A DNA stretch of 64,000 bases from Vulcanisaeta sp. AZ3. GTDB lineage: Archaea; Thermoproteota; Thermoprotei; Thermoproteales; Thermocladiaceae. The translations under genes were made by a program, and so were the position numbers. The notes beneath the pieces are model-generated. The model saw nothing but the letters and a program-made list of their open reading frames with translations, was not told the DNA's origin and made no database searches. Position 1 is the first letter of the stretch, and the number at the start of each line of letters is the position of its first letter. The stretch is taken from positions 1 to 64,000 of the forward strand of contig JZWU02000005.1 of the NCBI GenBank assembly GCA_000960865.2. The letters run 5' to 3'. Positions 1 to 64,000 of the stretch are shown here, in pieces.

Positions 1-108
1 CCAAAGGGTAGGAAGGGCTTCGTAATGGCACTCTTCAAAACACCAGACGGAAAAACAATAAGAAAAGTAATAGCAAAAGTAGACGAACAAGGAAACATAA
101 CAACCTAA
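1..108 (+). CDS. creN7: Chromatin protein Cren7, 3' part (partial at window edge)
   Basis: Frame 1 reads [35 protein letters not shown], matching the Cren7 PKGRKG...LFK.P.GK..R signature. Confidence 0.8.
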
Positions 109-156
109 AACAAAAGTCAAAAATAAAACATTAAAAACATTATTTTTACATTTTTA

Positions 157-1377
157 TTATCTTTTATAATAATTAAGTACACGCCTTATCGCTTTAGCAG
201 TGTCCACAGCATCCTCAGTAGTGTATAGTGGCCCAATTAAGATGGAAACTATACGTTCAGCTGCCCATTCTGCATTTGGTAATGACTTATAGGTAATTTT
301 TCTGCCATAGTATGGGCAGGTCCAGGGACACCCTTTTCCATGTCCTGCCATGTTTGTTATTATTGGTTCTTTATGTAGTGGTATTGGGTAGGCTATTGTG
401 GCTGCTTCGATGCCCTCAGCCCTTAGGGCATCAACGACTTTATCCCTATTGACCTTAATTCTTTCTAGATTGAGTAGTATTTGGAATAAATGCCATGCAT
501 GCCTGACGTATGGTTTTGGATGTGGAAACCATATTAAGTCATTCTCAAGGTCCTCAATTTCTTCCATTAAGGTCTTCGCGTAGTTCTCCTTAACCCTGAG
601 AATCTCCTCAATTCTTCTCAATTGTGAGTAACCAAGTGCCGCTTGAAACTCTGTCATTCTATAATTATAACCTAACAACTCGTAATAATACTTACCAGTC
701 TCACCGTGACTCCTAATCAGTCTAGCTCTTGAGACTATTTCATCACTATTCGTGACTACCGCACCACCCTCACCCGTGGTTATCGTTTTAGTAGGATAGA
801 AACTAAGCGTACCAACATCACCAATTGAACCTACTAACTTACCCCTATAAATGGCACCGAGTGCCTGAGCAGTATCCTCAATTACGTACAATCCTCTCTC
901 CTGGGCTATCTTCATTATATCATCCATCTCGGCTGGATAACCAGCCAGATGAACCACGATTATTGCCTTTGTTTTATCTGTAATTACATCTTCAATAGAT
1001 GTGGGGTCTATATTCAGAGTTTCCCTATTTATATCTGCGAATATTGGTATTGCATTGGAGTGTAGTATTGTTGTTGCTGTTGCTGCAAAGGTAAATGGAG
1101 TTGTTATTACTTCATCGCCAGGTCCAATACCGAGAGCTTTGAGAGCTACGTGTAGCGCTGATGTACCGTTAGATACAGTTATTGCATGCTTAACCCTTAG
1201 GTATTTCGATAATTCATCTTCGAGGGTTCTATTCCATTTGCCACCAATTGCTGATAACTGTCCTGACTTAAGGACGTCGATCACGAGATTCACATCCTCA
1301 TCACTTATCCAAGGTCTATAACGAAGGGGGTTAGTTCTAATGGGTCTTCCGCCATCAATTGCGGGTAGCTCATCCAC
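157..1377 (-). CDS. DegT/DnrJ/EryC1/StrS family PLP aminotransferase
   Basis: SNGTSALH, IEDTAQA, SFYPTKTITTGEGG (PLP Lys) and GYNYRM motifs. Confidence 0.9.
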   Translation of the reverse strand: MDELPAIDGGRPIRTNPLRYRPWISDEDVNLVIDVLKSGQLSAIGGKWNRTLEDELSKYLRVKHAITVSNGTSALHVALKALGIGPGDEVITTPFTFAATATTILHSNAIPIFADINRETLNIDPTSIEDVITDKTKAIIVVHLAGYPAEMDDIMKIAQERGLYVIEDTAQALGAIYRGKLVGSIGDVGTLSFYPTKTITTGEGGAVVTNSDEIVSRARLIRSHGETGKYYYELLGYNYRMTEFQAALGYSQLRRIEEILRVKENYAKTLMEEIEDLENDLIWFPHPKPYVRHAWHLFQILLNLERIKVNRDKVVDALRAEGIEAATIAYPIPLHKEPIITNMAGHGKGCPWTCPYYGRKITYKSLPNAEWAAERIVSILIGPLYTTEDAVDTAKAIRRVLNYYKR

Positions 1378-1415
1378 GTAATGGAGACACTTATTGATTT
1401 TATAAAAGCATTGCC

Positions 1416-1853
1416 CTACTTACGAATTTTAACCTTAACCTTGTATAACCGTGATAATGCCTCCTCAAGCGCCTTGGTTTCATTGGGAAAATTCTCAAGC
1501 CCTAGTTTCTCCTCAGAACTAGATATTTCATTAACCCACTTACATTCTTTGGATATCAATACCTCACCTGTGTTTGGGTTATAGAATAATGGATACATTT
1601 TACAGGCTAGGGGCTTAACTTCGTGTATTGCGCAAGACTTACCCTCCTTATCATAAAAGGGGCAATAACCCTTAATTAACCATCTATATACCTTAACGCC
1701 ATTTATTGCGAGCTCACGATACCTAACCTCAAATCCCCTATTCCTGGCTAACGTCATTATTCTTAACAACTCATCTTCAAATAGTATGGGTCCCCTATCC
1801 TCATTATCAAAATAGCAACACTCATTGCATCTAAGGCATTGGAAGGACTTCAT
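1416..1853 (-). CDS. YkgJ-family cysteine-cluster protein
   Basis: CxxCxxCC...CPF...CAIHxxKPxxCxxYP pattern. Confidence 0.85.
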   Translation of the reverse strand: MKSFQCLRCNECCYFDNEDRGPILFEDELLRIMTLARNRGFEVRYRELAINGVKVYRWLIKGYCPFYDKEGKSCAIHEVKPLACKMYPLFYNPNTGEVLISKECKWVNEISSSEEKLGLENFPNETKALEEALSRLYKVKVKIRK

Positions 1854-2722
1854 TCTTGATCACCAACATTTAATACTTTATTAATGAATAAATTCCTCAT
1901 ACTCTCAATATCCTTAGTCCTAGGCTTTCTAAAAATACCAACATCAGTTATTAGATAATCAACCAAGTCTAGCGGTACTATGTCGAATAAAGGCAACTCT
2001 ATTGTTATACCACCTACATCAATTCTCATCACATGTATATAATTCGTATCCCCAGCAGCCGCCTTATACGATTCCGCTATGAGTACTATTTCTGCATCAT
2101 ACTCACGGGCAACAATCATTAAGGTCTTCGTCCCAATTTTATTTAAGAAATATCCATCACTGTATAGTCCATCCGCACCAACCAATACGTAGTTAATGCC
2201 ATATCTCTCTATGAAATGAGCTATCGCGGCATCAGGTATTGGCTTAATGGAACTTACGAATTCCGAGTACTTCTTAATAGCCTCGGTAATCTCCTCTCCA
2301 GGTCTTGATTCCATTATGAATAGATCCTCGAAGCACTTGCCCCACTTAGTCAGGGCTGTGGTGACCGCTTGGCTGTAACTAATAGTTATTGCATTTGACC
2401 CACACCTAATCGCATGTCCATCCAACTGAACCGATAACCTATTTTGTGACTCATAATATTCACGCTTAAGCCTATTAATAATATCATTAAGGTCCAAACC
2501 CCTGGCCAGGGCCTGTTCGATGATGTGAGTTAGGGTTAATAGTGAGGCCATGCCAGGCCTTAAGTTCTTTAATTCATTAATTATGGGCCTAACGCCATCG
2601 AGACCTAATTCACTCATCGCTTGACTTATTAAATCAATGCTCCTAATGAAGTAGTAGGATGCTCCGTGAATTTTATCCTCCTTAAGTTCCTTTAATATAT
2701 CATAAGCATTCATGCTACTCAT
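1850..2722 (-). CDS. eIF-2B alpha/beta/delta-family (sugar-phosphate isomerase-like) protein
   Basis: HGA, ESRPG, VGAD, NKIGT, AESYK and ITDVG motifs. Confidence 0.8.
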   Translation of the reverse strand: MSSMNAYDILKELKEDKIHGASYYFIRSIDLISQAMSELGLDGVRPIINELKNLRPGMASLLTLTHIIEQALARGLDLNDIINRLKREYYESQNRLSVQLDGHAIRCGSNAITISYSQAVTTALTKWGKCFEDLFIMESRPGEEITEAIKKYSEFVSSIKPIPDAAIAHFIERYGINYVLVGADGLYSDGYFLNKIGTKTLMIVAREYDAEIVLIAESYKAAAGDTNYIHVMRIDVGGITIELPLFDIVPLDLVDYLITDVGIFRKPRTKDIESMRNLFINKVLNVGDQE

Positions 2723-2837
2723 TAAGCGATGAATGTGGAATTAAAATCTAATCATATCAGGAGACGAGACCGGCGTATAGCTATATGTTTTAGGTAGTAG
2801 CAATATGCTTATTAACTAATTATTTATTGGGTGTTAA

Positions 2838-3677
2838 ATGCTATATATTGAGCTTCCTGAGTGCCTACTCTGTGCCTTTGAATCGAGAATGCAAGAAGTC
2901 AGGAGGCTTGGAGTTAATGATTTAGGTAAGTATTCTAAATTGTCGATTAGGATTTCAGAGTTAATGCCTGGGGGTAGGACTCCTCTCTTCATAGAATCCT
3001 TTGAGGAATTAACAAAGATGCTAAATAATGAAGATCCTCATCTTGAGGAGAAGAAAGAGTTGGAGAGGGTTGCATCATCAATATTGCACGTAATTGTGAA
3101 TAGCATTGGTGGTGATGTGATTAAGTACTTCGAGGTTGCCGCAGCTGCAAACTCAGTTGATGTGCCAATGAGAGATTATAACTTTGACATTAATGACTTC
3201 ATAAACAAGCTTCTTGAGGAGCCTATTTGGATAGGCATAACTAGGGATAAGCTTACTAAGTTATTAAGTGATTCTAAGAGTATTGGTTATGTTGTTGATA
3301 ATTCAGGAGAATTCCAAATAGATTCATTATTAATTAAGAGGCTTGTGAATGCAGGGATTAATGTCACGGTTTACGCAAGAGGCATGCCATACGAAGTAGA
3401 CATAACAGCAGACTACGCAAGTAAGATACTAAAAGACATTAATGTTAAGATCATATCAACAAAAAATAGATACCCAGTATTCTACAATGAAAATCTATGG
3501 AGTAATTTAAGGAAGCATGATTTAATAATTTCAAAGGGTATTGGGAATTTCGAAGCCTATTTAGAGAAGGAGCTTGATTTAAGGACCTTATTCTTATTTA
3601 GAGCGAAGTGCGGACCAATAATTAGGTTGCTCAAGGTGCCTAGAAATAGTCCTGTTATTTATCTCTTAGGAGGATAA
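2838..3677 (+). CDS. DUF89/ARMT1-like damage-control phosphatase
   Basis: N-terminal ECxxC, DNSGE, ISKGIGNFE and AKC motifs. Confidence 0.85.
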   Translation: MLYIELPECLLCAFESRMQEVRRLGVNDLGKYSKLSIRISELMPGGRTPLFIESFEELTKMLNNEDPHLEEKKELERVASSILHVIVNSIGGDVIKYFEVAAAANSVDVPMRDYNFDINDFINKLLEEPIWIGITRDKLTKLLSDSKSIGYVVDNSGEFQIDSLLIKRLVNAGINVTVYARGMPYEVDITADYASKILKDINVKIISTKNRYPVFYNENLWSNLRKHDLIISKGIGNFEAYLEKELDLRTLFLFRAKCGPIIRLLKVPRNSPVIYLLGG

Positions 3678-3822
3678 ATTAAGTGTTTAATTAATATTAT
3701 TTATTGTTGAGTTGACATATTTGTTAATTATTCTCTATTATATATCATTTATTATGTTGTAGAACTATTATTGATTTAGGCATTAGGGAAAGTTTTTAAT
3801 AAGGTATCTTGTCACGAATCAC

Positions 3823-4884
3823 GTGAAGTTCGCATTAAAGTGTTCCCCAGGACAGAGGATAGAGAGACGTAGCGAGAGGGTTGCTATTATTGGTGCTGGT
3901 CCTGCGGGCCTTGGTGCTGCAGGTTACTTAATATGTAAGGGATTTCAGGTTGATGTTTATGATAAATTGCCTGAACCAGGTGGATTAATGATATTCGGAA
4001 TCCCTGAGTATAGGGTTCCTAAGAAGAATGTGAGAACTGGTGTTAAGGAGCTCGTGGAGCTTGGTGTTAATTTCATACTTAAGACTAAAGTGGTTACAGA
4101 TGAGGAGGAGCATGTTGATGGTGATGATTTTGTTGAAAGTAAAGTTCTCCTTGAGGATTTAATTAATAAGTATAATGCCGTACTAATAGCCACTGGAACT
4201 TGGAAATCAAGAAACTTAGGCGTACCTGGCGAGAACCTCAGAGGTGTTTACCTAGCCCTTGACTACTTATATAGGATTTACACAAGCGAGTTGGGTTATC
4301 TACCTAAGTCGGTGATTTATCCAACGGGAAATAAGGTTGCCGTAATAGGGGCTGGCTTAACTGCAGTTGATGCGGCAATAGAAGCTCAGAGACAAGGAGC
4401 AAGGGAGGTCTATGTACTTTATAGGAGGACGATCAACGAAGCACCTGCGGGCAAGATGGAGATACAGAACTTAATTAAGAGGGGTATCAACTTCGTGGAG
4501 CTTGTGGGAATTACAGAAGTGTTGGGTAAGGATCACGTGGAGGCTGTTAGACTTATTAAGATGAAACTTGGTAGACCTGACAGGAGCGGTAGACCAGCCC
4601 CAGAGCCAATACCAGGTAGTGAGTACATTATGGAGATGGATAATGTAATAGCTGCTGTGGGTGAAGTACCAACACCACCCTTTAAGGATGGTTGCTGCGG
4701 AATTAGATTAACATCGCATGGAACAATAGATATAGATCAGAAACACAGAACCACGAGAAAGGGCGTATTTGCTGCTGGCGACGTGGCTACAGGACCAAGC
4801 CTAATAGGTAAGGCTTTAAAGAATGGTATTGATGCGGCCATGGGTATTGAGGAGTACATACTTAAGGGCGGCTGGAGAGAATGA
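3823..4884 (+). CDS. GltD-like FAD/NAD(P)H oxidoreductase (glutamate synthase small-subunit family)
   Basis: GAGPAGL, GGLMIFGIPEYR, second GAGLTAVD, YRR and FAAGD motifs; lacks the N-terminal Fe-S domain. Confidence 0.85.
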   Translation: MKFALKCSPGQRIERRSERVAIIGAGPAGLGAAGYLICKGFQVDVYDKLPEPGGLMIFGIPEYRVPKKNVRTGVKELVELGVNFILKTKVVTDEEEHVDGDDFVESKVLLEDLINKYNAVLIATGTWKSRNLGVPGENLRGVYLALDYLYRIYTSELGYLPKSVIYPTGNKVAVIGAGLTAVDAAIEAQRQGAREVYVLYRRTINEAPAGKMEIQNLIKRGINFVELVGITEVLGKDHVEAVRLIKMKLGRPDRSGRPAPEPIPGSEYIMEMDNVIAAVGEVPTPPFKDGCCGIRLTSHGTIDIDQKHRTTRKGVFAAGDVATGPSLIGKALKNGIDAAMGIEEYILKGGWRE

Positions 4885-4916
4885 ATATACTCCTCAAAAA
4901 TTCCTTGAATCTTCAG

Positions 4917-5573
4917 TTAAATACTATAGGGATCATGGTAAAACTCCACGTTGGTTCTCCTCATAATCCTATTAATTAGTACCTCAGCTATTTCTAACTT
5001 CTTTCTCTTTATCTCATCATCTCTCTTTACAATCTTCCTTGGGTTGAAGCCGTAAATCTTAATCTTCCTGGCGCCCATGTAATAAGCCAGATAAGCAGCC
5101 CTATCTCCATCCGTAAACCCAGGTATTAGTAATGAGCAGCCCTTAGGCCAAACCTGCACCGTCGGTATTAATCTCTGAATCCTTGAAGCCCATTGCGGAT
5201 AATAATCAATATTATCACCATGAGCATGCGCCAATACTATGCAATCGCAATTCACTAACTCCTCAGGCATGAAGTCCAGGTCACTAACTATTATTTGGGG
5301 CTTTAACCCCCAATTCCTTAATAGGTGTGCTGAGTAGCCCTCAACAGCAATGATTAAATCCCCTGAATCAGGCTTAGTTTCCGCTGGAGGCATTACCACC
5401 GAAACAGAGCCCCAGTTAAAATTCCACAAATGATCAATATCAGAATTACAGAAGCTACTAGCTAACTCTGCAGCCTCATAATCTCGTGGATAGTTAAGGC
5501 CTGGCAACATGGACGTATAAATGCTCCTCGTAATAATCCACTCTAGTGGATCAAAAACCACCGGCCTGGGCAC
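4917..5573 (-). CDS. MptE-like 6-hydroxymethylpterin diphosphokinase (DUF115)
   Basis: SDLD, HAHGDNI, GFTDGDRA and KxxKL motifs. Confidence 0.8.
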   Translation of the reverse strand: MPRPVVFDPLEWIITRSIYTSMLPGLNYPRDYEAAELASSFCNSDIDHLWNFNWGSVSVVMPPAETKPDSGDLIIAVEGYSAHLLRNWGLKPQIIVSDLDFMPEELVNCDCIVLAHAHGDNIDYYPQWASRIQRLIPTVQVWPKGCSLLIPGFTDGDRAAYLAYYMGARKIKIYGFNPRKIVKRDDEIKRKKLEIAEVLINRIMRRTNVEFYHDPYSI

Positions 5574-5651
5574 ATCCTATAAAACTTCGTGCCATTTATA
5601 AAACCTGTATACCAAAAATTTAAATGAAAACCAGTACCAATGTAACTTGTC

Positions 5652-6557
5652 ATGAAATTACTATCCTTCCTTAGGAATGGGATAATTAAGGTTGGTGTAT
5701 ATACAGATAAGGGCATTATTGATTTACCAGAAACCTACATGACTATTTACGACACCAATAGCGCTCCAGACTTTCTATACGATATGAAGAAGCTAATTGA
5801 GTATAGTGAACCAACAATGTCCTTAATTAAGGACCTAATGAACAGAGCACTTAAGGATGGTAATACCGTAATTAGGGACCCAAGTTCAATAACTTGGTTA
5901 CCACCAGTTGTGAATCCCGAAAAGATACTCTGTGTTGCAGTTAATTATAAGGAGCATGGCAGAGAAAGCAGTGCTAAACCATTGGATAGGCCATACTTCT
6001 TCCCAAAATTCCCAAATGCATTAATCGGCCATCTACAGCCAGTACTCAAGCCAAAGGTTTCAAGACAAGTTGATTGGGAGGTGGAGCTTGCTTTGATAAT
6101 TGGGAGAAGGGGTAAGTATATAGATGCAGGTAAGGCCCTCGACTACGTATTCGGCTATCTAATACTTAATGATATATCAATGAGAGATTGGCAATTCCCA
6201 AGTAAAGAGCCTTACGGGATGGATTGGATCTACGGCAAGAGCATGGATACCTCAACACCCGTAGGACCATACATAGTCACCAAGGACGAGATAGAGGACC
6301 CCCATAACCTAAAACTTACACTTAAGGTTAATGGTGTAGTAGAGCAAGAGGATAATACCAGTAATTTAATATTCAAGATCCCAGAACTAATACATTGGGC
6401 CTCCCAGGGTATTTCATTAAAGCCGGGAGACTACATAAGCACCGGAACACCAGCTGGTGTAGGCTTTCCCAAGAATAAATTCTTGAAAGGCGGCGATATC
6501 GTCGAGGCTGAGATCGAGGGTATAGGGACATTAGTAAACACCGTCATCGATGAGTAA
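5652..6557 (+). CDS. Fumarylacetoacetate hydrolase family protein
   Basis: KILCVAVNY, DWEVEL, NDISMRD and STGTPAGVG motifs. Confidence 0.9.
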   Translation: MKLLSFLRNGIIKVGVYTDKGIIDLPETYMTIYDTNSAPDFLYDMKKLIEYSEPTMSLIKDLMNRALKDGNTVIRDPSSITWLPPVVNPEKILCVAVNYKEHGRESSAKPLDRPYFFPKFPNALIGHLQPVLKPKVSRQVDWEVELALIIGRRGKYIDAGKALDYVFGYLILNDISMRDWQFPSKEPYGMDWIYGKSMDTSTPVGPYIVTKDEIEDPHNLKLTLKVNGVVEQEDNTSNLIFKIPELIHWASQGISLKPGDYISTGTPAGVGFPKNKFLKGGDIVEAEIEGIGTLVNTVIDE

Positions 6558-6576
6558 ATCGTAATTTAAGAATTCC

Positions 6577-6665
6577 TGGTGCCGGGGCCGGGATTTGAAC
6601 CCGGGCCCCCTTGCGGGGACAGGATCTCAAGTCCTGCGCCTTGGACCTGGCTCGGCCACCCCGGC
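6577..6665 (-). tRNA. tRNA-Ser (anticodon UGA), long variable arm, CCA encoded
   Basis: GCCGGGG/CCCCGGC acceptor stem; CAGGA-CT-TGA-GA-TCCTG anticodon arm; GGTTCAAATCC T-arm; ends ACCA. Confidence 0.93.
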
Positions 6666-6742
6666 GAGTTTATTCGGTTATTAATTTCCTTAATTAAGCT
6701 TTTCTCGTACATTTTCAAGAGCTAGTCTTTGTTTAGGATTTT

Positions 6743-7267
6743 CTACTCTTCAATCATGGAGGTTAACGTTATTTGTATTGCCTTTAATTTTTCATACTCA
6801 TCCTCAAGACCGTACTTAAGAGCTCTTATCATATATTTAACTGCCTTATTCCTTAGTCTCCTTATGTATTCATTGCCTCTCGGATTCACTATGCCTTTCT
6901 TAACTTTACTTATTATATCCATGGACTCCTTAATTAACTCATCAATCTCCATCTTTAATCCCACTTGGCTTAAATCTACATGCTCCTCAATGGCTTTTTT
7001 GTTTATGTTCACATTTAAGAATATTGGTTGCGCTAGAACTTTTGGTTCGGGTCTTATTAATTTGTACTTACCCATTATATACCCAGCAACTAAGTACCTA
7101 AGTAATTCTGAAACGCCATCAAGCCCCTCCTTATCCGCTAATTTAGTTAGTAACTCCTTTACCGATCTATGAACCCTTACTGAGACTACGGCTCCATCCT
7201 TTTCAGGAGCCCTGAATAGGTCTTCATACTTTATTGGTATATCATCTATTACGATGGTCTCACTCAT
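6743..7267 (-). CDS. Hypothetical protein with N-terminal ribbon-helix-helix-like motif
   Basis: VVSVRV..KELLTKLA..G..VSELLR pattern. Confidence 0.6.
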   Translation of the reverse strand: MSETIVIDDIPIKYEDLFRAPEKDGAVVSVRVHRSVKELLTKLADKEGLDGVSELLRYLVAGYIMGKYKLIRPEPKVLAQPIFLNVNINKKAIEEHVDLSQVGLKMEIDELIKESMDIISKVKKGIVNPRGNEYIRRLRNKAVKYMIRALKYGLEDEYEKLKAIQITLTSMIEE

Positions 7268-7363
7268 CAGTCAAGTAATTAGGGAGGCTTTAAATTTAGG
7301 GATGATTTATTTTACGCAGGTAATACATGGCTCAGTATACCATCTTTCCTAACTAATCAACTC

Positions 7364-8251
7364 TTAAATCCTGAGAAGATTTATGTAGTTAATAAGAACA
7401 TCATCCCCCAATACCTTCTTCACCATATTCAGAGCTTCATCAAGCATATTATTCAGCATATCTTTAGCAGTTCCTACTGCATTGTCTATATCACTATTAA
7501 TACTAAGTATTTTAATTATATTAATTTCATTATTATTAATACCAGGGTTTTGTTTATCCACATTAAAATAATCTAATATATCATCACGAAGCTGAAAGGC
7601 AAGGCCTACAAGCCTACCCACATTCCTAATATTACTGATTAAATCCTCACCCTTAACATTAACTGAATAAGCACCAACTACCATGGAGGACTCGATTAGT
7701 GCAGCCGTCTTGTAATAGATTAGCTTCAAGTAATCATTCACTGTTACGTAGTTCCTATCATTAAGTTCAAGCTCCAAGCCTTGTCCTATGGCAAGCTTAA
7801 TGGAGGAGTTAATGAGCTCAAATACAACATCATTATCACCACTTCTCACTGCAAGCTCTACAGCCTTAGCAATCATTAAGTCACTGGCGAGCATTGCCAT
7901 ATTCTCTCCATAAAGGTTATAGGGTGTCTCTACACCCCTCCTTATCCTCTGTTTGTCCATAATATCGTCTTGCAATAACGATGCCATATGTATAAACTCC
8001 ACTGAGGCTGCAGGCAACACTGCTCTCTCAAGCCCATTACTATTGCTCAGGGCATAGGCTGTTAGAAGGACCAGCGTTGGCCTGATTAATTTACCCTTAT
8101 TCCTTATGTAATGATAGGCTGCATTGCTTAATTTGTTAGGCATCCAGGCATTGTTGAAGGCTTCATTAATGACATTAATAACTCTGGCCAACGCTTCCCT
8201 AACCTTATTGGGTAATAGTTCCATGTATTTCTCTGGATTCAATACTACCAT
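7364..8251 (-). CDS. Polyprenyl diphosphate (GGPP-type) synthase
   Basis: GKLIRP, DDIMD, KTA and FQLRDDILD motifs. Confidence 0.9.
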   Translation of the reverse strand: MVVLNPEKYMELLPNKVREALARVINVINEAFNNAWMPNKLSNAAYHYIRNKGKLIRPTLVLLTAYALSNSNGLERAVLPAASVEFIHMASLLQDDIMDKQRIRRGVETPYNLYGENMAMLASDLMIAKAVELAVRSGDNDVVFELINSSIKLAIGQGLELELNDRNYVTVNDYLKLIYYKTAALIESSMVVGAYSVNVKGEDLISNIRNVGRLVGLAFQLRDDILDYFNVDKQNPGINNNEINIIKILSINSDIDNAVGTAKDMLNNMLDEALNMVKKVLGDDVLINYINLLRI

Positions 8252-8310
8252 TTAATTCAAGAACCAATAACCCTTAGCCTTAATAAATTATACATACACG
8301 TTAGTTAAAA

Positions 8311-9501
8311 CTAAATTAACTTAATCAGTGGACTACCAATTAGAAACTTAAGTAACGTGCCTAATTTCATTGATGATAATGTAGCCTCATAGATAGAACT
8401 TGCCAAGAAATTCCTCGAAATTCTTAATGCCTTCTCCATGGTAGTTTTACTCATTAATAAGGGATCACCAAGCTTCCTAAATAGTAACATTCTATCCATT
8501 AATGGCTTAAAGATTTTATTCATTAGTTCGTGATAACTCTCACCACGAATTAGTGACTCACCAAGTAAGTGCGCCGTTATCATGGCTGGATTTATACCTG
8601 CACCATTAGTGGGAATTACAGAACCAACAGCGTCACCAATGAGATAAGCACTATCAACACCATACCTATCTAATAACCCACCCACAGGCAAGGCCTTCAT
8701 TAGTATTGACCTACGGGAATGCTCTAAACCATACTTTCTAGTAAACTCCATATGTCTGTTCATCGGATTAACTCCACTCCATGCCACGTTGTTCCTAACC
8801 CCAACACCAATATTATGAGATCCATCACCCCTCGGAAAAATCCAAGCGAAACCACCAGGTGCTAGTTCTGGGTCCATTATAATCACAGCCTCTTCCTCAT
8901 CATAATTACCCGTTGCTCTAGCACTCGTGGCTATTATTAAATCTACATCCTTAAACCCATGAGTTATCCCTAAACTTTTATCAACAATTGAGGGATATGC
9001 GTCGGCACCTACTAAGTATTTGCTACGAATTACGTACTCGCCTCCCTCTCTCTCATGAACAAGGCATTCATAACCAACACTCTTATTAATGCACCTAATA
9101 CTAACCACTCCAAATTTGATTCTGGCACCACCATTAATCGCATCCTTAAGAACATCCTTAATCAATGCCTCCTTATTGATTAAATAAGTCTTGAAAGGCA
9201 TTGTGCCTATATCATGGTCGTTGATCAAAATCCTTAACTCCTTAATCTCATTAACAATGTGCTCCTTACGGAGCGTCTCCTTAATTGTGGTAAGGAGTAC
9301 ATTATTTAGGCCTTTATTGATCCAAGGGCTGAGTAGATCCTCACTAGGTAGTAGTTCACCGCATATTATTGGTGCGTAGATCACGGATTTCTTATCAATG
9401 ACCATAACATCACCATCAAACCCATTCCTGACTAAGTAACGGGCTAGGTAGGAACCTGCAGGCCCACCGCCAACTATTAGTATGTCAGTATTAACACCCA
9501 C
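8311..9501 (-). CDS. Geranylgeranyl reductase family flavoprotein
   Basis: GGGPAGS, PGGFAWIFP and GDAVG..P..GAGI motifs; adjacent to the prenyl synthase. Confidence 0.85.
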   Translation of the reverse strand: MGVNTDILIVGGGPAGSYLARYLVRNGFDGDVMVIDKKSVIYAPIICGELLPSEDLLSPWINKGLNNVLLTTIKETLRKEHIVNEIKELRILINDHDIGTMPFKTYLINKEALIKDVLKDAINGGARIKFGVVSIRCINKSVGYECLVHEREGGEYVIRSKYLVGADAYPSIVDKSLGITHGFKDVDLIIATSARATGNYDEEEAVIIMDPELAPGGFAWIFPRGDGSHNIGVGVRNNVAWSGVNPMNRHMEFTRKYGLEHSRRSILMKALPVGGLLDRYGVDSAYLIGDAVGSVIPTNGAGINPAMITAHLLGESLIRGESYHELMNKIFKPLMDRMLLFRKLGDPLLMSKTTMEKALRISRNFLASSIYEATLSSMKLGTLLKFLIGSPLIKLI

Positions 9502-9578
9502 GCGGATTATGCAATCGTTTATTTAATTAAATATTTGTGTATGGAAATCCTTAAAAAATCCAAATAAACCACAATGAC

Positions 9579-9785
9579 GTGCCTAGGGAAGTATTCTTAG
9601 TGGAGCTATGGCGGAGATACGCAGATACCGCTGAAGAGATTAGAGTTAAGAGATATCCGGACTACGTGAAGTTAAAAGCAAGGCTAAAGCACCACCTATA
9701 CACAATAAGGGTACCGAGTGACGTAGCTGAGCAATTAATTAGGGAATATAAATCAAAGAACAAAAAAGTAACAGAGTATTCCTAA
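9579..9785 (+). CDS. rpl38e: Ribosomal protein eL38 (L38e)
   Basis: MPR...VKLKAR...LYT pattern typical of L38e; 68 aa; GTG start after a TATA box. Confidence 0.8.
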   Translation: MPREVFLVELWRRYADTAEEIRVKRYPDYVKLKARLKHHLYTIRVPSDVAEQLIREYKSKNKKVTEYS

Positions 9786-9889
9786 CCACGGCATTATTTG
9801 ATACATAATTATTTCCACTAATCCACGAATGACCCTACGAAGTAATGATGACTTACCATAATCATTAATACCGGCCCACCAATCATCAT

Positions 9890-9947
9890 AACATCAGTGC
9901 TCCAAACCCTCAACATAAATTCAGATATTAATTAATTCATCATCGGG
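9890..9947 (-). ncRNA. C/D box sRNA
   Basis: Minus strand: C ATGATGA (9943-9937), 12-nt spacer, D' CTGA, C' ATGTTGA, guide GGGTTTGGAGCA, D CTGA (9897-9894). Confidence 0.7.
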
Positions 9948-9983
9948 CTAATAAACCTTATTAAGGGTAGGGAATTCATCACA

Positions 9984-10229
9984 ATGATGTCTACGGAAGA
10001 ATTAATAGGTAAGGCTAGGGAGGTAATTATGAAGTTAAGGAATGCAGAGCAATTAATAATGGATGGAAAGCTTGATGACGGCGTAAAATTATTCAAGGAG
10101 GCTACTAAGGAAGCAGTAGATAATGGGTTATTTGATAATTACATAGCAATAATTAGGAGAATTAGGCGTTTAATAATCAATGAGAAACATAAACAAACAA
10201 GTAAAGCTGAGGCTAAGTCAGGAACTTGA
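9984..10229 (+). CDS. Small helical hypothetical protein
   Basis: ORF with upstream TATA box and normal codon usage. Confidence 0.7.
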   Translation: MMSTEELIGKAREVIMKLRNAEQLIMDGKLDDGVKLFKEATKEAVDNGLFDNYIAIIRRIRRLIINEKHKQTSKAEAKSGT

Positions 10230-10264
10230 GGCATAATTTTTAAATTAATAAGAAACAACAACGA

Positions 10265-10582
10265 ATGATTGGTATGTCTACACCCTGCAATAGGTGGGAA
10301 GTATTAATTAATGAAGCTGAGAAAACGGGCAATAAAGAGAAGGCACTAGAGTTTAGGGAGAAGCTTGTTGAGTGCATAGTCTATACTGTCCAGGAATTAA
10401 TAGCTAAGGGTCGCTCAGAGGATCTAAGAGATGCTGAGGAGTTGCTTAAGTATGGTGAGGATGTGGGTAATAGGTTAGGCATAAGTGAGCTTCAATTTCA
10501 CGTAAACCTGCTAAGGAAGAGGATTGAGGAAAAGAGGGAGAGAAGAAAGCCCAGAGAGGCTGAGGTGAAGCAAAAACAGTAG
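10265..10582 (+). CDS. Small helical hypothetical protein
   Basis: ORF with upstream TATA box; charged helical composition. Confidence 0.7.
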   Translation: MIGMSTPCNRWEVLINEAEKTGNKEKALEFREKLVECIVYTVQELIAKGRSEDLRDAEELLKYGEDVGNRLGISELQFHVNLLRKRIEEKRERRKPREAEVKQKQ

Positions 10583-10787
10583 ATAAAATAAAAAATTGCA
10601 TATAAAGTCCTCTACACTTAACACTTATGGGAAATTCAAAGTAGTGGTAAAAACAAATAAGAATTAGGAAATAGAAAAGCAAGACTAGATCTTATTCTTA
10701 GTTAACATAATGTGGCTAGTTAGAGATAATTAAATTGGTAAGATAAGGGCGCATCGCTTATAAAATAGCGATGTAAAGGCAATTAAA

Positions 10788-11237
10788 ATGGCAATACTCA
10801 CCATAGAGTTTACAATAACCAGAGAGGTAAGCACGGAGGCCCAAGGAGAAGTTTGGAAAATATTAAGCAATATTGAGGGAATGCCGAGGTATTGGAGAGG
10901 TCATAGGGAAGTAAATATAGTGAGTAAGGATGGTAATAATTACTTAGCTAGGATAAGGTTTGCATTCCCAGGTCCGATGAATAGGGGCATTGCGAAGATA
11001 ACCGTGGATGAGCTTGAAAAACAAGTGTTGATAAATTACATTAATGGGCCAATAAGGGGTTATGTGATGAATAAGTTAAGTAGTAATGCACTATCAAGTC
11101 GGTGGATGGTAAGGATAACACCAATATTCATTATTATGAAACCATGGATAAAGAAACACTTCATGGAGGGAACCACAAACGCATTAACGCGAATAGTTCA
11201 AGAGGCAATAAACCAAGAAAAGCCTAAAAATACCTAA
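10788..11237 (+). CDS. SRPBCC/polyketide cyclase family protein
   Basis: VWKILSNIEGMPRYW N-terminal motif; 149 aa. Confidence 0.75.
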   Translation: MAILTIEFTITREVSTEAQGEVWKILSNIEGMPRYWRGHREVNIVSKDGNNYLARIRFAFPGPMNRGIAKITVDELEKQVLINYINGPIRGYVMNKLSSNALSSRWMVRITPIFIIMKPWIKKHFMEGTTNALTRIVQEAINQEKPKNT

Positions 11238-11254
11238 ACAATCAACACATGAGG

Positions 11255-11347
11255 GGCCCCGTAGCTCAGCCAGGATAGAGCGGCGGCCTCCTAACAAGGG
11301 CGAGGGAGAGCCGTAGGTCGTGGGTTCGAATCCCACCGGGGCCGCCA
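11255..11347 (+). tRNA. tRNA-Arg (anticodon CCU) with a ~15-nt intron at 37/38 (about 11294-11308)
   Basis: GGCCCCG/CGGGGCC acceptor stem; GCGGC-CT-CCT-A[intron]A-GCCGT; GGTTCGAATCC; ends GCCA. Confidence 0.9.
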
Positions 11348-11392
11348 ATCACTTGCTGCTAAGAATTCTCAGGAAAGCCTCGCCCGAACGTG

Positions 11393-11448
11393 CCCATCAG
11401 TGGTTATTTTATCTTCATTTCTCTGTCCTGGAAGGAATCATCATTTAA
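11393..11448 (-). ncRNA. C/D box sRNA
   Basis: C ATGATGA (11444-11438), guide TTCCTTCCAGGA, D' CAGA, C' ATGAAGA, guide TAAAATAACCA, D CTGA (11400-11397). Confidence 0.75.
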
Positions 11449-11577
11449 CTTATAATTCCATATCTAATCTTAAATATTATTCGTAGATTTAATTATTCAA
11501 TAATTTCACTATAATGATCAGTCCCATTGTTTCTCTAAAGACCTTTATCTGCCGTAAAACGTCTCCAAAAATAGGAC

Positions 11578-12560
11578 TCATGTAATTTTCACATGGTTAT
11601 AACTACCAAGGACCTTTAAGTAAGTGGTAACTTTATTCAACTCTCTAATAGCTTCAGTACAAATAACATCTCTTAACTGGCACTCGACTTCAAGTAGGAA
11701 ATCGTACCCCCACGGGCTCTGCCTATTGGGTTTCGAGTAAATCATTGATAAATTAAGACCTCTCTCAGCGAGGGGCCTAAGGGCATTATATAGGGCACCG
11801 GGTCTGTTGGGAATTGAGAATATGATTAGCGTTCTATCACCAACCATCGGAATGCGCTTACTGATTATTAGGAATCTCGTGTAATTAGGTCTATCTTCAA
11901 TGCCGCAAACCATGGCCTTTAAGCCATGTATCTCTGCGCCAAGCCTCGATGCTATAGCAGCCCTATTCTTAAACCCCTTTATCCTCTCTAAGGCCTCTGA
12001 GGTGGATTGTGTATATATCACTGATGCTCCGTGCCTTGTTATGAAATTCATAGCCTCGGAAATAGCATGAGGATGAGAGTATATCTCGGTTATCTCCTCC
12101 ATGGATTTCACGCAATCATTGACTATGAGACATAGATTTACCCTATACTCAACAGAGTACTTAATACCCACATCCCACTTTATCAATGAATCCATGGAAT
12201 CACCAACAACACCTGCCAAGTTATTCTCAATTGGTATTACACCAAAGCCACAATTATTATCGTAGACACACTTAACTACCTCCTCCACACTCCTCATAGG
12301 CAAATACTGCTTGCCTTCACCAAACAATCTAATTGCAACCTCATGTGAATAACTACCACTAGGTCCCAAAAACCCCACTGAATCATTAATTATATACTCA
12401 CTGAACAACCTAATTAGTATGGGTTCATGAACATTACTAATTAATTCCTTAAGCATTTCACTATCAACCAGACCACTGCTTAATACTTCCCTTAACTCAA
12501 CTAAGTTATTCTCAAGATTCTTTACCAGGTTTATTATTCTTTGAATTCCAGCTCGTTCAC
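11578..12560 (-). CDS. pheA: Prephenate dehydratase with ACT domain; promoter-proximal GTG 12560 is out of frame, first in-frame ATG is 12456
   Basis: FLGPSGSYS, PIEN, SHPHA, NYTRF and PGAL motifs. Confidence 0.88.
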
Positions 12561-12591
12561 ATTTGCCCAGTATATAGGTTATTTATAAGCA

Positions 12592-13614
12592 TTACTTAGC
12601 ACCCAATTTCCTAATTACCTCCTCTGTGAACTCTGTGGCCTTAGCATTACCACCTAGATCTGGTGTTAATTTAATTCCCTCACTCAACACCCTAATGACA
12701 GCATCCTCAACAGCTGCACCAGCCCTCACAAACCCCGAATCCCCTGTTCTTACACCCCACCACTTAAGCATCCACCCGGCACACAGTATCATGGCTGTTG
12801 GGTTAGCAATGCCCTTACCTGCTATGTCAAAGGCAGCTCCATGGACGGGTTCGAACATTGCCTTAACATCACCTATATTTGCAGATGGTGCTAATCCAAT
12901 GCTTCCAGTCACATATGCGGCTATATCGCTTAATATATCTCCATAGAGGTTTGTAGTTACTATTACATCGAAGTCCTGAGGCTTTCTAACAATATCCATG
13001 ACAGCAGCATCTATGTACATCTCATCAATAGCGATACTTGAGTAATTCTTAGCCACCTCTCTCACTGTATTTCTGAAGAGCCCATCACTCAGAGTAAGTA
13101 CGTTAGCCTTATGCACTATGGTAACCCTTCTCTTACGATTGAGAGCCAAATTCAGAGCCATCTTAGCGATCCTTTCGCTCGCTCTTCTAGTCACTAGCCT
13201 CAGAGCTATTGCTACATCATTAGTCAACATATACTCAGCCCTAATGTAAACATCCTCTGTATTCTCCCTAACAATAATTAAGTCAACACCATCCCTCACA
13301 GCCCTAACTCCAGGATAATTCCTTGCAGGTCTGATGTTTGCGTATAAATCCAAATCCCTCCTAAGCTTAACCACAACATCTCCAGCACTCTCACCAACAG
13401 GCCCCTTTAAGATTGCATCTGAAGACTCAATAATTGGCCAGTACTTATTAGGTAACGCCTCGCCATACCTCTTAACTGCCTCATCACCTGCCTCTACAAA
13501 CGTAAATTCGATATTTAATCCATACCTCACGGAGACCGCCTTTAGAACTTCGAGAGCTGATGAGACAACCTCAGGACCTACACCATCACCCTCGATTACT
13601 GCAACCTTCATCAT
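12592..13614 (-). CDS. leuB: 3-isopropylmalate/homoisocitrate dehydrogenase
   Basis: GDGVGPEV, VRENTE, HKANV, NLYGDILSD and FEPVHG motifs. Confidence 0.88.
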   Translation of the reverse strand: MMKVAVIEGDGVGPEVVSSALEVLKAVSVRYGLNIEFTFVEAGDEAVKRYGEALPNKYWPIIESSDAILKGPVGESAGDVVVKLRRDLDLYANIRPARNYPGVRAVRDGVDLIIVRENTEDVYIRAEYMLTNDVAIALRLVTRRASERIAKMALNLALNRKRRVTIVHKANVLTLSDGLFRNTVREVAKNYSSIAIDEMYIDAAVMDIVRKPQDFDVIVTTNLYGDILSDIAAYVTGSIGLAPSANIGDVKAMFEPVHGAAFDIAGKGIANPTAMILCAGWMLKWWGVRTGDSGFVRAGAAVEDAVIRVLSEGIKLTPDLGGNAKATEFTEEVIRKLGAK

Positions 13615-13700
13615 TAATTAAATAAATAGAGTACTTATTATGCATTATCCAGATATAGAGCATAAGAATACTTATAAATGACAGTGAAATTCCATTAATA

Positions 13701-14048
13701 ATGAATTTATTGAGAGGTGGTGAGGAGAGTTGGGAGAGACTCAATGACTTAGCCTTTAGGAAGTATGCGCATGGGTCGAGAGTTACGATTGCTCAATTTA
13801 AACTGCTAAGAGGTTCGTACGTTAAGCCGCATTCACATCCTCACGAACAAGTCTCCATAGTTATTCAGGGAAGGGTTAGGTTCACGGTTGGCAATGAGGA
13901 GATTGAGTTAAGACCTGGAGATGCTGTGTTAATACCGCCAAACGTGATGCATGATGCGGAGGCTCTTGAGGATTCACTTGTTGTAGATGTTTATTCCCCG
14001 ATAAGGGATGACTGGATTAGGGGTGAGGATAATTATTTACGATCTTAA
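13701..14048 (+). CDS. Cupin domain protein
   Basis: HSHPHEQ...IPPNVMH motifs. Confidence 0.9.
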   Translation: MNLLRGGEESWERLNDLAFRKYAHGSRVTIAQFKLLRGSYVKPHSHPHEQVSIVIQGRVRFTVGNEEIELRPGDAVLIPPNVMHDAEALEDSLVVDVYSPIRDDWIRGEDNYLRS

Positions 14049-14050
14049 CC

Positions 14051-15232
14051 TTAAGGTTGCTGTGGAGAATATTTATTGCTCATCAAATCCCTTATTATTT
14101 GCTTAATATCTCCCTCGGTAATCCTAAAACCCGCATCACCTAATTCCTTAATTCTCTCTAGTATTTTATTTACTAAGACCTCGTGGGGCTCAATGCCCAT
14201 AGACCTAAGTACGAATTCTACAGAATGCCTACCACTATGCTTACCAATCACTATTTTACGGTTCATGCCAACACTCTCTGGACTTATTGGCTCATAAGTA
14301 ATCGGGTTGGATAACACACCATGTACGTGTATTCCAGATTCGTGAGAGAAGGCATTGGCACCAACAATGGCCTTATTCGGCGGCACTGGTATTTTAAACA
14401 ACCTAGATACCAAATCAGAGACTTCCTTTATCTTCTCGAACTTAATTCCAACGTTATAGTTTAACAGGAATTTCACGGCAGCTGCAATCTCCTCAAGTGC
14501 CGCATTACCAGCTCTCTCCCCAACACCGTTTATTGTACCATGCACTTGATCAGCCCCAGCCTCTATAGCTGTCACGCTATTGGCAACTGCCATTCCGAAG
14601 TCATCATGACAATGAACACTCAATAAATAATCACCCTTAACATTCTCCTTGACAAAACTAACAAGCCAAGCCATCTTACTCGGCCACATAACGCCCACCG
14701 TGTCGGCAATATCCAACCTATCAGCACCTGCATTAACAACCTCCTGGAAAACCCTTACGAGGAACTGCGGATCACTCCTAGTTGCATCCTCTGCACTAAA
14801 CTCCACAATCATACCATGAGACTTTGCGTATTCTACAGCTTCTACGGCGGTACTAACCACCTTCTCCCTATTCATCTTCAACTTATACTTCATGTGTATG
14901 TCTGATGTAGCTATGAAGATGTGTACAGCTCCAACGTCAGCATCAATGACCCTATTGATATCCTCTCTTCTCGTCCTAGCCAGAGCTATGACCTCGGTAT
15001 CAGTGACCTCCCTCGCTATATCCTTAACGGCCCTAAACTCACCATCGCTTACTATTGGAAAGCCAGCCTCTATTGAGTCAACACCCAACTCTTCAAGCTT
15101 AAGGGCTATGGCCAATTTATCCTCAGACCTCAGGGCAACACCAGGAGTTTGTTCGCCATCCCTTAGTGTCGTATCTAAGAACCTAACGTACCTACCACCT
15201 ACCGAACCCTGAACTACATTTTCCTGAGCAAT
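14051..15232 (-). CDS. leuA: 2-isopropylmalate synthase, short form without C-terminal regulatory domain; frame begins at ATT 15232
   Basis: DTTLRDGEQTPG lies upstream of the ORF-track start (15115); HCHDD, GERAGN and HESGIH motifs; adjacent to ilv/leu genes. Confidence 0.88.
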   Translation of the reverse strand: MAQENVVQGSVGGRYVRFLDTTLRDGEQTPGVALRSEDKLAIALKLEELGVDSIEAGFPIVSDGEFRAVKDIAREVTDTEVIALARTRREDINRVIDADVGAVHIFIATSDIHMKYKLKMNREKVVSTAVEAVEYAKSHGMIVEFSAEDATRSDPQFLVRVFQEVVNAGADRLDIADTVGVMWPSKMAWLVSFVKENVKGDYLLSVHCHDDFGMAVANSVTAIEAGADQVHGTINGVGERAGNAALEEIAAAVKFLLNYNVGIKFEKIKEVSDLVSRLFKIPVPPNKAIVGANAFSHESGIHVHGVLSNPITYEPISPESVGMNRKIVIGKHSGRHSVEFVLRSMGIEPHEVLVNKILERIKELGDAGFRITEGDIKQIIRDLMSNKYSPQQP

Positions 15233-15373
15233 CTATCCCACCAAACCTTAACTAAAAATACTCTATTTAAGCTTTATTCTAAGAGAAATATATTAATGAG
15301 AATCACGATAATAAACAATATATTTAGTTATGATGAAGAAAAACTTAAATATTCTATAGTTGACTTCCACCTG

Positions 15374-15400
15374 ATGAGGTGCTTTATTCTTTACGTATAA
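15374..15400 (+). promoter_or_regulatory. Putative ilv leader peptide MRCFILYV*
   Basis: ATG about 30 nt after the CTTAAATA TATA box; its 8 codons include Ile, Leu and Val. Confidence 0.65.
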
Positions 15401-15483
15401 GGGAAATAGAGAACGGAAATCAAAAGTCCACTCAATCAATGCCTCAGGAGAACATGAGTACAATTTGTGCCTAGGTGATCAAC

Positions 15484-17205
15484 ATGCCCCGAGCGGTTGA
15501 TTTATTAGTTAAAGAAATGGAGAGTATGGGCGTCGATAAGATTTTCGGTATAATAGGTGGGCAAATAATGCCATTCTATGATGCGCTGTATAATACCAAT
15601 ATTAAGGTCTACATGTTTAGACATGAACAAGGCGCAGTGCACGCTGCTGATGCCTATGGTAGAGTCACTAAGAGACCCATGACAGTGATAGTTACATCAG
15701 GACCGGGAGCAGCTAATCTCGTCACAGGGCTTGCTAATGCAATGATGGATTCGTCACCTCTAATAGCCATAACAGGGCAGGTACCTACGATCTTCTTTGG
15801 TAGGGATACGTTTCAAGAGACAGATATAGTGGGTACAACTATGCCAATAACTAAGCATACATTCATGGTTAAGAGACCAGAGGACCTTGTCCCGGCGTAT
15901 AAGGCCGCCTATGAGGTGAGTATTGATGGTAGGCCAGGCCCTGTGCTTATAGATATGCCGAGAGATGTTCAACTATCTGAAGTTAGTGAGAATTGTAGAA
16001 TGAGGATGATTAAGGTGTTTAAGATGGTTATACCTGAACCAGACCCATCACTCGTAGCCTATGCCCTTAAACTCTTACTCAATGCAGAGAGGCCTGTGAT
16101 GTTTGTGGGTGGTGGTGTTTGTTGGAGTGGTGCAACTAATGAGGTATTAACACTTGCTGAATTGATAGGAATGCCCATAGTCACCACATTACCCGGTAAG
16201 AATTGCGTGCCTAGTAATCATCCATTAGTAATGGGTCCGGCGGGCATGCATGGTAGGCTTGAGGCTGATGCTGCTTTGATAAATGCAGACGCGGTACTCG
16301 CCGTTGGTACTAGATTCAGTGATAGGACCGTGGGAAATTTCCAAGAGTTCAGTAGGGGTAGAAAAATTATTCACATAGATATTGACAAGAGCGAGATTGG
16401 GAAGAATGTAAAGCCTGATGTTGGTATTGTTGGCGATGCTAAGACTGTACTATCTATGATGATAGATATACTACCAAAAGCCCTAAAGAGAAGGCATGAG
16501 AAGTTTATAAGTTGGCTAAGGAGTATTAAGGAGGGCTTTGAAAAGTATAGGAATGAGCTGCCCTTCGAGGGATTCGCAGCATGGAGAATCTTGAAGGTTC
16601 TCCGTGAGGTTATACCACCCAATGCAATAACGGTAACTGGTGTAGGTAGTCACCAGATGTGGAGTGAACTTCATTGGGATGTTTATGTACCTGGTACCTT
16701 CATAACAAGCGCGGGCCTGGGTACAATGGGCTTTGGAATACCAGCCGCTCTAGGCGCAAAGATAGCTAGACCAGATGTTCCGGTGCTTGACATTGATGGT
16801 GATGGATCATTCCAAATGACATTGCAGAACTTAGCCCTAGTTCGTGAGTATAATTTACCAATAATAATCACGATATTTGATAACTCAGCGCTCATGCTGG
16901 TTAGGCATTGGCAGGTCATGCTTTATAGCAGGAGAATCATTGCAGTAGACTTTAACTTCAATCCAGACTTCATGAAGATCGCCGAGGCTTATGGCATAGA
17001 AGGCATTAGACCGGGTAGCTATGAGGAGTTAAGGGTTGCAGTAGCAAGGGCTGTTAGAAACAGTGAACCTCTCATAGTCGATGTAACTATCGATAGAGAA
17101 AAAGACCTTGTGCTTCCTTTCGTCCCTTCAGGTAAGTGGTTAGAGGAGGTAATAATGCCCGAGGGATTTCACGTAAATCTGAGGTATATGGGTGATGGAC
17201 AATGA
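15484..17205 (+). CDS. ilvB: Acetolactate synthase large subunit
   Basis: RHEQGA, TSGPG, FQE and GDGS TPP motifs; SD AGGTGA before ATG 15484. Confidence 0.93.
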   Translation: MPRAVDLLVKEMESMGVDKIFGIIGGQIMPFYDALYNTNIKVYMFRHEQGAVHAADAYGRVTKRPMTVIVTSGPGAANLVTGLANAMMDSSPLIAITGQVPTIFFGRDTFQETDIVGTTMPITKHTFMVKRPEDLVPAYKAAYEVSIDGRPGPVLIDMPRDVQLSEVSENCRMRMIKVFKMVIPEPDPSLVAYALKLLLNAERPVMFVGGGVCWSGATNEVLTLAELIGMPIVTTLPGKNCVPSNHPLVMGPAGMHGRLEADAALINADAVLAVGTRFSDRTVGNFQEFSRGRKIIHIDIDKSEIGKNVKPDVGIVGDAKTVLSMMIDILPKALKRRHEKFISWLRSIKEGFEKYRNELPFEGFAAWRILKVLREVIPPNAITVTGVGSHQMWSELHWDVYVPGTFITSAGLGTMGFGIPAALGAKIARPDVPVLDIDGDGSFQMTLQNLALVREYNLPIIITIFDNSALMLVRHWQVMLYSRRIIAVDFNFNPDFMKIAEAYGIEGIRPGSYEELRVAVARAVRNSEPLIVDVTIDREKDLVLPFVPSGKWLEEVIMPEGFHVNLRYMGDGQ

Positions 17206-17483
17206 ATAGGGACTTCTCGATAGATATCATGATGAATAACGAGGTTAACCCACTAGACGCTGTGGTTAGAGCTATGAATATTGTCAGAAGAGGTAAGATT
17301 ATCGTTAAGAACATACTAATTGATATGAATGATTCAACAATTAAGGTCTCCATGAGGATCGCGGGTGATGAGGATGAGGTCAAGTGGGTCTGTAATAAGC
17401 TTGATAAGCTCTATGATGTGACAAAAGTTAAATATACACAGGTAGAACTACAAAGTAAAGCATTGGTGGTGAATAATGGCTAG
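17202..17483 (+). CDS. ACT-domain acetolactate synthase small subunit-like protein
   Basis: Lies between ilvB and ilvC; C-terminal [11 protein letters not shown] pattern. Confidence 0.75.
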
Positions 17484-18459
17484 GATATACAAGGATGAGG
17501 ACGTAGACCTATCGATACTAAATGGAAAGATAGTGGCTATACTCGGCTATGGAATTCAGGGCAGGGCTTGGGCGCTTAATATGAGAGATAGTGGCGTAAG
17601 GGTTATTGTTGGTGTTAGGCCGGGTAGGAGTTTCGATTTAGCTAGACAAGAGGGTTTTGAAGTTTATCCTGTGACTGAGGCTGTTAGAAGAGCTGATATA
17701 ATTGCCGTATTACTTCCTGATATGGCGCAACCTACCGTGTGGCGTAAGGAGATAGAACCAAACCTAAAGCCTGGTTCCACAGTAGTTTTTGCACATGGAT
17801 TCAATATAAGGTTTGGTCTCATAAAGCCTCCAGGTAATGTTGATGTTGTACTGCTTGCACCTAAAGCACCTGGTAAGGCTGTTAGGGATGAGTTTATGAG
17901 AAGTTGGGGTGTACCTGCCCTAGTGGCTGTTTATCAGGACTATACAGGTAATGCGTTCAAGACAGTGTTAGCCTTGGCTAAAGCCAATGGACATACTAGG
18001 GTTGGTGTCATTGAGACGACATTTGCTGAAGAGACAGAGACTGACTTGATTGGTGAGCAGACGGTCCTTGTTGGAGGCTTAATGGAACTTATTAAGAGGG
18101 GATTTGAGGTTATGGTGGAGCTTGGCTATCAGCCTGAGGTTGCTTACTTTGAGGTATTAAATGAGGCTAAGCTAATAATGGATTTAATATGGGAAAAAGG
18201 GTTAACGGGCATGTTGCTTGGGGTTAGTGAGACTGCGAGATATGGTGGATTAACCGTGGGTCCGCAGGTGATTAATGATGATGTTAAGAGAAGAATGAAG
18301 GAGGCTGCGGAGAGAGTTAGGAATGGAGAGTTCGCTAAGGAGTGGGTTGAGGAGTATGGTAAAGGAGCCCCAAGGCTTAGTGAGTTGCTAGACAGGATTA
18401 AGAATCATGAAATTGAAAAGGTAGGTAATGAGATAAGGAGAATGATGAGAAGTGGATAG
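17476..18459 (+). CDS. ilvC: Ketol-acid reductoisomerase
   Basis: GYGIQG, FAHGF, APKAPG and [10 protein letters not shown] motifs. Confidence 0.95.
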
Positions 18460-18540
18460 TATCTATAAATTATTTCTCTTCAAACTCTATAAAATATTAA
18501 ATACGCAATGCATATAAATAGCCTTAAAAATAAATATACC

Positions 18541-19791
18541 GTGAATTTAACACTCACAGAGAAAATACTCAATAGAGCATCGGGTAGGGTAGTGACCTCA
18601 GGCGATGTCATTGAGGTTACAGTTGACCTTGCAGCATTTCATGATTTGACTGGTTACCATGTGGTTGAGGTAATGGAGAAGATGGGTAAGGTTAGGATCT
18701 GGGATGTGGATAAGTTCGTTCTGGCCTTTGACCATTTGGCACCACCACCTACAGAGAGAGCCGCTGAGATTCAGGTGGGGCTTAGGAAGTTCGCTAAGCT
18801 AGCAAATGTTAAGTATTTCCATGATGTTGGTGATGGAATACTTCATCAATTACTCCTTGAGAAGTACGCATTGCCTGGGCAGGTGGTTATGGCTGCTGAT
18901 AGCCACACAACTACGGCAGGTGCGATTGGCGCATTCGCACAAGGCCTTGGTGCTAGTGATGTAGCTGCCATAGTAGTTACAGGAAAGACTTGGCTTGTAG
19001 TTCCTGAACCTTTTAAGGTGAGGTTAATTGGTAAGTTGGGCTCTGGAGTTTATGGTAAGGATGTAGTCTTACATTTGTTGGGCACGTTTAGAGCTGAAGG
19101 CTTGAGCGGGAAGTCTGTAGAGTTCTTTGTTGATGTACCGACCGCCTTTCCAATGGATTATAGAGCTACGGTGTCTAACATGGGCACTGAATTAGGTGCT
19201 GATGCTGCTATGTTTGTGCCTGATCAAGAGACTGTAAATTACATACACAATATGAGGGGTATTGATGTTAAGCCAGTAACGCCAGACCAAGGGGCTAGGT
19301 ATGTCGATGAGTACGATCTAGAGTTGGGGAGGCTTGAACCCCTTGTTGCTGTACCACATAGTGTTGATAATGTTAAATCAGTACGTGAGGTAGAGGGTTT
19401 AGATGTGGATTACGTGTTCATTGGTTCATGCACTAACGGAAGATTAAGTGATATTGAAGTAGCTGCACAAATACTAAGAAGGGGTAAGGCAAAGGCTAGG
19501 TGTATAGCCATACCTGCATCAAGGGATGTATTCCTAAAGGCTCTCGAACTAGGTTACATAGATATATTGACAAAGGCGGGTTGCGTCATTACCCATGGAA
19601 CTTGTGGCCCATGCATAGGTGGGCACTTTGGAATCGTAGGTCCCGGGGAGGTTGCCGTATCAACAAGTAATAGGAACTTTATTGGTAGGATGGGCTCTAA
19701 GGAAGGCAAGGTTTACCTTGCTAATGCAGCCACCGCGGCCGCAGCAGCCTTAACAGGGAAGCTCGTGGATCCACGTCAATTTTTAATATAA
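18541..19791 (+). CDS. leuC: 3-isopropylmalate dehydratase/homoaconitase large subunit
   Basis: [18 protein letters not shown] and NRNF motifs; leaderless GTG 18541 favoured. Confidence 0.9.
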
Positions 19792-19872
19792 TTATCCTCA
19801 TCGCATTATCTATCATTAAATTAAACGAAGATTTAACATTGATGTTCTAGGGCGTGATTCTAGATGCTGTAC

Positions 19873-20373
19873 TTAAACTCTGTGACTCTTGAGGTACTCA
19901 AGTAATCCACCGCTTTTTAAGATCTCGAGGGCCATTCCAGTGATGGGTCTAGTCTTGAGGACTTTCTGTCCATTGTTAATTATTACCTCACCACTCTCTA
20001 CATTTATTGATGCGTAATCACCTTCATTCACTTCCCTACTTATTCCCGGTACTGCCAGAGCAGGTAAGCCATTGTTTATTGCATTCCTATAGAAAATTCT
20101 TGCAAAGGACTCTGCAAGCACTGCCTTGACACCAGCAGCTTTTAATGCTATGGCTGCTTGTTCACGGCTTGAGCCCATGCCGAATGCTCTACCAGCTACT
20201 AAAATTACACCTTTACTTGCCTTCTCGTAGAAGTGTGGGTCTAGGGGCTCCATTGCATGCTTAGCCAATGTAGCTGGGTCCGTGTAGACTAAGTACCTGG
20301 CTGGTATTATTATGTCTGTATCTACATTATCACCAACTTTAATCACAGGACCCTCGACAGTAAATTGAGGCAT
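19873..20373 (-). CDS. leuD: 3-isopropylmalate dehydratase/homoaconitase small subunit
   Basis: [18 protein letters not shown] and SFARIFYRN motifs. Confidence 0.92.
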
Positions 20374-21049
20374 AACACATTATGTATATATGCCTTTTAA
20401 AGATTACACTGTATATATCGATATGGTCCTAATTAATTCAATATAATACAAATATGCGATCTAAAAAATCAATATAAGTTCTTGATATAATTGTAAGGGA
20501 TTATGTATAAGCAGCTAATATATTTTTATATTAAAATGATGGTATTATGAATAGCATTACTCCTCAGTGATGAATTACATAGAGAACGGTCGATAAACTC
20601 AGATCCCTAAAAAGGTATTTTTAACCATGCCTTGAGTAAATTATTGTAAAGTCATTAATAGTGTAACGATAGAGAGTTTGAATATAGCTACTAAATGTAC
20701 TCTGTCTGAATTTAATAAAGTGAAACTTATAGACCACGTTACTAAATGGAGTTAGAAATATGAAGAGAACAGTTAAGGCTTTCATAGAGTTTTCTAACGA
20801 AAGAACTAAGAGCTATCCATGGATATCACAATGACAAGTATCACAGGACTCTTCGATAATTTTAATTGCTACACACCTAAAATTTAATAATTATAATATT
20901 ACAAGGTAAGCAATAGAATTGGTATGGAGTATTCATAATTGATTAATAATTATTAATTTTGATATTTATGCTATGATCGTGAATATATATTTTTCTGGGA
21001 AAGGTAAATTTTAAATAGGTAGTATGCACGTGCCTATATAGGTGACTGG

Positions 21050-22176
21050 ATGGAAATGGAAACCAAGTACTAGATAGAGGCCTTTGGATTTCAAAGGTTG
21101 GGGGTTCCCTACTAACGAGAAAATCAACTCTTAGAACTATAAGCAGTGTTATTGGGAGAGATCTAAAGCCTGGCAGTAGATTAATCCTTGTGGTTTCAGC
21201 AATGAAGGGGGTAACGGACTTACTTATCAGAGCTCTAGATGAGCATAATCCTGCATTTATAGATGAAGCTGTGTCGATGTATGTTGATGAGGCGTTATAT
21301 CTTGAGTTAAAATCATATGCTAAGTTTCTGGAGTTTGTTAATGAGGAATTACGTAGGTTTGTGAATATAGATGAACCCTGGGTTAAGGATCATACTATTG
21401 TTCATGGAGAGTTATTGTCATCATTGCTTGTTGAGGGTATCTTAAATGATATAATTGGTGTTAGGGCTAAGGCGGTTTATGAACCTGGAATAGTGGTTAA
21501 GCAAGAGTGGGGTAATGCAAGTGTTATTCATGAGCTGAGTAATACCTTTGTTCGTGAAAGGTATGATGGATTGATTAGGAAGTACGATGTTGTAGTTGTA
21601 CCTGGATTCTTGGGTGTGACGTTGGATGGTAGGTATGCATCGTTGGGTAGGGGCGGCAGTGATTACACAGCTTCGTTGCTTGCTAACTATCTGAGTGCCT
21701 CAGGGCTGACGTTCTATACAGACAGTGGCGGTCTACTTAGTGGTGATCCTAAGGTTGTGAATGATCCTGTGCTCATTAGGGAGGTTTGTTATGAGGAGGC
21801 TTATGCGGCTGCGATGGTTGGCGCTAAGAAGTTCCATCCAAGGACCTTTGAACCATTACTTAATAGTAATGTTAGGATGTTAATAACAAGCCCGTGGCTT
21901 GATGTCGGTACTTATATAACTAATAAGTGTATTGACACACCTAAAATAGTTAGTCTTAGCGGTGATGGAAGGTCTCTTAAGGTTTCTGTGGTGGGTTATA
22001 ATGCAGCTAAGAGGGAAGATGTATTCAGTGAGGTTTATACTATTGCATCCTCGTACGGTATAAACAGTATTACGCATGATAACGATCACGTACTATCCAT
22101 GCCTGTGGATGATTATAAAATAGCATTAACCCTCGTTAGAGATATACATAGGTGGGTGAGAAAATGGATAAGTTGA
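21050..22176 (+). CDS. Aspartate kinase; ATG 21050 is out of frame and the kinase frame is reached by -1
   Basis: KVGGS (21094-21108) lies upstream of the first in-frame canonical start (21190); [15 protein letters not shown] and DP motifs. Confidence 0.88.
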
Positions 22177-23183
22177 GGGTTTCAATACTTGGTTCTACGG
22201 GATTGGTTGGTCAGTGGATGGTTAAGTTGCTTGAGAATCACCCATTTATAGAGGTTGTGAAGCTCTCAGCATCGCCTGGCAAGGTTGGTCATAAGTATGG
22301 TGATTCTGTTCATTGGTTCATACCTGGAGACATACCTGAATATGCTAAGGACGTAATCCTATCCTCAACGGAACCCTCTGACCATAAGGATGTTGATATC
22401 GTCCTCTCAGCATTACCCAATGAGATTGCTGGCTCAATTGAAAATAAGTTATTGAAAGAGAGCATTAATGTAATATCTAACGCATCGCCTGAGAGATTAA
22501 GTCCAAGGATTCCATTAATAAACCCAGAGGTTAATTGGGAGCACTTACTGGTGCTTAAGGATGTTAAGGGTAATTGGCTTGTTAAGAATCCTAATTGCAC
22601 AGCAACGATAATATCCATGCCCCTAAAGCCAATCCGAGACTTAATCAAGGACCTCTACATAGTAACGCTGCAATCGGTAAGTGGGGCGGGTTATTTAGGC
22701 GTATCGTATCTAGCAATTGATGGTAATGTTATACCATTCATAAAGGGTGAGGAGGAAAAAATCGATGTAGAGTTAAATAAGATGCTTGGTAGGCAATTCC
22801 AAGATCGCTATGATCCATGGGGTAAGCCCATTAGTGTCACTGCCACTAGAGTGCCTGTTAAGTATGGGCATATGGCTGTAATATATGCCACACTTAATGA
22901 CCAGGTAAGTCAAGAACAAATAATCAATAAGTTGAGGAACTTCAAATCATTACCGCAAGAGGCTGAGTTACCGATGGCGCCGAAAGATCCGATTAAGGTA
23001 TTAGATAGAGTTGATGCACCACAGCCCGCCAGGGACTTAGATCCAATGGCAGTAAGTGTTGGTAGGATTTCTATCAGAGGCGATGTACTAAGGATGGTGA
23101 TTTTAGGTGATAATCTTGTTCGTGGTGCTGCAGGCGTCACAATACTTACACTAGAAACCATGAGGCATCTAAATTTAATTTAA
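22164..23183 (+). CDS. asd: Aspartate-semialdehyde dehydrogenase
   Basis: GSTGLVG, NPNCT, QSVSGAG and NLVRGAAG motifs. Confidence 0.93.
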
Positions 23184-24158
23184 TTTAACGTTACTAATTA
23201 TATCTACTAAGTCCGTGAGCACGGCTTGTGCTGTCTCTAACTTACCTGCGCCAGGACCTATTATTACTAATTCTCCGAGGGTATTAAGCTTAAGCTTTAA
23301 GGCATTTAGGTTATTTGAAACATGAGCCAGTATATCATCTTTATCTAGCGGTACTGGCTTGACGCAGGCTTTATTCTTATCAGCGTAAGCTATTAATTTA
23401 ACAATTTTATTATCATGACCCTTAATATCAATTCCCCTAATTCCTTCAACCTCCATGTTCTCAAGTGTATGTCTCCAACCAATGGCCCTAGATAGTATAA
23501 TGGTCTTAAGGGCTGCGTCGATACCATCAATGTCGAGCGACGGATCTGCCTCTGCATAACCCATTTGTTGGGCTTGTCTTAAGGCCTCATTAAATGATAA
23601 GCCCTCTCTATACATCTTAGTTAGTATGAAGTTTGTAGTTCCATTTAGTATTCCCATGAAGTACTCCACATAAGCGCCGGGTAGCAGGTTAAGTATGTTA
23701 AAGGATGGTGTGCCTGCCATGACCGTGCCCTTAAATTTAACAAGCCTACCATGCCTCTTACTAAGTTCCATTAATTCATCATAATGAAATGCTATGGGAC
23801 CCTTATTAGTGGTTATTACATGTTTACCGCTCTTCAATGCTGTGGTTATGTACGTGAAGGCAGGCTCGCCTCTAGTCTTAACTATTAAATCCGTGAACTC
23901 ACACATAATATCAGCATTACTCTCCATGATTATTCTAGGCACATCATCAACATCAATCCTCTCACCTAGCAATACGCCCTTACTTGCATGCTCAATTATG
24001 TTGATTTTCGGATTCACAATATGACCACGTCTACGATCTACAATTTCCGTGACTTTAACATTCAATTTTAATTCTGTATCGATTTTATTTAATAATTCGA
24101 AGAACGCCTGGCCAACATTTCCGAAACCCACAATCAGCACTTTAATAGTATCTTCCAC
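23175..24158 (-). CDS. hom: Homoserine dehydrogenase
   Basis: [30 protein letters not shown] and GPGAG motifs. Confidence 0.93.
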
Positions 24159-24256
24159 GTTACTTAATATTATTGTGTTTATTTAAAATATTACTGTTAC
24201 TCAATACCCTATTTACCTAATGGTAATGCTTAAATATCCCATTAATTATCCATATA

Positions 24257-25491
24257 ATGGGGATTGAAATGGAAACCAGGAATTAATAAGAAGGTCTCTA
24301 GACAAGTATGTACTTAAGTGCCCAAGGTGTGGCTATGAGGTTGAGGCAAATCCGTTCATAATGAGGTGCCCAAGGTGTGGTGAATTACTTGATGCTGAGT
24401 TAATAGCCGAAATGATTCATATTAGGTGGGATAGGCTGCACGGTAGGGGTGTTTGGAGATATGAGAGATTGCTTCCTAGATTAAATAGTGTGGTCACTAT
24501 GGGTGAAGGATCAACACCATTAATAAGACTCAAACAATTCTCTAATGCTTATGTTAAGTTTGAGGGGCTGAATCCAACGGGTTCCTTTAAGGATAGAGGA
24601 ATGACAATTGGTACATCATTAGCTTTAGCAATAGGTGCAAGAGGGATAATTGTGGCGTCTACAGGGAATACTGCAGCCTCGGCGGCAGCTTATTCAGCTA
24701 GGGCAGGCCTTGAGTGCTTGGTAGTGCTTCCTAGGGGTGGTGTGGCTAGGGGTAAGTTGGCTCAGTCTATGTTGCATAATGCACGTATATTAGAGGTTAC
24801 TGGGACCTTCGATAATGCCTTGGAGTATGTGCTGGATTCCGTGTTGAGTAATGGTGCTGTTAATGGTGTTAATTACTATCCACTTAACTCAATAAATCCA
24901 TGGAGACTAGAGGGTCAGAAAACAATTGCATATGAAATCGTTGAGGAGCTTGGTGTCCCTGACTTTGTGTTTGTTCCTGTGGGTAATGGCGGTAATATTT
25001 ACGCTATTTGGAAGGGATTTAGAGAATTGGTGGAGCTTGGTGTGATCGATCGTGTACCAAGGATGATGGGGGTGCAGGCTGAGGGGGCTAATCCAATGGT
25101 TAGGTATTGGAGAGGGCTTGGTGAGGCTAAGATTGAGAATCCGAGGACTGTAGCCTCAGCAATAAGGATTGGCAAACCAATTAATTGGTTTAGAGCCTTC
25201 AGGGCCGTTAAGTATAGTAATGGCACCTTCCTGGAGGTTAGCGATGAAGAGATATTAAATGCCCAGAGAGTACTTGGTAGGGAGGGTATAGGTGTTGAGC
25301 CGGCTAGTGCAGCATCGCTGGCAGGTTACTTAAGGGCGTTAAAAGACGGTCTTGTGGATAGGAATGATAAAGTGGTGCTAATAGCCACAGGGCATGCTCT
25401 TAAAGATCCCGATATACTAACTATGGGGAATGCGCAGTTTATGAGGGTGTCATCAATCAATGAATTAAGAACGTTAATTGCCACTAAGTAA
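24257..25491 (+). CDS. thrC: Threonine synthase; ATG 24257/24269 are out of frame and the enzyme frame is reached by -1
   Basis: NPTGSFKDRG, ASTGNT, PVGNGGN and EPASA motifs; the first CPRC of the Zn ribbon (24319-24330) precedes the first in-frame ATG. Confidence 0.9.
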
Positions 25492-25504
25492 TTATTATTA
25501 AACC

Positions 25505-26581
25505 CTAAACTGGGTATAGTGGTACTTGTTCAAGTGCTGTTGTTTCGGGAAATCCGAGGGCAATATTCATGGCTTGGACTGCTTGCCCTGAGGCACCCTT
25601 CATTAAGTTATCCTCGGCTGCTAACATAACTAATCTACCAAGCCTCTGGTCTATCTCAAAGCCTATGTCTATGAGGTTACTACCAATGACGTACTTAACG
25701 TCTGGATAACGTTGATTGCCAACTCTATCCTTAACAAGCCTTATGAATGGTTCATTACCATACATTGACCTAAGTGCCTTCCAGACCTCAGGTTCCGTAA
25801 CATTCCTAGCAAGCCAAGTGTGGGCAGTCGTTAGTATACCTCTCACTAAATCAACAGCATGTGGTGTAAACGCCACCCTAACCTCATGATTAATTAATCG
25901 ACTAAGCTCCTGCTCTATCTCGGCTGTATGCCTGTGATGAACAACATCATAAGGTCTAATTACATATGTACGGAATGGGTGTAGGTCAAGCCTTGGTGCA
26001 TGAGCACCAGCGCCTGAACTCGCTATCTTGGCATCAATAACAATCCTATTTGCCTCTATAAGGCCTGCCTTAATTACAGGTGCTAGAGATAATATTGCAG
26101 CCGTGGCCATGCAGCCTGGTACAGCTATTAACCTAGTACCTCTTAACTCCTCCCTATGTAGCTCAGGTAAGCCATAGACCGCCTTATCAAGTAGATCTGG
26201 GTATGGATGAGGTTTTTCCCAACCGTACCACTCCACGTAGGCCCTGGGGTCCTTAAGTCTAAAGTCTGCGGATAAATCCACAATAGTTAAGCCCGTCTCG
26301 TAAAGCTTTGGTACCCACTCAATACTTTGCCCATGGGGTAATGCTAGGAATACTACATCTACATCATGCTTAAGTACAGAATCTATTGTAGAGTCTGTGA
26401 AGGTAAGTTCAGTTCTACCCCTTAGATTGGGGTGGACGCGAAAGACATACTCACCTTTAAATTCTCTTGAGGTTACGCAAACAATCTCAATGCCTGAATG
26501 ATTAAGTAATAACCTTAATAACTCACCACCCGTAACTCCACTAGCACCGACAATGCATACCCTATACCTACCACTCTCCAT
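25505..26581 (-). CDS. lysY: LysW-aminoadipyl/glutamyl-phosphate reductase (LysY/ArgC)
   Basis: GASGVTG, DLSADFRL, PGCMATA, HRHTAEI and DNLMKGASGQA motifs. Confidence 0.92.
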   Translation of the reverse strand: MESGRYRVCIVGASGVTGGELLRLLLNHSGIEIVCVTSREFKGEYVFRVHPNLRGRTELTFTDSTIDSVLKHDVDVVFLALPHGQSIEWVPKLYETGLTIVDLSADFRLKDPRAYVEWYGWEKPHPYPDLLDKAVYGLPELHREELRGTRLIAVPGCMATAAILSLAPVIKAGLIEANRIVIDAKIASSGAGAHAPRLDLHPFRTYVIRPYDVVHHRHTAEIEQELSRLINHEVRVAFTPHAVDLVRGILTTAHTWLARNVTEPEVWKALRSMYGNEPFIRLVKDRVGNQRYPDVKYVIGSNLIDIGFEIDQRLGRLVMLAAEDNLMKGASGQAVQAMNIALGFPETTALEQVPLYPV

Positions 26582-27311
26582 TGTACCACCTCACTATAGC
26601 GCTCACTACTTTGTCTAGGTTCTCTGCGGTTAATTCTATCCTTGGATCAAGGCCTAAGATCACAGCTTCACTATCATAAACGCCAATAGCATACGTGCAG
26701 AGAACACACCCAATATCTCTACTAAGTCTTAATAACATTGAATCAAGACCGCTGCAGTTAATGCAGTTGGTCCCAATTACTTGTGCATTAAACATACTAT
26801 CTGGTGCTTTCATTAATAAGTTAATCTTAGCCAGGGGATTTCCCATATACATCCTATGTTCAGCTATAGACTTCGAACCTTCCCATGTGGTGACGATACC
26901 ATCAAGTTCCATCGCCATTGAGGGAGTTGCCATATAGGTCCTGCCGATACTCTTAACGACATTGGCAACAACGTTAGGGTTTAGAGCAATCATAAACTCA
27001 GGTACAGGATAACCTAATCTACTTAACTCCCTAAACAACAGTACTCTATTCATAGCCATCACATACACATTTTGAGCGTTGAGTGTTTTGTCGAAGAGAC
27101 CTGAAGCTATTAAAGCCTCAAAGACATTATCAAGGAGGAGCACTGCCCTCCCTTGAGTGATTCTCAACTCTTCATCCCTAGCATTAATAATGCCAACCCT
27201 AAACCCAGAGTTAACTAACTTACTATGAAGTTGCTGCTCTAATGGACCGTACTTACTAAGCATGAGCATGAGATCTTGCTTAATTGAAAGCCCCGCTTCA
27301 ATAATGATCAC
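26568..27311 (-). CDS. Degenerate LysX/RimK-like ATP-grasp paralog (probable pseudoenzyme)
   Basis: Aligns by eye with LysX (GYPVP, HRMYMGNP) but lacks the KP, GSWG, RTN and EVN motifs. Confidence 0.6.
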   Translation of the reverse strand: MIIIEAGLSIKQDLMLMLSKYGPLEQQLHSKLVNSGFRVGIINARDEELRITQGRAVLLLDNVFEALIASGLFDKTLNAQNVYVMAMNRVLLFRELSRLGYPVPEFMIALNPNVVANVVKSIGRTYMATPSMAMELDGIVTTWEGSKSIAEHRMYMGNPLAKINLLMKAPDSMFNAQVIGTNCINCSGLDSMLLRLSRDIGCVLCTYAIGVYDSEAVILGLDPRIELTAENLDKVVSAIVRWYNGEW

Positions 27312-27438
27312 CTCTCATTGACTACAAGATATGCCAAATTAATAAATATTTTCCTTAATGATACTAGGGGTAATACATTAACTATGTTCATTTAGAGAAA
27401 TACTTATATAGCCTATGTAAGCTGGAGTCTTTTCAGTG

Positions 27439-28307
27439 ATGGAACGGGAACCACGATTGGGCAAAGTTCAGGAGATAATAATGAAGTGACCATACTGTAT
27501 GATTTCGTGAGAACTGAGGAGAAGTTACTTGTTAATGAGTTCAGAAAGCTCGGTGTCAACCTGAGGTTGATAAATATTGATAAGCTATCACTAAGACTTG
27601 ATAGTGAGGTCAGCCTTGGAGTATCATTAGTTAGGCCAGTAAGCCATTTAAAGGCTAGTCTCGTGGCTAAGGTGCTTAATGCACACGGAGTTATTACAAT
27701 AAACAATGGTCTCGCCATAGAAAACGCTTGGAATAAGGCGGTAGCATTATCCATATTAGCAAAGTCCGGAATACCCATTGTGCCAACAAAGCTTCTATTC
27801 TCTGTGGAGTTTAACGATGATGGAATTCAGTATCCAGTTATTGTTAAGCCTGTCCATGGATCCTGGGGCAGATTAGTAAGCCTCGTGGGTGATATGGATG
27901 AGCTAAGGCTCGTGCTTAAACACAATGCTCTTGATAATGCTAATCCTAGAATTTACATGCTACAACCATTCATTGGTAATGGTAAAGATTATAGGGTCTT
28001 TGTTATTGGTGATGAGGTAGTGGCTTCAATGACTAGGTTACCTAGCGATGGCGATTGGCGCAGTAATGTAGCTAGAGGTGGTATTCCACGTGCCGTTAAA
28101 CTTAGCGATGATGCTTACGAATATGCAGTTAAGGCGGTTAAGGTTCTTGGGCTCGATTACGCTGGCGTTGATATGCTTCAAGGTCCAAATGGTTATTTGA
28201 TTAATGAGGTTAATGCAATACCTGAATTTAAGGGCTTAATGATAGCATCTGGCGTTAACATAGCACGTAAAATAGCTAAGTACGTAATAAACCTAGTCAG
28301 AAGGTGA
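27439..28307 (+). CDS. argX: Glutamate--LysW ligase ArgX-like; leader ATG 27439 is out of frame, in-frame GTG at 27486
   Basis: KPVHGSWGR, WRSNVARGG and NEVNAIPEF motifs; lacks the LysX-type IYR/NT signature. Confidence 0.75.
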
Positions 28308-28313
28308 TGTTTT

Positions 28314-29486
28314 ATGAGTAATGATTTACTTAGGTATGAGGATGAGTATTTAGCAAGGTACTATAATAAGAAACCAATAAGCATTATCAAGGGTAAAATG
28401 CAATACGTGTGGGACTTGAACGGTAATAAGTACTTAGATACTCACACAGGTTTTGGCGTTGCCTTCCTCGGCCATGCAAACCCAAGAATCGTGGAAGCAA
28501 TTAAAAGTCAACTGGATAGGATTCTCACAGTACCATTAACCTTCTATAACGATACAAGGGCTGAGTTTGTGAGGGAGTTCTCTAAAATATTACCTAATGG
28601 TTTTGGCAAAATATTTTTACAGAACAGTGGTACCGAGGCCGTAGAAGTAGCCCTTAAGATTGCAAGGAAAATCAGTAAGAAGACGGAGTTCCTTGCATTC
28701 CTAAACTCATTTCACGGGAGGACCCTTGGATCACTCTCAGTAACGGGGAATGAGAAGTATAGGAGAGCCTTTGAACCCTTACCTTACAAGGTTAGGTTTG
28801 CACCATTTAATGCCACTGATCAGGTGGACAAGTTAGTTACTGAAGACTTGGCGGCAGTTATTGTAGAACCAGTACAAGGTGAAGGTGGTGTGAACCCTGC
28901 CAAGCCTGAATTCCTTAAGGCTCTTAGACAGATTACTAAGGAGAGGAATGTACTCCTCATACTTGATGAGGTTCAAACAGGCTTTGGTAGGACAGGTAAT
29001 GTATGGGCATTTCAGGGTTATGGCATTGAGCCAGATATATTTACGGCAGGTAAATCAATAGCCGGAGGATTACCAATAGGCATTACCATAGTAAAAAGAG
29101 ACCTTGGTGATGTGTTTGAACCTGGTGAACATGGAAGTACCTTTGCTGGTAATCCATTGGTTATGACAGCCGCCAAAGCAGGTGTGGAAGTACTACTTAA
29201 CGAAAATGTTCCTGAAAGAGCTAGGTTCATTGGCGAGAGATTTATGAAGATTCTTGAGGATGAGGTGGGAAACGCGAAGCCTGTGCTGAGGGTTAAGGGT
29301 CTTGGTTTAATGCTAGGTATTGAGTTGAGGAAGAGAGCTGATCCGTATATTGATAGGTTAATAAGCATGGGTCTTCTTGCTAGTGTGGCTGGTGGTACCA
29401 CGATTAGGTTACTACCACCGTATTGCATTAATGATGATGATTTAAACCTAGCGGTAAATGCGTTGAAAGCTGTGTTAAGTGAGTGA
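28314..29486 (+). CDS. lysJ: LysW-lysine/ornithine aminotransferase (LysJ/ArgD)
   Basis: [25 protein letters not shown] and HGSTFAGNP motifs. Confidence 0.9.
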
Positions 29487-30842
29487 ACTAATTATATCAT
29501 GAACTATACCCATTAATTCCTCGTCACCCAATGGGTTCTTTCTTAATTCGTGGTCATAAAGCGACTTAACCTTATCATACACTACCTCCACTAATTCCTC
29601 ATTTACATTGAAACCATGAATCTTAAGCCAATGCTTAATTGATGACTTTCCAGAGTATGGCCCAATAACCATCTTAGGTTCGCGATCCACGAGACTTGGG
29701 TCCATTGATAAATACGTTATTGGATTCCTAAGTTGGGCATCAATATGTATGCCTGCCGCTGTGGTAAAGGCATTTTCACCAACGATGGGCTGATATGTGG
29801 GTACCTCATATCCCATTGACTTAAAGGTCTCTGCAATACTCCTAATAACCCTGGGATTCATACCATCAAACGAACCCTTAATTCGCGAATACCAAAGGAC
29901 AAGTGCCTCAATAGGCACATTCCCACTCCTCTCACCAATGCCCAACATAGTACCATTATTTATGGAGGCCCCATATAACCACGCAGCCACTGCATTAGCT
30001 ATTGCCATGTAATAATCGCCATGCCCATGAAACTCTATATTCGTACTCCGTATGTTAAGTACTCTCCTCAATACGTAGATTAATTTTGGTATACCATACG
30101 GCAGTGACACAAATGGATATGGAACACCTACACCCGTAGTATCGGGCAACTTAATAACTAAATCAACGCCATACCTCTCACTCAACCTTAGCAGCTTCTC
30201 TAAGAATGGTATTACGAAACCAACCACATCTGACCTGGTGATGTCCTCAAGACTACATCTAAGCCTTATCCCACTCCTTAAAGCGTACTCCGCGGCCTCT
30301 AAGTATTTAGCTATCACTCTATCTCTCGTGGAATTGAACTTATACTTAATGTGTATATCCGATATCGACATGAGCATTACCATCTCATCAAGTCCAGCCT
30401 CCTTAACTAACTTAACATCCTCAACCCTAGCTCTACCCCAACCAATAACCTGAGGCCATTCAAGGTCTAACTCCCTAACAGCCCTAACAAGCCTTCTATC
30501 TCTCTCTGTATATAGGAAGAACTCACTCTTAATTATTTTACCACTACCATTATCCAGCTCGGAAAGTAACCTAAAGAGTTTAATGGCATCCTCCACTGAG
30601 TAGTACGTATAGAAGGCTTGCTGACCGTCCCTAAAGGTAGTATCCGTTATATAGAGATTCTCAGGAACCTCAGGCTCTACGTAGATACCATCAAATAACA
30701 ACCTAGGCGGTAAAGGCCATTGATTTATTATCTCCTTAAATACAGAATCATCATTCACATAGTCAATGCCCTCCTTTCTAAGCAGTTTAATTAATTCCTC
30801 GGGTTCACTTCTATTACCAGGTGCTTCAATAGAGACCCCCAA
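29475..30842 (-). CDS. DRE-TIM acyl-CoA condensing enzyme (Re-citrate-synthase-like sequence), probably the homocitrate synthase
   Basis: DTTFRDGQQA, HGH, GERSGN and AGIH motifs; located in the Lys cluster. Confidence 0.7.
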   Translation of the reverse strand: MGVSIEAPGNRSEPEELIKLLRKEGIDYVNDDSVFKEIINQWPLPPRLLFDGIYVEPEVPENLYITDTTFRDGQQAFYTYYSVEDAIKLFRLLSELDNGSGKIIKSEFFLYTERDRRLVRAVRELDLEWPQVIGWGRARVEDVKLVKEAGLDEMVMLMSISDIHIKYKFNSTRDRVIAKYLEAAEYALRSGIRLRCSLEDITRSDVVGFVIPFLEKLLRLSERYGVDLVIKLPDTTGVGVPYPFVSLPYGIPKLIYVLRRVLNIRSTNIEFHGHGDYYMAIANAVAAWLYGASINNGTMLGIGERSGNVPIEALVLWYSRIKGSFDGMNPRVIRSIAETFKSMGYEVPTYQPIVGENAFTTAAGIHIDAQLRNPITYLSMDPSLVDREPKMVIGPYSGKSSIKHWLKIHGFNVNEELVEVVYDKVKSLYDHELRKNPLGDEELMGIVHDIISSLT

Positions 30843-30906
30843 GGTTTAAGGAAATAAATAATTTATAAATCTTACCCCTTGATATAATTAATGCTTAGTA
30901 GACAAT

Positions 30907-31980
30907 CTATATATAAATATTCATAAATTCATTTATCGCTTGCCTATATATATTGATAGCCCTTAAATAATCATTAACCAATACGTATTCCTCGAGTGAG
31001 TGTGATAATGACCCATCACCGGGGCCGTACGCAACTAGATTGCTGGTTAGTTTAGCTAAGTCGTTCATGTCACTAGTACCCCATTTCCTGGCCAGTATAG
31101 GTTTTTCTCCTAGCACCTTAATTATTGCCCTTGAGATTGCCCTTATGCTTGGGTTATTAATGGGCACCTCTACGGGATCTGTACACCACCTCATATTCAC
31201 ATTAATATTGTTACTAAGTTCACTGTTAAGTCTTTCAATGACTTTTCTAACTTCATCGCAGGATTTACCTGGTGGTATTCTGACATCAAGTATTAGTCTA
31301 CAATTACTAGGTATCATGTTCTCAGCCTCACCGCAGTTCATTATTGTTGGTGTTACGAGGAAATCCTCATAATTAATACCAGCCTTGAGATACTCACGTA
31401 ATTTCTCATAGATCCCCATAGCAATTAATATGGAGTTTGAATTAAGGTCTGGGTTAGAGGCGTGACCACCCCTTGTTCTAACAATTACCTCAATCCTAGT
31501 CCCACCTCTATACTTGGTAACTACCTTGTTTATGCCTGTGGGCTCGCCGACAATAATACCACCAGGCTTAGGCACGTGGGTACCCCTGATTAGGTTTGCA
31601 GTACCTAGGCTATCGCCTTCCTCATGAACGACGGCTGTGAATACGAGCGTACCCTTATCTAGCTCGCTTTCTATGAAGGCTATCGCCATAGCCATTAGAG
31701 GCCCTTTATCATCACTAGCACCCCTACCTATTATTCTATCACCTTCACGTTTAATCTCTATAAAACCAGGTACCGTATCCATGTGCGCATGTAGCCAAAG
31801 CACAGGCTTACCCTCGCCCTTAATAACTATGACATTACCTACGTCATCGGTCCTTGCATCAAACCCATTAATAATGAATAACTCTCTTAAAAACTCCGCG
31901 AACTCATGTTCCTCACCAGTAGGTGAGTATATGCTTAGGGATTCCATGAGTAATTTTAACTTAGCCTCATCAGCGAACAT
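30907..31980 (-). CDS. lysK: LysW-lysine/ornithine hydrolase (LysK/ArgE, M20 family)
   Basis: HMDTVPG, GRGASDDKG, EE, GEP and GPGD...H motifs. Confidence 0.9.
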   Translation of the reverse strand: MFADEAKLKLLMESLSIYSPTGEEHEFAEFLRELFIINGFDARTDDVGNVIVIKGEGKPVLWLHAHMDTVPGFIEIKREGDRIIGRGASDDKGPLMAMAIAFIESELDKGTLVFTAVVHEEGDSLGTANLIRGTHVPKPGGIIVGEPTGINKVVTKYRGGTRIEVIVRTRGGHASNPDLNSNSILIAMGIYEKLREYLKAGINYEDFLVTPTIMNCGEAENMIPSNCRLILDVRIPPGKSCDEVRKVIERLNSELSNNINVNMRWCTDPVEVPINNPSIRAISRAIIKVLGEKPILARKWGTSDMNDLAKLTSNLVAYGPGDGSLSHSLEEYVLVNDYLRAINIYRQAINEFMNIYI

Positions 31981-31981
31981 A

Positions 31982-32836
31982 CTAACCTCTCCTCATTATA
32001 TCTAGCACCATTTCCGCAATTAATCTGGCAATATTAACACCAGTGACCCTCTGTACATTCTTAAATTCAGGCACAGTATTTACCTCAAGCACCTTATAAC
32101 CACCGTCAACTTCAACAACATCAATACCTGCATAATAAGCCCCTATCGCCTTAACAGCCCTTACACTTATATCCTCGAGTTCAGGGTCTATCCTCGCAGG
32201 CTCCGCCTTTCCACCCCTAGCCGTATTTGTCCTCCAATCATCACCCACCACATACCTATATATTGCAGCAACAGCCTCATCACCAACCACAGTAACCCTA
32301 ATATCTCTACCAGGTTTCCTAATGAACTCCTGAACTAGATAAATACCATATTGAGGATTCTCCATGAGATCTCTATGTCTAGCGAGTAAATTCATATCCT
32401 CCACGCTACCCACGAGGCTTACTAATCTGCCCCAAGATCCATGGACAGGCTTAACAATAGCCGGAATACCAACATTATCCAGAGCCTTTACGGCAGCTCC
32501 TCTCGACATAGTAATTACTGTTCTCGGTACCGGAATGCCAAACCTATCTAATAGGGCTATTGATACTGCCTTGTTATTACCGACGAGTATTGATATTGAG
32601 GGATTTATGGATCTACCACCAAGCGCCTCATACATTTGAGCAATTATTTGTGTTCTATTCTGACTAACAGTTCTTATGAAAGCAAGTCCTGTATTGCCAT
32701 TGGGTATTGTGAAGACTAGCTCCTCAGCATTGACAAGCCTATAGTTAATGCCTAAATTATTGAACTCCCTAATGAGGAGCTTCTCGTCAAGTCTTATAGC
32801 ATCATAGAAGAAATTAACGACTTCAATCAGAACCAC
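31982..32836 (-). CDS. lysX: Alpha-aminoadipate--LysW ligase
   Basis: GSWGR, AIYR, WRTNTARGG and EVNTVPEF motifs; directly after lysW; start is GTG 32836 or ATT 32827. Confidence 0.88.
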   Translation of the reverse strand: MVLIEVVNFFYDAIRLDEKLLIREFNNLGINYRLVNAEELVFTIPNGNTGLAFIRTVSQNRTQIIAQMYEALGGRSINPSISILVGNNKAVSIALLDRFGIPVPRTVITMSRGAAVKALDNVGIPAIVKPVHGSWGRLVSLVGSVEDMNLLARHRDLMENPQYGIYLVQEFIRKPGRDIRVTVVGDEAVAAIYRYVVGDDWRTNTARGGKAEPARIDPELEDISVRAVKAIGAYYAGIDVVEVDGGYKVLEVNTVPEFKNVQRVTGVNIARLIAEMVLDIMRRG

Positions 32837-32841
32837 CCCAA

Positions 32842-33018
32842 TTACTCGCCCCAATCCTCCTCCTCAACCTCGATTAACTTTAGCTGTATTAGGCCATTCT
32901 GAATACTGACTTGGTACTTCTGACCACAACTTGGACAGCTTACTAACTCGCCGTCAAGTACATCATCTGGAATATTTACGTCTGCACCACACACCTGGCA
33001 AGCAACCTTTACTGGCAT
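32842..33018 (-). CDS. lysW: Amino-group carrier protein LysW (58 aa, absent from the ORF track)
   Basis: MPVKVACQVCG...SCPSCG...EEEDWGE*. Confidence 0.95.
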   Translation of the reverse strand: MPVKVACQVCGADVNIPDDVLDGELVSCPSCGQKYQVSIQNGLIQLKLIEVEEEDWGE

Positions 33019-33102
33019 CGAAATAATGATGAATATAACCTATTTAAGCATTGCGGTTATATCAAGATAGTATGTATTATATGGTGAAAGAATAAATATT
33101 AT

Positions 33103-33915
33103 TCAAGGCCTAGGAACAACGTGGGTACCAAGACCGCTCATAGCCGATGCTATTGGATTCTCAACAGTTCCATTGGATATAATCACATGCATACCCTTAT
33201 TCGCTAATTGGGCTGCTGTATAGACCTTCCTCTTCATGCCACCCCTGACCTCTGGATTCTTAAAGAGCTCTCTAGCCTCCTCACTAGTTACTTTAGCAAT
33301 GATATTACCGTTGATTAGGACACCATTAACATCTGTTAATATGATTACAAAGTCAGGATTCAATGAATATGCCAGAGTCTCGAGCACTTGATCCCCATCA
33401 ACATTTAATGGACTCCCACTCTTAATATCCATGGCTATGGGAGCTATAACTGGTATGAGATTCTCATCTAATAACCTATGCATGAAATCAGCATTAATAC
33501 TCTCTATTTTGCCTGTATAGCCACCATCAATGACCCTCTCTCTACCCCTCTCATCAATTATTATAACAGACTCCCTTTTCCTAGCCCTTAATAGGCCAGC
33601 ATCAATACCAGAAAGACCAATGGCCTTAACACCAGCGCCTTGTAATCTGGAGACCAGTTCTTTATTTATGTACATCATACCCATTACGTAGATCCTAAGT
33701 GTTTCCAGGTCAGTATACCTAAATGTCACACCACTGGGGCTTGTCATAATCCTAGGCTTAAGGCCCATTCTTTCCATAAGTTCATTTATGAAATAACCAC
33801 CACCATGAATAAGTACAATCTTATGGCCATTATTAATTAGGGTTGGCATCTCCCTAACTAAATTATCCACACCCCTTTTGATTACTGAACCACCGACCTT
33901 AACGACAATAAGCAT
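33103..33915 (-). CDS. lysZ: LysW-aminoadipate/glutamate kinase (LysZ/ArgB)
   Basis: VVKVGGS, HGGG, NVDGD and GGMKRK motifs; leaderless ATG 33915. Confidence 0.92.
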   Translation of the reverse strand: MLIVVKVGGSVIKRGVDNLVREMPTLINNGHKIVLIHGGGYFINELMERMGLKPRIMTSPSGVTFRYTDLETLRIYVMGMMYINKELVSRLQGAGVKAIGLSGIDAGLLRARKRESVIIIDERGRERVIDGGYTGKIESINADFMHRLLDENLIPVIAPIAMDIKSGSPLNVDGDQVLETLAYSLNPDFVIILTDVNGVLINGNIIAKVTSEEARELFKNPEVRGGMKRKVYTAAQLANKGMHVIISNGTVENPIASAMSGLGTHVVPRP

Positions 33916-33990
33916 TAGAAGAGACCTAGATATTGATATTATAAATATTGCCACACAATTCTACTCTAAACTATGTAGGGGGTTGTATGA

Positions 33991-35187
33991 TTAAGTGAGC
34001 TTACCATATTCATTAACAGCTTCACGTATTCTCCTAATACCCTCTCTAATTCTATCAATACTCTCAACAACAAAGGATACCCTAATTGCACCTCTGTAGA
34101 TTTCTGAGAAATAAGTTCCAGGTATTACCGTAACGCCAAACCTCTCTAAGAGCATCTCTGCAAATTTCTCAGAATCATCTATATACCTAGATAGATCTAC
34201 GAATATGAACATGGAACCCTTTGGAATTCTAAAACGAGCCTCAGGCAGATACTCCTTAAGTGCATTGACGGCAGCATCTCTCCTAGCCCTGTACTCCTCA
34301 ATCACGTACTTGAGGTGCCTCATCCTAACTTCTGACCTTAAGTAAGTCATTACGAACCTCTGAGCAACGACAGGAGGACAGTAGGTCATTTCCTCGGCAG
34401 CTAATTTCAATTTTGGTACTGCCTCACCAGGTCCGTATAAGAACCCGAGTCTCCAACCTGGTATCCCTGGATCCTTGGAGAATGTATTTATTGATATTAC
34501 GTGATCTAGTGCGTACTTATACATATAGGTATGCTCCCCCTCATATATGAGGGTTCTATAGGCCTCGTCGGATACTATCCAGAAATCCTTGTCTTTCGCT
34601 AAATCAGCCATGGCTTTAGCTGTATCCTTATCGATTATGTTCCCCGTTGGATTATCTGGGGATACTATGACTAGGGCCTTTGTTTTATTAGTTATTAATT
34701 CCTTTAGTTTTTCAATATCAATCTTAAATCCATCCTCAATATTTAAGTGCAGCCTCCTCACTTTACCGCCGAAGTATTCTATTATTGATTTATAGCCAAA
34801 GTATGTAGGATCAAGTAAAATTACCTCATCGCCTGGGTTTAGTATTGTCATAAATGTCGCAAACATACCCTCCTGACCGCCCGTGACTATGACTATGTCA
34901 TCAGGGCTAACATCAATACCACCAAGTCTCTTTAAATCCTCAGAAATAGCCTCCCTTAAATCAATTATTCCCTGGCTTGGTGTATAGCCGTAGAGCTCCA
35001 TACCTCTTTCCTCGAGAAGCTGCTTGGCAAGTATTGATCTAATTTCGATGGGTGGTTGTATTCCAGGTTGACCTGCTGAGAGGTTTATTATGTCCTTATT
35101 TTCACGCCTTAGCCTTTCTCTAATGGCGTCTATTCTACGGGTTGGTGACTCCCTTAAAAATGATATAGCTTGGGAAAAGCCGCGCAT
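33991..35187 (-). CDS. Class I PLP aminotransferase (aspartate/aminoadipate type)
   Basis: PDNPTG, DEAY and TFSKDPGIPGWRLG motifs; ATG 35187 fits TATA spacing. Confidence 0.88.
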   Translation of the reverse strand: MRGFSQAISFLRESPTRRIDAIRERLRRENKDIINLSAGQPGIQPPIEIRSILAKQLLEERGMELYGYTPSQGIIDLREAISEDLKRLGGIDVSPDDIVIVTGGQEGMFATFMTILNPGDEVILLDPTYFGYKSIIEYFGGKVRRLHLNIEDGFKIDIEKLKELITNKTKALVIVSPDNPTGNIIDKDTAKAMADLAKDKDFWIVSDEAYRTLIYEGEHTYMYKYALDHVISINTFSKDPGIPGWRLGFLYGPGEAVPKLKLAAEEMTYCPPVVAQRFVMTYLRSEVRMRHLKYVIEEYRARRDAAVNALKEYLPEARFRIPKGSMFIFVDLSRYIDDSEKFAEMLLERFGVTVIPGTYFSEIYRGAIRVSFVVESIDRIREGIRRIREAVNEYGKLT

Positions 35188-35292
35188 TGCATAATCTAGT
35201 TCTTTAGGGTATATATACATTATGTATACATGACATGGGTATTAGAATCTTAGGGGCAAAGCTTATAAAATATTTAGAATTACGGAGTGTGA

Positions 35293-36373
35293 ATGATTCG
35301 GATTAAGAAGACGCTACTTAGTACTTCAGGATGGAAGTATATATCGTGGTTATGCCTTTGGTGCTGATGGTAATGCCGTTGGGGAGGTCGTCTTCACAAC
35401 AGCTAACGTTGGCTATCCTGAATCACTCACAGATCCGTCGTATAAGGGGCAAATACTCATATTCACAATGCCGCTAATCGGCAATTACGGCGTATCGCCA
35501 GACCAATGGGAGAGCAGCTCAATTCAAGTTAGTGGTATAGTTGTATTTGATGTAACATCACCAAGCCATTATACGTCAATAATGAGTCTTGATGAGTGGT
35601 TAAGGAGGGATGGTATACCTGGTGTCTTTAGGGTTGATACGAGGGCTATAACTATCAAGTTAAGGGAGCTGGGTGTTATGATGGGCGCTATAGCTGATAA
35701 TCCGGCTGAGGGGTTTAGGTTGATTAGAAGTGCTCCTCGTTATGATGATTTTGATTTCGTAAAGCTCGTGTCACCAAGTGACATAATTAATTATGATAAT
35801 AATGATGGACCATGTATAGGTATTGTGGATTGTGGCGTAAAAATGGGTATTGTGAGAAACTTACTAGCAAGAGGCGTTAGGGTTGTTAGATATCCTTGTC
35901 ATATGTGGTCCAGGGTTATTAACGAATGCGACGGTGTCGTCTTAAGCAACGGTCCAGGCAACCCAAATCTCTTGAACTTTCTCATAGATGCCGTGACAGA
36001 CATAATTATGGATAGAAAGCCAACCCTAGGTATATGCCTAGGTCACCAAGTAATAGCCCTTGGTGTGGGGGCGAGACTTTATAAGATGAAGTATGGACAC
36101 AGAGCGATAAACAAGCCTGTGCTAGACTTAATTAGGGGAAGAGTCTACGTGACAACTCACAACCATGGTTATGCTGTAGATCCGCAATCAATAAAGGGTA
36201 CGGGCTTTAAGATATGGGCAGTACAACCCGATGATAAGACTGTAGAGGGTTTGATACATGAGAAGTTACCAATAATAACTACGCAATTCCATCCAGAGGC
36301 TAGGCCTGGGCCCAATGATACTACTTGGATCTTTGATGAGTTCATAAAGTTAGTGATGAGGTATGGACATTAG
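35293..36373 (+). CDS. carA: Carbamoyl-phosphate synthase small subunit; ATG 35293 is out of frame and the enzyme frame is reached by +1
   Basis: YLVLQDG, GEVVFTT and GYPESLTDPSYKGQI all lie upstream of the first in-frame ATG (35468); SNGPGNP, GICLGHQ and QFHPE motifs. Confidence 0.9.
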
Positions 36374-39300
36374 GAGAGTCCTCGTTATAGGCAGTGGACC
36401 AATAAAGATTGCAGAGGCTGCGGAGTTCGATTATTCAGGTATACAAGCTTTGAAGGCCTATAGGGAGGAGGGGCTGACTACAATTCTCGTTAATCCTAAT
36501 GTGGCCACTGTCCAAACCACGAGAGTTTTTGCCGATAGGGTATACCTGGCACCAATAAAGCCTGAGTTTCTTATTAAGATTATTGAGAAGGAAAGACCTG
36601 ATGTAATAGCCTGTGGCTTTGGTGGCCAGACGGCCTTGTCCGCATGCGTTAACTTAAATGACATGGGCGTTTTTAGGGAGTATGGTATTAAGGTCCTGGG
36701 AACACCTATTGAGGGTATCAGGTCTGCCCTTAGTAGGGAGTTGTTTAAAGAATTAATAGGTAAGTATGAGATACCAGCGTTACCCTCAATAACCACCCAC
36801 ACATTGAGCGAGGCTATTGAAGCCGCAAATAAATTGGGTTACCCAATCCTAGCCAGGGTATCCTTCAACCTAGGTGGTGCTGGAGCCTTTATGGCCAATA
36901 ATGATGAGGAGTTAATTAACAAATACCATAAGGCCTTAGCACAGAGTGAGATTAAAGAGGTGCTCGTTGAGAAGTATATCGGCGGCTGGAAGGAGATAGA
37001 GTTTGAAGTCATGAGGGATTCTTATGGAAACTCTGTGGCCGTCGTATGCATGGAGAATGTAGATCCCATGGGGATTCATACTGGTGATTCTGTTGTCGTA
37101 GCACCATGCTTAACACTAACTAACGAGGAATATCAGAGGGCTAGGCTACTTTCGATAGAAGTTGCTAATGCAATAAGTCTTATTGGCGAGTGTAATGTGC
37201 AAGTAGCAATAAATCCAAACGGGCCGGATATGTATGTCATAGAAACAAACCCAAGGATGAGCAGATCAAGTGCACTGGCAAGTAAGGCTTCGGGTTATCC
37301 TCTGGCATACATGGCGGCTAAATTAACGCTTGGTTATAGGCTTGATGAGCTAATAAATAAGGTTACTAATAAGACTGTAGCCGCCTTCGAACCGGCCCTC
37401 GACTACATAGTAGTTAAGATACCGAGGTGGGAGAACGATAGGTTTGAGGTTAATGAGCCGCTGGGACCTGAAATGATGAGTATTGGCGAGGTGATGGGAA
37501 TTGGCAGGACTCTTGAGGAAGCTTGGCAGAAGGCCGTTAGGATGTTAGACATTGGGGAGCCAGGCTTAGTTGGTGGCCGTGTGTATGAGGAGGCGAGTAT
37601 TGAGGAGGCTAGGGAGGGGGTTATTGGGAGGAAGCCGTATTGGTTCTTATACGCAGCTGTGCTTCTTAGGGAGGGGGTTAGTGTTGATGAGATTAATAGG
37701 TGGACTGGGGTGGATAGGTTCTTCTTGAATGCCATTAAGAGGGTTGTGGATGTTTATGAGAGACTTAAGAGAGGCTTGATTAACCTTAGTGAGGATGTCA
37801 TTGAGGAGCTATATGTGCTTGGCTTTAATGAGGAGCAATTACGTAAGGCTTTAGGTAAAGATGTACCTGAGAGGTTACCTGTCGTCAAGCAAATCGATAC
37901 TTTAGCTGGAGAGTGGCCCGCCAATACTAATTATTTATACTTAACCCATGGTGGTGAGTTTGATGATTATACAGGACCTAATGTAGATGCGATAGTTACG
38001 GGTGCTGGTGTGTTTAGGATTGGGGTTTCCGTCGAGTTTGATTGGGCGGTCGTTAATACCGTGCTGGCACTTAGAAGATTAGGACTTAGAATTGGCATTG
38101 TTAATTATAATCCCGAGACTGTGAGTACAGATTGGGACTTTGCGAATAAGCTATTCTTCGATGAATTAACACCGAGGACCATTAGAAATATCTTAATTAA
38201 GGAAGGGCCGAGGTTGATTGCGCTTTGGGCTGGGGGTCAGATTGGGCAGAGACTTTATGGTAAGGTAAAGTCCTGGTTAATCGATGGTGTGGAGATCTTA
38301 GGCACACAACCCGAGGGCGTAGATCTAGCTGAAGATAGGGTAAAGTTCTCAAGGTTACTTGAGGAGTTAGGGCTTGATCAGCCGCCATGGGCGTTTGCAA
38401 GCAGTCTCGATGAGTTAATAGGCTTAGTTGAGAGGTGGTTGGATTATCCAGTCATAGTAAGGCCTAGTTATGTATTGGGTGGCACGTATATGGGGCTTGC
38501 AAGAGATAGGGATGAACTTATTAAGTATGTGAGCAGGGCGACTAAAATAAGCCCTGAGCATCCTGTTGTGGTGTCTAAGTTTATTGGTGATGGAACTGAG
38601 GCTGAGGTTGATGGGGTTAGTGATGGTAAATCAACTATTGTAATCCCGATTGAGCATATTGAACCACCAGGTGTCCATTCTGGGGATAGTACTATGGTAA
38701 TATCACCCAGGGGTTTAGACTATAAGCTAAATGATTATTGGTGGGGTAAGGTGGGTGATGCAGCTCATAGAATAGCTAATGCTCTAAGCGTTAAGGGTCC
38801 CTTCAATGTGCAGTTCATTGTGAAAGATAAGCTTTACATCATAGAGGCTAATGTTAGAGCTAGCAGGTCAATGCCATTTACGAGTAAGGCCGTGGGCATT
38901 AACCTAATGGACATATCTGTTAAGGCAGCTCTAAGAGGTCTAGGCATGGATAAGGACTACCTAATACTGAGACCGAGACTTTGGTGGGTTAAGACAAGTC
39001 AATTTTCCTGGAGTAGGGTTAGGGGTGCTTATCCAAGGCTCGGCCCAGTTATGTATTCTACAGGCGAGGTAGCCTCTATGGGGCGTAGTTTCGAGGAGGC
39101 CTTACTTAAGGCTTGGTTATCTACAACGCCATCTAGAGTACCTCGCAACAGTGCCCTGGTGTATACATATGATAAATACTTAGAAAGGAGTATTGATGCA
39201 GTTATTAATGAATTAAATGGTTGGGTTAAGGTGATTACGGAGCCAAATGGGATTAAGGATGATTTAAAGACTGGGCATGTAGATATCGTAATTACTGGTG

Positions 39301-39488
39301 GTGATACTAGGGATTATGATTATGAAATACGTAGATTAGCTGTAGATACGGCAACACCCATAATCCTCCACCCAGCACTAGGCCTTGAGCTAGCCCACGC
39401 TTTTAAATGGCTATGGCTAGGTAATGAAGCTAGCGTGATTGAGCTTTGGGAAGCTAATGGTATTAATGGAGTTAATTTAGGCGATTAA
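36363..39488 (+). CDS. carB: Carbamoyl-phosphate synthase large subunit
   Basis: GSGPIKI, EFDYSG, HTGDS and NPRMSRSSALASKA motifs; duplicated ATP-grasp halves. Confidence 0.95.
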   Translation: MDIRRVLVIGSGPIKIAEAAEFDYSGIQALKAYREEGLTTILVNPNVATVQTTRVFADRVYLAPIKPEFLIKIIEKERPDVIACGFGGQTALSACVNLNDMGVFREYGIKVLGTPIEGIRSALSRELFKELIGKYEIPALPSITTHTLSEAIEAANKLGYPILARVSFNLGGAGAFMANNDEELINKYHKALAQSEIKEVLVEKYIGGWKEIEFEVMRDSYGNSVAVVCMENVDPMGIHTGDSVVVAPCLTLTNEEYQRARLLSIEVANAISLIGECNVQVAINPNGPDMYVIETNPRMSRSSALASKASGYPLAYMAAKLTLGYRLDELINKVTNKTVAAFEPALDYIVVKIPRWENDRFEVNEPLGPEMMSIGEVMGIGRTLEEAWQKAVRMLDIGEPGLVGGRVYEEASIEEAREGVIGRKPYWFLYAAVLLREGVSVDEINRWTGVDRFFLNAIKRVVDVYERLKRGLINLSEDVIEELYVLGFNEEQLRKALGKDVPERLPVVKQIDTLAGEWPANTNYLYLTHGGEFDDYTGPNVDAIVTGAGVFRIGVSVEFDWAVVNTVLALRRLGLRIGIVNYNPETVSTDWDFANKLFFDELTPRTIRNILIKEGPRLIALWAGGQIGQRLYGKVKSWLIDGVEILGTQPEGVDLAEDRVKFSRLLEELGLDQPPWAFASSLDELIGLVERWLDYPVIVRPSYVLGGTYMGLARDRDELIKYVSRATKISPEHPVVVSKFIGDGTEAEVDGVSDGKSTIVIPIEHIEPPGVHSGDSTMVISPRGLDYKLNDYWWGKVGDAAHRIANALSVKGPFNVQFIVKDKLYIIEANVRASRSMPFTSKAVGINLMDISVKAALRGLGMDKDYLILRPRLWWVKTSQFSWSRVRGAYPRLGPVMYSTGEVASMGRSFEEALLKAWLSTTPSRVPRNSALVYTYDKYLERSIDAVINELNGWVKVITEPNGIKDDLKTGHVDIVITGGDTRDYDYEIRRLAVDTATPIILHPALGLELAHAFKWLWLGNEASVIELWEANGINGVNLGD

Positions 39489-39491
39489 TGC

Positions 39492-40635
39492 TTACGATCT
39501 CTCCTCAATTGGTATATACTTAAGTCCAATGGGTCCTGTATACCTCTCTGTAGGTCTTATCAGCTTACCATTCATCTGCCAATACTCAAGGGTATGTGCT
39601 GTCCAACCAACCATTCTTGCCATTGCGAAGTTGGCGGGATTATACTCGGGTGGGAATCCTAGGAAGTAAAATATTAGTGATGTATATAGGTCAGTATTTG
39701 CATAAATCCCCTTACTACTTAGGTGCTTTTCCACAGCTCTTTCAAGAGCAAGAGTAGTTTCGTAAAGTTTAACATAATCACTACCTCCCTCCTTAGCCAG
39801 ATCACTGGCAATAGCCCTGAGGTAAGTAAGCCTTGGATCGGCATACTTCTTATACAATCTATGACCAAAGCCTATGATCTTCTCCCCACGCCTCAACTTC
39901 TCCACCACATAGTTCTCAGCTTTAGATGGATCGGTGGCTTCCATTATTGTCCTCAGGGCTTCGAAACTCGCTCCTCCATGTAACGGACCCTTAAGACCCG
40001 ATAAAGCAGCTACCATAACCGAATAGATATCACTCCATGTCGAGGCCACAGTGACTGCTGTAAAGGAGGAGTTATTCATTCCATGTTCCATGTATGTTAT
40101 GAACATTGCCTCAAGAGCCCTTAACTCAGTGGTGCTAGGCTCCTTATTAAAGAACATGTAGAAATAATCGGCCACGTGACCTAAATCATCCCGTGGCCTT
40201 GGTATAATTCCATCACTACTTAATCTATAGTACGTAGCCACTATGGTGGGTGCCTTTGCTATGATAGATATGGCCTTCTCATAATCATTCTTACCCTTAC
40301 TAAAAGCCTCCTTTATCCAAGGTGCCTAAATGATTGATTGAAAGTCTGAGTACATCAATCGGACGTAGACCTCTCGGTAACTCTCTAAGTAAACTCAATA
40401 CCTCATTCGGTAGTTCTCTATTCATGGCCAACAAATCCTTAAAACTTGCTAGCCCCTCCTTATTGGGCAACTTCCCATTTAATAATAAATAGGCTACCTC
40501 CTCAAAGTTAGCCTTTACGGCAAGTTCTGATAAATCATAACCCCTATAGTAAATTTTCGCATTATCAAGGTCTATGAAACATACTTTACTCTCTTTAACT
40601 ATTATTCCCTCAAGACCCCAAGCAACTGTTGCCAT
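39492..40635 (-). pseudogene. gltA: Si-citrate synthase split by a +1 frameshift near 40300-40316
   Basis: N-part has GLEG..IYYRGY..FEEVAYLL; C-part has EHGMN, GPLHGGA, GFGHRLY and NTD; frames join as LDK|EAFSKGKNDYEKAISIIAKAPTIVA. Confidence 0.8.
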
Positions 40636-40678
40636 AAATAGCAATTTTCACAAATGAGCAGTTCTTTAAATTTATTTA

Positions 40679-42034
40679 TCATAATAGTTTAAGTAAATTA
40701 TCTACATTTGACTTATTATTCATTAACCAATTACTTAATTCATTAAGTTTCAACAATCTCTTCTTGGCCTCTTTCCTGACTTGATCCGAATTCGGTGAAC
40801 CCTCATTGATTTTTTGAGCTATTATTTCGGCCGGCGGCAATGAGACTTTGGTAATCTCATTATTCTTGACAGCTCTCGCAACCTCATTATAAACATCTCT
40901 AAAGGGCCTATGCTCACTTATTGATATGGTTTCTGCGTATTCCGCGGTGGTTACGGGATACTTAGACAAGTCCTCCTTGATTCTATCCTCATTTGTATCT
41001 AGGTTCTCTATGAAGTCTCTCAATATTTTCAAGCCATTAATTGCTATCCTCATTACAGCCCAGGCATGCCTAGTGGCTTCTTGAAGGTCGAGCTGATATC
41101 CTAACTCCACTGGCCTCTCTATGGAAAATATAGCCATTAAATGCCCAACAGCCTCACCAATCCTAGCCCTAAAAACCTCCAGTGTAGCTGGGTTACGCTT
41201 ATGAGGCATGATACTGCTAGTGGCCAGATGGCTTGGATTGGCTGTTACGTAGCCTAATTGTGGCATTAGCCACATCTCAATATTATTTATGAACCTACCA
41301 ATCTCAACGAGGTATGAGACTACTAAAGCGATTACTTGTGTCATGAAGAACCTAGACCCGGTAGCGTAAATACTATTATTGACAATTTCTCCAAAGCCCA
41401 ACTCATTAGCCTCCCTAACTCTATCGATCTTAGTCATAACGCCCGCTAGAGGCCCCGTGCCTAACGGTGATTTATTAATCACTGTATAGGAACTTATGAG
41501 CAAGTCTAGGAAATCATTTGTTAATTCATCTAGGGCTAGTAAATAATGACCTAAGGTGGTGACTTGGGCAGGCTGTCTATGTGTGGAACCTATTAATAGC
41601 CTGTCGGCAGTTTCCCAAGCCTTATTGAGAAGCGTCTTCCTTAGGTTAATGAGCGTGTCTATTAATTCAAGAGCGTACTCCTTAAGCCTAAGCCTAATAG
41701 CTGTAGCTACATGGTCATTCCTAGACCTACCAAGCCCAATCCAACCGCCGATAGGACCAACTCTTTTAATTAACTCGGCTTCCACGAACTCATGGACATC
41801 CTCAAATTCCTCACTAGGTCTATAACCATCACGGTAAATCTCCCTTAGGGCATTCCTAAGTCTACTGGCATCCTCATTATTTATGATACCTTGTCTCTCG
41901 AGCTCATTAACGTGGATTATTAAGGCAATAATTACGTACTTAAAGATCTCGACATCATTATTAATCGACGATATGTACCTAACCTTAGTCTCATCTCCGA
42001 AACCAAGTAACTCCCTACGATACACAGGCCACAT
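40679..42034 (-). CDS. argH: Argininosuccinate lyase
   Basis: EDVH, GRSRND, THRQPAQ and SSIMPHKRNP motifs. Confidence 0.93.
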   Translation of the reverse strand: MWPVYRRELLGFGDETKVRYISSINNDVEIFKYVIIALIIHVNELERQGIINNEDASRLRNALREIYRDGYRPSEEFEDVHEFVEAELIKRVGPIGGWIGLGRSRNDHVATAIRLRLKEYALELIDTLINLRKTLLNKAWETADRLLIGSTHRQPAQVTTLGHYLLALDELTNDFLDLLISSYTVINKSPLGTGPLAGVMTKIDRVREANELGFGEIVNNSIYATGSRFFMTQVIALVVSYLVEIGRFINNIEMWLMPQLGYVTANPSHLATSSIMPHKRNPATLEVFRARIGEAVGHLMAIFSIERPVELGYQLDLQEATRHAWAVMRIAINGLKILRDFIENLDTNEDRIKEDLSKYPVTTAEYAETISISEHRPFRDVYNEVARAVKNNEITKVSLPPAEIIAQKINEGSPNSDQVRKEAKKRLLKLNELSNWLMNNKSNVDNLLKLL

Positions 42035-42077
42035 AATAAACCCCCAATTTTTAATAGTATCTAAATGAGTAAACTAC

Positions 42078-43181
42078 TTATTGTTGAGCACCCTTGACCG
42101 CCAATACCATGTTCCTCAACTTACGGCGAGCAGATTCCGGGGTTTGCACGGGATTTGTAGCACTTGATGCAAACCCACAGCCGGGTGCCACGATTAACTT
42201 ATCTGGGTCACCCTTAACAACCTCAAGCGCAGCCTCATACCTCCTCCTTATGACCTCCACAGGCTCAACATTCCTCGTCTTGACGCTGACTAAGCCCAAG
42301 GCCAATTTCTTGTCCTTAGGCACGTCGTAGTCTCTAAAATACTTAAGCTCCTCAAAGTCTCTAATGCCATCGAAGACCTCGAAGGGACCTAAAACACCTA
42401 CTTTTAAGTTATATAGTTCGGGCAAAGCGTCGTCATAATGTCCTAAATTATTGAATTGCGTATTATTGAAATTACCCCAGCATGAATGAATTTCCAGTTT
42501 ATCAGTGGGTAGTTTTGATAATAATTCATTATTGAGCTCCACAGCCCTACGAACACGATCCTTTGCCTTAGATTTATCAGTATTATATGGTCCATAAACG
42601 TCGAACTGAAGTATGTCTGGTGCATCAAATTGTATAACATCAGCACCTGCATCAAAGGCTGCCCTCACTTCATTGAGTATTATTTTCATTATATCATCGA
42701 GGTAATGATCAATTGTCGGATAATATTGCTTAACCCTCTGTTTATATCTCTCGATGGCCTCCCTGGGTCTTGCAGGCATCCACTCAGGGTCTGGGTAAAC
42801 TCTAGCCATAAAGCTTGGTGCCAATATTGTGACTTTAATACGCCTTTTAACGCCTAATTTCTCAAGGGCCTTCTTTATACCCTCAACCTCTTTTGCCAAA
42901 ATGGATCTCTTCGGATCGTACTCTATAGTCCTCATTATTATGGGTATGAACCTCTTATCGCCTGCTGAGTTCTCCCAATAAAGCTCAGATATCTCGAAGC
43001 CTGGTAATTCCGTTAGGTCGCTTATGAAAGACTGCCTACGAAATTCCCCATCATTCACTTCATCAATCCCTATCTCAACCTGCATTCTAACGACATCTTC
43101 AATAGCTCTGTCCAGGTTTTGAGGCATTAAGCCTGGTGGTCTGGGTAAGCTACCAACATGCGTTGTTCTAATTACCTCCAC
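42078..43181 (-). CDS. Cobalamin-independent methionine synthase II family protein
   Basis: TTHVGSLPRP, DGEFRR, HxCxGN and PGCGF Zn ligands. Confidence 0.82.
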   Translation of the reverse strand: MEVIRTTHVGSLPRPPGLMPQNLDRAIEDVVRMQVEIGIDEVNDGEFRRQSFISDLTELPGFEISELYWENSAGDKRFIPIIMRTIEYDPKRSILAKEVEGIKKALEKLGVKRRIKVTILAPSFMARVYPDPEWMPARPREAIERYKQRVKQYYPTIDHYLDDIMKIILNEVRAAFDAGADVIQFDAPDILQFDVYGPYNTDKSKAKDRVRRAVELNNELLSKLPTDKLEIHSCWGNFNNTQFNNLGHYDDALPELYNLKVGVLGPFEVFDGIRDFEELKYFRDYDVPKDKKLALGLVSVKTRNVEPVEVIRRRYEAALEVVKGDPDKLIVAPGCGFASSATNPVQTPESARRKLRNMVLAVKGAQQ

Positions 43182-43258
43182 AGGAAAATCTCTATACTTA
43201 ATTTTTATGCTTTAAGTATTAGTTATGTGGTTTTATTTGATTTTGGAGAGCTCTGCAT

Positions 43259-44472
43259 TTAGTTCTTATGCCTAGCCCTAAATGCTGTTAATGAGTGCAT
43301 TGTGTGCATTTTAATGAAGCCTCTAGCTTCCTCCTCGCTTGGGTACCAACCACCTATGTAATCTACTAACTCCTTACTGTAGCTTGCATATGGGCTTTCC
43401 CTACCTACTATTGTTAATCCACCAAGCACCCTAATCCTCACTTTACCGCTAATCCACTTATTCATTGACCTAATAAGCTGCTCTAACTCTTCACGCAATG
43501 GCTCATGCCAAAGCCCTTGATAAACAAGATCTGTCCAGGTCTGATCCACAATCTTCTTAAACCTATACTCCAATGGTGTATAGATTAACTTTTCAAGATC
43601 CTTGTGAACCTCTATTAGCGTTAAGGCAGCAGGCGCTTCATAGACCTCCCTGGACTTAAAGCCCACAACTCTATTCTCCACATGGTCAATCCTACCAAAA
43701 CCGTGCATACCAACGATTCTATTTAACGTGGTTATTATGCTCACAAGATCCATCCTCTCGCCGTTAACAGCTATGGGTAAGCCCTCCTTGAACTCAATCT
43801 CTAGATTTAGTGGTTCATGTACCTTCTCTAGGGGGATCGTCCATTTGAATGCATCTTCAGGTACTTCCACAGATGGATCGTCTATCTCATGGCCCTCAAT
43901 GCTCCTCGACCATAGATTATCATCTATACTGAACCTGCTGTGTATGTTGGGTATTGGTATGTTGTTCCTTCTGGCATACTCAATCTCACTGGCCCTATCC
44001 ATATTCCAGATCTTGGCTGGTTCTATGATCATGAGATCAGGTGCTAATGCCATGAGGGCTTCATTAAATCTAACCTGGTCATTACCCTTAGACGTGGAGC
44101 CGTGGGCCACTGCATCGCAACCCTCCCTTTTAGCAACTTCAACAATTCTCTCAGCGATTAATGGTCTAGCTAATGCTGTACCTAATGGATACTTATCCTC
44201 GTAGAGAGCATTTGCCATTATCGCCGTGGCTACTGGGCCGTTGGCAAAGTCTTGCCTCGCATCTATAGTAATGTGCTTCGTAGCACCAGCTTTGTAAGCT
44301 CTTCTCTCAATGTCCTCAAAATCATCATCCTGACCAACATTGACCGTGACTGTTATAACCTCTGCATTAAACTTACTCCTTAACCAATGAATTGCAACTG
44401 TGGTGTCTAAACCTCCTGAGAATGCTAAGACAATTTTACCTGGCTTTTTGTGCTCCGGTTTAAATTATTCAC
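43259..44472 (-). CDS. argG: Argininosuccinate synthase; GTG 44472 is out of frame and the enzyme frame is reached by -1
   Basis: KIVLAFSGGLDT PP-loop lies upstream of the first in-frame start (44218); HGSTSKGNDQVRF and KSREVYEAP motifs. Confidence 0.92.
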
Positions 44473-44521
44473 GGAATTTAGAAAATTTAATGCATTAATA
44501 AGTTTTTCTTGGGCTATGTGT

Positions 44522-45634
44522 TTAACCAACCGTAGCAATGACATGCCTTGTTAGGTTCTTAATTTCATTGGCTATGTCCTCAGGTCTTAACTTACTTATG
44601 TAGCTTATGTACCTATCGTAGTAATCATTTGATAATCCATAGGTTGGTATTACTGAGAATAAAGATGCAATACCCTCAGGTGACTCCTTAGATATCTTTA
44701 ACCTACCCACTCTATTCCTAACTGCCATGTTTAAATCCTCAATCGTTACTGTGGCATTATTAATTACATTTAGCATTATATCTATTGCCTCCTTAAGTAC
44801 CTCCCTACGTACGCCGGCCATGGCTAAGAATACCCCTGAACTCCCTAGCGGCCAGTACATGGAGTATGCATAGTAGGCCAGCCCTCGCTTCACCCTAACT
44901 TCCTTGTAAAGTCTCGATATTAGGCCCATACCACCAAGTATCGTGTTTACAACCATCATTCTGAAAGAACCCTCTAGGTTTGTTATTTCATAGGTTGGGT
45001 ATGCAATGGCTATGGTCGCTTGAACCTTATTCTCAAGTTTAATATCAATGCTGCCGTTACCAAATTCCCTAATAGGTAATTCTGTGTAATCCACGCTTGG
45101 TAGATTTATGGTCACCACGTCCTCCGGTGCAACTACCGTAACTGAAATAACACCTAAATTATCAAGAGCTCTTTTAATGTCCTCCTTGGTTATCTCATTT
45201 AGTTTATAATCAAAGGCTGTGGGGTGTATCGAGTATGGATGATTCCTAAATAATAGCCTCAACACTTCGGCTATGGCTCTAGTTGCTGTGTCCTCCCGAG
45301 AGGTAGCAATTAATGCTTTAGCTTCTCTAATAGCATCCTCAAATTTTTCCACGGGTGGATTTAGAAGCATGCCCGTGAGTAACTCGGTGACCTTATCTAT
45401 TGTTACATACCTTGCCTTAACCCTCACTGAAAGGAAATCAAATCCCTTCTCCAGAGAGAAGGATACACCAAGTCTTTCCAATTCCTTGGCCTGTTCACTC
45501 ATCCTCCATAGAGGTATTAATACATTAGCAGTGCCCGGTTTGTGTTCTTGTAATGAACCTAGGTTTAACTTAATCTCTATTGCCATAACGTCCTTTACGC
45601 TTGACTTGATGAATAATCTCCTCATAACTATCAC
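44522..45634 (-). CDS. M16 peptidase, non-catalytic partner subunit
   Basis: LGGMGLISRLYKEVRVKRGLAY motif; no HxxEH. Confidence 0.85.
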   Translation of the reverse strand: MIVMRRLFIKSSVKDVMAIEIKLNLGSLQEHKPGTANVLIPLWRMSEQAKELERLGVSFSLEKGFDFLSVRVKARYVTIDKVTELLTGMLLNPPVEKFEDAIREAKALIATSREDTATRAIAEVLRLLFRNHPYSIHPTAFDYKLNEITKEDIKRALDNLGVISVTVVAPEDVVTINLPSVDYTELPIREFGNGSIDIKLENKVQATIAIAYPTYEITNLEGSFRMMVVNTILGGMGLISRLYKEVRVKRGLAYYAYSMYWPLGSSGVFLAMAGVRREVLKEAIDIMLNVINNATVTIEDLNMAVRNRVGRLKISKESPEGIASLFSVIPTYGLSNDYYDRYISYISKLRPEDIANEIKNLTRHVIATVG

Positions 45635-46872
45635 CCATACACAACACTTATTGATGTATTCAACGCCTCATTCACAAAACCCACGTAGTCCTCAGCGCCT
45701 AATCTTATGGATTCCTCTATTGCCTTAATTAACGTGTTTGAATCACCAGTCAACACCTGAGACAGCCCGTATAGTTGGGCTAATTTACTTGGCGAGTCCA
45801 TCGAGAAGGAAAGCCTTGCCAATATCCTCTCCTTAGCAAAACTAAGCTCATCCTCGCTAGGCCTTTCCATTATTAACTCCTCAAGTCTCCTAATAACCCT
45901 ATCTGGATCCTTAATATCATAAATAATTATTGAATATAAGTTATTCATAAAGGTTGGTTCATAATAACTATACACCGCACTACCGAGCCCCTCCTCAACA
46001 AGCCTGTAGAGCCTAGCTGACCTAGGAATCGCCATAGGTTCCCTTGCTGTTAAGCCATAGGTGAAAGCCCTATCGCCAGATAGCACGAAGTCCATCAGCA
46101 CAATTCTCTTAAACCCGTTAATATCATAAAGACCAGGCACCTTGAAGGTATAGAGCAGTCTAGATATCTCGTTTTGTGATGCTTTAATCTCCACCCTAGC
46201 TTTACCCTTTAAGCCCTCATCCCAGGGCTTGATAGCGCCACCCTCACCACTAGACATAACGCCACCAAAATACTTCCTAGCAAGTTCCATAACCTTATCC
46301 TCAGATAAACCTCCTACAGCCACTAGTATAGCATTGCTTGGGTTGTAGTAACGCCTATAATACTTAAACAACTCATCCCTAGAGACCTTGTTTAAATCAT
46401 CCCTAAGCCCAATGACCATGTACCTATATGGGTGGGTATCCCAAGCAATCATCGATGCTCTATACATCAACCTAAACTCAGGATCATTCTCGCCCATATC
46501 AAACTCACTAAGTACAATCCTCCTCTCTAACTCAAATTCACTAGGATCAAATACGGCACCCACCATCCTCTTACTCTCAATCTCAAAACCCAACTCTGCA
46601 AACTCAAGGGGCAGAACCTCGACATATGCCGTGTAATCATAATTAGTGAAACCATTGAAATAACCACCAACACCCTCAACTAACTCATCTACACTACTTC
46701 TTAAACCCTCAATACGCCGAAACAACATATGCTCCACTAAGTGAGAACCACCGAAAATACCAGGATACTCATTCTTAGCACCCACATTATAAAACATGTA
46801 CACGGCCTCAACCTCCACAGGCATAGAATGAACAATAACCATAAGACCGTTATCCAACGAAGTTCTAATCAT
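45631..46872 (-). CDS. M16 zinc peptidase, catalytic subunit
   Basis: HLVEHMLF (HxxEH), NGFT and YYNPSNA motifs. Confidence 0.9.
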   Translation of the reverse strand: MIRTSLDNGLMVIVHSMPVEVEAVYMFYNVGAKNEYPGIFGGSHLVEHMLFRRIEGLRSSVDELVEGVGGYFNGFTNYDYTAYVEVLPLEFAELGFEIESKRMVGAVFDPSEFELERRIVLSEFDMGENDPEFRLMYRASMIAWDTHPYRYMVIGLRDDLNKVSRDELFKYYRRYYNPSNAILVAVGGLSEDKVMELARKYFGGVMSSGEGGAIKPWDEGLKGKARVEIKASQNEISRLLYTFKVPGLYDINGFKRIVLMDFVLSGDRAFTYGLTAREPMAIPRSARLYRLVEEGLGSAVYSYYEPTFMNNLYSIIIYDIKDPDRVIRRLEELIMERPSEDELSFAKERILARLSFSMDSPSKLAQLYGLSQVLTGDSNTLIKAIEESIRLGAEDYVGFVNEALNTSISVVYG

Positions 46873-46974
46873 CAGAAGATAATACAGGCACAGTAATTAA
46901 GCATTATGTATCGATATTAATAAAAAGTCTACCCTCTGTGAAAAGACTTTATTAGTTTATAAATAGAGCTATGC

Positions 46975-47036
46975 GTAATGATGAATTTAGAGCCCACAGA
47001 TTTTTAAAATGAAGAGGGCTGAGATGCTGATTTTAC
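46975..47036 (+). ncRNA. C/D box sRNA
   Basis: GTAA/TTAC terminal stem; C ATGATGA at 46978, guide ATTTAGAGCCCA, D' CAGA, C' ATGAAGA, guide GGGCTGAGATG, D CTGA 47027-47030. Confidence 0.8.
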
Positions 47037-47082
47037 ATTAAATATTGCCAACAGTAATTATTTTTATGAAGATTTAGCTCAA

Positions 47083-47391
47083 TTATATTAGTTCTATCTC
47101 TATTTTTACATTCTCTGGTATCCTAATTCTCATTAACTGCCTTAATGCTCTCTCATCAGCATCCATATCTATTAGACGCTTGTACACCCTCATCTCCCAA
47201 TGGTCATATGTGTGATAACCCTGACCACTAGGAGCTCTCCTAACTGTTACCAATAATCTCCTTCGGGGCAAGCGTATTGGCCCTGAGACCTTAATACCGA
47301 GTTTCCTTGCAATATCTACTATTTCGCCGGCTAGATTGTCTACTTGTTTGTTGTCCGTGCCCCAAATGCGTATTCGCGCCTTTCTTGGCAT
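47083..47391 (-). CDS. rps10: 30S ribosomal protein uS10
   Basis: SGPIRLP and WEMRVYKRLID motifs; downstream of tuf. Confidence 0.95.
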   Translation of the reverse strand: MPRKARIRIWGTDNKQVDNLAGEIVDIARKLGIKVSGPIRLPRRRLLVTVRRAPSGQGYHTYDHWEMRVYKRLIDMDADERALRQLMRIRIPENVKIEIELI

Positions 47392-47397
47392 TAATCA

Positions 47398-48732
47398 TCA
47401 CGCCTTAATCTCAATCTTCTTGGGGCGTACCTCTATGATTTGCCCTGCTGCTATCGTTCTTCCCATATCCCTAAGGGCAAACCTACCAAGTCCTGGGAAA
47501 TCACTGTACTTCTCAACAACCACATCCTTTAAAGGCTTTAACCTTACTACGGCCACATCGCCCTGCTTTACAAACTGGGGCTTCTGCTCCACTGTCTGGC
47601 CTGTCCTTGGGTCTAGCCTTGCAATTAGTTCAGTTATCTGTGCTGGTACCGTGGCTGTGTGTATATGGAGCACTGGTGTATAGCCTGGACCTATGGCTGT
47701 TGGGTGCCAGAGTACGGCTAGTCTGGCCACGATTTCCTCTGCGACAGTTGGTGGATTAGCCAGATGGCCCATTACATCGCCCCTCTTTACATCCTCCTTC
47801 TCAATACCTCTGACGTTAATACCGATGTTATCGCCTGGTTTAGCATCCTCAAGCTTCATGTGATGCGTCTCAATACTCCTAACATCACCCACCTTGGCGG
47901 GTGGCATTACGACAACTCTATCACCAACCTTAAGGACGCCGGTCTCTACCCTACCAACAATTACAGTACCAGCACCTGTTATTGAGTATGCATCCTGTAT
48001 TGGTAGCCTGAAGGGTTTGTCCACCGGTCTTGGTGGTGGTTGTAATGCATCGAAAGCCTCAAGTAATGTTGGCCCTTGGTACCATGGCATATTGCTGCTC
48101 TTCTCCTTAATGTTATCACCCTTTAGAGCACTGACTGGTATGAATGGTACCTTAGATGGATCATAACCAAGCAGCTTCATGAACTTACTAACCTCGGCTT
48201 TTATTTGCTCATACCTCTTCTGATCATAATTAACAACATCCATCTTATTAATAACCACTATAACTTGCCTAACACCCAATGTTGCAGCAAGGAAGAGATG
48301 TTCTCTGGCCTGTCCCTGGGGACCGATGCCTGCCTCAAATTCACCTGGTCTTGCTGAAACCACTAGGAGAGCTGCATCTGCCTGGCTTGCACCAACTATC
48401 ATGTTCTTGACGAAGTCCCTATGACCTGGTAAATCAATTATTGTAATGAAGTACTTAGATGTTTCAAAGCCTATGTGCATTGCCTCAATGGTGACACCCC
48501 TCTCCCTCTCCTCCTTAAGCCTATCTGTTACCCAAGCATACAAGAAGTCCTCTTTACCCATTTTCTTGGCTTGATCCTCAAGCTCCTTGAACCCCTTCTC
48601 ATCAACGTAACCTGTGGCTACTAGTAGATGGCCTGTGAGGGTTGATTTACCGTGATCTACATGCCCTATAACCGCTAGGTTTAGGTGTGGCTTCTGTAGG
48701 GCTGATTCCTTAGGCTTCAATATTAGGCTCAT
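47398..48732 (-). CDS. tuf: Elongation factor 1-alpha
   Basis: GHVDHGKST, ERERGVTI, DLPGHRDFVKNM, NKMD and GRFALRDMG motifs. Confidence 0.97.
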   Translation of the reverse strand: MSLILKPKESALQKPHLNLAVIGHVDHGKSTLTGHLLVATGYVDEKGFKELEDQAKKMGKEDFLYAWVTDRLKEERERGVTIEAMHIGFETSKYFITIIDLPGHRDFVKNMIVGASQADAALLVVSARPGEFEAGIGPQGQAREHLFLAATLGVRQVIVVINKMDVVNYDQKRYEQIKAEVSKFMKLLGYDPSKVPFIPVSALKGDNIKEKSSNMPWYQGPTLLEAFDALQPPPRPVDKPFRLPIQDAYSITGAGTVIVGRVETGVLKVGDRVVVMPPAKVGDVRSIETHHMKLEDAKPGDNIGINVRGIEKEDVKRGDVMGHLANPPTVAEEIVARLAVLWHPTAIGPGYTPVLHIHTATVPAQITELIARLDPRTGQTVEQKPQFVKQGDVAVVRLKPLKDVVVEKYSDFPGLGRFALRDMGRTIAAGQIIEVRPKKIEIKA

Positions 48733-48805
48733 ACCTATCAAGATCGAGTTATGACTGACTTAATAAATTTTTAGGTTTTAATTACTAAGGTAGGGATTTA
48801 TTAAA

Positions 48806-49255
48806 TCATTGGGATATCCTCTGTCTTAGCCTCTCTACAGTATCCTGAATAATCCTATGAGCCACCGGGTCTAACACCCTAGCCCCCATTGAACCTACTA
48901 ATCCACCTACGTTCCCATTAAACTCCCAACTAACCTTAGTAACTCCCTGACCAATCTCTTCAAGCTTAAAGCTCATCTCGAAGTCCATGGTGCTCTGCAT
49001 ACCATTCCCTCTACCAACAACCTTAGCACTCTCAGGGGGTTTCTTCTCTGTGAACCTTGCTGTTATATTTACTGTTCCTTTAATGGCGCCAACACCTAAT
49101 GAGGCCTTAACCTTGAAATTATCGGGGTCAATTAAATCTACAGATTCCACACCTGGAATTATAGACGCTACATTTCTTGGGTCTATTAGGAAGTTATATA
49201 CGAAGTCTCTAGGCTTATTAACATCAAAGAAACCATCATAATGGACCTTAACCAT
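48806..49255 (-). CDS. CoxG/SRPBCC protein
   Basis: DP..VASIIPG and GGLVGSMGARVL patterns; molybdoenzyme neighbourhood. Confidence 0.8.
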   Translation of the reverse strand: MVKVHYDGFFDVNKPRDFVYNFLIDPRNVASIIPGVESVDLIDPDNFKVKASLGVGAIKGTVNITARFTEKKPPESAKVVGRGNGMQSTMDFEMSFKLEEIGQGVTKVSWEFNGNVGGLVGSMGARVLDPVAHRIIQDTVERLRQRISQ

Positions 49256-49677
49256 ACAAGAAATAGGTGCAGCATATGCATTTAAATGCTTCACCACTAT
49301 GTGGAGAAAAATGTCTAAAGATTGAATGTTATTAAGATAATTATTACGAGGAATACGGTATTGACAGTAAACAATACATACAATAGAGACATTAAAGTTA
49401 ATCTGTAGGTAGATACCATAAATACCAATGGCAAGGCCTAGGAGCTAAGACACTCATGACTAGGGATAACCAATCCTCTGTGGAATTATTACATTAATCA
49501 CGTCACAATGGTATATTCTTAACATACGCATATTAGCATAACTTATTAATTTCTATACACGCAATATGACATGAGCATCAATTCAATAAGAGACACCATT
49601 GGAGGTAATGAGCCCACTAATCCCTGGAGCATTGTAGCTAAATAAGATCCCTTCCTTTAATGAATATTATTCTGCAG

Positions 49678-50214
49678 TTAGCTCCTGATTATGTATAGTA
49701 TGTGCGATAATTCCTGAAGCACTATCTCAAGGCCTACTCTTACACCATCAGGTGAACCAGGCAACGCAACTATTAGCTTCCCCCTGGTTATACCTGCCGT
49801 GGCCCTGGTCATTATAACACCTGTCCCAACCCTTGGATAGCTAAGGTATCTAAATAATTCACCAAACCCCTCCATTTCTTTTTCAAATAATGGTTTTATT
49901 GCCTCTATCGTTACATCGCTCTTAGCAAGCCCCGTACCCCCAGTCAATATTATGATGTCCACATCATCCCTGAGGAGGAGAGAATCGACTAGAGATCTAA
50001 TCATTACTAAGTCATCCTTAATTAACTCCCTACCAACAACCTTATGGCCCTTCTCTTTAATCATAGCCTCAGCAGTATCTCCAGACTCATCAGTATATGA
50101 TTGGCCATTTATCTTAGCGTTGTACCTAGACGTGGACACTGTTATTATGAAGAAACTGGCTGTCCTGGGACCTAGCTCCTTATGCATTTGCCTAGGCGGT
50201 GCACTCATCACCAT
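49678..50214 (-). CDS. moaB: Molybdopterin adenylyltransferase MoaB/MogA
   Basis: DESG, TGGTG, DVT, GFGELFR and LPGSP motifs. Confidence 0.9.
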   Translation of the reverse strand: MVMSAPPRQMHKELGPRTASFFIITVSTSRYNAKINGQSYTDESGDTAEAMIKEKGHKVVGRELIKDDLVMIRSLVDSLLLRDDVDIIILTGGTGLAKSDVTIEAIKPLFEKEMEGFGELFRYLSYPRVGTGVIMTRATAGITRGKLIVALPGSPDGVRVGLEIVLQELSHILYIIRS

Positions 50215-50325
50215 ATGGTATTTGTTACATTATTAAGAATTACTTGATTATGCTCGACAAAATGCACTATAATTAATGAATTAAGGAAGAAGATTTATTT
50301 TTAAGTTATAGAAGTACCTAAAGTT

Positions 50326-51126
50326 ATGTCTTGCGAATTTTTCCAAGCCATTACCAAGGCAGTGAATAGTGGCAGTAAGCTAGTGATTATTAAGATTGAG
50401 AAAGGTAGTAATGTGGTTACTGACATCATACTTAATGGGAGACCCATGCTAGGACTGGTTAAGGATCCTGAAATACTTAGGTTAGCCGAAGAGGCACTTA
50501 GGAGTAATATGGCTATTGAAGAAACAATGAATGAATTTAAGGTTAGGGTTGAACCATTTGAGGCTAGACCAACAGTGATTATTGTTGGTAGTGGCTTAGT
50601 GGCTAAGGCCTTAGCTAGGCTAGCTAACTACCTCGGTTATTATGTGGCTGTCGTGGGCAATGGCGACGTAAATAACAATGACTTCTCCATGGCTACCCTA
50701 ATTACTAATAACCTGGAGGATTTAGGTAGGTTAGTGACCGAGGGTTCCATAGTACTTATCGCTAATGAGGGTGGTAAGCCATACGATGCTGATGCTTTGC
50801 ATATAGCTATAACAAGGGGTGCTTCCTTCGTAGGTTTACTCGCAAGCCAGAAGAGAGGTGCTGTTATGATTGCTGAGATGATCAGGAGAGGTGTTTCTTT
50901 GGATACTATTAAGGCTAGGTTACATACGCCTATGGGTATTGATATCGGTGGTAAGACTGCTGAGGAGGTCGCTTTGAGCATTATGGCAGAGGTGGTTATG
51001 GAGATTAGGCACGGTAGTGGTAAGAGGATGATGGAAGTTAAAGATCCATACAAATTACTTAATGATGCGCTTGAAGGAAAAATAACAGAGCAGAGTTGTT
51101 CTTGGAAACCAAGTACTGTTATTTAA
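50326..51126 (+). CDS. XdhC/CoxF-family Moco insertion chaperone
   Basis: GSGLVAKAL, FVGLLAS and PMGIDIGGKTAEEVALSI motifs. Confidence 0.88.
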   Translation: MSCEFFQAITKAVNSGSKLVIIKIEKGSNVVTDIILNGRPMLGLVKDPEILRLAEEALRSNMAIEETMNEFKVRVEPFEARPTVIIVGSGLVAKALARLANYLGYYVAVVGNGDVNNNDFSMATLITNNLEDLGRLVTEGSIVLIANEGGKPYDADALHIAITRGASFVGLLASQKRGAVMIAEMIRRGVSLDTIKARLHTPMGIDIGGKTAEEVALSIMAEVVMEIRHGSGKRMMEVKDPYKLLNDALEGKITEQSCSWKPSTVI

Positions 51127-51136
51127 GAACTATTTT

Positions 51137-51661
51137 TTAAGTACTTGGCTTAAACTCTCTTAGTCTCTGAGCAGCCAGCTTAACAGCCTCTATTATATTC
51201 TGATAACCAGTGCATCTACAGAGATTACCTGTCAACCCATGCTTAATCTCATCCTCTGTTGGGTTTGGATTCTCACTTAAGAGGAAGTATGTCTGCATCA
51301 CAAAGCCCGGCGTACAATAACCACATTGCAAGGCATGCTTCTCCCAAAAGGCTTCCTGTATTGGGTGTAACTTCCCATCCTTAACCAAACCCTCCAGAGT
51401 GAGTATCTCAGCCCCATCGGCTTGAACGGCAAGCACCATGCAGGATTTGACAGACTTACCATTCATTATAACAGTACAGGCACCGCAATGTCCTGTATCA
51501 CAACCAATATGCACACTAGTGAATCCCAAGTCCTCCCTGAGGAAGTCAACTAATAACTTCCTGGGCTCCACATAACGTTCGTATAAAGTCCCATTAACCT
51601 TAACCCTAATTTTAACAAGTTCCTCTGGCCCTACGTTTATCGTATCCTCCATGATTATCAC
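51137..51661 (-). CDS. Xanthine/aldehyde oxidoreductase family 2Fe-2S subunit (CoxS/CutS)
   Basis: [18 protein letters not shown] and NLCRCTGY motifs. Confidence 0.93.
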
Positions 51662-52512
51662 CTTAACAATGTATTCCTAATTGCCCTCTTAGTTATTACC
51701 TTAACCATAGCCTTCTTATACTCAGCTGAACCTCTAATGTCACTTATCGGGTTTGCCATGTTCATCGCCTTCTCTGCGGCATCTTCAATTACATCATCAG
51801 TTAGCCTCTTGCCGATAAGTACCTTTTCAGCATCTACAGCCCTGAACGGCTTAGAACTTGCTGCAGTAATCCCAATTGATGCATCCTCCACAGAACCATC
51901 ATTATTTAACTTTATAACAACACCAACACCAACGATTGCAAAATCCCCAGCCTTACGCTCAAGCTTCACATAGGCAGACTTCGCATTGTTAACCCTAGGA
52001 ATTATAATCTCTCTAATCGCCTCACCTTGACTGAGGTCTGTTGTGAATGGGCCCTTAATAAAGTCCTCTACAGACAACTCTCTCTCGCCATTGGGTCCAA
52101 GCACCTTAACCCTGGCCCTAAGGGCTATGAGGGTTGCTGGCCAATCTGCTGCTGGGTCTGCATGGGCTAGGGAACCTGCCATCGTTCCTAAATTCCTTAC
52201 TTGTGGATCGGCTATTTGCATGGCTGTCTCGGGTAGTATTGGATAGATCTTCCAAAGATCTTTATTAACCTCAACGTCATGATGCCTAGCTAAGGCCCCT
52301 ATCCTAATCGCATTATTATCAACGTCTATGTATGATAGATTAGGTACTCGATTAATGTCTACAAGATAAGAGGGCTTAACGAGCCTTAGCTTAAGCATTG
52401 GCATTAAGCTCTGACCACCGGCGATTATCTTAGCATTCTCATCAGTCTCAAGCACCTTTACAGCATCCTCCAATGAAAAAACTCTAATATAACCGAATTT
52501 GGGTGGACGCAC
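51658..52512 (-). CDS. Xanthine/aldehyde oxidoreductase family FAD subunit (CoxM/CutM)
   Basis: AGGQSL, QVRNLGT and HADPAAD motifs; GTG 52512 fits TATA spacing. Confidence 0.92.
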
Positions 52513-52592
52513 AAAGTTTTGCTGTGAACCGGCAATTTTAAAGTATTTAACCAAGATTACTAATAATTACTCATGCTTACCATCATTTTAAC

Positions 52593-52675
52593 CATGAACG
52601 ACGAGACCAGGGGGTGTCAGGCAAAGTGCCGCCTGCGGCATGAAAGCCGCTTGGTGTCTCGCCCTCATCCGCCCC
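52593..52675 (-). ncRNA. GC-rich structured small RNA of unknown class
   Basis: GC island in an AT-rich intergenic region; TATA-like TTTTTAAG about 30 nt upstream; several hairpins; GGATGA and CTGA elements. Confidence 0.55.
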
Positions 52676-52713
52676 TTAATAATAAACAAAGGACCCCCTT
52701 AAAAAACAAATCT

Positions 52714-53118
52714 TCATCGAAAATCAGCCTCTAACCGACCAGAACTAACCCTTAGATAAATGACCCTAATATTTGCATTCTTCAATCTCCTTAACAACTT
52801 CATGTCTGAGGATATGGCAATACAGCCGTACTTCCTCGCAACCTCGATTACTGAATCATCAGGAGAACCTTCAACATTAACTATTGAGAAATTATTAAGC
52901 GCATAATTAAGGGCATGCTCAGCGGCCCTTGTGATTCCAGGTCTTCCAATAGTGCTCAATTTCTTTAATTCATTGATTATTGGGTATGGGATCATAGGTA
53001 TTATTGGTGACTCTACGATATTAATTACCTGATCAATAACTCTTAATCCTTCCTTAAATATTAATAGCAATGCGCTACTATCAAATACTACGCACTCAAT
53101 TTTCAAACCCATCTTCAC
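52714..53118 (-). CDS. PIN-domain protein
   Basis: VFDSS, INEL, PDD and SSD acidic residues; follows aIF2-gamma. Confidence 0.85.
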   Translation of the reverse strand: MKMGLKIECVVFDSSALLLIFKEGLRVIDQVINIVESPIIPMIPYPIINELKKLSTIGRPGITRAAEHALNYALNNFSIVNVEGSPDDSVIEVARKYGCIAISSDMKLLRRLKNANIRVIYLRVSSGRLEADFR

Positions 53119-54359
53119 TCAAGTACTACAGTACCATCCTTAAGAACACCATAGCCCACTATCCTCCACCTATTATTTATTTGCTTAGTAATGACAACCT
53201 TAGAACCCTCCTCGGCAGAAACCGCCTTTCTAAGCGTAACATCTAATTTATCACTATGAAATCCCTTCACAAAACCCATCACTGCCGCTGAACCCACATG
53301 GATCATGATAATATCCATAGGTTTAAATGAAACCTCCCTTAATGCGGTATCGCTTGGTTTCTCGATCCTATGGAATTCAAGAGATAGTTCCGTCCATACA
53401 GGCGGTAATGTTCCGGGCTTACCCACAACACTACCAATCAGTGAGTCTGCCTTTGCTAAGGCCGGATCAAGTTCTGTACCAATACCCACCAAACCACCTG
53501 GCCTTGCTTCCTCGACCTTCTCATCACCAATAGCTATACTCACTATTTTTGTAACTATTGGTTCATACTTATTACCCAACTTAAGCCCTGGCCTAATCTC
53601 TATGTCATCACCAACCTTTGCAAAACCCCTAACTACACTACCGCCAAGAACACCACCGACCAATTTATCTGGTGGTGTTCCTGGCTTGTTCACATTAAAG
53701 CTCCTAAGGACTAGCATTCCGAAATCACCGCTGGAGATTTCTCTGGGTGGCACTAACTGATCTATTAATGATGATATTACCTCAATATTTACCTTATGCA
53801 GTGATGATACAGGTATTATTGGCGAATCCTCAGCCCAAGTTCCCTTTAAGAAGTGCTTAATCTGCTTAAAATTCTCAAGGGCCTGCTCCTTGGTTACTAA
53901 GTCAAGTTTATTTTGAACCACAATTAACTTATTAAGGCCCATTATGGACAATGCCGTGAAATGCTCCTCCGTCTGTGGCTGCGGTACAGACATTGATGCG
54001 TCTATTACAAGCAATGCAGCATCCACGTATGAGATCCCCGATATCATGGTACTTATTAAAACCTCGTGACCAGGTACATCCAGTATAGAAATCCTCCTCC
54101 TCATAGCCGGTTCATCACCATTGGGACACTTACCGTCCTTAAGAAGGCCATCACTAACAACTCTAAACTCACCCTCCATTGATGGGCATTCATAAAGACC
54201 TATGGTTATGTAGCCCAACTTAACAGTCATAGCCCTCTTAATCTCCTCACTGTACCTAGCAACCCAAACACCGCTTAGTGCATGCACTAATGTGGTCTTT
54301 CCATGATCCACATGACCAGCCGTAGTAATAATGGCATCGGGGTAAACGTACTTATCCAT
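53115..54359 (-). CDS. eif2g: Translation initiation factor 2 gamma subunit
   Basis: GHVDHGKTT, DVPGHE, PQPQTEEH, QNKLD and RSFNVNKPG motifs. Confidence 0.95.
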   Translation of the reverse strand: MDKYVYPDAIITTAGHVDHGKTTLVHALSGVWVARYSEEIKRAMTVKLGYITIGLYECPSMEGEFRVVSDGLLKDGKCPNGDEPAMRRRISILDVPGHEVLISTMISGISYVDAALLVIDASMSVPQPQTEEHFTALSIMGLNKLIVVQNKLDLVTKEQALENFKQIKHFLKGTWAEDSPIIPVSSLHKVNIEVISSLIDQLVPPREISSGDFGMLVLRSFNVNKPGTPPDKLVGGVLGGSVVRGFAKVGDDIEIRPGLKLGNKYEPIVTKIVSIAIGDEKVEEARPGGLVGIGTELDPALAKADSLIGSVVGKPGTLPPVWTELSLEFHRIEKPSDTALREVSFKPMDIIMIHVGSAAVMGFVKGFHSDKLDVTLRKAVSAEEGSKVVITKQINNRWRIVGYGVLKDGTVVLE

Positions 54360-54484
54360 TCAAACCGTAATTGTCCCTTAAGGGTTTATAAGATTTAGTG
54401 AGACTAAACACTGGACACAAGACCGAGCCGTATTAAACATGATTGAGTTAAGGTTTATACAGAGATGCAATAAATTAATACACG

Positions 54485-54709
54485 CAGCTGTACGCCTAAC
54501 CACGGCCCACAACCGGGTGGGTTCGGCAACGACCCACTTGAGGAAACTCCCCCAAACTCCGTGGGTCCCTGCGGGGTAACCCGCCGACCGAGAGGTCGTC
54601 AGGGACTGCGGCCCAAATAAGGATCTGTGATCTCCACGGGTGAGATCCGGGTGGGGCCTTAGAGGAATAGTACAGAAGGGGGGTTATGCCGTGGTTAGGC
54701 GTACAGCTG
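54485..54709 (+). ncRNA. rnpB: RNase P RNA, short type-T form
   Basis: 22-bp P1 CAGCTGTACGCCTAACCACGGC with its complement; GAGGAAACTCCCCC (CR-I) and ACAGAAGGGGGGTTA (CR-V); only 225 nt. Confidence 0.92.
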
Positions 54710-54823
54710 TCCAGTCAATTCTTACATGTATCATGAACAGTGTTTTGCATGAAAGATAAAAGGGAAAAGGAAGAAAGAAGATGGTATTTTAAAATAAGGG
54801 AAGAGCCATTATTGTGTTTATCA

Positions 54824-54892
54824 TCACTTCTTCTTACCCTTCTCTTCAGTCTTCTCCTCTGTCTTCTTCTCCGTGGTCTTCTTCTTAGGCAT
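54824..54892 (-). CDS. Putative 22-aa Lys/Glu-rich peptide MPKKKTTEKKTEEKTEEKGKKK
   Basis: ATG 32 nt after CTTATAGA; AAG/GAG codon bias; ends TGA TGA TAA. Confidence 0.5.
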   Translation of the reverse strand: MPKKKTTEKKTEEKTEEKGKKK

Positions 54893-55158
54893 ATCGCCAT
54901 GCTTATCGCATACCTCTCTATAAGTATTGCTAATTACTATTTATTATTTAAATCAGATAAGACAAGTACTTTATTCACGTAGATTCATCATGTGCTTAAT
55001 AAAGTAAAATCTAAATCTTATCATGAAATTTTACGTGAATTTTAATGAGCCTAATTACATTAATCCGTGCTTTATATGGCTAAATCTGCGAGAATTCTCA
55101 CTCTTTTTAACCAATTAGTTAATAAGTTTAATACGATTAATTTATTTAATTTCAATAT

Positions 55159-55682
55159 ATGATTAGCAATTTTTTAAGGAGAAGATGGTATTGGGTTTTG
55201 AGTATTTTAGCCTCAATTCTATTATTCATAATAAGCCCAATATTATTTGCGATAGTGATAGTTATTATATTGCTTGTTTACTTCATCATTCACAAGCATA
55301 AGAATAAGGGTAATAATGGTGCTGCTGAGGTCAAAGTTAAAATTGTTAGAAATTATAATACCTTTAATGCTAATAACTTAAGGTCCAGTAAGGTTGTTTT
55401 AATGTTGGTCTCGGCGATGCTATTGTTAGTATTGGGGATAGATGGGTCTCTGCACTATCATTATCTGCCCTGGATTCCTCCTTACTGCATGAAATCTCTG
55501 AGCTTGCAGCTATTGTGATAGATGGGGCTAATCATTACTTGGTGGTTTATGATAATGATGTAAATGAGGTATTCATAAAGGTTAATACTATCATTGAAAT
55601 GCTTAGGTCTAGGAATATTGTGTTTAGGCAACTATCATCGTCAGAAATACTTAATGAGGTGATATTTAGATGGGCAAGCTGA
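55159..55682 (+). pseudogene. Membrane-anchored hypothetical protein interrupted by a -1 frameshift at about 55397
   Basis: Two N-terminal hydrophobic helices; the -1 frame is open 55392-55682 and reads as plausible protein. Confidence 0.55.
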
Positions 55683-55985
55683 GCGAGAAGACCGAGGAAT
55701 TACGAGGAAGATTATTAATGGGGGTAAGGTTATTTACAGTTCCTTAAATAATGCAGTATTTAGTTATGCTAAGCTTTACCCGAAATTAAATAATAGCAAG
55801 AATTAGTAATGCCTTAAATGTTATAGTGTAGCTAAACATTATCAATAAGAATAGGATTAGGTATATCTAGGCCCTTTATTATCAATTATACATCTATTTG
55901 TATCTTTTCCTAATCACTTAGTATAGTTATTAATGTACATAGCATATCCAATATTGAGGAGGACCTGCTCGGAACGCTTTAAGGA

Positions 55986-57350
55986 TTAGACCCTTAGAAT
56001 TCTTATGCTATAGTCATTGTATGTATCAATTACTCCATGAGTTATGAGAACAAGATCCCCCTTAACAATCAAACCCTCCTTAATCAATGTATTCAATGTC
56101 TCCCTCTCTCCCTCATCATAATCCCTAACGTTTGTCACAAGTACAGGTTCAACACCCCAATAAAGCTTCAACCTCCTTAATAACTTCTCATCGCTAATCC
56201 CTACATACGTGGGCACCCTAGGCCTATACCTAGATATGGCCTCCACAAACCTACCACCTCTTGAGTAAATAACCACCTTAGCCCCAATATCCTCAGCAAG
56301 CTGGACAATACCTAATGCTAATCTATCCGTTATATTATTCAATACGTCTCTCTCAACCCTAACATCATTTTCATACTCACTCGCAACTCTCTTCAACCAT
56401 TGCACAGCCTCTATTGGGTACTTACCAACCGCAGTCTCTCCCGTGAGGAGTAATGAATCTACACCCTCCATTACTGCATTTGTTATATCCACAACCTCAG
56501 CCCTAGTAGGTACAGGCTGCTCGATCATAGACTCGAGAAGTTGTGTCGCTACCATAACCGGTCTACCGCATCTATGAGCCTCCCTAATTATTGAACTCTG
56601 TATCCTAGGTATTTCCTCTAAGTCAAAGTGCATACCCAAGTCACCCCTAGCCACCATTACATAATCACTGGCACAAATTATATCCTTCATGTTCCTAACA
56701 GCATCTGGACCTTCAATCTTAGCTACAACCTTTACCCAATCACCACCAAGCCTTCTCAACTCAGTTCTAACCTCTTCAACATCCTCAGAACTCCTCACAT
56801 GGCTTATACCCACATAATCCATGCCAGCCTCAACGGCAAACTTCAAGGCCTCTCTATCATGATCATCAAGTATTGGCATTGAGTAATCCTTACCCTTAAT
56901 CACAACTGCCTTCTCCTGAGATATCGTACCAGTGGTTAGTGCTGTTAGAACTGCTCTATCCCCAAGTACCTTATCAACACGTAACCTTAGCCTTCCATCA
57001 TTCATTACCACAATATCGTTTATTGTTATCACCCTGAAGAATGATGGAATTGGTATAGGTACATAATCACCACTAGATTGGTTGGTCAACCTAAATTCCA
57101 CAGAGTCGCCAGGATTTACTGATATAGATTTCATGGCTCCAGTCCTAACACCAGGTCCTCTTATGTCACCGAGCACCGCTATATCATTTCTAAACTCTCT
57201 AGCTTTTGAAATTCTACTCATCCACTCCTCAGTATTACCGTGGGAGAAATTTATCCTAATCCCATCGACGTACTTAACAAGTTCTCTAAGAACTTCAGGT
57301 CCTTCGGATGAAGGCCCTATTGTCGCTATTATCTTAATCTTACCCATCAT
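55986..57350 (-). CDS. pyk: Pyruvate kinase
   Basis: IATIGPS, RINFSHG, AKIE, MVARGDLG and PTRAEV motifs. Confidence 0.95.
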   Translation of the reverse strand: MMGKIKIIATIGPSSEGPEVLRELVKYVDGIRINFSHGNTEEWMSRISKAREFRNDIAVLGDIRGPGVRTGAMKSISVNPGDSVEFRLTNQSSGDYVPIPIPSFFRVITINDIVVMNDGRLRLRVDKVLGDRAVLTALTTGTISQEKAVVIKGKDYSMPILDDHDREALKFAVEAGMDYVGISHVRSSEDVEEVRTELRRLGGDWVKVVAKIEGPDAVRNMKDIICASDYVMVARGDLGMHFDLEEIPRIQSSIIREAHRCGRPVMVATQLLESMIEQPVPTRAEVVDITNAVMEGVDSLLLTGETAVGKYPIEAVQWLKRVASEYENDVRVERDVLNNITDRLALGIVQLAEDIGAKVVIYSRGGRFVEAISRYRPRVPTYVGISDEKLLRRLKLYWGVEPVLVTNVRDYDEGERETLNTLIKEGLIVKGDLVLITHGVIDTYNDYSIRILRV

Positions 57351-57458
57351 TGTTATTCCATGGAGAGAGATATTAAACCTTTAAGGAATATGGGTTCACA
57401 AGGTGATAATATTTTTACCCAGCTCTAACAATAATTGTATTAGTACTGGTGATGATAC

Positions 57459-58321
57459 TTGCCGAGGCTTGATGTCGCGCCACGCATGGAATTGATGAAT
57501 GGAGATTTTGTACTTCGTTGGGGTGATACTGTCATTAGGATACCGAGGCTTAAACATGGTGCCTTATTTCTGATGAGCGGTTATATAGGTTCTCAGATTC
57601 ACGGCTGCGAATATAGGCTACACCTTGATTACATGAAGGGTAGGATCATTAATAAGAATATAATTCATGGTCTTGAAGAACATGCAAAGCAGCTAGGTGT
57701 TAATGAGGAAGGCATCGGGCTTGAACTCGGTTGGAATTCAATCCTCGTGAATAGAGGTGAGGAAGGTATTTACTTTTTAATGAGAAAATGAAGAGCTGGA
57801 TCGGCTATGCAGACTTTAGCAAGCCCTATGTTCAAGAAGCAGCCTTAATCATGATTAGGAGAGATGTACCAATACTTGGCCTCCCAGACTTAATAATAAA
57901 TGTTAATGAAAAACCAACATACATAATCGAACTAAAAACGACCAACAACCTTAGGAATACAATGGTTATTAGCGACCGAGATTTGCTTCAGACGGAGTCT
58001 TATTTCCATATGCTTAATTACTTAGGATTTAACCCAATGAGGGCAGCCGTAATTAAGATGGTGAGAGGTACCAACTTCCGTGTGATTAAAAATATAGACT
58101 TAATAATCAAATACATGGAGAGTAATAATAACCTTACTACCATAACTAAGGGCGTGATTCTCCATAAAGTAAGGATAAGGGACCTTAACGAATTTCTCAG
58201 GGATGTAGATTATGCACTTGATTATTGGTTAGGAAATAGAAACCCAAGGCCGAATCCAAGCCGTGGATTATGCTCATTCTGCGAACATAGGATATCCTGC
58301 CCATATAGCATGGTTAGGTAG
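57459..58321 (+). CDS. Stand-alone Cas4-like PD-(D/E)XK nuclease split into two ORFs (57459-57791 and 57788-58321)
   Basis: First Cys (CEYRL) and G..EH are in ORF1; GLPD, IELKT, QxxSY and CSFCEHRISC are in ORF2. Confidence 0.7.
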
Positions 58322-58835
58322 TTCTGATTAATAATAAAGGGATTACAGTCACGTGAATAATACAACACCTCGGCAATTGCTGCCCGAGCCTATGTGGCCT
58401 TAAATTACTTATTGAAGCAAGAGCTCTATTCAAATAGAAAACGACAATGAATTCCTCCCCTTAGATCCACACTAATTAGAATTATTGACAACACGAACTT
58501 CGCCATTAACTTGAGCATCAACATGTGCTAATTTATCTCTAATAAAGTACATCGTATACCATAAGGATAGAGACTATTACTACCTACTATACGTAAATGC
58601 CTCATTACCTCAGCAGTTACCATAGTCCTATCCCTAAACTCAATCATTTAATAATGTAGTAATTAATACTGTGAAGATTAATACTTTAATCACAAATTAA
58701 TTAATCATAATGCACATTGTTATTTAAAATGCATAATTCCTTTATTAAATTTACAAAGTCTTAATTTATATTTATAATTAACAATAATTATTGATAATTC
58801 GTAAAATTTATAAGCAGCAATTGGTACAATTGTCG

Positions 58836-59276
58836 ATGGATATTACAGTGGATAAAATAATAAAGAGAGAATCCCCCCTTACAATTAACGAAAACGCCAA
58901 AGCAAGAGAGGCCATAGGAGTAATGGCTAGGGAAAATGTGGGTCTACTCGTTATAGTAGATAATGCAGGTAAACCAGTTGGCGTGATATCTGAGAGAGAC
59001 GTGGTAAAGGCCTTAGCTAGAGGTATAGACCTAAATGCTAAGGTTTCCGAAATTGGTACGATGGGTAAAATAATATCAGTTAGCCCCCATGATAGTATAT
59101 ACAAGGCTGCAATTTTAATGAACAACAACAATGTTAGGCATTTAGTGGTTATGGATGGTGATAAGTTACGTGGCGTTATCTCAATAAGGGATATAATAAA
59201 CGAAGAGAGAGTTGTATCCAGACTTGCAGAGGCAGCAGGGGCCAAGCCTGAAACCGAAATACCTGGTGGTGATTAA
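58836..59276 (+). CDS. CBS-domain pair protein
   Basis: VGVISERD, VRHLVV and GVISIRD motifs. Confidence 0.9.
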   Translation: MDITVDKIIKRESPLTINENAKAREAIGVMARENVGLLVIVDNAGKPVGVISERDVVKALARGIDLNAKVSEIGTMGKIISVSPHDSIYKAAILMNNNNVRHLVVMDGDKLRGVISIRDIINEERVVSRLAEAAGAKPETEIPGGD

Positions 59277-59332
59277 AGCTTAAAATTATCTCTAGTAATA
59301 ATTAAAAACGATGGTTTTTCTCAGGAGATGAA

Positions 59333-62300
59333 ATGAGGAATTTTAAGTCAAGAGTCGAGGAACTATATGGCGATTTCCTTAAGGAGATTAGGGAAATTGA
59401 ACATAAATGGCAAAACGAATGGCATAAGAACGGAATATTCAATGCAGAACCAAGGCCCGATAAGCCTAAGTACTTCATAACCGTGCCCTATCCATACGTC
59501 TCAGGAGCTCCTCACATAGGTCATGCAAGGACATTCACTATTGGCGATATCATAGCCAGGTATAAAAGAGCTAGAGGGTTCAATGTTTTATTCCCCATAG
59601 CGTGGCACATAACTGGGACACCAATACAATCCGTGGCCGATAGAATCATGAAGGGTGACCCAGATGATATTAAATTATATTCCTGGTATGTGAGCCTCTA
59701 TGTAAATGACCCAGAAGGAGTTAGGAACACATTGAACACATTCACTAACCCCTGGAACATAGCCCAATTCTTCGCCTCAGTCTACATTAGAGACTTCATG
59801 TCCATGGGATATTCCATGGATTTCAGGAGACAATTTACAACAGGCGATCCAGACTATAATGCCTTCATTATCTGGCAGTACTATAGATTGAAGGATGCGG
59901 GTTATATAACTCAAGGTAGCCATGTAGTCCTCTACTCACCAAATGAAGGACAAGCAGTTGGTGAACATGACATTAAGGGTGGAGATGAACTAAACATTGA
60001 TGTATTAGAATTCAACCTAATTAAGTTTAGGCTCGAGGGTTCAAATGAATATTTAGTGGCAGCCACATTGAGACCGGAGACTATTTACGGCATAACTAAC
60101 ATATGGGTAAGACCTGATTTAGAGTATGTAATTGCGGAAGTAGACAGCGAGAAGTGGATTATATCAAAACCAGCAATGTGGAAGCTTAGCTACCAAGGTT
60201 ATGAGATTAAAGCTGTCGGTAGTATACGTGGGGAGGAATTAATTGGTAAATACGCAATGACGCCTTTAATTAATAGGAGAATCCCTATACTACCTGCCTC
60301 ATTCATCGACGAGAGCACAGGAACCGGCATTGTTTATAGTGTACCTGCCCACGCACCTTACGACTACGTGGCGCTCATGGACCTAAAGAAGAATGAAGCT
60401 CTGCTTGTTAAGTATGGTATTAAGGATGTCGTGAATACCATAGAACCAATATCAATAATTAAATTACCCAATTACGGTAAGTACCCAGCCAAAGATGTTG
60501 TGGAGAGGCTTGGTGTTAAGGATCAAAGTAATAGGGAGGCGCTCGATGAGGCGACTAGGGTAATTTACAGAGAGGAATTCTATAATGGCGTTATGAGAGA
60601 GAACACGTTATTCCCGGGAGTTAGTGTTGATGATGCCAGAAAGAAAACAATTGAGGCGCTTAAAGATCAGGGCGCTTGGGGTAGAATGTATGAACTAGAG
60701 CCTAGAGATGTATTCACAAGGAGCGGTAATCCAGTCATAGCAGCGGTAATTAAGGATCAGTGGTTTCTCAACTATGGAAATCCCGAGTGGAAAGAGAAAG
60801 CATTCAAATGTCTAAATTCAATGAAGATAGTGCCGGAGAAGTATAGAAAGAATTTCGAGGATGTATTTAATTGGTTATCCATGAGGCCCTGCGCTAGGAA
60901 GAGAGGTTTAGGTACTAGGCTTCCCTGGGATCCCGACTGGATAATTGAATCGTTAAGCGACTCAACGATATACATGGCCTACTACACAATAGCCCATAAG
61001 ATAAAGGGAAGTGATTTGCATAAGAAACTTGGTGATCTTGCAAGACGTGTAATAAATAGTAGGGGATCTGATGAGGGTGCTCTAAGTGCCATAATGGCTT
61101 TCTTTAATTACGTATTCCTAGGCGAGGGAGATCCGGGTAAGGTGGCTAATGTGTTTGGTGTTGATAGGAGATTTATTGAGGAGTTAAGGAATGAATTTAA
61201 TTACTGGTATCCTGTAGATGAGAGACATAGTGGCCCTGACCTAATAGGTAGCCACCTGAGTTTCTTCGTATTCCACCATGCAGCCATTTTCCCAGAGAGG
61301 TATTGGCCTAGAGCGATAACATTGAATGAATACGTAATTAGGGAGGGTATGAAGATGAGCAGATCCTTGGGTAACGTACTACCCATGCCCTACGTACCGA
61401 CACACTATAGTGCCGACTTAACTAGACTATACATAGCATCCGCAGCTGACTTAGACACAACTCTTGACTGGAGGGAAGATGATGTTGTGAGCACGACCAG
61501 TAGACTTGTAAAGTTCTGGAACATTGTTAATGACATAATTAGGGTTGAGAAAACGCAGACAAGCCCAGATATTAACTTCCTCTCCCTGGCGACTCGCTGG
61601 ATAGTGTCCAGAGTGAATAGGGCAATACGTGATGCAACCGTGGATATAGAGAACGAGAACATAAGGGGTTACGCCCTAAAGGCCTTCTTCGACTTACTTG
61701 CATCTGTGGAGAAGTATCTAGAACTCACAAATGCAGTTGGTGTGAATAAGGATGAGGTTAGGTGGGCTCTGTGGTATGTGCTTGAACGTTGGATTAAGCT
61801 GCTTCAACCGATGATCCCACACATTACTGAGGAGGCTTGGCATAGAGTAGGTAATGCATCATTCGTGTCCCTAGAGCCTTGGCCTGAGTATGATGAGGGG
61901 CTAATAAATGATGAGCTAGATATAGCCCTGGATATAATAGAAAGGACAATAGACGATATACAGGAAATATTAAAGGTCACGAAGATAACGCCAAAGACCA
62001 TACATATATATGTCGGTCCACCCAATGATTACTACGAAATAATCAATGAGGCAGCTAAGATGGTAAGTGAGGGTAAGACTATGGGTGAAATTATAAGGGC
62101 TATAATAGCTAAGCCTGAGTATAGACGCATAGCCGATAAGGTTGCTAACCTCATCTCACGGTACATAGATGGAACAATACCCAGGAAGGTTGTTCGCAGA
62201 GATATGGAGCTCATGACATTTAAGGAGCTTACAGCATACATCAAATATAGGGTAGGTGTTGACATCGTAATACAGGATGCCCTAAACCCAACTTACGACC

Positions 62301-62362
62301 CAAGCAATAGGGCTAAAAACGCCTTACCAGGCAGACCAGCCATTTATGTGGAGACCAGTTAA
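59333..62362 (+). CDS. leuS: Leucine--tRNA ligase (archaeal type)
   Basis: PYPYVSGAPHIGH, ATLRPET, GTGIVYSVPAHAP, ESLSDSTIY, KMSRS and ALPGRPAI motifs. Confidence 0.93.
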   Translation: MRNFKSRVEELYGDFLKEIREIEHKWQNEWHKNGIFNAEPRPDKPKYFITVPYPYVSGAPHIGHARTFTIGDIIARYKRARGFNVLFPIAWHITGTPIQSVADRIMKGDPDDIKLYSWYVSLYVNDPEGVRNTLNTFTNPWNIAQFFASVYIRDFMSMGYSMDFRRQFTTGDPDYNAFIIWQYYRLKDAGYITQGSHVVLYSPNEGQAVGEHDIKGGDELNIDVLEFNLIKFRLEGSNEYLVAATLRPETIYGITNIWVRPDLEYVIAEVDSEKWIISKPAMWKLSYQGYEIKAVGSIRGEELIGKYAMTPLINRRIPILPASFIDESTGTGIVYSVPAHAPYDYVALMDLKKNEALLVKYGIKDVVNTIEPISIIKLPNYGKYPAKDVVERLGVKDQSNREALDEATRVIYREEFYNGVMRENTLFPGVSVDDARKKTIEALKDQGAWGRMYELEPRDVFTRSGNPVIAAVIKDQWFLNYGNPEWKEKAFKCLNSMKIVPEKYRKNFEDVFNWLSMRPCARKRGLGTRLPWDPDWIIESLSDSTIYMAYYTIAHKIKGSDLHKKLGDLARRVINSRGSDEGALSAIMAFFNYVFLGEGDPGKVANVFGVDRRFIEELRNEFNYWYPVDERHSGPDLIGSHLSFFVFHHAAIFPERYWPRAITLNEYVIREGMKMSRSLGNVLPMPYVPTHYSADLTRLYIASAADLDTTLDWREDDVVSTTSRLVKFWNIVNDIIRVEKTQTSPDINFLSLATRWIVSRVNRAIRDATVDIENENIRGYALKAFFDLLASVEKYLELTNAVGVNKDEVRWALWYVLERWIKLLQPMIPHITEEAWHRVGNASFVSLEPWPEYDEGLINDELDIALDIIERTIDDIQEILKVTKITPKTIHIYVGPPNDYYEIINEAAKMVSEGKTMGEIIRAIIAKPEYRRIADKVANLISRYIDGTIPRKVVRRDMELMTFKELTAYIKYRVGVDIVIQDALNPTYDPSNRAKNALPGRPAIYVETS

Positions 62363-62531
62363 CAAAGTTAATAATTAACTTAACTTCCTAATTTTAGGAT
62401 ATCTCAATAACTCTCACTTTAATGGCCCTACTTACGCCTGATATTTTAGTACATTCCTGTCAATTGAATATTTAATCATCAACATGAGTTACAGAAATAA
62501 CAAAGTATAAGTATTTTATAAATCTTGTATT

Positions 62532-63860
62532 TTAAGCTGTTATAAAATACTTATTATATTCCCAATCAGTTATTGTGCTCCAGGTTTTCTCCCACGGACC
62601 TACCTTCGTGAGGTAGTCTTCCCATTCATTCAATTTATACTTGATATAGGCATTGAGCATATCGCCTGGTAGTTCTGTGGCGAGGAAGCTCTTCTCAAGT
62701 TCCTTAACTGCAGATTCTATTGTGGGTGGTGTTTCTTGGGCATTTGGTAGTTCATATGCAACCTCTTCCGTTGGCTCTGGGGCTTCTTTCTTCTCGTCTA
62801 ATCCCTTAAGTATTGTAAGGATTATGCCCGTAAAGGCTAAATATGGATTCATTGACGGGTCTGGTAACCTGAACTCAAGCCTGTTAATCCTCATCTTATA
62901 CTGCGGTATTCTAATCATTGCTGATCTATTGGCATAGCCCCAGACAATCCTTGTTGGCGCTTCGTGATGGGGAACTAGCCTCTTGTAGGAGTTGATGAGG
63001 GGGGCTACGAACGCGCTTAATGCTCTTGTATTACTTAGCATTGAGCTTATTGCGTAACTGCACTCCTCGGTTATCTTACCATTATTGCTCAGGAATAAGT
63101 TCCTCTCATCCTTCCAAACACTTATGTGCGTATGTGCACCGCTACCATTAACACCCCAGAAGGGTTTAGGCATGAACGTAGCCCTCAAACCATACTTTTG
63201 AGCTAAATCCTTAGCCATTATCTTGAAGTATAGTAATTGATCAGCAAGTCTCAATGGATCGGCTGCGCCAATGTTTATCTCGTACTGGCTTGGCGCAACC
63301 TCATGATGCATCTTCGTGTAGTTAATACCCGCCTCTGCAATTGCCGTTATTACCTCCTTCATAAACTGTGATTGGATTGTTACGTTCCAACCATCAAAAT
63401 AAACACCTGAGTCTACAAGTATGGGTCTACCTCTATCCTCCTTAACAACAAAGAACTCAACCTCAATACCCATGAGGAATTCATAACCCCTTGATTTAAC
63501 TACTTGAAGCGTTTCATCGAGAAGTCTCCTGGGATCAAGAGATGATGGTTTAACAGCTATATCCGAGACCATTGTGAATACATCAGCCACCTTACCATCC
63601 TGCCAATACTCAATGTATACAGCCCTTGGATCCGCATAGGCAACGAAATCACTCTTATTAACGGTAGAGTAGGATGGTATTGATGAAGCATCGAAGGGCA
63701 TACCATCAATAAATAAGTCTTTAGCCATATCTATGGGCACAATCTCTGACCTTGGCGAACCATTCATATCTACTATTAAGAACTTCACATACTTTATACC
63801 GGACGCCTTAAGTATTCTCCATAAATCTTCAGGCTCGATCTCTAAACCTTTAGTGGGCAC
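62532..63860 (-). CDS. glnA: Glutamine synthetase type I
   Basis: HHEVAPSQYE, TFMPKP, NGSGAHTH, NSYKRLVP, NRSAMIRIP and EFRLPD motifs. Confidence 0.95.
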   Translation of the reverse strand: MPTKGLEIEPEDLWRILKASGIKYVKFLIVDMNGSPRSEIVPIDMAKDLFIDGMPFDASSIPSYSTVNKSDFVAYADPRAVYIEYWQDGKVADVFTMVSDIAVKPSSLDPRRLLDETLQVVKSRGYEFLMGIEVEFFVVKEDRGRPILVDSGVYFDGWNVTIQSQFMKEVITAIAEAGINYTKMHHEVAPSQYEINIGAADPLRLADQLLYFKIMAKDLAQKYGLRATFMPKPFWGVNGSGAHTHISVWKDERNLFLSNNGKITEECSYAISSMLSNTRALSAFVAPLINSYKRLVPHHEAPTRIVWGYANRSAMIRIPQYKMRINRLEFRLPDPSMNPYLAFTGIILTILKGLDEKKEAPEPTEEVAYELPNAQETPPTIESAVKELEKSFLATELPGDMLNAYIKYKLNEWEDYLTKVGPWEKTWSTITDWEYNKYFITA

Positions 63861-64000
63861 GAATAATGTGCTAAAACTGCTTTTTAAGCCTTATTCTTAT
63901 TATAATTAGTTCTTTCATGAAGCTATATATAAAATAATTTATACGATTGACCTTGAATGTATGAATATTTTCTTAATAATTGAGGTTAATATGTATTAGT

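Follow-up and report, generated by a model that had tools for sequence, protein, structure and literature searches.

Out-of-frame leader ORFs with pathway-matched codons ahead of amino-acid biosynthesis genes in Vulcanisaeta and its relatives

Many amino-acid biosynthesis and tRNA-synthetase genes were found to open with a tiny out-of-frame ORF, in which a slippery site is followed by a codon for the amino acid of the gene's own pathway. The leader ORFs ahead of amino-acid biosynthesis genes were confirmed as genuine, and they reach beyond the 64-kb stretch of DNA analysed here (the window). Their architecture is conserved, many of the genes lack any canonical start, the sensor codon matches the pathway, and the gene frame shows coding-type evolution from the sensor codon onward. 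As the best reading, we consider it probable that ribosomes on leaderless or short-leader mRNAs undergo a hungry-codon -1 frameshift (+1 in carA and leuS of the genus Vulcanisaeta); we infer both the slippage itself and its dependence on tRNA charging from this arrangement. An initial annotation had listed 12 cases and proposed a starvation-gated frameshift. Each case was found in its place in the window, and the analysis supports the proposal as the likely interpretation. A literature search found no description of such amino-acid-sensing frameshift leaders.

According to this reading, amino acids would be sensed by the ribosome itself. The mRNA would be leaderless, or carry a leader of ~10 nt that contains a short SD-like motif, and initiation would occur on an ATG, GTG or TTG out of frame with the enzyme. 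After 1-12 codons, the P-site tRNA would sit on a codon where it can re-pair one base back (G_GGG, G_GGA, G_GAA, C_CAA, A_AAC, or initiator tRNA on A_UUG) or, in carA and leuS of Vulcanisaeta, one base forward (on WUU_C), and the A site would then display a codon of the pathway's end product. With plentiful cognate aminoacyl-tRNA, the codon would be read, the short frame kept and translation terminated early, giving no enzyme. When it is scarce, the A site would stay empty, the P-site tRNA would slip, a non-cognate codon would enter and the enzyme frame would be translated. Weak frame-keeping near the mRNA 5' end may be the reason why leader sites shift and internal ones do not.

Five genes in the window proved to lack a canonical start ahead of their conserved N-terminal motifs when the gene frame was followed onward from its preceding stop. 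As initially annotated, no ATG, GTG or TTG precedes DTTLRDGEQ in leuA, KVGGS in aspartokinase, the first CxxC in thrC, YLVLQDG in carA (where there is no near-cognate start either) or SGGLDT in argG. Alignments of all five to NCBIfam profiles begin at profile position 1-5, within 5-16 residues of the upstream stop, and the short out-of-frame ORF occupies the ordinary start-codon place relative to the TATA box. The leuA leader (15214..15232, minus strand) reads A_TTG CTC AGG AAA ATG TAG; its TTG (15231-15229) overlaps the gene-frame ATT (15232-15230) and precedes the Leu sensor CTC (15228-15226). The first canonical start of leuA itself (2-isopropylmalate synthase, 14051..15232, minus strand), TTG 15115, lies downstream of DTTLRDGEQ at residue 40, profile position 1 being at residue 16, and its use would remove profile positions 1-24. 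Aspartokinase (21046..22176, plus strand, -1 frame) would lose its KxGG motif with GTG 21190, downstream of KVGGS. Its leader, ATG GAA ATG GAA ACC AAG TAC TAG (21050..21073, plus strand), contains the Thr sensor already annotated (G_GAA_ACC, 21062-21064) and a second one, for Met (G_GAA_AUG, 21056-21058). The thrC leader (ATG GAA ACC AGG AAT TAA, 24269..24286, plus strand, with a further ATG upstream at 24257 in the same frame) joins G_GAA to the Thr sensor ACC (24275-24277) and has the 13-nt string GAAATGGAAACCA in common with the aspartokinase leader. The first canonical ATG of thrC (24268..25491, plus strand, -1 frame), at 24361, lies past the first CxxC of the zinc ribbon and would remove it.

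The two start-less Arg genes are arranged likewise. In carA (35297..36373, plus strand, +1 frame), a leader of 24 codons (ATG ATT CGG ... TGA, 35293..35367) places the Arg sensor CGG (35299-35301) at AUU_C; the first canonical ATG, 35468, lies 57 codons in and would cost about 55 profile positions. The argG leader (GTG AAT AAT TTA AAC CGG ... TAG, 44425..44472, minus strand) places CGG (44457-44455) behind A_AAC. The first canonical ATG of argG (43259..44464, minus strand, -1 frame), 44218, is downstream of SGGLDT and would remove this motif. The site had been annotated as T-TTA-AAC-CGG, of which A_AAC_CGG is conserved and the T_TTA part is not.

The start-less stretch from the sensor codon to the first family motif evolves as coding sequence: gene-frame third positions showed 1.47 extra alleles per column, against 0.83 at first and 0.72 at second positions. 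Inspection of the printed sequences by eye placed gene-frame stops 0-2 codons ahead of the slip site, with short-frame stops at most a few codons beyond it, so that any shift is confined to the slip-plus-sensor position. Examples are TAA GGG GCG in carA of four sister-family genomes, the TAA directly before TTT AAA in argG, TAG ATT in leuA, and the TGA that overlaps the carA ATG in the window.

A related arrangement was seen in pheA (prephenate dehydratase with ACT, 11578..12582, minus strand), whose -1 frame is open from 12582. The leader (GTG AAC GAG CTG GAA TTC AAA GAA TAA, 12534..12560, minus strand) contains the slip site G_GAA (12549-12546) and the Phe sensor TTC (12545-12543); across the family, 14 of 15 analysable loci retain G_GAA_UUY or C_CAA_UUY. 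Ahead of the canonical ATG at 12456 lies a helical N-terminal extension that is conserved in relatives; the PDT profile begins at residue 67-68.

The remaining annotated cases are present too, and argX, lysX, the homocitrate synthase gene, the lysY-operon gene, leuS and ilvB have an in-frame canonical start. Several genes thus have a canonical alternative that may serve alongside the frameshift route; in-frame starts are available in the window for argX, lysX, leuS and homocitrate synthase. The argX leader (GTG ATG GAA CGG GAA CCA CGA ... ATG AAG TGA, 27436..27489, plus strand), with sensors in G_GAA_CGG (27445-27447) and G_GAA_CCA (27451-27453), ends in a stop that overlaps the argX GTG at 27486. 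G_GAA_CGR was found in 5/5 analysable loci, and three relatives, two of which are complete genomes, lack any canonical argX start before the conserved ILYD stretch. In lysX, A_TTG AAG (32821..32827, minus strand; TTG 32826-32824, AAG 32823-32821) lies ~6 nt after GGTGG, inside which there is a conserved in-frame GTG (32836-32834); the site was kept in 11/11 analysable same-genus loci. The homocitrate-synthase-like gene carries A_TTG AAG at 30824..30830 (minus strand; ATT 30830-30828, TTG 30829-30827, Lys sensor AAG 30826-30824). ATTGAAR was present in 14/14 loci, one having AAA, still Lys, and the in-frame TTG at 30842 is not conserved. In three relatives (G004, G007 and G010), no canonical start lies close upstream of the ATT in the printed regions (by eye), and the first in-frame starts follow 14-21 codons after the sensor.

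For the lysY operon, A_TTG AAG CGG (27293..27302, minus strand), with the Lys sensor AAG at 27298-27296 and CGG at 27295-27293, stands at the 5' end of an unknown gene (26568..27311, with an in-frame GTG at 27311) and lysY/argC (25505..26581), both on the minus strand. The unknown protein is homologous (E 2e-23) to one in G024, a complete genome of the sister family, where the leader carries G_GGG_CCA, G_GGG_AAA and G_GGG_CGA; Lys and Arg sensors precede this protein in both families. The leuS leader (ATG GTT TTT CTC AGG AGA TGA, 59311..59331, plus strand) contains UUU_C with the Leu sensor CTC (59320-59322) ahead of the +1-frame leuS ATG at 59333. It was conserved in 12/12 analysable same-genus loci; outside the genus, TTT CTA stands in the right frame relation in one f3 locus (G020), and the remaining loci lack such a site. 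Canonical starts are also available where a start overlaps the stop of the short ORF as ATGA, GTGA or TTGA; inspection by eye showed this for thrC in about seven same-genus genomes, for leuA and carA in the sister genus, and for aroD in G024. Trp and Cys sensors offer a further one, since G followed by UGG or UGU makes an in-frame GUG.

The ilvB leader is a different case. Its ORF, MRCFILYV (ATG AGG TGC TTT ATT CTT TAC GTA TAA, 15374..15400, plus strand), stops some 75 nt short of ilvB (15475) and was conserved in 9/9 same-genus loci with synteny kept; its RNA fold was not significant. It had been annotated among the frameshift cases, but it cannot shift into ilvB because the two do not overlap and a stop separates the frames. 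In Vulcanisaeta, this leader would need another mechanism.

Leader starts occupy the same place as ordinary leaderless starts. The first starts of long ORFs in the window's genome peak 22-26 nt downstream of the TATA hexamer, and the pheA GTG (22 nt), ilvB-leader ATG (23 nt) and carA ATG (24 nt) fall within this peak. For argX, the distance to the ATG is 28-29 nt, which puts the GTG 3 nt upstream of it at 25-26 nt. The units of argG, leuS and the lysY operon were not captured by the hexamer set or coordinates used; by eye, the argG leader starts ~22 nt after TTATTAA and the leuS leader ~25 nt after TTAAAA. Starts of aspartokinase, thrC, leuA and homocitrate synthase lie ~33 nt after the hexamer and are preceded, at a distance of 4-6 nt, by a motif resembling GGTGR or GGGG (by eye). 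In G024, the genome-wide peak is at 19-22 nt and 14/15 leaders start at 19-23 nt.

The initial annotation had predicted that relatives keep the out-of-frame start and the cognate codon, and the comparative data agree. The counts take in complete genomes, several genera and three families; the sites in window and relatives were picked by eye before counting, and the relatives are mutually dependent. A slip site plus cognate codon in the right frame relation was found for leuA in 35/35 analysable loci (19/19 + 16/16), for carA in 23/24 and for argG in 21/24. Each of the family's 14 analysable leuA loci has ATTGCTC or ATTGCTT, and each of the 20 in the sister family has G_GGG_CUC; thrC retains its site in 21/21 analysable loci. 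For carA, WUU_CGG (13/13 same-genus loci) is replaced by G_GGA_CGA in the sister genus (2/2) and G_GGG_CGA in the sister family (8/8); for argG, A_AAC_CGG (8/8 same-genus loci) gives way to G_GGA_CGA, G_GAA_CGA or G_GGG_CGA in 13 further loci. The aspartokinase leader was present in 12/15 loci, the three misses being error-prone draft assemblies with one C fewer. The arrangement persists in complete genomes and across genera, and is therefore neither assembly error, an alternative raised at the outset, nor gene decay. The slip site thus differs by lineage (G_GGG, G_GGA, G_GAA, C_CAA, A_AAC, A_UUG, WUU_C) and the codon behind it tracks the pathway throughout, as expected of a decoding-based sensor. 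The codons that serve as Arg sensors are the rarest ones for this amino acid: CGG, with a 1% share of Arg codons in the window's genome (about 0.6 per 1000 codons), stands directly behind the slip site in carA, argG and argX and behind the Lys sensor in the lysY-operon leader, and CGA makes up 3% of Arg codons in G024.

The pattern also exceeds chance, as had been expected. Given the codon usage of G000 (the window's genome), all 12 window sites would be cognate with a probability of about 1e-13, a post hoc figure because the sites had been chosen in the initial annotation. G024 was scanned regardless of gene function for a TATA box, ATG, G_GGG and an open -1 frame. The scan returned 51 rows versus 12 in the reversed genome. 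Among the hits identified by HMM, the cognate codon was present at 19/19 sites (log10 P -21; 0/200,000 permutations reached 19), a count that takes in the argG site, which lacks a TATA box and was seen separately from the scan. G_GGG is followed by Trp in a trpB-like gene, trpD and TrpRS, by Ile in citramalate synthase, by Leu in leuA, by Phe in pheA (ATG CAG GGG TTT), by Lys in homocitrate synthase and lysX, and by Arg in carA and argG. Val, Leu and Ile sensors stand behind G_GGG in ilvB, and thrC has Ile and Thr sensors. Transketolase has Tyr, Trp and Phe sensors in both families, in G024 behind G_GGG; multi-product enzymes (ilvB, transketolase, aspartokinase, G024 thrC) bear several sensors. 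The prediction that other pathways and synthetases would show their own codons was thus borne out in G024 for Trp, Ile, Lys, Val/Leu/Ile, Tyr/Trp/Phe, Cys and TrpRS, IleRS being ambiguous, and in the window's genome for transketolase (Tyr/Phe/Trp) and MetRS (Met), both outside the window. In G024, cimA, leuA, homocitrate synthase, lysX, ilvB, carA, thrC, pheA and argG likewise have no canonical in-frame start ahead of their N-terminal motifs.

Some observations weigh against a simple form of the frameshift reading. Long ORFs of G024 show no avoidance of G_GGG (2535 observed versus 1557 expected, ratio 1.63), and this site alone is therefore not strongly slippery; the 5'-end position or another factor would be needed. 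Re-pairing is imperfect for G_GAA (to GGA), C_CAA (to CCA) and AUU (to UUC). The TrpB-like gene of the window's genome has 105 codons without a canonical start and a leader that contains TGG, in which no plausible slip site was found.

Slippage of a single P-site tRNA with a vacant A site is an established regime (review PMC8211752). Bacterial leader peptides carry runs of cognate codons, whereas most leaders here have a single one. In its architecture, the leader looks like a protein-free starvation switch.

The window (C5:1-64000) comes from a 1.51-Mb draft genome of 55 contigs that is 89.85% complete. Its GC content is 38-44%, it is densely filled with amino-acid biosynthesis genes, and its long genes are intact. 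The 5' regions of the window genes were translated in three frames. For leuA, aspartokinase, thrC, carA and argG, the enzyme frame was found to run from an upstream stop without any ATG, GTG or TTG up to the conserved N-terminal motifs, namely DTTLRDGEQ (leuA), KVGGS (aspartokinase), the first zinc-ribbon CxxC (thrC), YLVLQDG (carA) and SGGLDT (argG). Alignments to NCBIfam profiles start at profile position 1-5, at most 16 residues (5-16) after the upstream stop, and use of the first canonical start would cost these five enzymes catalytic or nucleotide-binding motifs. The claim of the initial annotation that five genes have no in-frame start before their N-terminal motifs is thereby confirmed. 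The other cases that it listed are also present, but argX, lysX, the homocitrate-synthase-like gene, the uncharacterised gene with the lysY/argC operon, leuS and ilvB do carry a canonical start in frame in the window. In the window pheA, a canonical ATG precedes the dehydratase domain; upstream of this ATG lies a conserved start-less extension, which is entered from a short ORF with G_GAA_TTC. The main product needs a shift in the five window genes and in nine genes of G024, a complete genome from the sister family, none of which has a canonical start.

The five start-less genes are preceded by short ORFs, here called leaders, in another frame than the enzyme: TTG CTC AGG AAA ATG TAG (leuA), ATG GAA ATG GAA ACC AAG TAC TAG (aspartokinase), ATG GAA ACC AGG AAT TAA (thrC), ATG ATT CGG and onwards for 24 codons (carA), and GTG AAT AAT TTA AAC CGG and onwards (argG). 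Each contains a slip site, a codon able to re-pair one base away, followed by a sensor codon that specifies the product of the pathway. Leaders range from 2 to 25 codons, and this zero frame ends shortly past a shift site that is conserved between species. Inspection of the sequences revealed stops in the enzyme frame 0-2 codons 5' of the slip site: a TGA overlapping the leader ATG in the window carA, TAA TTT AAA in argG, TAG ATT in leuA, TAA CCA GGA ATT in pheA, and TAA GGG GCG in carA of four sister-family genomes. The short frame in turn closes a few codons past the slip site, as in ATG GGG TAT TGA and ATG TCG GGG TGG TAG of G024. Because of these two sets of stops, the frame change can only fall at the slip-plus-sensor position. 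A 13-nt string, GAAATGGAAACCA, is common to the aspartokinase and thrC leaders (window 21047..21064 and 24264..24278); its short-frame reading is Met-Glu-Thr and its enzyme-frame reading Asn-Gly-Asn.

The variability between sensor codon and first family motif was counted in the better same-genus genomes with five genes pooled. Third positions of the gene frame vary about twice as much as positions 1 and 2 (1.47 vs 0.83 and 0.72 extra alleles per column). Past ATT CGG in carA, codon differences are silent when read in the enzyme frame (GGA/GGC/GGT; TTA/TTG/CTA) and alter the amino acid when read in the short frame. This variation indicates that the start-less stretch evolves like coding sequence from the sensor codon on.

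Orthologous loci were collected from 30 relatives that span 8 genera and 3 families, many with complete genomes, and a class-wide sample was added later. Loci were scored programmatically for a re-pairing site followed by the cognate codon in the correct frame relation to the enzyme. The pattern was found at all analysable loci of leuA (19/19, with 16/16 further loci), thrC (21/21), lysX (11/11), argX (5/5, with 8 further loci outside the anchor used) and, within the window's genus, leuS (12/12), as well as at 14/14 homocitrate synthase loci. It was present in 23 of 24 analysable carA loci, 21 of 24 for argG, 12 of 15 aspartokinase loci and 14 of the 15 pheA loci in the window's family. For leuS in other genera, one f3-family locus (relative G020) has TTT CTA in the right frame relation, and none of the rest do. 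The leuA of G039, from a different family, has ATG GAA TTG and is likewise without a canonical start. These counts agree with the prediction that relatives keep the out-of-frame start and the cognate codon.

The three aspartokinase misses and the pheA miss all come from draft assemblies. All four drafts have split genes, and two of them, together with the near-identical draft G003, differ in homopolymer length. Split genes occur in the drafts G002, G003, G005 and G009 (e.g. the locus pairs L004/L005, L028/L030 and L340/L341), and the lengths of G- or C-runs in G002, G003 and G009 differ from those of near-identical relatives; these four assemblies look error-prone and unfit for judging reading frames. 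A GTG frame in aspartokinase with one +1 shift at CCC_U was considered and rejected: it fits several relatives, but the window has CCA_A. The three genomes with the aspartokinase GTG in frame are drafts, all with split genes, and G002 and G009 among them share with G003 the homopolymer-length differences. The architecture itself recurs in complete single-contig genomes (G004, G008, G011, G013, G019, G023-G028), and this conservation rules out sequencing error and pseudogenes.

The 1,826,402-bp genome G024 was scanned for an ATG with a TATA-like element 18-40 nt upstream that opens a short ORF with a G-preceded GGG, the -1 frame being open for at least 80 codons. The scan returned 51 rows, against 12 in the reversed genome, and the -1 ORFs were named by HMM searches. 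Sensors were TGG for a TrpB-like protein and for TrpD, ATT for citramalate synthase, CTC for LeuA, AAA for both homocitrate synthase and LysX, CGA for CarA, TAT for AroD-chorismate mutase, TTT for prephenate dehydratase and TGT for a weak cysteine-synthase relative. Enzymes with several products carry several sensors: GTA, CTC and ATT at three successive sites for acetolactate synthase, ATT and ACA for ThrC, and TAT, TGG and TTT for transketolase. The IleRS site (ATG GGG ATT) is ambiguous, with a gene-frame ATG 7 nt upstream, behind a second TATA-like element. A very permissive scan, in which every out-of-frame ATG with TATA spacing was accepted, gave too much noise for use; the TrpRS site (ATG GGG TGG) alone was taken from it. 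All 19 sites of G024 that were counted, a set that includes argG (without a TATA box of its own) and leaves out the TGT and TrpRS sites, are cognate (log10 P = -21.2 by genome codon usage). When sensors were permuted among the sites, none of 200,000 permutations reached 19 and the maximum was 13.

In the window's own genome (G000), a G_GAA scan gave 87 rows vs 29 in the control. Here the transketolase leader, MEYRNFQW-stop, has one re-pairing site before each of its Tyr, Phe and Trp codons, and the MetRS leader has G_GAA_AUG. The pattern accordingly exceeds chance, by the 19/19 count and by the excess over reversed-genome controls, which a further scan also showed (41 rows vs 11), and the expectation that other pathways and aminoacyl-tRNA synthetases would show their own codons was borne out for Trp, Tyr, Phe, Ile and Val in G024 and for MetRS in G000. 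The synthetase sites lie at G000 C33:8602 (L326) for MetRS, and at G024:433116 (L164) and G024:1498442 (L217) for the two synthetases of G024.

Some matches were set aside. Those before a periplasmic-binding protein, a PurB-like lyase and CoaBC in G024 are probably due to chance, and MEVTILIII-stop on contig 1 of G000 is a chance match inside a HerA-like gene. Before an MFS metabolite/H+ symporter at G000 C6:17678 (+) (L329) lies the short ORF MVDKLEH-stop with G_GAA_CAC (His), which may be the leader of a histidine-controlled transporter or a chance match. A TrpB-like gene at G000 C10:42923 (+) (L328) is without any canonical in-frame start over 105 codons; its short ORF of 11 codons, VVTIWVSINIE-stop, includes TGG, and no convincing re-pairing site was seen before this codon.

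It could still be argued that nothing regulatory is present and that assembly indels, decaying genes or constitutive recoding, with a chance resemblance to cognate codons, account for the pattern, since the window stems from a fragmented draft and the drafts G002, G003, G005 and G009 show split genes and homopolymer-length differences. The recurrence in single-contig genomes, the intact long genes of the window, the permutation result in G024 and the surplus of scan rows in every control comparison leave this reading with hardly any probability, and it is already contradicted by the conservation data.

The slip site varies between lineages, and the sensor tracks the pathway. In the window's genus, G_GAA is used in aspartokinase, thrC, pheA, argX, transketolase and MetRS, A_AAC in argG, A_UUG behind a GGTGR motif in leuA, homocitrate synthase, lysX and the lysY operon, and the +1 site WUU_C in carA and leuS. 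The sister genus has G_GGA_CGA in both carA and argG, and two other genera have C_CAA_UUY in pheA. All sister-family sites are G_GGG, with the core TTCGGGGCTCG in leuA, TTTCGGGGACR in thrC, RGGGGCGA in carA and TCGGGGCGA in argG, where the ATG lies within the end of the preceding lysW-like gene. Sensor variants are synonymous and keep the amino acid (ACA/ACG, AAG/AAA, CTC/CTT, TTT/TTC). The Arg sensors are the rarest Arg codons, CGG making up 1% of Arg codons in G000 and CGA 3% in G024. One tRNA gene each was found for the anticodons CCG (G000) and UCG (G024) in an incomplete ARAGORN list, and tRNA copy number was left unused because these lists are incomplete for the genomes concerned. Trp and Cys sensors unavoidably generate an in-frame GUG.

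We propose that the ribosome would initiate in the short frame and hold the re-pairing codon in its P site while awaiting the cognate aminoacyl-tRNA at the sensor. If the sensor is read, the ribosome would continue to the nearby short-frame stop; if the A site stays empty, it would slip into the enzyme frame. In the A_UUG class the P-site tRNA would be the initiator, which has one mismatch on either UUG or AUU, so that the start frame would be set by the speed of the first A-site decoding. Judged by general pairing rules, P-site re-pairing in the shifted frame is perfect for G_GGG and good for G_GGA and A_AAC. For G_GAA, C_CAA, WUU_C and A_UUG with initiator tRNA, re-pairing involves two of three positions or a G.U pair; the predicted imperfect re-pairing at G_GAA, C_CAA and WUU_C counts against the frameshift reading. 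Avoidance of slip sites in the long ORFs of G024 was looked for as independent support and was not found (ratio for G_GGG, 1.63). The codon pairs NNG-GGG and NNC-CCC are enriched in these ORFs, with ratios of 1.63 and 1.60. Since G_GGG is not avoided in ORFs, slippage must be context-dependent, and we speculate that the context would be the 5'-proximal position on leaderless mRNAs.

The spacing from TATA element to leader start equals that for ordinary first start codons. In G024, the first starts of long ORFs peak 19-22 nt after the TATA hexamer, and 14 of 15 leader ATGs lie at 19-23 nt. The corresponding peak in G000 is at 22-26 nt and includes the carA ATG (24 nt), the pheA GTG (22 nt) and the ilvB-leader ATG (23 nt). 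The argX ATG is at 28-29 nt, with a GTG 3 nt upstream at 25-26 nt, and argG and leuS, missed by the hexamer set, were placed by eye at ~22 and ~25 nt. The starts of aspartokinase, thrC, leuA and homocitrate synthase are ~33 nt downstream of the hexamer, with a GGTGR- or GGGG-like motif, also identified by eye, 4-6 nt before them. Contigs from RNA run X1 fall in the leuA/homocitrate-synthase region of G024 and have no indels or other letters where they cover it; contigs of this kind cannot show transcript ends. The slip sites are outside this cover because the leuA contig begins 15 nt after the ATG and the other contig stops 24 nt short.

Leader peptides could also sense amino acids with no frameshift, if stalling at the cognate codon modulated either reinitiation at or near the short-ORF stop (ATGA, GTGA, TTGA; non-canonical GTAG, GTAA, ATAA) or direct initiation at a non-AUG start such as AUU; we regard this as unlikely. 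By eye, thrC has ATGA overlaps in about six same-genus genomes and TTGA in one, whereas in the sister family its short ORF ends inside the zinc-ribbon CxxC (7/7 loci). Similarly, carA has an ATGA overlap in the sister genus, but in the window its 24-codon short ORF runs well beyond the conserved N-terminus. Because the short ORF reaches into conserved sequence in sister-family thrC and window carA, reinitiation there would truncate that sequence and cannot account for these two cases. The leuA short-ORF stop overlaps a gene-frame GTA or ATA in the window's genus, where the sister genus has ATG or GTG, and stops in the window overlap non-canonical GTAG, ATAA, TTAG or CTAG only. G024 has TTGA in aroD, but its cimA, leuA, ilvB, pheA, thrC and carA have no canonical start close to the short-ORF stop. 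A direct non-AUG start is suggested by the gene-frame AUU that overlaps UUG in leuA, homocitrate synthase, lysX and the lysY operon, yet the window carA has no near-cognate start at all in its gene frame. Near-cognate in-frame starts were rejected as a general answer: ATT fits leuA and argG, ATA thrC, CTG aspartokinase and nothing carA, and the cognate codons would be left without explanation. The lack of G_GGG avoidance in ORFs speaks for reinitiation. Against it, the start-less stretch varies as coding sequence from the sensor on, the constant re-pairing site directly 5' of the cognate codon is left unexplained, and stalling on the sensor would place the ribosome over the restart codon and so cause repression under starvation, which is the wrong sign. 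Termination-reinitiation may nevertheless act in lineages with ATGA, GTGA or TTGA overlaps, alone or beside frameshifting.

The cognate codon might alternatively be an undecoded nucleic-acid specifier at the 5' end, read by uncharged tRNA as in a T-box, by the matching synthetase or by a regulator that binds DNA or RNA, with the frame relations incidental. Leader cores are indeed conserved at the nucleotide level (GATGGAAATGGAAACC, TTCGGGGCTCG and ATTGAAG), and aspartokinase and thrC have their 13-nt string in common. We consider this very improbable, given that the sensor is always in frame with a start codon at the promoter-defined position and always directly 3' of a re-pairing site whose sequence differs by lineage, that sensor changes are synonymous and preserve the amino acid, and that the missing start codons would find no explanation. 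An Rfam scan of the window at gathering thresholds matched RNase P (type T) and two tRNAs only, with no T-box or riboswitch. The RNase P RNA at 54497..54697 (+) is of the truncated type T (RF02357, 116.8 bits).

The ilvB leader MRCFILYV (window 15374..15400, +) contains Ile, Leu and Val codons and is conserved in 9/9 same-genus loci with synteny kept. Stops lie between it and ilvB, the two have no frame link, and a shifted frame reaching ilvB was tested in the same-genus loci with no consistent link found. Its predicted fold, with 37 C parameters for a thermophile host, is no better than shuffled sequence (z-score +0.80; 155/200 shuffles at least as good). The lysY/argC operon is headed by an uncharacterised protein of ~220-250 aa (window 26568..27311, -). 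A homologue in G024 (L156:16647-17291; 27% identity over 216 aa, E 2e-23), divergent from thrC, matches no NCBIfam or Pfam family. The leaders of both copies have Lys and Arg sensor codons, and that of G024 also Pro; the protein is probably an unrecognised component of LysW-dependent Lys/Arg synthesis.

The observation of the initial annotation is confirmed and greatly extended. Its interpretation as a frameshift switch is supported by comparative sequence evidence, and hungry-codon frameshifting is the most economical reading. We consider it probable that Thermoproteales, and at least one genome of a neighbouring family, have a protein-free, ribosome-read regulon (a 'ribulon') in which a frameshift at the cognate hungry codon, placed among the opening codons of a leaderless mRNA, acts as a gene-by-gene switch for the biosynthesis of Leu, Ile, Val, Thr, Met, Lys, Arg, Phe, Tyr, Trp and probably Cys, and for several aminoacyl-tRNA synthetases. 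The sensor codon would be swappable, and multi-product enzymes would have several modules. Specialists would be very surprised by this combination of leader-ORF amino-acid sensing with sensor frameshifting.

To our knowledge, little has been established on how most archaea adjust amino-acid synthesis to supply; we know of no attenuators or T-boxes found in archaea, and only of scattered transcription factors. If our reading is true, a whole lineage would use the ribosome itself as sensor and frameshifting as output, as the archaeal counterpart of attenuation and T-boxes and the first natural, regulon-wide use of hungry-codon frameshifting. Reading-frame maintenance would be intrinsically loose at the 5' end of leaderless mRNAs, and the frameshift leaders would account for the truncated or misplaced starts that gene callers give these enzymes in Thermoproteales genomes. 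Slip site plus sensor codon would form a sequence rule that predicts the controlling amino acid, also for genes of unknown function; it reads the gene at 26568..27311 as Lys/Arg-controlled. The question would be directly testable in cultured relatives. Known archaeal programmed frameshifts would rise from the one case of a 2021 review (PMC8211752) to dozens per genome.

That case, fucA1 of Saccharolobus solfataricus, is stated by that review to have been the sole archaeal -1 programmed frameshift on record by 2021 (PMC8211752). There, too, an archaeal ribosome reaches the full-length enzyme through a -1 shift on slippery sequence, but the site is an internal heptamer (A_AAA_AAT), flanked by rare codons and accompanied by a putative hairpin, in a single gene not tied to amino-acid supply. 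In the main text of the GeneTack survey, predicted frame transitions are densest in Crenarchaeota (146.8 per Mb), and none of the genes discussed here is named (PMC3711429). Full-text searches of the literature outside subscription-only work returned no description of cognate-codon frameshift control of archaeal amino-acid genes.

Hungry-codon frameshifting is P-site slippage next to a vacant A site when aminoacyl-tRNA is limiting, known from E. coli constructs, dnaX and HIV (PMC8211752, PMC5009743); one-tRNA P-site slippage of this kind is an established regime with no downstream stimulator (PMC8211752). The accessible text of a 2016 frameshifting review describes it as a starvation phenomenon of unclear natural use and does not mention Pyrobaculum, Thermoproteus or Crenarchaeota. 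The present sites resemble it in that a single P-site tRNA would re-pair one base away while the A-site codon awaits a scarce aminoacyl-tRNA. In those systems it arises as an error or accompanies other frameshift signals as a side route; here it would be designed and the only route to the main product of many genes. The hungry codon would report the end product of its own gene and would lie among the first 1-12 codons of a leaderless mRNA. The Ty1 +1 frameshift at CUU_AGG_C depends on a rare Arg codon with a scarce tRNA and sets a fixed Gag:Pol ratio. Same-genus carA (AUU_CGG; CUU_CGG in one genome) and leuS (UUU/AUU_CUY) are similar, as a P-site NUU is able to re-pair on UUC and a rare codon occupies the A site (CGG, 1% of Arg codons), but here a cellular biosynthetic gene would be switched in response to one specific amino acid.

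Sensor frameshifts are known from prfB (RF2) and, for polyamines, from antizyme, the latter mentioned in the 2021 review (PMC8211752). They share with the leaders a short zero frame that ends soon past a conserved site, a full product that needs the shift, and a shift rate that reports pathway supply. They are, however, single genes with one ligand each, whereas at least 12 transcription units with interchangeable sensor codons are involved here, and the shift, mostly -1, would take place at the extreme 5' end. Among leader-based systems, bacteria have the attenuators trpL, hisL, leuL, thrL, ilvL and pheL. The closest natural parallel is found in mycobacteria, whose leaderless polycysteine short ORFs, the 'Cys ribulon', work through the unmasking of a ribosome-binding site (10.1101/834739). 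In both, tRNA charging is sensed through the ribosome's reading of cognate codons in a short leader ORF; attenuators likewise include multivalent leaders for branched-chain and Thr/Ile pathways, and the Cys ribulon likewise combines leaderless short ORFs with regulon-level coordination without a protein regulator. Only the same-genus ilvB leader resembles the bacterial layout of a separate, cognate-rich leader ORF, and unmasking of a downstream ribosome-binding site does not apply, since past the leader most of the regulated genes lack both a start codon and an SD. The two known systems use alternative RNA hairpins, a terminator or a masked ribosome-binding site, together with runs of cognate codons; the leaders described here overlap the enzyme ORF in another frame, usually have one cognate codon and no room for hairpins, and would give their output by a change of frame.

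Follow-up and report, generated by a model that had tools for sequence, protein, structure and literature searches.

The bacterial gene for release factor 2 (RF2), prfB, is controlled by an autoregulatory +1 frameshift that senses a stop codon and is assisted by an upstream Shine-Dalgarno stimulator. As in the pheA leader of the archaeon Vulcanisaeta sp. AZ3 described here, the short first open reading frame (ORF) of prfB ends just past the shift site and the product of the shift relieves the scarcity; however, prfB shifts by +1, senses a stop codon and RF2 and relies on its Shine-Dalgarno stimulator, whereas the pheA leader would shift by -1 at a sense codon according to the supply of its aminoacyl-tRNA. 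The +1 shift beside the stop of the first ORF that marks sensors of the prfB or antizyme type is therefore not what is found, the direction being -1 and the feedback logic being one that we infer. In enterobacteria, pheA is subject to transcription attenuation through the pheL leader peptide (PMC3082878, PMC5009743). According to the available parts of these two sources, pheL is likewise a short ORF placed before pheA whose translation reports the supply of Phe-tRNA, but it uses runs of Phe codons and terminator/antiterminator hairpins acting on transcription, with frameshifting judged incidental; the archaeal leader holds one Phe codon, is associated with no conserved structure and overlaps the frame of the enzyme. 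Judged as a pheL-type system, it has the upstream short ORF with the cognate codon (encoding MNELEFKE) and lacks both the codon run and the alternative terminator/antiterminator structures.

Leftward frameshifting at hungry codons is described as one-tRNA slippage in the P site under aminoacyl-tRNA limitation (Gallant and Lindsley 1992, cited in PMC8211752 and in the 2016 review PMC5009743), and this regime is said, in the accessible portion of PMC8211752, to be independent of downstream RNA structures. It resembles the mechanism proposed below in being a structure-free -1 slip of the P-site tRNA beside a waiting A site, with re-pairing on the -1 codon, but it is known from the available text as a starvation-induced error or laboratory phenomenon, and the same portions of the two papers mention no gene in nature that relies on it to regulate the corresponding biosynthetic enzyme. 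The review PMC8211752 (2021) gives as the sole archaeal -1 case reported so far fucA, encoding the alpha-L-fucosidase of Saccharolobus solfataricus; as proposed for pheA, an archaeal -1 frameshift merges two ORFs into one enzyme, but the fucA site lies inside the gene and has, in that text, no tie to amino-acid supply. Leader ORFs acting as sensors are found in ermC, where a drug-induced frameshift in the leader acts by unfolding mRNA structure (PMC5009743), and in mycobacteria, where leaderless polycysteine short ORFs answer one amino acid (bioRxiv 10.1101/834739). Unlike the pheA leader, both affect a separate downstream ORF and, as far as the accessible parts of these sources extend, neither forms a trans-frame fusion with its leader. 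No description of the frameshift-leader arrangement presented here was found in a search of papers available without subscription.

The window analysed is a stretch of 64,000 nucleotides of Vulcanisaeta sp. AZ3 (contig JZWU02000005.1, positions 1 to 64,000). Its pheA gene is overlapped at the 5' end by a short leader ORF in another frame, and comparison of related loci suggests, with a probability of about 0.55, that PheA is made by a Phe-responsive -1 frameshift within this leader. The features concerned are the following.

12581..12589, minus strand: promoter TATA box CTTATAAAT, read from the sequence and invariant across a 10-locus alignment.
12531..12560, minus strand: leader ORF GTG AAC GAG CTG GAA TTC AAA GAA TAA TAA, encoding MNELEFKE and closed by a double stop.
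12543..12549, minus strand: proposed -1 shift site G GAA TTC, based on the conservation of GGAATT and the match between base and codon.
11578..12549, minus strand: pheA reading frame from the shift-site GGA to the stop, based on ORF reading, Pfam and NCBIfam.
12457..12546, minus strand: N-terminal extension of 30 codons, from ATT to just before ATG 12456, based on an orthologue alignment and the motif E..L..LR..L.
12454..12456, minus strand: first canonical in-frame start, ATG, which gives the 292-aa protein P0002.
11854..12378, minus strand: prephenate dehydratase (PDT) domain (PF00800, 6.2e-48, residues 69-243 of P0001).
11647..11829, minus strand: amino-acid-binding regulatory ACT domain (PF01842, 1.2e-09, residues 252-312 of P0001).

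On the minus strand the upstream neighbour, an isopropylmalate/isohomocitrate-dehydrogenase-like gene, ends at 12592 and the TATA box comes next. The TATA octamer is separated by 21 nt from the leader GTG at 12560; this spacing is 21-23 nt in 10/10 related loci, and the leaderless long ORFs of the window have 17-25 nt between their own TATA octamer and their start. Translation of the leader passes a single Phe codon (there are two in locus L008) and ends at a TAA at 12536-12534 that is followed directly by a second TAA at 12533-12531, and the pheA frame is -1 relative to it. An earlier note, made from the letters of this DNA, had described a TATA at 12589, a GTG at 12560 opening a short ORF to 12534, and a -1 frame open for 31 codons into PheA; the sequence is exactly so, the distance from GGA 12549 to ATG 12456 being 31 codons. 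By its TATA spacing, and because the codon is always ATG, GTG or TTG among the related loci, the leader start appears to behave like a real leaderless start.

The enzyme frame is open from 12582 to 11578 and contains no ATG, GTG or TTG ahead of ATG 12456. Its product has the domain order of a PheA, PDT then ACT, according to Pfam, and matches the NCBIfam prephenate dehydratase model NF008865 at 1.2e-58, which is under the curated cut-off of that model (198.5 vs 219 bits). A bifunctional P-protein combining chorismate mutase and PDT was considered and rejected, as the CM_2 domain is absent: the N-terminal extension has no Pfam match to chorismate mutase CM_2 at E <= 1. A search of the protein collection returned the window's own 292-aa protein together with longer, closer relatives that cover 89-97% of the stop-to-stop translation, and in a 20-protein alignment the orthologue N-termini match the stretch upstream of ATG 12456, as where LVKNLENNLVELREVL of the window pairs with MALVRDIEDKIARLRSAL and MNLIKQSEESISRLRSIL. 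The structure model computed from this alignment (mean pLDDT 88) presents the N-terminal 68 residues as one long and two short helices, the long one spanning residues 2-35 of P0001 at a pLDDT of about 83-91. In terms of this model, a start at ATG 12456 would delete the long N-terminal helix while retaining PDT and ACT. Constraint on the extension is weak, with 12/31 residues identical to the closest locus, L001, and differences from it of 13, 11 and 13 at codon positions 1, 2 and 3, without an excess at third positions; no stop interrupts the extension in any locus of the clade, and its sole indel against Caldivirga is one of 3 nt. The first canonical in-frame start falls at varying codons (6, 15, 18, 21, 30 and 31 among the loci listed). 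The in-frame ATG at 12456 to which the earlier note had drawn attention thus exists but is unlikely to be the true start, given the homologous upstream helix in the orthologues and the unconserved position of the first start; the comparison of orthologue N-termini that the note had recommended is what brings this helix out. In three Caldivirga loci, the differences between the ATT and a later in-frame ATG/ATT are the synonymous pairs CTA/TTA, AAT/AAC and GTA/GTC plus one CAA/AGG (Q/R). Change that is synonymous bar one Q/R points to translation upstream of the Caldivirga ATG, and the pattern indicates that the enzyme frame would be translated from just past the ATT.

Comparison across 42 crenarchaeal pheA loci, 41 of them from a search of genome contigs and the last being that of the window, shows that 31 have an out-of-frame leader from which the enzyme is reachable only by a -1 shift. 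These fall into four classes: ten with start-N9-GAA-TTY, five with CAA-TTY, fourteen with (A/T)TG GAA TTT, which are of the Sulfolobales/Acidilobales type, and two with AAA TAT. Nine of the 42 have no such leader and use ordinary starts, and the other two, L018 and L028, keep GTG-N9-CAA but carry an ATG at the ATT position, which turns the A-site codon into TGG. Locus L003 has an extra 1-nt deletion relative to L016, a probable draft error, and was counted with its own clade. The overlapping 0 and -1 ORFs expected of a canonical -1 frameshift are therefore kept among orthologues (31/42 loci), and this layout lends support to the earlier proposal of a short leader ending past G-GAA-TTC with the -1 frame leading into PheA. 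In L001, the closest locus (67% protein identity), TTATAAAT is followed by GTG AAC AAC CTG GAA TTC AAG AAC TAA; pheA is again -1 to the leader, and AAG AAC in place of AAA GAA leaves no A run at the site.

In the clade with GAA at the site, the start codon lies exactly four codons ahead of GAA in 10/10 loci (GTG in nine, ATG in one), while the three codons between start and GAA are variable and the stop falls zero or two codons past TTY. GGAATT is the longest invariant block besides the TATA box and is invariant in Vulcanisaeta, Caldivirga and the lineage of the window. Across the leaders the start is always ATG, GTG or TTG, whereas the overlapping codon of the enzyme frame varies (N, D, H, L and V in Sulfolobales). 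Nine Sulfolobales/Acidilobales-type loci, as well as L036 and L037, lack a canonical in-frame start before the LGPxGS motif, and the Sulfolobales leader stop falls inside the YYLGP motif. In 7/7 Sulfolobaceae loci the third positions of GAT CCA NAT GGA ATT are invariant although the N residue changes, which points to a constraint at the level of the RNA; the GATCCA stretch is presumably complementary to the 3' region of 16S rRNA. The leader is a real and conserved feature, and almost certainly a functional one.

At the proposed site GAA would occupy the P site and TTC, a Phe codon, the A site; after a slip, the P site would hold GGA and the A site ATT. The base before the P-site codon is the same as the first base of that codon: G precedes GAA in 10/10 loci, carried by CTG, CAG, TCG or CCG, and C precedes CAA in 7/7, carried by AGC, TTC, CCC or CAC. 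The base before the codon (N0) thus equals its first base (N1) in all 17 loci in which the P codon is GAA or CAA and N0 lies outside the start codon, with eight different N0-bearing codons; the sites of the two remaining loci, L036 and L037, read G AAA and A AAA. The amino acid encoded by the codon before the P site varies, while its last base is fixed and co-varies with the next codon. This covariation is predicted only by a -1 slip in the P site and argues for it, and the P-site codon is able to re-pair one base upstream, as one-tRNA slippage demands; in the middle position, however, the pairing would be no better than G.U at GAA, and the CAA clade would have a C.U mismatch there, which counts against the slip. 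Of the 31 leaders, 29 have a Phe codon in the A site; L036 and L037 have Tyr instead and ATA at the place of ATT. The Ile codon overlapping the Phe codon is ATT in 29/29, never ATA or ATC, and in Vulcanisaeta, Caldivirga and the window lineage Ile is followed by differing residues (Q, S, L) whose codon nevertheless always begins with a pyrimidine, by which TTY, and hence the Phe codon, is preserved.

The site differs from a canonical -1 signal. The slippery heptamer X XXY YYZ is absent at G GAA TTC, and tandem slippage fails because the A-site tRNA-Phe could not re-pair on ATT. The fucA frameshift, for its part, uses a classic slippery heptamer. A search for conserved downstream RNA structure returned 0 conserved pairs in 9 sequences, with a z-score of 0.38, and a screen of the surroundings against known RNA families gave a single match above threshold, a tRNA at 11255-11344; the lack of downstream structure is consistent with a slip of a single tRNA, since the aminoacyl-tRNA-limited regime is described as structure-independent. 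The heptamer GGAATTY is not enriched in the window (29 occurrences vs 22.6 expected), and a 93-nt stretch of the same composition stays open in 3.6% of shuffles; it is thus position and conservation, not the heptamer itself, that make the layout more than chance. Within ordinary ORFs of the window, in-frame NNG GAA TTY was counted 6 times where 3.0 were expected, so that these genes show no avoidance of in-frame G GAA TTY. A motif that ordinary ORFs do not avoid is not a strong shift site by itself, and the shift would need a contribution from starvation or from closeness to the 5' end.

In the proposed mechanism, the pheA mRNA would be leaderless and begin at or beside GTG 12560, in which case ribosomes could start only in the leader frame. 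After four codons, tRNA-Glu would sit on GAA in the P site with TTC in the A site. When Phe-tRNA is plentiful, Phe would be read, two further codons translated and the double stop reached, releasing MNELEFKE and no PheA. When Phe-tRNA is scarce, the A site would stay empty and the peptidyl-tRNA-Glu would slip one base back, from GAA to GGA, re-pairing at the first and third positions and forming G.U in the middle; ATT (Ile) would then enter the A site and translation would proceed into PheA as MNELE-IQRIINLVK... The leader would thereby act as a translational sensor of Phe supply. It is from comparative data that we infer where transcription starts, that the ribosome slips and that it does so in response to Phe. 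The sensor reading is favoured because no other model considered yields regulation in the right direction: on a plain upstream ORF (uORF), a ribosome stalled at the Phe codon would sit over the ATT and reduce PheA.

The main rival to this reading, although we regard it as unlikely, is that PheA begins at the in-frame ATT at 12546-12544 as a non-canonical start, with the out-of-frame ORF as a competing uORF or a by-product. In favour of this, 29 loci all have ATT at this position, where L018 and L028 carry ATG, and public annotation models such a start, protein P0128 corresponding to L014 from the ATT (100% from residue 2) and P0135 to L017 (99.6%). Furthermore, 9/61 listed Sulfolobales-type proteins start with MYYLGP, and M-YYLGP would suit as the N-terminus of a PDT. 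The closest known parallel is bacterial infC, with an AUU start that is Shine-Dalgarno-led and against which IF3 discriminates; a conserved non-AUG start used for regulation would be the shared element, but the pheA ATT has no such context and is preceded by a conserved out-of-frame start. Indeed, the ATT lies 14 nt inside the predicted transcript with no Shine-Dalgarno motif seen, L036 and L037 carry ATA, and aspartate kinase and thrC carry AAC at the equivalent place. Initiation at ATT leaves unexplained the invariant GGA or CCA before it, the N0 = N1 covariation, the pyrimidine retained after it and the conserved ATG/GTG/TTG of the other frame at leaderless TATA distance; moreover, stalling at the Phe codon of the uORF would place the ribosome over the ATT, and the sign of the regulation would be wrong. 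A point that does count against a shift is that many annotated Sulfolobales PheA proteins start at upstream in-frame canonical codons at varying distances (MVDP[ND]GIYYLGP and others). It is rather improbable that the leader is an ordinary uORF and that PheA arises by reinitiation near the leader stop or from an independent start at ATG 12456. Candidates for reinitiation exist in the ATA ATA at 12538-12533 and in the ATG of L016, L004 and L006; the enzyme-frame codon overlapping the leader TAA is ATG, ATT, ATA or ACG in six non-Caldivirga loci, TAATG overlaps are classic coupling signals, an ArgX-like gene of the window is coupled by GTGA, and the 292-aa product from ATG 12456 retains PDT and ACT. 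The first base of the codon overlapping TAA is, however, forced by the TAA, the restriction to synonymous change ahead of the Caldivirga ATG indicates that this stretch is translated, the Sulfolobales leader stops within the essential YYLGP motif with no start after it, and the first canonical in-frame starts occupy non-conserved positions. Neither a Shine-Dalgarno motif nor a TATA box is seen ahead of ATG 12456, and a uORF stall at Phe would again lower PheA and not raise it.

A -1 shift that is real but constitutive, providing a fixed low output of PheA or a fixed 'corrected' indel without response to Phe-tRNA, is likewise an unlikely alternative on our assessment, although the anatomy and the covariation bear on the slip, leaving regulation aside. 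In Sulfolobales the enzyme-frame codons, ATT then Tyr, partly dictate TTY, and the cognate codon is not universal, since L036 and L037 have Tyr and the carA leader has a stop. Against this stand the Vulcanisaeta, Caldivirga and window-lineage loci, in which the residue after Ile is Q, S or L and yet a pyrimidine-initial codon keeps TTY, as well as the agreement between A-site codon and pathway for pheA, aspartate kinase, thrC and argG; frequent constitutive shifting would also be costly, the motif being common in ordinary ORFs. A sequencing error or a recent inactivating frameshift that makes pheA a pseudogene is very improbable. Internal frame breaks of ordinary appearance do occur in the window, at least in citrate synthase (near 40300-40320), and some draft loci have likely 1-nt errors, such as L003 relative to L016; but the same offset occurs in L001 without an A run and in another 30 loci drawn from various genera and assemblies, and the enzyme frame remains open and homologous. 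The missing A in the AAA run that the earlier note had held out as an alternative is refuted by L001 and by nine further loci of Vulcanisaeta, Caldivirga and related lineages. The Phe-responsive shift is thus the reading preferred here.

The pheA leader is not alone in the window, which lends support to the sensor reading. According to NCBIfam, several biosynthetic ORFs miss N-terminal profile positions if begun at their first canonical start, and their 5' ends hold short leaders with the enzyme at -1. The leader of aspartate kinase reads ATG GAA ATG GAA ACC..., with G GAA ACC and a Thr codon in the candidate A site; that of thrC contains ...ATG GAA ACC..., again with a Thr codon, and the first CxxC of the zinc ribbon lies upstream of the annotated start; in both genes AAC stands at the place equivalent to the pheA ATT. 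The argG leader, GTG AAT AAT TTA AAC CGG..., has A AAC CGG with the Arg codon sixth, in the place of Phe in pheA, and the SGGLDT motif lies 60 codons upstream of the first canonical start of argG. It counts against the model that in Vulcanisaeta orthologues of thrC the position of the window's ATA is occupied by a canonical Met. Phe codons make up 3.2% of codons in the window ORFs, and each cognate match has a priori a chance of only a few per cent. The leaders of carA (G GAT TAA) and of a leuA-like gene (G AAA ATG) do not fit the cognate codon; a cross-check of the latter in L001 found no leuA-like gene upstream there. ilvB has a separate leaderless leader, MRCFILYV. An ArgX-like gene was tried as a further frameshift and rejected, as a start at its GTG 27486 matches the LysX profile from position 2 onwards, and this GTG is overlapped by the uORF stop via GTGA. 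The same context that had been proposed earlier for Thr and Arg sites therefore holds for aspartate kinase, thrC and argG but not for the ArgX-like gene, with its normal GTG coupled to a uORF. A scan for GGAA in the flanks of the 41 loci gave 27 matches, 18 of them at pheA, 6 in the window (two each in the aspartate kinase, thrC and ArgX-like leaders) and 3 others; in 6 of the 27 an in-frame start follows 2-3 codons downstream, and these were taken as chance. A broader flank scan (50 candidates) added only a conserved element before the Sulfolobales ilvA, where a shift is not required.

The annotations of pheA, aspartate kinase, thrC and argG are N-terminally truncated, begin at ATT or use a downstream Met that removes essential motifs, and such unsatisfactory 5' annotation misleads pathway reconstruction. 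We advance tentatively, as a proposal somewhat short of an even chance, that many Thermoproteota (Thermoproteales, Sulfolobales, Acidilobales) may run a 'frameshift attenuation' of amino-acid biosynthetic enzymes, in which a leaderless or Shine-Dalgarno-led mini-ORF would set the codon of the end product in the A site beside a slip-prone N-NAN, so that only ribosomes awaiting the scarce aminoacyl-tRNA would slip by -1 and make the enzyme; Phe and pheA, Thr with aspartate kinase and thrC, and Arg and argG would be examples. If true, this would be a second and far more widespread case of archaeal -1 recoding, beside the single one that PMC8211752 counts as reported. It would also be the first case in nature of hungry-codon frameshifting serving as a sensor, and a regulon-wide archaeal counterpart of bacterial attenuation and T-boxes, in which a few codons, as few as three in Sulfolobales (AUG GAA UUU), would sense charged tRNA directly.

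Two threonine-pathway genes in the window are preceded by short leaders with proposed shift sites resembling that at pheA:

21050-21073, plus strand: aspartate kinase leader ATG GAA ATG GAA ACC AAG TAC TAG (MEMETKY*), shift site 21058-21064
24257-24289, plus strand: thrC leader ATG GGG ATT GAA ATG GAA ACC AGG AAT TAA TAA, shift site 24271-24277

In the window sequence, the aspartate kinase frame lies at -1 to its leader and reads GGA AAC CAA onwards; at the proposed shift site, the A-site codon of the leader would be Thr. An AGGTGA motif is found 5' of the leader ATG, and the first canonical in-frame start of the enzyme, GTG 21190, falls downstream of the KVGGS motif. As at pheA, translation from an in-frame ATT is a rival reading, since such a codon is located immediately 5' of SKVGGS. 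The thrC leader starts 20 nt downstream of a TATA box. Its enzyme frame is likewise at -1, with the zinc ribbon's first CxxC encoded 5' of ATG 24361, the annotated start. In Vulcanisaeta, thrC orthologues have a canonical Met where the window reads TTA ATA, and the nearest relatives (80-81% identical) have their start called at the same downstream Met as the window's.

Short ORFs also precede argG, carA and a second LysX-like gene:

44425-44472, minus strand: argG leader GTG AAT AAT TTA AAC CGG ... TAG (MNNLNRSTKSQVKLS*), shift site 44455-44461
35289-35306, plus strand: carA leader GTG AAT GAT TCG GAT TAA (MNDSD*), 19 nt downstream of a TATA box
27436-27489, plus strand: uORF VMEREPRLGKVQEIIMK*, with two Arg codons, before the second LysX-like gene

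Codon 6 of the argG leader is Arg, matching the position of Phe in the pheA leader, and is preceded by the context A AAC; the enzyme frame is at -1 and its SGGLDT motif lies far 5' of the first canonical start (44218). The carA frame is also at -1 to its leader (GGA TTA AGA AGA CGC ... YLVLQDGSIYRG), and starting the protein at ATG 35468 leaves 52 profile positions missing. This leader does not fit a sensor based on the cognate codon, as a stop codon would occupy the A site; three Arg codons come next in the enzyme frame. The second LysX-like gene is probably ArgX, and its GTG start is overlapped by the TGA of the uORF (GTGA). A frameshift at this gene was rejected, the overlap representing translational coupling.

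Two features on opposite strands belong to the region of the leuA-like and ilvB genes:

15214-15232, minus strand: 5' end of the leuA/homocitrate-synthase-like gene, an ATT overlapped by TTG CTC AGG AAA ATG TAG (MLRKM*)
15374-15400, plus strand: leaderless-type short ORF ATG AGG TGC TTT ATT CTT TAC GTA TAA (MRCFILYV*), 22 nt downstream of a TATA box

The leuA-like open frame starts with the ATT, and no canonical in-frame start is present in the window sequence 5' of its RDGEQ motif; the overlapping MLRKM* is in the frame from which a -1 shift would be needed, with no evident cognate codon in this leader. With its Ile, Leu and Val codons, MRCFILYV* resembles a branched-chain leader peptide; it is situated about 100 nt 5' of ilvB and overlaps a CTGATGAGG motif, ilvB carrying a separate AGGTGATC motif 5' of ATG 15485.

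Among the pheA loci of other genomes, two carry a variant leader, and five Sulfolobales loci share an element 5' of the threonine-dehydratase-like gene adjoining pheA; the window itself contains a tRNA gene:

L036 about 3995-4030 and L037 about 2573-2610: leader ATG TCG GTT CTG (AAG or GTA) AAA TAT ...
L017 2819-2880, L020 about 2460-2520, L022 about 2720-2780, L023 2671-2730 and L029 740-800: conserved element CTCGATCNCTGA-N2-4-(T)GATGA-N-GGGCAGGGTTTT
Window 11255-11344, plus strand: tRNA gene (Rfam, 59 bits)

In the variant leaders, the slip context is G AAA or A AAA, the A-site codon is Tyr, not Phe, and the Ile codon of the enzyme frame is ATA. The Sulfolobales element is similar to C/D-box or k-turn motifs and shares sequence with a short ORF (M-x-A-G-F-Y/S); in L023 the stop of this ORF overlaps the ATG of the dehydratase-like gene. 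In the window, weak C/D-box sRNA-like matches, below the gathering score, occur at 11395-11448 (minus strand). The tRNA gene, missed by ARAGORN, probably contains an intron, given its length of 90 nt.

Some frame breaks are of another kind:

Window about 40300-40320, minus strand: internal +1-type break in citrate/2-methylcitrate synthase, at GAT AAA GGA GGC TTT TAG

Unlike the 5' leaders, this break splits the gene internally, and it is apparently either a frameshift mutation of the ordinary sort or an error of the assembly. Compared with L016, L003 lacks one C (GGCCGC against GGCGC, L003 about 4008-4016), which moves pheA to a third frame, and the L009 pheA ORF is truncated to 206 codons. 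Both resemble draft-assembly indels, a warning against calling frames from single loci.

What the first reader, a model, noticed from the sequence alone, without database searches (positions are those of the whole stretch)
15214..15271. leuA: overlapping ATT/TTG start (ATTG) with Leu as second codon, a possible start-slippage switch
SEEN (minus strand): GGTGG-GATAG-ATTG-CTC-AGG-AAA-ATG-TAG. TTG 15231 opens a 5-codon ORF with Leu CTC at codon 2. The LeuA frame begins at ATT 15232, right after an in-frame TAG, and this is the only access to the catalytic DTTLRDGEQ motif. A mini-ORF GTG GGA TAG sits at the predicted transcription start. The enzyme lacks the Leu-binding regulatory domain. INFERENCE: initiator tRNA can sit on UUG or AUU (one mismatch each), and Leu-tRNA scarcity would favour the AUU-GCU frame.
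Basis: partly seen in the sequence, partly recalled or inferred. Interest (0 to 1): 0.82.

Follow-up and report, generated by a model that had tools for sequence, protein, structure and literature searches.

The report
Leucine-sensing start switch on leuA
The leucine-pathway gene leuA of this hot-spring archaeon has no normal start codon; it opens at an overlapping ATT/TTG pair followed by a leucine codon, a conserved layout that most likely lets the ribosome make the enzyme only when leucine is scarce.

Summary
Confirmed, and far from ordinary. On the minus strand the LeuA frame opens at ATT 15232 just after TAG. TTG 15231 opens a 5-codon +1-frame ORF whose second codon is CTC (Leu). The first canonical in-frame start (TTG 15115) lies after the catalytic motif. 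ATTGCT is invariant in 24 of 24 loci from four genera of the family, while the invariant catalytic motif varies freely at synonymous sites.

The sister family has another leader: a leaderless ATG ORF in the +1 frame running over G_GGG_CTC (28 of 28 loci). Its two paralogs use the same G_GGG site with a different next codon. Citramalate synthase (isoleucine) has ATT/ATC in 14 of 14 loci. Homocitrate synthase (lysine) has AAA in 14 of 14 loci.

In this window a lysine-cluster paralog carries ATTG+AAG (Lys), found in 11 of 11 relatives. ilvB has a leaderless leader peptide, MRCFILYV.

The codon after the shift-prone site thus tracks the pathway's end product. It is comparative evidence only; no experiment exists. 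I found no description in print. GenBank notes a 'possible unusual start codon' on the Pyrobaculum aerophilum protein.

The parts
15264..15271 (-). TATA-like box CTTAAATA of the leuA promoter
   Evidence: Sequence. It is conserved in the genus. A 22-nt spacer separates it from GTG 15241, within the genome-wide peak of 21-24 nt.
15238..15242 (-). GGTGG, a Shine-Dalgarno-like core
   Evidence: It is complementary to the 16S rRNA 3' end ...GGATCACCTCCT of a genome of the same genus. GGTG lies 6 nt before ATT and 7 nt before TTG. Seven nt is the genome-wide mode: at that spacing 41 ATG, 7 TTG and 4 GTG of 91.
15233..15241 (-). Mini-ORF GTG GGA TAG, in frame with LeuA, at the predicted transcript start
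   Evidence: GTG-NNN-TAG is kept in 14 of 15 loci of genera g1 and g2. One Caldivirga locus has TGG.
15230..15232 (-). ATT, the first codon of the LeuA frame and its proposed entry codon
   Evidence: Invariant in 24 of 24 family loci and never ATG. NCBI calls MAQ... proteins from this codon in three species of the genus.
15229..15231 (-). TTG, canonical start of the +1-frame uORF, overlapping ATT
   Evidence: It sits at the modal SD spacing.
15226..15228 (-). CTC, the Leu sensor codon (uORF codon 2). In the LeuA frame its first two bases end GCT.
   Evidence: CTC in 22 and CTT in 1 of 23 loci. Meanwhile the LeuA-frame codon 3 changes its amino acid (Q, R, P, L).
15214..15231 (-). uORF TTG CTC AGG AAA ATG TAG (M-L-R-K-M-stop)
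   Evidence: A short +1 ORF of 2-7 codons is present in 22 of 23 family loci.
15215..15217 (-). GTA in the LeuA frame, overlapped by the uORF stop (GTAG). It is the restart codon of the rival explanation.
   Evidence: The overlapped codon begins with a purine in 44 of 49 loci.
14051..15232 (-). LeuA (short 2-isopropylmalate-synthase-like enzyme): 393 codons plus stop
   Evidence: NCBIfam LEU1_arch 534 bits (cut-off 484.75) and IPMS_Sufob 527 bits (cut-off 600). Pfam PF00682 and PF22617 only. It is 76-85% identical to genus orthologs.
15149..15175 (-). Catalytic motif DTTLRDGEQ
   Evidence: It served as the synonymous-site control.
15113..15115 (-). TTG, the first canonical in-frame start, downstream of the catalytic motif
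30791..30830 (-). Second instance in this window. ATT 30830-30828 overlaps TTG 30829-30827, followed by AAG 30826-30824 (Lys). The uORF is MKHLVIEVNPRN-stop. It sits at the 5' end of the LeuA/HCS-family paralog (29475-30830) inside the lysJ-lysK-lysX-lysZ cluster.
   Evidence: ATTG plus a Lys codon is found in 11 of 11 loci of genera g1 and g2 (AAG in 10, AAA in 1).
15374..15400 (+). Leaderless leader peptide of the divergent ilvBNC genes: ATG AGG TGC TTT ATT CTT TAC GTA TAA (MRCFILYV). Its TATA box is at 15344-15351, 22 nt upstream.
   Evidence: It is conserved in 13 of 13 Vulcanisaeta and Caldivirga loci examined.

Best explanation
leuA is gated by a leucine-sensing choice of reading frame at its first codon. 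Ribosomes are loaded at the 5' end of a very short leader, which holds a GGUG Shine-Dalgarno core and/or the leaderless mini-ORF GUG GGA UAG. They place initiator tRNA on the canonical start UUG (15231), which puts CUC (Leu) in the A site. When Leu-tRNA(GAG) is plentiful, CUC is decoded. The ribosome then makes M-L-R-K-M and stops at 15216-14, so no enzyme is made. When Leu-tRNA is scarce, the A site stays empty and the initiator tRNA re-pairs one base upstream on AUU (15232). Each of the two codons has one mismatch with the initiator anticodon. GCU (Ala) is then decoded and the full 393-residue LeuA is made. This would replace the allosteric feedback that this short enzyme lacks. Shown here: the anatomy, its conservation, and the match between sensor codon and pathway in paralogs. 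Inferred: the transcript start, the slippage step itself, and the response to leucine.
For: (1) There is no canonical start before the catalytic motif in the window, in 7 of 9 tabulated genus loci, and in 13 of 23 family loci.
(2) ATTGCT is invariant in 24 of 24 loci from four genera. In the same 23 genes the invariant DTTLRDGEQ uses 2-6 synonymous codons per residue, and its Leu is CTC in only 1 of 23. The base after GCT stays C (T once) while the LeuA residue changes among Q, R, P and L, so the +1-frame Leu codon is the conserved item. ATT is never ATG, although ATG is one mutation away.
(3) TTG sits 7 nt after GGTG, the genome-wide mode. Near-cognate codons are not otherwise used at SD-anchored starts: ATT occurs once at spacing 6, which I take to be leuA itself, and GTA 0 times at spacing 7.
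(4) In the sister family (proteins named Pyrobaculum or Thermoproteus), the leader is a leaderless ATG ORF in the +1 frame running over G_GGG_CTC. This holds in 28 of 28 loci, and 22 of 28 have no canonical in-frame start downstream of that ATG.
(5) The paralogs of that family keep G_GGG but change the next codon. Citramalate synthase (TIGR00977, 629 bits against a cut-off of 450) has ATT/ATC in 14 of 14 loci, and 12 of 14 lack a canonical start. Homocitrate synthase (TIGR02146, 571 and 516 bits against 413.55) has AAA in 14 of 14 loci, and 14 of 14 lack a canonical start. The series is therefore Leu, Ile, Lys.
(6) In this window and its relatives, the lysine-cluster paralog has ATTG followed by AAG (10 loci) or AAA (1 locus), 11 of 11 in all.
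(7) ilvB, in the pathway common to Ile, Leu and Val, has a conserved leaderless leader peptide MRCFILYV in 13 of 13 loci.
(8) As a control, 19 of 20 long-type LeuA genes from other families have ordinary in-frame starts. The exception and a relative carry T_TTC_CTC.
(9) The motifs are unique to leuA in each genome.
Against: There is no experimental datum of any kind, and the transcript start is only predicted. If transcription starts at GTG 15241, the GGUG core is cut to GUG, and it is then unclear how the ribosome reaches UUG.
Re-pairing of an archaeal initiator tRNA from UUG to AUU is unprecedented to my knowledge.
Some relatives have ordinary alternatives. Four of 6 Caldivirga loci have ATG/GTG four codons after ATT, one has TGG in place of TAG, and 3 of 7 g4 loci have an upstream in-frame TTG.
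The LeuA-frame codon under the uORF stop begins with a purine in 44 of 49 loci, against about 55-60% expected from the codon usage. That hints at reinitiation.
The Sulfolobaceae leuA case is ambiguous: 8 of 12 loci have an in-frame GTG/TTG option. Their homocitrate synthase genes start normally in 5 of 5.
The Bathyarchaeia leaders (uORF MGYCFIE) have no Leu codon in the ATG frame.
Related genomes are not independent samples.
Confidence: 0.6

Rival explanations
1. Plain weak initiation at AUU. ATT 15232 is a constitutive near-cognate start placed by the SD. It keeps LeuA low, and the overlapping TTG-CTC ORF has no sensing role.
For: ATT lies 6 nt after GGTG, the same spacing as the SD-led ATG of ilvB. 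NCBI already calls MAQ... proteins from it. An Ile-Ala or Ile-Val pair near the N-terminus recurs in distant homologs that do have a normal start, for example MSIAP and MVLIAT.
Against: It does not explain the invariant third base of GCT, or the retained C after it while the residue changes. It does not explain the G_GGG designs, whose ATG lies in another frame. It does not explain why the codon after the site is Leu, Ile or Lys according to the pathway.
Confidence: 0.15
2. Termination-reinitiation. A short ORF is translated (TTG...TAG, or the mini-ORF GTG GGA TAG), and the terminating ribosome restarts on the overlapping or adjacent near-cognate codon. That codon would be GTA 15217 (GTAG) or ATT 15232 (TAG-ATT).
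For: The uORF stop overlaps ATG/GTG in 4 of 6 Caldivirga loci (ATGA, GTGA), and GTA/ATA elsewhere. The first base is a purine in 44 of 49 loci. Two loci of family f32 and the single family-f5 locus have SD + ATG/GTG GAA Leu ... stop overlapping ATA/GTA. A purine-rich AGGAGG-like run precedes GTA in the genus.
Against: The NTR form of that codon is forced by the frame geometry; only its first base is free. GUA pairs very poorly with initiator tRNA. Starving the uORF's Leu codon would lower LeuA output, which is the wrong sign. It gives no reason for ATT, for G before GGG, or for the Leu/Ile/Lys series. One g4 locus (L018) has no early uORF stop. The Asn/Asp-Val pair before and at the GTA position is conserved in the LeuA frame, even where the codon is GTT.
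Confidence: 0.12
3. Leaderless GUG start with read-through of UAG 15235-33, giving M-G-X-I-A-Q...
For: GTG sits at the modal leaderless distance from the TATA box. At that codon one Caldivirga locus has TGG (plus two more protein clusters beginning MVWIAQ), g4 has TAC/TAT, and an Ignisphaera homolog reads MGMSIAP in frame.
Against: TAG is an ordinary stop in this genome (109 of 630 long ORFs). g3 and g4 keep ATTGCTC without GTG...TAG. There is no role for the conserved CTC, and the model does not carry over to the G_GGG leaders.
Confidence: 0.05
4. The conserved block is a DNA or RNA binding site for a regulator, or a small RNA structure. The overlapping frames would then be incidental.
For: The block lies about +10 to +18 from the predicted transcript start in both families. 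A weak hairpin pairing GGGU with GCUC is predicted in 5 of 9 genus loci.
Against: The motif occurs once per genome and is not shared with leuB, leuCD or ilv. It is not palindromic. The predicted hairpins are weak and not conserved. This idea cannot explain the missing start codons or the amino-acid-specific codon series.
Confidence: 0.05
5. Assembly error or pseudogene in a metagenome-assembled genome.
For: The genome is a 55-contig assembly, 89.85% complete. Two relatives' copies are visibly damaged (L010 and L022).
Against: The same layout is present in three single-contig genomes of the genus and in every relative examined. The ORF is intact and 76-85% identical to orthologs.
Confidence: 0.01

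Closest known systems
RF2 (prfB) +1 programmed frameshift autoregulation in bacteria (recalled, not from a call)
   Same: A slow-to-decode A-site codon reports scarcity of its decoder. The P-site tRNA re-pairs in another frame. A short dead-end ORF competes with the full-length product. The result is negative feedback on the product's own pathway.
   Different: In RF2 the sensor is a stop codon read by the protein being made. Here it would be a sense codon read by an aminoacyl-tRNA, and the product is a biosynthetic enzyme. In this window the P-site tRNA would be the initiator and the shift would be -1.
Hungry-codon frameshifting (Gallant and co-workers); Ty1 CUU_AGG_C. Seen as passages of the review PMC5009743.
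   Same: It is the same elementary event: an empty A site at a starved or rare codon allows the P-site tRNA to realign by one base.
   Different: It is described as a laboratory or starvation error, or as a retroelement device. The passages seen in that review say it is unclear how far hungry-codon frameshifting occurs under natural conditions. Here it would be a conserved regulatory design on three pathway-entry enzymes.
Leader-peptide attenuation of bacterial leu, ilv, his and trp operons (recalled). Also the leaderless poly-Cys uORFs of mycobacteria (bioRxiv 10.1101/834739; listing and start of the abstract only).
   Same: A short ORF at the 5' end carries codons for the pathway's end product and senses charged tRNA through ribosome speed. 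The ilvB leader MRCFILYV in this window looks like a direct analogue.
   Different: Output there goes through alternative RNA hairpins, terminators or unmasking of a start site. At leuA the sensing ORF overlaps the enzyme ORF in another frame, and the output would be the frame itself. I found no conserved hairpin.
AUU start codon of infC (IF3) in E. coli (recalled)
   Same: A near-cognate AUU start is kept by selection because weak initiation is itself the regulated step.
   Different: infC senses IF3 fidelity, not an amino acid. It has no overlapping canonical start and no sensor codon.
Termination-reinitiation coupling at overlapping stop/start (ATGA) gene pairs in archaea and bacteria (recalled)
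   Same: The uORF stop overlaps a start-like codon by the same four-base geometry.
   Different: Here most of the 'restart' codons are GTA or ATA, and the geometry is forced by the +1 frame. See the rival explanation.

Membership tests
2-isopropylmalate synthase (LeuA), short archaeal form | HMGL-like TIM-barrel catalytic domain with the DTTLRDGEQ motif | tested here: met
   PF00682 at 305 bits over residues 16-275. The motif is at 15175-15149.
2-isopropylmalate synthase (LeuA), short archaeal form | Score above a curated family cut-off | tested here: inconclusive
   The subfamily model LEU1_arch scores 534 bits against 484.75, so it is met. The equivalog IPMS_Sufob scores 527 bits against 600, so it is not met. 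The assignment to leucine rests on three things: the neighbours (leuB, ilvBNC, leuC/D-like), the paralogs being citramalate and homocitrate synthases, and the Leu codon in the leader.
2-isopropylmalate synthase (LeuA), short archaeal form | Absence of the C-terminal LeuA allosteric (dimerisation) domain PF08502 | tested here: met
   Only PF00682 and PF22617 are found. Long homologs in the searches carry PF08502.
   Window. Sister family: 22 of 28 IPMS-like, 12 of 14 CimA and 14 of 14 HCS loci lack a canonical in-frame start.
Regulatory programmed ribosomal frameshifting / frame selection | A conserved shift-prone site where the P-site tRNA can re-pair in the new frame | tested here: met
   A_TTG in 24 of 24 loci. 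G_GGG in 56 of 56 loci of the sister family. T_TTC in 2 of 2 loci of family f44.
Regulatory programmed ribosomal frameshifting / frame selection | A slow-to-decode A-site codon that carries the regulatory signal | tested here: met
   By sequence only. The codon is CTC/CTT (Leu), ATT/ATC (Ile) or AAA/AAG (Lys), matching the pathway. Slow decoding itself was not measured.
Regulatory programmed ribosomal frameshifting / frame selection | A trans-frame (or AUU-initiated) protein product, and its dependence on the signal | not testable with these tools
   No proteomic or ribosome-profiling data could be reached. RNA contigs of a Sulfolobus relative show only that RNA and DNA are colinear.
Leader-peptide transcription or translation attenuation | A short 5' ORF enriched in codons of the regulating amino acid | tested here: met
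   The leuA uORF M-L-R-K-M has Leu at codon 2. The ilvB leader is M-R-C-F-I-L-Y-V.
Leader-peptide transcription or translation attenuation | Mutually exclusive RNA structures or a terminator downstream of the leader ORF | tested here: not met
   Single-sequence folds of 23 leuA leaders and 12 ilvB leaders show no conserved structure. At leuA the uORF overlaps the enzyme ORF, which leaves no room for one.
Near-cognate (AUU) initiation | AUU at the start-codon distance from a Shine-Dalgarno sequence, conserved and never replaced by AUG | tested here: met
   GGTG + 6 nt. ATT in 24 of 24 loci.

The most novel reading that the evidence does not exclude
Thermoproteota may carry a so far undescribed class of amino-acid sensors, which I call 'sensor-codon' recoding switches. 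The first enzyme of each branch pathway would be translated only after a one-base change of frame. These enzymes are isopropylmalate synthase (Leu), citramalate synthase (Ile) and homocitrate synthase (Lys). The frame change would happen at a shift-prone P-site codon (G_GGG, A_UUG at initiation, U_UUC, NAA_A, NUU_C) when the next codon, which always codes for the pathway's own end product, is starved of charged tRNA. With the ILV-rich leaderless ilvB leader peptide, this would be the archaeal counterpart of bacterial attenuation, built from frameshifting instead of RNA hairpins.
Probability: 0.6. Interest if true: 0.95.

Novelty: new variant of a known kind. Interest (0 to 1): 0.9.

Why it matters
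How archaea match amino-acid synthesis to supply after transcription is largely unknown. My searches found no archaeal equivalent of bacterial attenuation in print. If this reading is right, a single codon placed after a slippery site is enough to sense one amino acid. The same module has been re-targeted to leucine, isoleucine and lysine simply by changing that codon. This would be the first natural use of hungry-codon frameshifting as a metabolic regulator. It would also be a new case of regulated start-frame choice by an initiator tRNA.

It also explains a long-standing annotation mess. The same gene is called with ATT, ATA, GTG or far-downstream starts. It is labelled 'possible unusual start codon' in GenBank and is joined across frames in Swiss-Prot.

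Sulfolobus acidocaldarius, which I recall to be genetically tractable, carries comparable leuA and cimA leaders. The hypothesis is therefore directly testable.

Tried and rejected
RNA structure: single-sequence folds of 23 leuA leaders and 12 ilvB leaders gave only weak, non-conserved hairpins. I dropped this line.

In-frame stop test: counting stops in the LeuA frame against the third frame between ATT and the uORF stop gave 0 against 2 in 121 codons. That is uninformative.

Codon use inside leuA: 24% of Leu codons are CTY against 33% genome-wide, and Leu makes up 25 of 393 residues. The numbers are too small to mean anything.

RNA data: contigs of 4 RNA runs from 4 studies cover the leader of a Sulfolobus relative (L063) with 0 differences and 0 gaps. 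There is thus no sign of RNA-level base insertion. Contigs cannot show a transcript start or expression.

TATA calibration: the first pattern was mis-registered and missed CTTAAATA. I redid it with YTTAWATA. Calibration on the few flanking genes of relatives' loci had too few cases.

16S 3' end: it is not assembled in this genome, so I took it from a genome of the same genus.

Sulfolobaceae leuA: I first read it as lacking any start. I corrected this after seeing NCBI's MGCLFS.../MFSTRR... proteins. Eight of 12 loci have an in-frame GTG/TTG, so the case is ambiguous.

Bathyarchaeia leaders: 15 loci carry a conserved SD-led uORF, M-G-Y-C-F-I-E. I first guessed that the enzyme is citramalate synthase, but it scores as the isopropylmalate synthase subfamily. 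This remains unexplained.

Supplementary files of papers, such as transcript-start tables for Sulfolobus, could not be seen and may bear on the transcript start.

Literature: searches, and look-ups, found nothing on a frameshift, an ATT start or a leader peptide for archaeal leuA, cimA or homocitrate synthase.
Full report
OBSERVATION. On the minus strand the window reads CTTAAATA (15271-15264), then 22 nt, then GTG GGA TAG (15241-15233), then ATT GCT CAG GAA AAT GTA GTT.... ATT 15232 opens a 393-codon frame that ends at 14051. That frame holds DTTLRDGEQ at 15175-15149. No ATG, GTG or TTG lies between the TAG and the motif, so the ORF listing reports only a 354-aa ORF from TTG 15115. One base downstream of ATT, TTG 15231 opens TTG CTC AGG AAA ATG TAG, which ends at 15214. 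The protein scores as an archaeal isopropylmalate/citramalate/homocitrate synthase: LEU1_arch 534 bits against a cut-off of 484.75, and IPMS_Sufob 527 bits against 600. It has HMGL-like and HCS_D2 domains and no PF08502 regulatory domain. Its neighbours are leuB and the divergent ilvB-ilvN-ilvC.

IS IT REAL? The assembly has 55 contigs and is 89.85% complete. Protein names place it in Vulcanisaeta. I tabulated orthologs from 40 relatives and from the rest of the class. All 23 loci of the family have ATTGCT at the head of the LeuA frame: 9 from g1, 6 from g2 (named Caldivirga), 1 from g3 and 7 from g4. A tenth g1 locus with a damaged gene body has the same leader. The +1-frame codon after TTG is CTC in 22 loci and CTT in 1. 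Seven of 9 g1 loci, and 13 of 23 family loci, have no canonical start between the upstream in-frame stop and the motif.

As an internal control, the invariant residues of DTTLRDGEQ use 2-6 synonymous codons each in these same genes. The motif's Leu uses six codons and is CTC in 1 of 23. The invariance of the third bases of ATT and GCT is therefore a constraint at the nucleotide level. The base after GCT stays C while the LeuA residue changes (CAG/CAA Q, CGA R, CCT P). The one T (TTA, Leu in the LeuA frame) still gives a Leu codon, CTT, in the +1 frame. What is kept is the +1-frame Leu codon. ATT is never ATG. The 17-mer GGTGGNNTAGATTGCTC occurs once per genome, at leuA, in 5 of 5 genomes, with no control hits.

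HOW RIBOSOMES ARRIVE. The 16S rRNA 3' end of a genome of the same genus is ...GGATCACCTCCT, so GGTG is a Shine-Dalgarno core. Genome-wide, the spacing from GGTG to an SD-anchored start peaks at 7 nt, where there are 41 ATG, 7 TTG and 4 GTG of 91. At leuA, TTG lies at 7 nt and ATT at 6 nt. The SD-led ATG of ilvB (15484) also lies at 6 nt. ATT and GTA are not otherwise used at such sites.

The spacer from a YTTAWATA box to the first start codon peaks at 21-24 nt in this genome. GTG 15241 lies at 22 nt, so the transcript probably begins at or next to it and the leader is only about 9 nt long. Whether the ribosome uses the truncated SD, the 5'-terminal GUG mini-ORF, or both cannot be decided from sequence.

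THE SISTER FAMILY. In family f2, whose proteins are named Pyrobaculum or Thermoproteus, the leader looks quite different but follows the same logic. A TATA box lies 16-20 nt upstream as scored. Then comes ATG NNN [T/A]CG GGG CTC, followed by 2-3 codons and a stop. All of this is in the +1 frame relative to the enzyme, whose own frame reads ...GGG GCT CGN... This holds in 28 of 28 loci (27, plus L043). In 22 of 28 the enzyme frame has no canonical start downstream of that ATG. The nine bases CGGGGCTCG are invariant. A tRNA-Gly on GGG can re-pair perfectly one base back on G_GG. The next codon is CTC (Leu) in the ATG frame and GCT in the enzyme frame.

THE DECISIVE COMPARISON. These genomes have two paralogs. 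One is citramalate synthase, the entry to the pyruvate route to isoleucine. It scores 629 bits on TIGR00977 against a cut-off of 450; the copy in the window's own genome scores 619. The other is homocitrate synthase, the entry to lysine. It scores 571 and 516 bits on TIGR02146 against 413.55. Both carry the same leaderless ATG...G_GGG design, in the +1 frame.

In citramalate synthase the codon after GGG is ATT or ATC (Ile) in 14 of 14 loci, and 12 of 14 have no canonical in-frame start. In homocitrate synthase that codon is AAA (Lys) in 14 of 14 loci, and 14 of 14 have no canonical in-frame start. Three enzymes thus share one slippery site, and the codon that follows it names the end product of each pathway.

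THE SAME LOGIC IN THIS WINDOW. A divergent LeuA/HCS-family gene lies at 29475-30830 on the minus strand; no equivalog model passes for it. It sits between lysJ and lysK-lysX-lysZ. It begins ...TCT ATT GAA GCA, that is A_TTG_AAG, with a +1-frame ORF MKHLVIEVNPRN. ATTG followed by a Lys codon is present in 11 of 11 loci of g1 and g2. Ten have AAG. One has AAA, which is synonymous in the +1 frame but not in the enzyme frame. Five of the 10 loci tabulated have no canonical start upstream of ATT. In this family, citramalate synthase shows a conserved [G/C]AA_ATC inside an out-of-frame leaderless ORF. The enzyme frame follows a TAG in 10 of 12 g1 and g2 loci and would be reached by a +1 step. The same GAA ATC is kept in 5 of 5 Sulfolobaceae genomes.

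Between leuA and ilvB there is also a TATA box at 15344-15351. After 22 nt comes ATG AGG TGC TTT ATT CTT TAC GTA TAA (15374-15400), which encodes MRCFILYV. This is conserved in 9 of 9 Vulcanisaeta and 4 of 4 Caldivirga loci examined. It is a leader peptide carrying Ile, Leu and Val codons in front of the genes common to those three amino acids.

MECHANISM. The simplest account covering all of this is a hungry-codon change of frame. When the charged tRNA for the sensor codon is scarce, the A site stays empty. The P-site tRNA then realigns by one base, and translation continues in the enzyme frame. When that tRNA is plentiful, the short ORF is read and terminated. In the window the P-site tRNA is the initiator. 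tRNA-Leu(GAG) is encoded in the genome, and CTC makes up 12.9% of Leu codons. The sign of the regulation is right, and it would substitute for the missing allosteric domain. I put this at 0.6 for the window. The general sensor-codon idea stands higher for the G_GGG leaders.

RIVALS. Plain AUU initiation (0.15) explains ATT and the conserved Ile-Ala N-terminus of homologs. It does not explain the conserved T and C of GCT-C, nor the paralog series.

Termination-reinitiation (0.12) draws on the stop/start overlap: ATGA or GTGA in 4 of 6 Caldivirga loci, and GTAG, ATAG or GTAA elsewhere, with a purine first base in 44 of 49 loci. However, the NTR shape of that codon is forced by the frame, GUA is a very poor partner for initiator tRNA, and starvation would act with the wrong sign.

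Leaderless GUG with UAG read-through (0.05) fits the TATA spacing and the TGG/TAC variants. It fails in g3 and g4 and ignores CTC. A protein- or RNA-binding motif (0.05) and an assembly artefact (0.01) are contradicted.

LIMITS AND COUNTER-EVIDENCE. Nothing here is experimental. Related genomes share ancestry, so the counts overstate independence. The strength of the argument lies in different codons at homologous sites of paralogs, and in different slippery sites across families.

Some lineages have ordinary alternatives. Ignisphaera-like and Ignicoccus-like genes have an in-frame ATG/GTG two to three codons before ATT. Eight of 12 Sulfolobaceae leuA loci have an in-frame GTG/TTG, although all 12 keep an ATG Ser [Ile/Val/Phe] CT[C/T] short ORF in another frame. 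Sulfolobaceae homocitrate synthase starts normally in 5 of 5.

Among 20 long-type LeuA genes of other families, 19 have ordinary starts. The exception and a relative carry GTG TCT (TTT/CTT) TTC CTC, that is T_TTC_CTC.

Fifteen Bathyarchaeia loci have a conserved SD-led ORF, M-G-Y-C-F-I-E, overlapping an isopropylmalate-synthase-subfamily gene. That gene lacks a canonical start in 6 of the 15. The ORF has no Leu codon in the ATG frame. I cannot explain this.

RNA contigs from four studies are colinear with the DNA of a Sulfolobus leader. This argues against RNA-level insertion there, but it says nothing about transcript starts.

WHAT IS KNOWN. GenBank names the Pyrobaculum aerophilum protein '2-isopropylmalate synthase (leuA) with possible unusual start codon'. 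The Swiss-Prot entry of that species begins MASGLVQIKIFDTT, which is the short-ORF peptide joined to the enzyme frame. RefSeq calls MKIFDTT from ATA. In Vulcanisaeta, NCBI starts the protein at ATT in three species and elsewhere in others. So the anomaly has been noticed gene by gene.

I found no paper that describes its conservation, the paralog series or a regulatory reading. I saw two reviews of recoding as passages only. PMC5009743 has 0 occurrences of 'isopropylmalate', and the passages seen say it is unclear how far hungry-codon frameshifting occurs under natural conditions. PMC8211752, on archaea, has 0 occurrences each of isopropylmalate, homocitrate, citramalate, Pyrobaculum and leucine. 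The closest known systems are listed in the Closest known systems section: RF2 autoregulation, hungry-codon shifting and Ty1, bacterial leader peptides, and the infC AUU start.

VERDICT. The finding is a new variant of known kinds, regulatory recoding and leader-peptide sensing. It is of high interest and directly testable.

Noticed in passing
window 15344-15400 (+): ilvB-ilvN-ilvC is preceded by a leaderless leader peptide, ATG AGG TGC TTT ATT CTT TAC GTA TAA (MRCFILYV). Its TATA box lies 22 nt upstream, and the peptide ends 83 nt before the SD-led ilvB ATG at 15484. It is conserved in 13 of 13 Vulcanisaeta and Caldivirga loci. Genus g4 has a different conserved uORF, MSLLCPI.... I could not establish a downstream structure.
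   Followed up: partly
window 29475-30842 (-): A divergent LeuA/HCS-family paralog lies inside the lysJ/lysK/lysX/lysZ cluster. It begins with overlapping ATT/TTG followed by AAG (Lys). The +1 uORF MKHLVIEVNPRN ends at 30791. ATTG plus a Lys codon is found in 11 of 11 relatives. In this genome an in-frame TTG at 30842 also exists.
   Followed up: yes
G000:C12:38390-38410 (L002) and L189-L214: Citramalate synthase leaders. This genome has a leaderless ATG TGG GAG ATT ATG TAG (MWEIM) overlapping an in-frame GTG. Other Vulcanisaeta and Caldivirga have ATG...GAA ATC... out of frame, with the enzyme frame behind a TAG. Pyrobaculum and Thermoproteus have ATG [C/T]CG GGG AT[T/C] in 14 of 14 loci.
   Followed up: yes
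L215-L228: Homocitrate synthase of the Pyrobaculum/Thermoproteus family: ATG NNN NNG GGG AAA in the +1 frame in 14 of 14 loci, and no canonical start in the enzyme frame in 14 of 14.
   Followed up: yes
L063-L070, L073-L075, L097; L257-L261; L247-L251: Sulfolobaceae. leuA carries ATG [AGT/TCT/TCA/CGT] [ATT/GTT/TTT] CT[C/T] (M-S-I/V/F-L) in a frame one base off the enzyme frame, in 12 of 12 loci; Ser is encoded by both codon families. Eight of the 12 also have an in-frame GTG/TTG. cimA carries ATG..GAA ATC.. (MSGVYEIC) in 5 of 5 genomes. Homocitrate synthase starts normally in 5 of 5.
   Followed up: partly
L140, L145, L150, L151, L157, L161, L165-L167, L169, L171, L175, L176, L183, L188: Bathyarchaeia isopropylmalate-synthase-subfamily genes carry a conserved SD-led uORF, ATG GGG TAT [T/C/A]GC TTT AT[C/T] GA. 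TA. (MGYCFIE), in another frame. Six of the 15 lack any canonical in-frame start. The uORF has no Leu codon. Unexplained.
   Followed up: partly
L087, L096: Two genomes of family f44 have GTG TCT (TTT/CTT) TTC CTC in the +1 frame of a long-type LeuA that has no canonical start. This is a T_TTC_CTC site.
   Followed up: no
L071, L072 (family f32); L041 (family f5): SD + ATG/GTG GAA CTC GC. TAA (MELA), or ATG GAA TTG... (MELVHVE), in the +1 frame, with the stop overlapping ATA/GTA of the enzyme frame. Re-pairing GAA to GGA would need a G-U pair at the middle position.
   Followed up: no
proteins P0002-P0031, P0121-P0202, P0235-P0299: Public annotations of this one gene family start at ATT, ATA, GTG, upstream codons inside the promoter, or far downstream; the truncated forms of 330-368 aa lack the catalytic motif. 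GenBank flags a 'possible unusual start codon', and Swiss-Prot joins the two frames.
   Followed up: partly
window 15475-15486 (+): the ORF listing starts ilvB at GTG 15475. That GTG lies inside the perfect SD AGGTGATC. The likely start is ATG 15484, three bases after GATC.
   Followed up: no
L010, L022: The leuA copies of two incomplete genomes of the same genus have frameshifts or TGA codons in the gene body but an intact leader. These are probably assembly errors.
   Followed up: no

Follow-up and report, generated by a model that had tools for sequence, protein, structure and literature searches.

The ilvBN, ilvGMEDA and leu leader peptides of bacteria control their operons by ribosome-mediated transcription attenuation. 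The locus described here, in a 64,000-nucleotide stretch of Vulcanisaeta sp. AZ3 DNA that was analysed as a whole (the window), resembles them in having a short ORF before a branched-chain operon, and translation of this ORF would reflect how much charged tRNA is available. The Vulcanisaeta leader differs in being archaeal and probably leaderless, in carrying single codons instead of runs, in lacking a terminator or antiterminator hairpin or U-tract, and in its proposed output, which would be a reading frame and not an RNA fold. A further parallel is found in the leaderless polycysteine short ORFs of mycobacteria, described as cysteine-responsive attenuators (bioRxiv 10.1101/834739). As presented there, they too are leaderless, stand before amino-acid operons and sense the cognate amino acid through translation, but they are bacterial, consist of runs of the sensed codon and come with no proposal of frameshifting.

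Programmed +1 frameshifting is known from prfB, where the site is CUU_UGA_C and the Shine-Dalgarno (SD) spacing is 3. Another +1 site is the CUU_AGG_C of Ty1, as given in a 2016 review of frameshifting (PMC5009743). In both, an NUU peptidyl-tRNA slips forward at a slow next codon, as we propose for the ilvB leader, which has an SD-like GAGGUG upstream of its CUU_U at a spacing of 7 nt rather than the 3 of prfB; the carA gene of one relative has CUU_CGG, near the Ty1 site. In the ilvB leader the part of the slow codon would fall to an ordinary sense codon when its amino acid runs short, instead of to a stop or to a codon read by a rare tRNA, and the shifted product would be a spacer peptide without conserved sequence. 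Frameshifting within the leader peptide of an amino-acid operon has itself been described for E. coli pheL, where a +1 shift at CCC_UGA is judged to be incidental and without effect on pheA (PMC3082878). Unlike pheL, the ilvB leader has a downstream frame that appears to be selected for openness and for ending at the gene start.

In archaea as in bacteria, genes that overlap can be coupled by termination-reinitiation (PMC6728339, PMC10666635). The +1 frame of the leader matches such pairs in stopping on or just past an SD-preceded start (ATGA, +5 or +14), whereas the upstream "gene" here would be reachable by frameshift alone. In Saccharolobus solfataricus, the fucA1 gene carries a classical A_AAA_AAT heptamer as its shift motif. 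It is named in a 2021 review as the only reported archaeal -1 frameshift (PMC8211752); in that account it shares with our proposal programmed frameshifting by a crenarchaeal ribosome, but the shift joins two enzyme halves and serves no sensor. For hungry-codon frameshifting with starvation-specific products, the 2016 review states that there are "no examples known" (PMC5009743), and a full-text literature search found neither leader-peptide control of an archaeal amino-acid operon nor frameshift-sensor control of this type. We propose that the ilvB leader may be such a device, one that senses a hungry codon by +1 frameshifting and acts on ilvB through termination-reinitiation, and we give this reading a probability of roughly 0.55.

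All features given below lie on the forward strand. The operon consists of ilvB (15484..17205; acetolactate synthase large subunit, Pfam TPP_enzyme_N/M/C), ilvN (17202..17483; ACT-domain small subunit, Pfam ACT_5), the start of which overlaps the ilvB stop, and ilvC (17476..18459; ketol-acid reductoisomerase, Pfam KARI_N/KARI_C). An SD sequence, GGTGAT (15474..15479), stands 4 nt 5' of the ilvB ATG at 15484. Its GGTG core is found within 14 nt of the ilvB start in all 19 family loci with a separate ilvB start (a twentieth locus, L018, is treated below), and such a motif is present at only 201 of the 1282 long ORFs of this genome. Because ilvB has this strong SD of its own, its translation would also be possible without coupling.

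The leader ORF, MRCFILYV*, lies 83 nt upstream of ilvB at 15374..15400 in frame 0, and the mRNA probably begins with it. It reads ATG (15374-76), AGG TGC TTT ATT CTT TAC GTA and TAA (15398-400), with one codon each for Ile, Leu and Val, and was found exactly where the original prediction had placed it. As that prediction also said, a second frame-0 stop follows, TAG at 15407..15409, which backs up the termination of unshifted ribosomes. The promoter (15340..15351) is composed of a purine-rich, BRE-like AAAA followed by the TATA box CTTAAATA (15344-51), and in the alignment the block AAAA(G/A)CTTAAATA is kept in all 11 Vulcanisaeta loci. Between the TATA box and the leader ATG there are 22 nt, and 22-24 nt in 15/15 Vulcanisaeta and Caldivirga loci. 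Genome-wide, the gap from TATA-like 8-mers to the starts of long ORFs has its mode at 22 nt (18 cases), with 61 cases at 21-25 nt, which makes the leaderless reading of the original prediction plausible. No TATA-like motif occurs in the leader-ilvB spacer of this sequence, and only L007 has one among the loci compared; a second promoter belonging to ilvB was rejected for this sequence on that ground.

The leader is conserved at the nucleotide level, and a 24-nt block, ATGAGGTRYYYTATTCTYYAMGTA, is present in 15/15 Vulcanisaeta and Caldivirga (g1 and g2) ilvB loci between diverged flanks. Its length is constant at 8-9 codons, and its stop codon varies among TAA, TGA and TAG. A pattern search of metagenomes matched 22 stretches, of which 21 were readable; all 21 lay upstream of ilvB, and the block was seen nowhere else among them. 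The codons of the leader are common ones in this genome (ATT 0.39, CTT 0.20, GTA 0.24), which counts against the frameshift reading, and the idea of a rare-codon leader was rejected. Taken together, these comparisons support the mini-ORF as a real, conserved, promoter-proximal leader of ilvBNC that is predicted to be translated.

The argument for frameshifting rests on the +1 frame of the spacer. Here it forms a connecting ORF of 40 codons (15378..15500), bounded by a TGA at 15375-77, inside ATGAGG, and by the TGA at 15498-500, 14 nt into ilvB, with its first start codon, TTG, only at 15465. In the -1 frame the open stretch begins at 15364 and is closed by a TAG at 15472-74 that overlaps the ilvB SD. 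Both end points agree with the original prediction. Taken alone, this sequence is within chance, since dinucleotide shuffles leave the +1 frame open in 22% of cases and the -1 frame in 23%, and the significance of the +1 frame therefore comes from comparison with relatives only. In 19/19 loci from four genera it runs without stops from the leader to the ilvB start, and in L018 it continues directly into ilvB. Counted before the first +1-frame start codon, stop triplets in frames 0, +1 and -1 number 66, 0 and 19 over the 19 loci, and 53, 0 and 15 over the 14 non-redundant ones. The per-locus shuffle probability of an open +1 frame is 0.02-0.33. As the 19 loci are related, multiplying their probabilities overstates significance, but even with six lineages that are clearly distinct the product is about 2e-6.

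The spacers themselves have diverged, with lengths of 50-114 nt; counted from the leader, ilvB falls in frame 0 or 2, and frame 0 of the spacer holds 2-9 stops at each locus. The end of the +1 frame stays at the start of ilvB: at +1 (ATGA) in 6 loci, +5 in 10 and +14 in 3, so that a stop in coupling position together with an SD is present in 19/19 loci. In three of them (L002, L007, L011) the +1 frame has no ATG, GTG or TTG at all, and its upstream limit is a TGA inside the leader start (A/GTGA). Entry into the frame must then be via the leader, because these loci offer no start codon there; an overlapping frame that is conserved open and lacks a canonical start in part of the loci is also what is expected of programmed frameshifting. 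The frame has no coding-like codon bias (mean log-ratios of -0.21, 0.00 and +0.10 in frames 0, +1 and -1 for the 15 loci long enough), which counts against the frameshift reading. An antisense ORF was rejected, as no reverse frame is open across all loci.

The -1 frame behaves differently. It meets a stop 29-41 nt past the leader stop in 6 loci and closes early in 5 more, and with early closure in 11/19 loci it is, on this comparison, not conserved. The open stretch in the window, from GTG 15379 to TAG 15472-74 (15379..15474), was accordingly judged to be chance (shuffle probability 0.23). The original prediction had a slip in either direction delivering ribosomes to ilvB and named stops in the alternative frames of orthologs as its refutation. 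The forward half survives that comparison, with no stop in the +1 frame of any of the 19 loci, and the -1 route fails because of the early stops.

As the candidate shift site we favour AUU_CUU (15386..15391), where a P-site Ile-tRNA would move onto UUC with the Leu codon in the A site unfilled; UUU_AUU (15383-88) and CUU_UAC (15389-94) come second. ATT CT shows no variation among 15/15 Vulcanisaeta and Caldivirga loci, and the corresponding site is TTT CTC in g3 and CTT CTC in g4. Common to all four genera, in 20/20 family loci, is NUU_C followed by a Leu codon, which gives substance to the "slippery run" of the original prediction. Re-pairing from AUU to UUC involves a first-position mismatch and would be perfect only in g3 and g4. 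The A-site Leu codon is not rare. ARAGORN found only 19 tRNAs in the assembly, Leu-GAG, Leu-UAG and Phe-GAA among them, too few to judge isoacceptors. The prediction that three amino acids are sensed is not supported: only the Leu codon, and in Vulcanisaeta and Caldivirga also the Ile codon, follows a shift-prone codon, and none precedes the Val codon.

From these patterns we infer frameshifting, its exact site, its dependence on aminoacyl-tRNA and its output through reinitiation. In Vulcanisaeta and its relatives, ilvBNC mRNA would start at or beside the leader ATG, and the majority of ribosomes would make MRCFILYV and stop at codon 9. When the Leu codon (possibly also the Ile codon) is slow to be read, the peptidyl-tRNA on the preceding NUU would move one base forward onto UUC, and the shifted ribosome would read the +1 frame, which selection would keep free of stops throughout the spacer. 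Its end at the ilvB start (14 nt into the gene here, at ATGA or 5 nt into it in relatives) would bring the ribosome, as it terminates, to an SD-equipped start for termination-reinitiation. The shifted ribosome would also keep the leader RNA covered rather than naked.

The strongest competitor, which we nevertheless consider unlikely, is a translated leader that controls ilvBNC with no change of frame, for instance because stalling or termination alters the time for which RNA is naked, and with it factor-dependent termination or decay, while ribosomes enter the +1 frame by initiating at some non-canonical codon, for example ACG 15393. The conserved, promoter-adjacent leader is compatible with it. 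So is the SD-like TGAGGTG at 15375-81, presumably complementary to the 16S 3' end; ACG 15393 lies 11 nt past its GAGGTG, and an ACG occurs in the +1 frame in 14/15 Vulcanisaeta and Caldivirga loci. Several genes of this genome are without a canonical start, so unusual initiation may be common. However, g3 and g4 have no SD-like motif or near-cognate codon at a comparable place, yet both keep the +1 frame open all the way from the beginning of the leader, and the carA and sister-family cases described below favour shifting over odd initiation.

Less probable again is that the 24-nt block serves chiefly as a DNA operator or an RNA regulator site over the transcription start, with the ORF and the open +1 frame as by-products. 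Archaea commonly have repressors that cover the start site, and an operator at +1 to +24 would fit both the strong nucleotide-level conservation of the leader and the near invariance of its third codon positions between two genera that share only 73-75% identity in IlvB. It would leave unexplained the 0 of 85 stop triplets that fall in the +1 frame over diverged spacers, and the end of that frame at the ilvB start. Further points against it are the restriction of the motif to ilvB in the 21 readable metagenome matches, the lack of visible dyad symmetry except for TACGTA, and the maintenance of the leader stop through three different stop codons. An operator and a frameshift device could coexist.

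Classical transcription attenuation, as in the bacterial ilvBN or leu operons, is very improbable and already contradicted by the sequence, even though Ile, Leu and Val codons occur in a short ORF 5' of ilvBNC. A simple sigma-70/terminator scan gave one promoter-like match and one terminator-like hairpin with a T-rich tail (15368-81), no more than in shuffles; the hairpin was rejected as a terminator as it is not conserved and has its 5' arm ahead of the likely transcription start. Between leader and ilvB the T runs reach at most 3 here, and the maximum is 2-4 across the 19 loci; the folding z-score is +0.80, with 155 of 200 shuffles folding at least as well, in line with the original prediction of no hairpin or U-tract. 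No conserved hairpin was found in the leader-ilvB spacers, and an Rfam search of 14500-16500 on both strands gave 0 matches up to E = 10. Pairing between the pyrimidine-rich leader and the purine-rich spacer, a possible antiterminator that is seen in MFE folds, was rejected as no better than with shuffled spacers; the shuffle fraction fell below 0.05 in only 1/19 loci. Over 14 loci the leader was not consistently predicted to occlude the ilvB SD (shuffle fractions 0.07 to 1.00). A single codon per amino acid also speaks against attenuation. That an unremarkable mini-ORF has frames open by accident is scarcely credible, for although each shifted frame of this one sequence opens in about 22% of shuffles, the comparison, with a leader conserved across genera and a +1 frame open in all 19 relatives, already contradicts chance.

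The design may extend beyond ilvB. In the window, carA (which passed TIGR01368) begins with a leaderless ATG ATT CGG, and the enzyme ORF is the +1 frame after the TGA of ATGA; this frame has no start and is preceded by AUU_CGG, CGG making up 1% of Arg codons. The sequence is ATG ATT CGG in 8/9 Vulcanisaeta carA loci and ATG CTT CGG in the ninth, so that AUU_C or CUU_C precedes the +1-frame ORF in all nine, and codons 2 and 3 of the enzyme frame, which precede any obligatory start, show mostly synonymous variation. In the sister family (Pyrobaculum and Thermoproteus), the enzyme ORF is in frame -1 relative to a leaderless mini-ORF, which has G_GGG and then a cognate codon: Val and Leu at ilvB in 18/18 loci (47/47 sites being V, L or I), Thr at thrC in 10/10, Arg at carA in 10/10, Trp at trpB2 in 2/2 and Lys at homocitrate synthase in 1/1.

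With about even odds, the ilvB leader would belong to a mode of control found throughout the Thermoproteales, in which the codon after a slippery codon of a leaderless mini-ORF names the sensed amino acid, and a hungry codon shifts the frame so that the enzyme is made or reached only after the shift, in place of hairpin attenuators that would melt at 85-100 C. The shift would be -1 on G_GGG_N in Pyrobaculum and Thermoproteus, for the five genes just listed, and +1 on NUU_C in Vulcanisaeta and its relatives, for carA (Arg) directly into the enzyme and for ilvB (Leu) via the connecting frame. This would address how hyperthermophiles sense charged tRNA without stable RNA hairpins, by a simple and heat-proof design. 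Slippery codon plus sensed codon would form a code readable from sequence, which would account for several start-less biosynthetic genes of the Thermoproteales and their inconsistent database starts, and correct their annotation.

Two naive genome-wide scans for a mini-ORF with an open frame gave mostly noise, and a pattern scan of five sister-family genomes, informative only for matches with a long -1 ORF, gave overall no more matches than the reversed control. A stricter genome-wide scan returned 27 entries, with carA, thrC, aspartate kinase, trpB2 and leuA-like cases among them. An overlapping stop and start also occurs in other arrangements: in 4/4 Caldivirga carA loci the uORF MMGRA* ends in ATGA, as does METQA* in several Vulcanisaeta thrC loci.

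A branched-chain amino-acid cluster is present in the window according to Pfam and NCBIfam. On the forward strand, Pfam places ilvB at 15484-17205, ilvN at 17202-17483 and ilvC at 17476-18459; a leuC-like gene lies 3' of ilvC, and leuB and a divergent gene of the isopropylmalate synthase family lie on the reverse strand (Pfam/NCBIfam). The leader predicted upstream of ilvB was placed correctly, from ATG 15374 to the TAA ending at 15400, and encodes MRCFILYV. A TATA box, CTTAAATA, is found at 15344-51 (+), 22 nt 5' of the leader ATG, and we infer the transcription start from this promoter geometry. As the gap between TATA-like boxes and long-ORF starts peaks at 22 nt in this genome, the leader occupies the position expected of a leaderless gene start. 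A Shine-Dalgarno sequence (SD), GGTGAT, precedes ilvB at 15474-79 (+); only 201 of 1282 long ORFs in this genome have one, which fits a gene placed non-first on its mRNA.

As originally predicted, in this sequence the -1 frame relative to the leader is open up to TAG 15472-74 and the +1 frame to TGA 15498-500, 14 nt inside ilvB. The +1 frame opens directly 3' of TGA 15375-77, which is embedded in ATGAGG. We counted stop triplets per frame from leader to ilvB in the 19 family loci where ilvB has a start of its own (11 Vulcanisaeta, 4 Caldivirga, and 1 and 3 from two further genera of the family, g3 and g4). Conservation in relatives holds for the +1 frame, with zero stops in 19/19 loci, but not for the -1 frame, which closes early in 11/19 and extends as far as the SD or start of ilvB in only 8/19, so that a backward slip is no longer retained as a route to ilvB. 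The spacers are of variable length (50-114 nt) and mostly unalignable across genera. Up to the first canonical +1-frame start codon, frames 0/+1/-1 contain 66/0/19 stops; the figures are 53/0/15 for the 14 non-redundant loci. The +1 frame ends in an ATGA overlap with the ilvB start in six loci, 5 nt inside ilvB in ten and 14 nt inside in three, and in a twentieth locus (L018, from g4) it is the ilvB frame itself. We detected no coding-like codon bias in the +1 frame and no conserved open reverse-strand frame, and the +1-frame peptide sequence is not conserved. Selection appears to act on ribosome passage through the spacer rather than on a peptide product.

We propose, with a probability of about 0.55, that the ilvB leader is a +1 frameshift sensor coupled to ilvB by termination-reinitiation; the whole case is built on comparing the sequences of related genomes. 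Ribosomes would initiate at the leaderless AUG, and most would complete the 8-codon leader and then depart. When Leu-tRNA, or perhaps Ile-tRNA, is scarce, a ribosome would pause at the Leu codon, slip +1, traverse the spacer, terminate at the ilvB start and reinitiate there, retained by the SD. Such +1 passage would also leave the nascent RNA covered by a ribosome; in Archaea, ribosome cover on nascent RNA may protect against factor-dependent termination. It is possible, if unlikely, that the leader regulates without any frameshift and that the same open +1 frame is entered at a non-canonical codon. Three loci (L002, L007 and L011) have no ATG, GTG or TTG in the +1 frame, and this frame is closed to entry from upstream because the A after the start codon, found in all four genera, makes a TGA at its head.

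Common to the leaders of all four genera is a candidate shift site consisting of an NUU codon, then C and a Leu codon: AUU_CUU in Vulcanisaeta and Caldivirga (AUU_CUC in locus L006), UUU_CUC in g3 and CUU_CUC in g4. A forward slip would bring the P-site tRNA onto UUC, where re-pairing is predicted to be perfect for the Phe tRNA, good for the Leu tRNA and burdened by a first-position mismatch for the Ile tRNA. In Vulcanisaeta and Caldivirga, UUU_AUU would be a possible additional, Ile-sensing site. Sensing of all three amino acids, as first suggested, finds no counterpart for valine, since no shift-prone codon stands directly before the leader Val codon. The leader codons are not rare in the codon usage of this genome.

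We searched 41 related genomes and found ilvB in 38. The conserved 24-nt leader block, ATGAGGTRYYYTATTCTYYAMGTA, is present in 11/11 Vulcanisaeta and Caldivirga loci of that search and in 4/4 additional Vulcanisaeta fragments, with diverged flanks on either side. The leader peptide reads MRCFILYV, MRYFILYVQ, MRCFILQVQ, MRCPILYV or MRC(L/F)ILYVR, and its stop is retained as TAA, TGA or TAG. The leader pattern also matched 22 metagenome stretches, and all 21 readable ones lie upstream of ilvB. Other leaders occupy the equivalent position in g3, (M)ICFLIKY..., and g4, MSLLCPI...; the g3 start was chosen by similarity, and the open frame there still begins exactly at the TGA of that start. Third codon positions of the leader are nearly invariant across genera, and the constraint therefore acts on nucleotides, not on the peptide alone. 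Constraint at the nucleotide level would also suit an operator, to which we give a low likelihood beside the retained stop and the open +1 frame; an operator role may also coexist with the frameshift device. In one Vulcanisaeta fragment (L037), a second copy of ATGAGGTGC, with five Ile codons after it (MRCIIIIIRGKSLNIL*), overlaps the TATA box 65 nt ahead of the ilvB leader; the extra copy was seen in this lineage only. Caldivirga loci L007-L010 carry a GC hairpin, GGGCC-N5-6-GGCCC, 3-10 nt past the leader stop, which is kept in that genus, though its loop varies, and which Vulcanisaeta lacks.

Classical attenuation, which would likewise act through a leader peptide, is very improbable. The lack of an attenuator hairpin or U-tract in the original prediction was borne out, and five lines of analysis speak against an attenuator of the hairpin type: an Rfam search of the leader region gave no match, the predicted fold of the 127-nt leader region is no more stable than those of shuffled sequences (z = +0.80, energies computed for 37 C), the longest T run from leader to ilvB is only 2-4 in 19/19 family loci, leader-spacer pairing does not exceed that of shuffles, and the ilvB SD is not consistently predicted to be occluded among loci. 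The sole terminator-like match of a simple scan has a 5' arm that precedes the likely transcription start, and is not conserved. Chance is less credible still: the +1 frame is open in 2-33% of dinucleotide shuffles per locus. As the loci are related, these probabilities are not simply multipliable, yet six clearly separate lineages still give ~2e-6.

Scanning this genome for similar layouts yielded carA, the CPSase small subunit (ORF 35297-36370, +; TIGR01368 passed). In its start region (35262-35310, +), a leaderless ATG at 35293, 23 nt past a TATA box, begins ATG ATT CGG, and the enzyme is encoded in the +1 frame, which opens directly after the TGA of ATGA and lacks a canonical start for 175 nt. 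ATG ATT CGG is found in 8/9 Vulcanisaeta loci, and the ninth has ATG CTT CGG without the TGA of ATGA. Most variation at codons 2 and 3 of the enzyme frame is synonymous (GGA/GGC/GGT/GGG at the one; TTA/TTG/CTA at the other, where a single locus has TAT), so that these codons are translated in that frame; no conservation is seen at the codon following CGG in frame 0. CGG accounts for 1% of Arg codons in this genome. We consider the carA start a candidate +1 frameshift site sensing arginine. The design is that of the yeast Ty1 site (CUU_AGG_C; PMC5009743), with carA's Arg codon preceding an arginine-pathway gene, and the carA site and the ilvB leader have the AUU_C context in common. Coupling through overlapping stop and start codons is found nearby as well: Caldivirga carA has a uORF, MMGRA*, whose stop overlaps the start (ATGA) in 4/4 loci, and several Vulcanisaeta thrC loci have METQA* with the same ATGA overlap.

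In the sister family, Pyrobaculum and genus g8 (taken to be Thermoproteus), a leaderless mini-ORF carrying G_GGG and then the cognate codon has the enzyme ORF in its -1 frame. Five genes have this layout, most without a start codon of their own: ilvB (L015-L036), thrC (L092-L101), carA (L158-L170), trpB2 and homocitrate synthase (further loci L124, L136 and L140). These cases were partly found by a pattern designed after ilvB, and the codon-pathway match lies outside that pattern. In the ilvB mini-ORF, G_GGG precedes Val and Leu codons in 18/18 loci, with a third site in 12/18 (Ile in 11, Val in 1); V, L or I follows at 47/47 sites, and 14/18 loci lack a canonical in-frame start. The codon after G_GGG is Thr for thrC (10/10 loci, 7 by script and 3 read from printed sequence), Arg for carA (10/10, with an in-frame ATG as well in one), Trp for trpB2 (2/2) and Lys for homocitrate synthase (1/1). 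Database starts of Pyrobaculum IlvB are inconsistent, some truncated and others odd or far upstream. The carA and sister-family parallels raise the odds of the frameshift reading at ilvB.

Full-text literature searches turned up neither a description of an archaeal ilvB leader nor one of amino-acid sensing by frameshifting. According to excerpts of a 2016 frameshifting review, no starvation-specific hungry-codon products are known (PMC5009743), and excerpts of a 2021 review of archaeal recoding give fucA1 as the only -1 case reported in Archaea and contain no mention of Pyrobaculum (PMC8211752). Frameshifting in the E. coli pheL leader peptide was judged incidental, according to the abstract of that study (PMC3082878).

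Several other genes have odd starts. The divergent isopropylmalate-synthase-family gene (15230-15271, -) shows TATA box CTTAAATA, 22 nt, and GTG GGA TAG ATT GCT CAG, that is, a leaderless-looking GTG, one codon, an in-frame TAG and then the conserved N-terminus, which runs to the LRDGEQ motif without ATG, GTG or TTG. Translation of this gene requires initiation at ATT, reinitiation or read-through. The GTG-codon-TAG layout occurs in 6/6 Vulcanisaeta and 3/4 Caldivirga loci, and the TAG position is TGG in locus L009 and TAC in g4. A matching start-codon-TAG layout precedes ilvB at L033, in genus g12 of another family, where ATG AGT TAG lies upstream and shares the frame of the enzyme ORF; at L032, from the same genus, ATG GGT CGG stands without interruption.

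Threonine synthase (thrC; TIGR00260 passed), at 24229-24361 (+), has no canonical start ahead of the first of its CPRCG motifs. A leaderless mini-ORF, MGIEMETRN*, opens with ATG 24257, and the enzyme is encoded in the -1 frame relative to it. Relatives retain (M/V)..E-T.. mini-ORFs with G_GAA_AC(C/A), whose stop overlaps the thrC ATG in some. An aspartate-kinase-like gene (21010-21073, +; ORF from 21046) lacks a canonical start ahead of its K-V-G-G-S motif and overlaps both GTG 21042 (enzyme at +1) and ATG 21050 (MEMETKY*, enzyme at -1); 2/11 Vulcanisaeta loci are 1 nt shorter, which brings the GTG and the enzyme ORF into a common frame. This gene also carries a 20-nt element, GGAT(T/G)GAAATGGAAACCA(G/A)G, that occurs elsewhere in the assembly only at the thrC leader. 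At locus L144 (genome G000, contig C10, ~42923), the first canonical start of TrpB2 (TIGR01415 passed) is 317 nt downstream of a leaderless mini-ORF opening with GTG, VVTIWVSINIE*; this mini-ORF has one Trp codon, and TrpB2 is encoded in its -1 frame.
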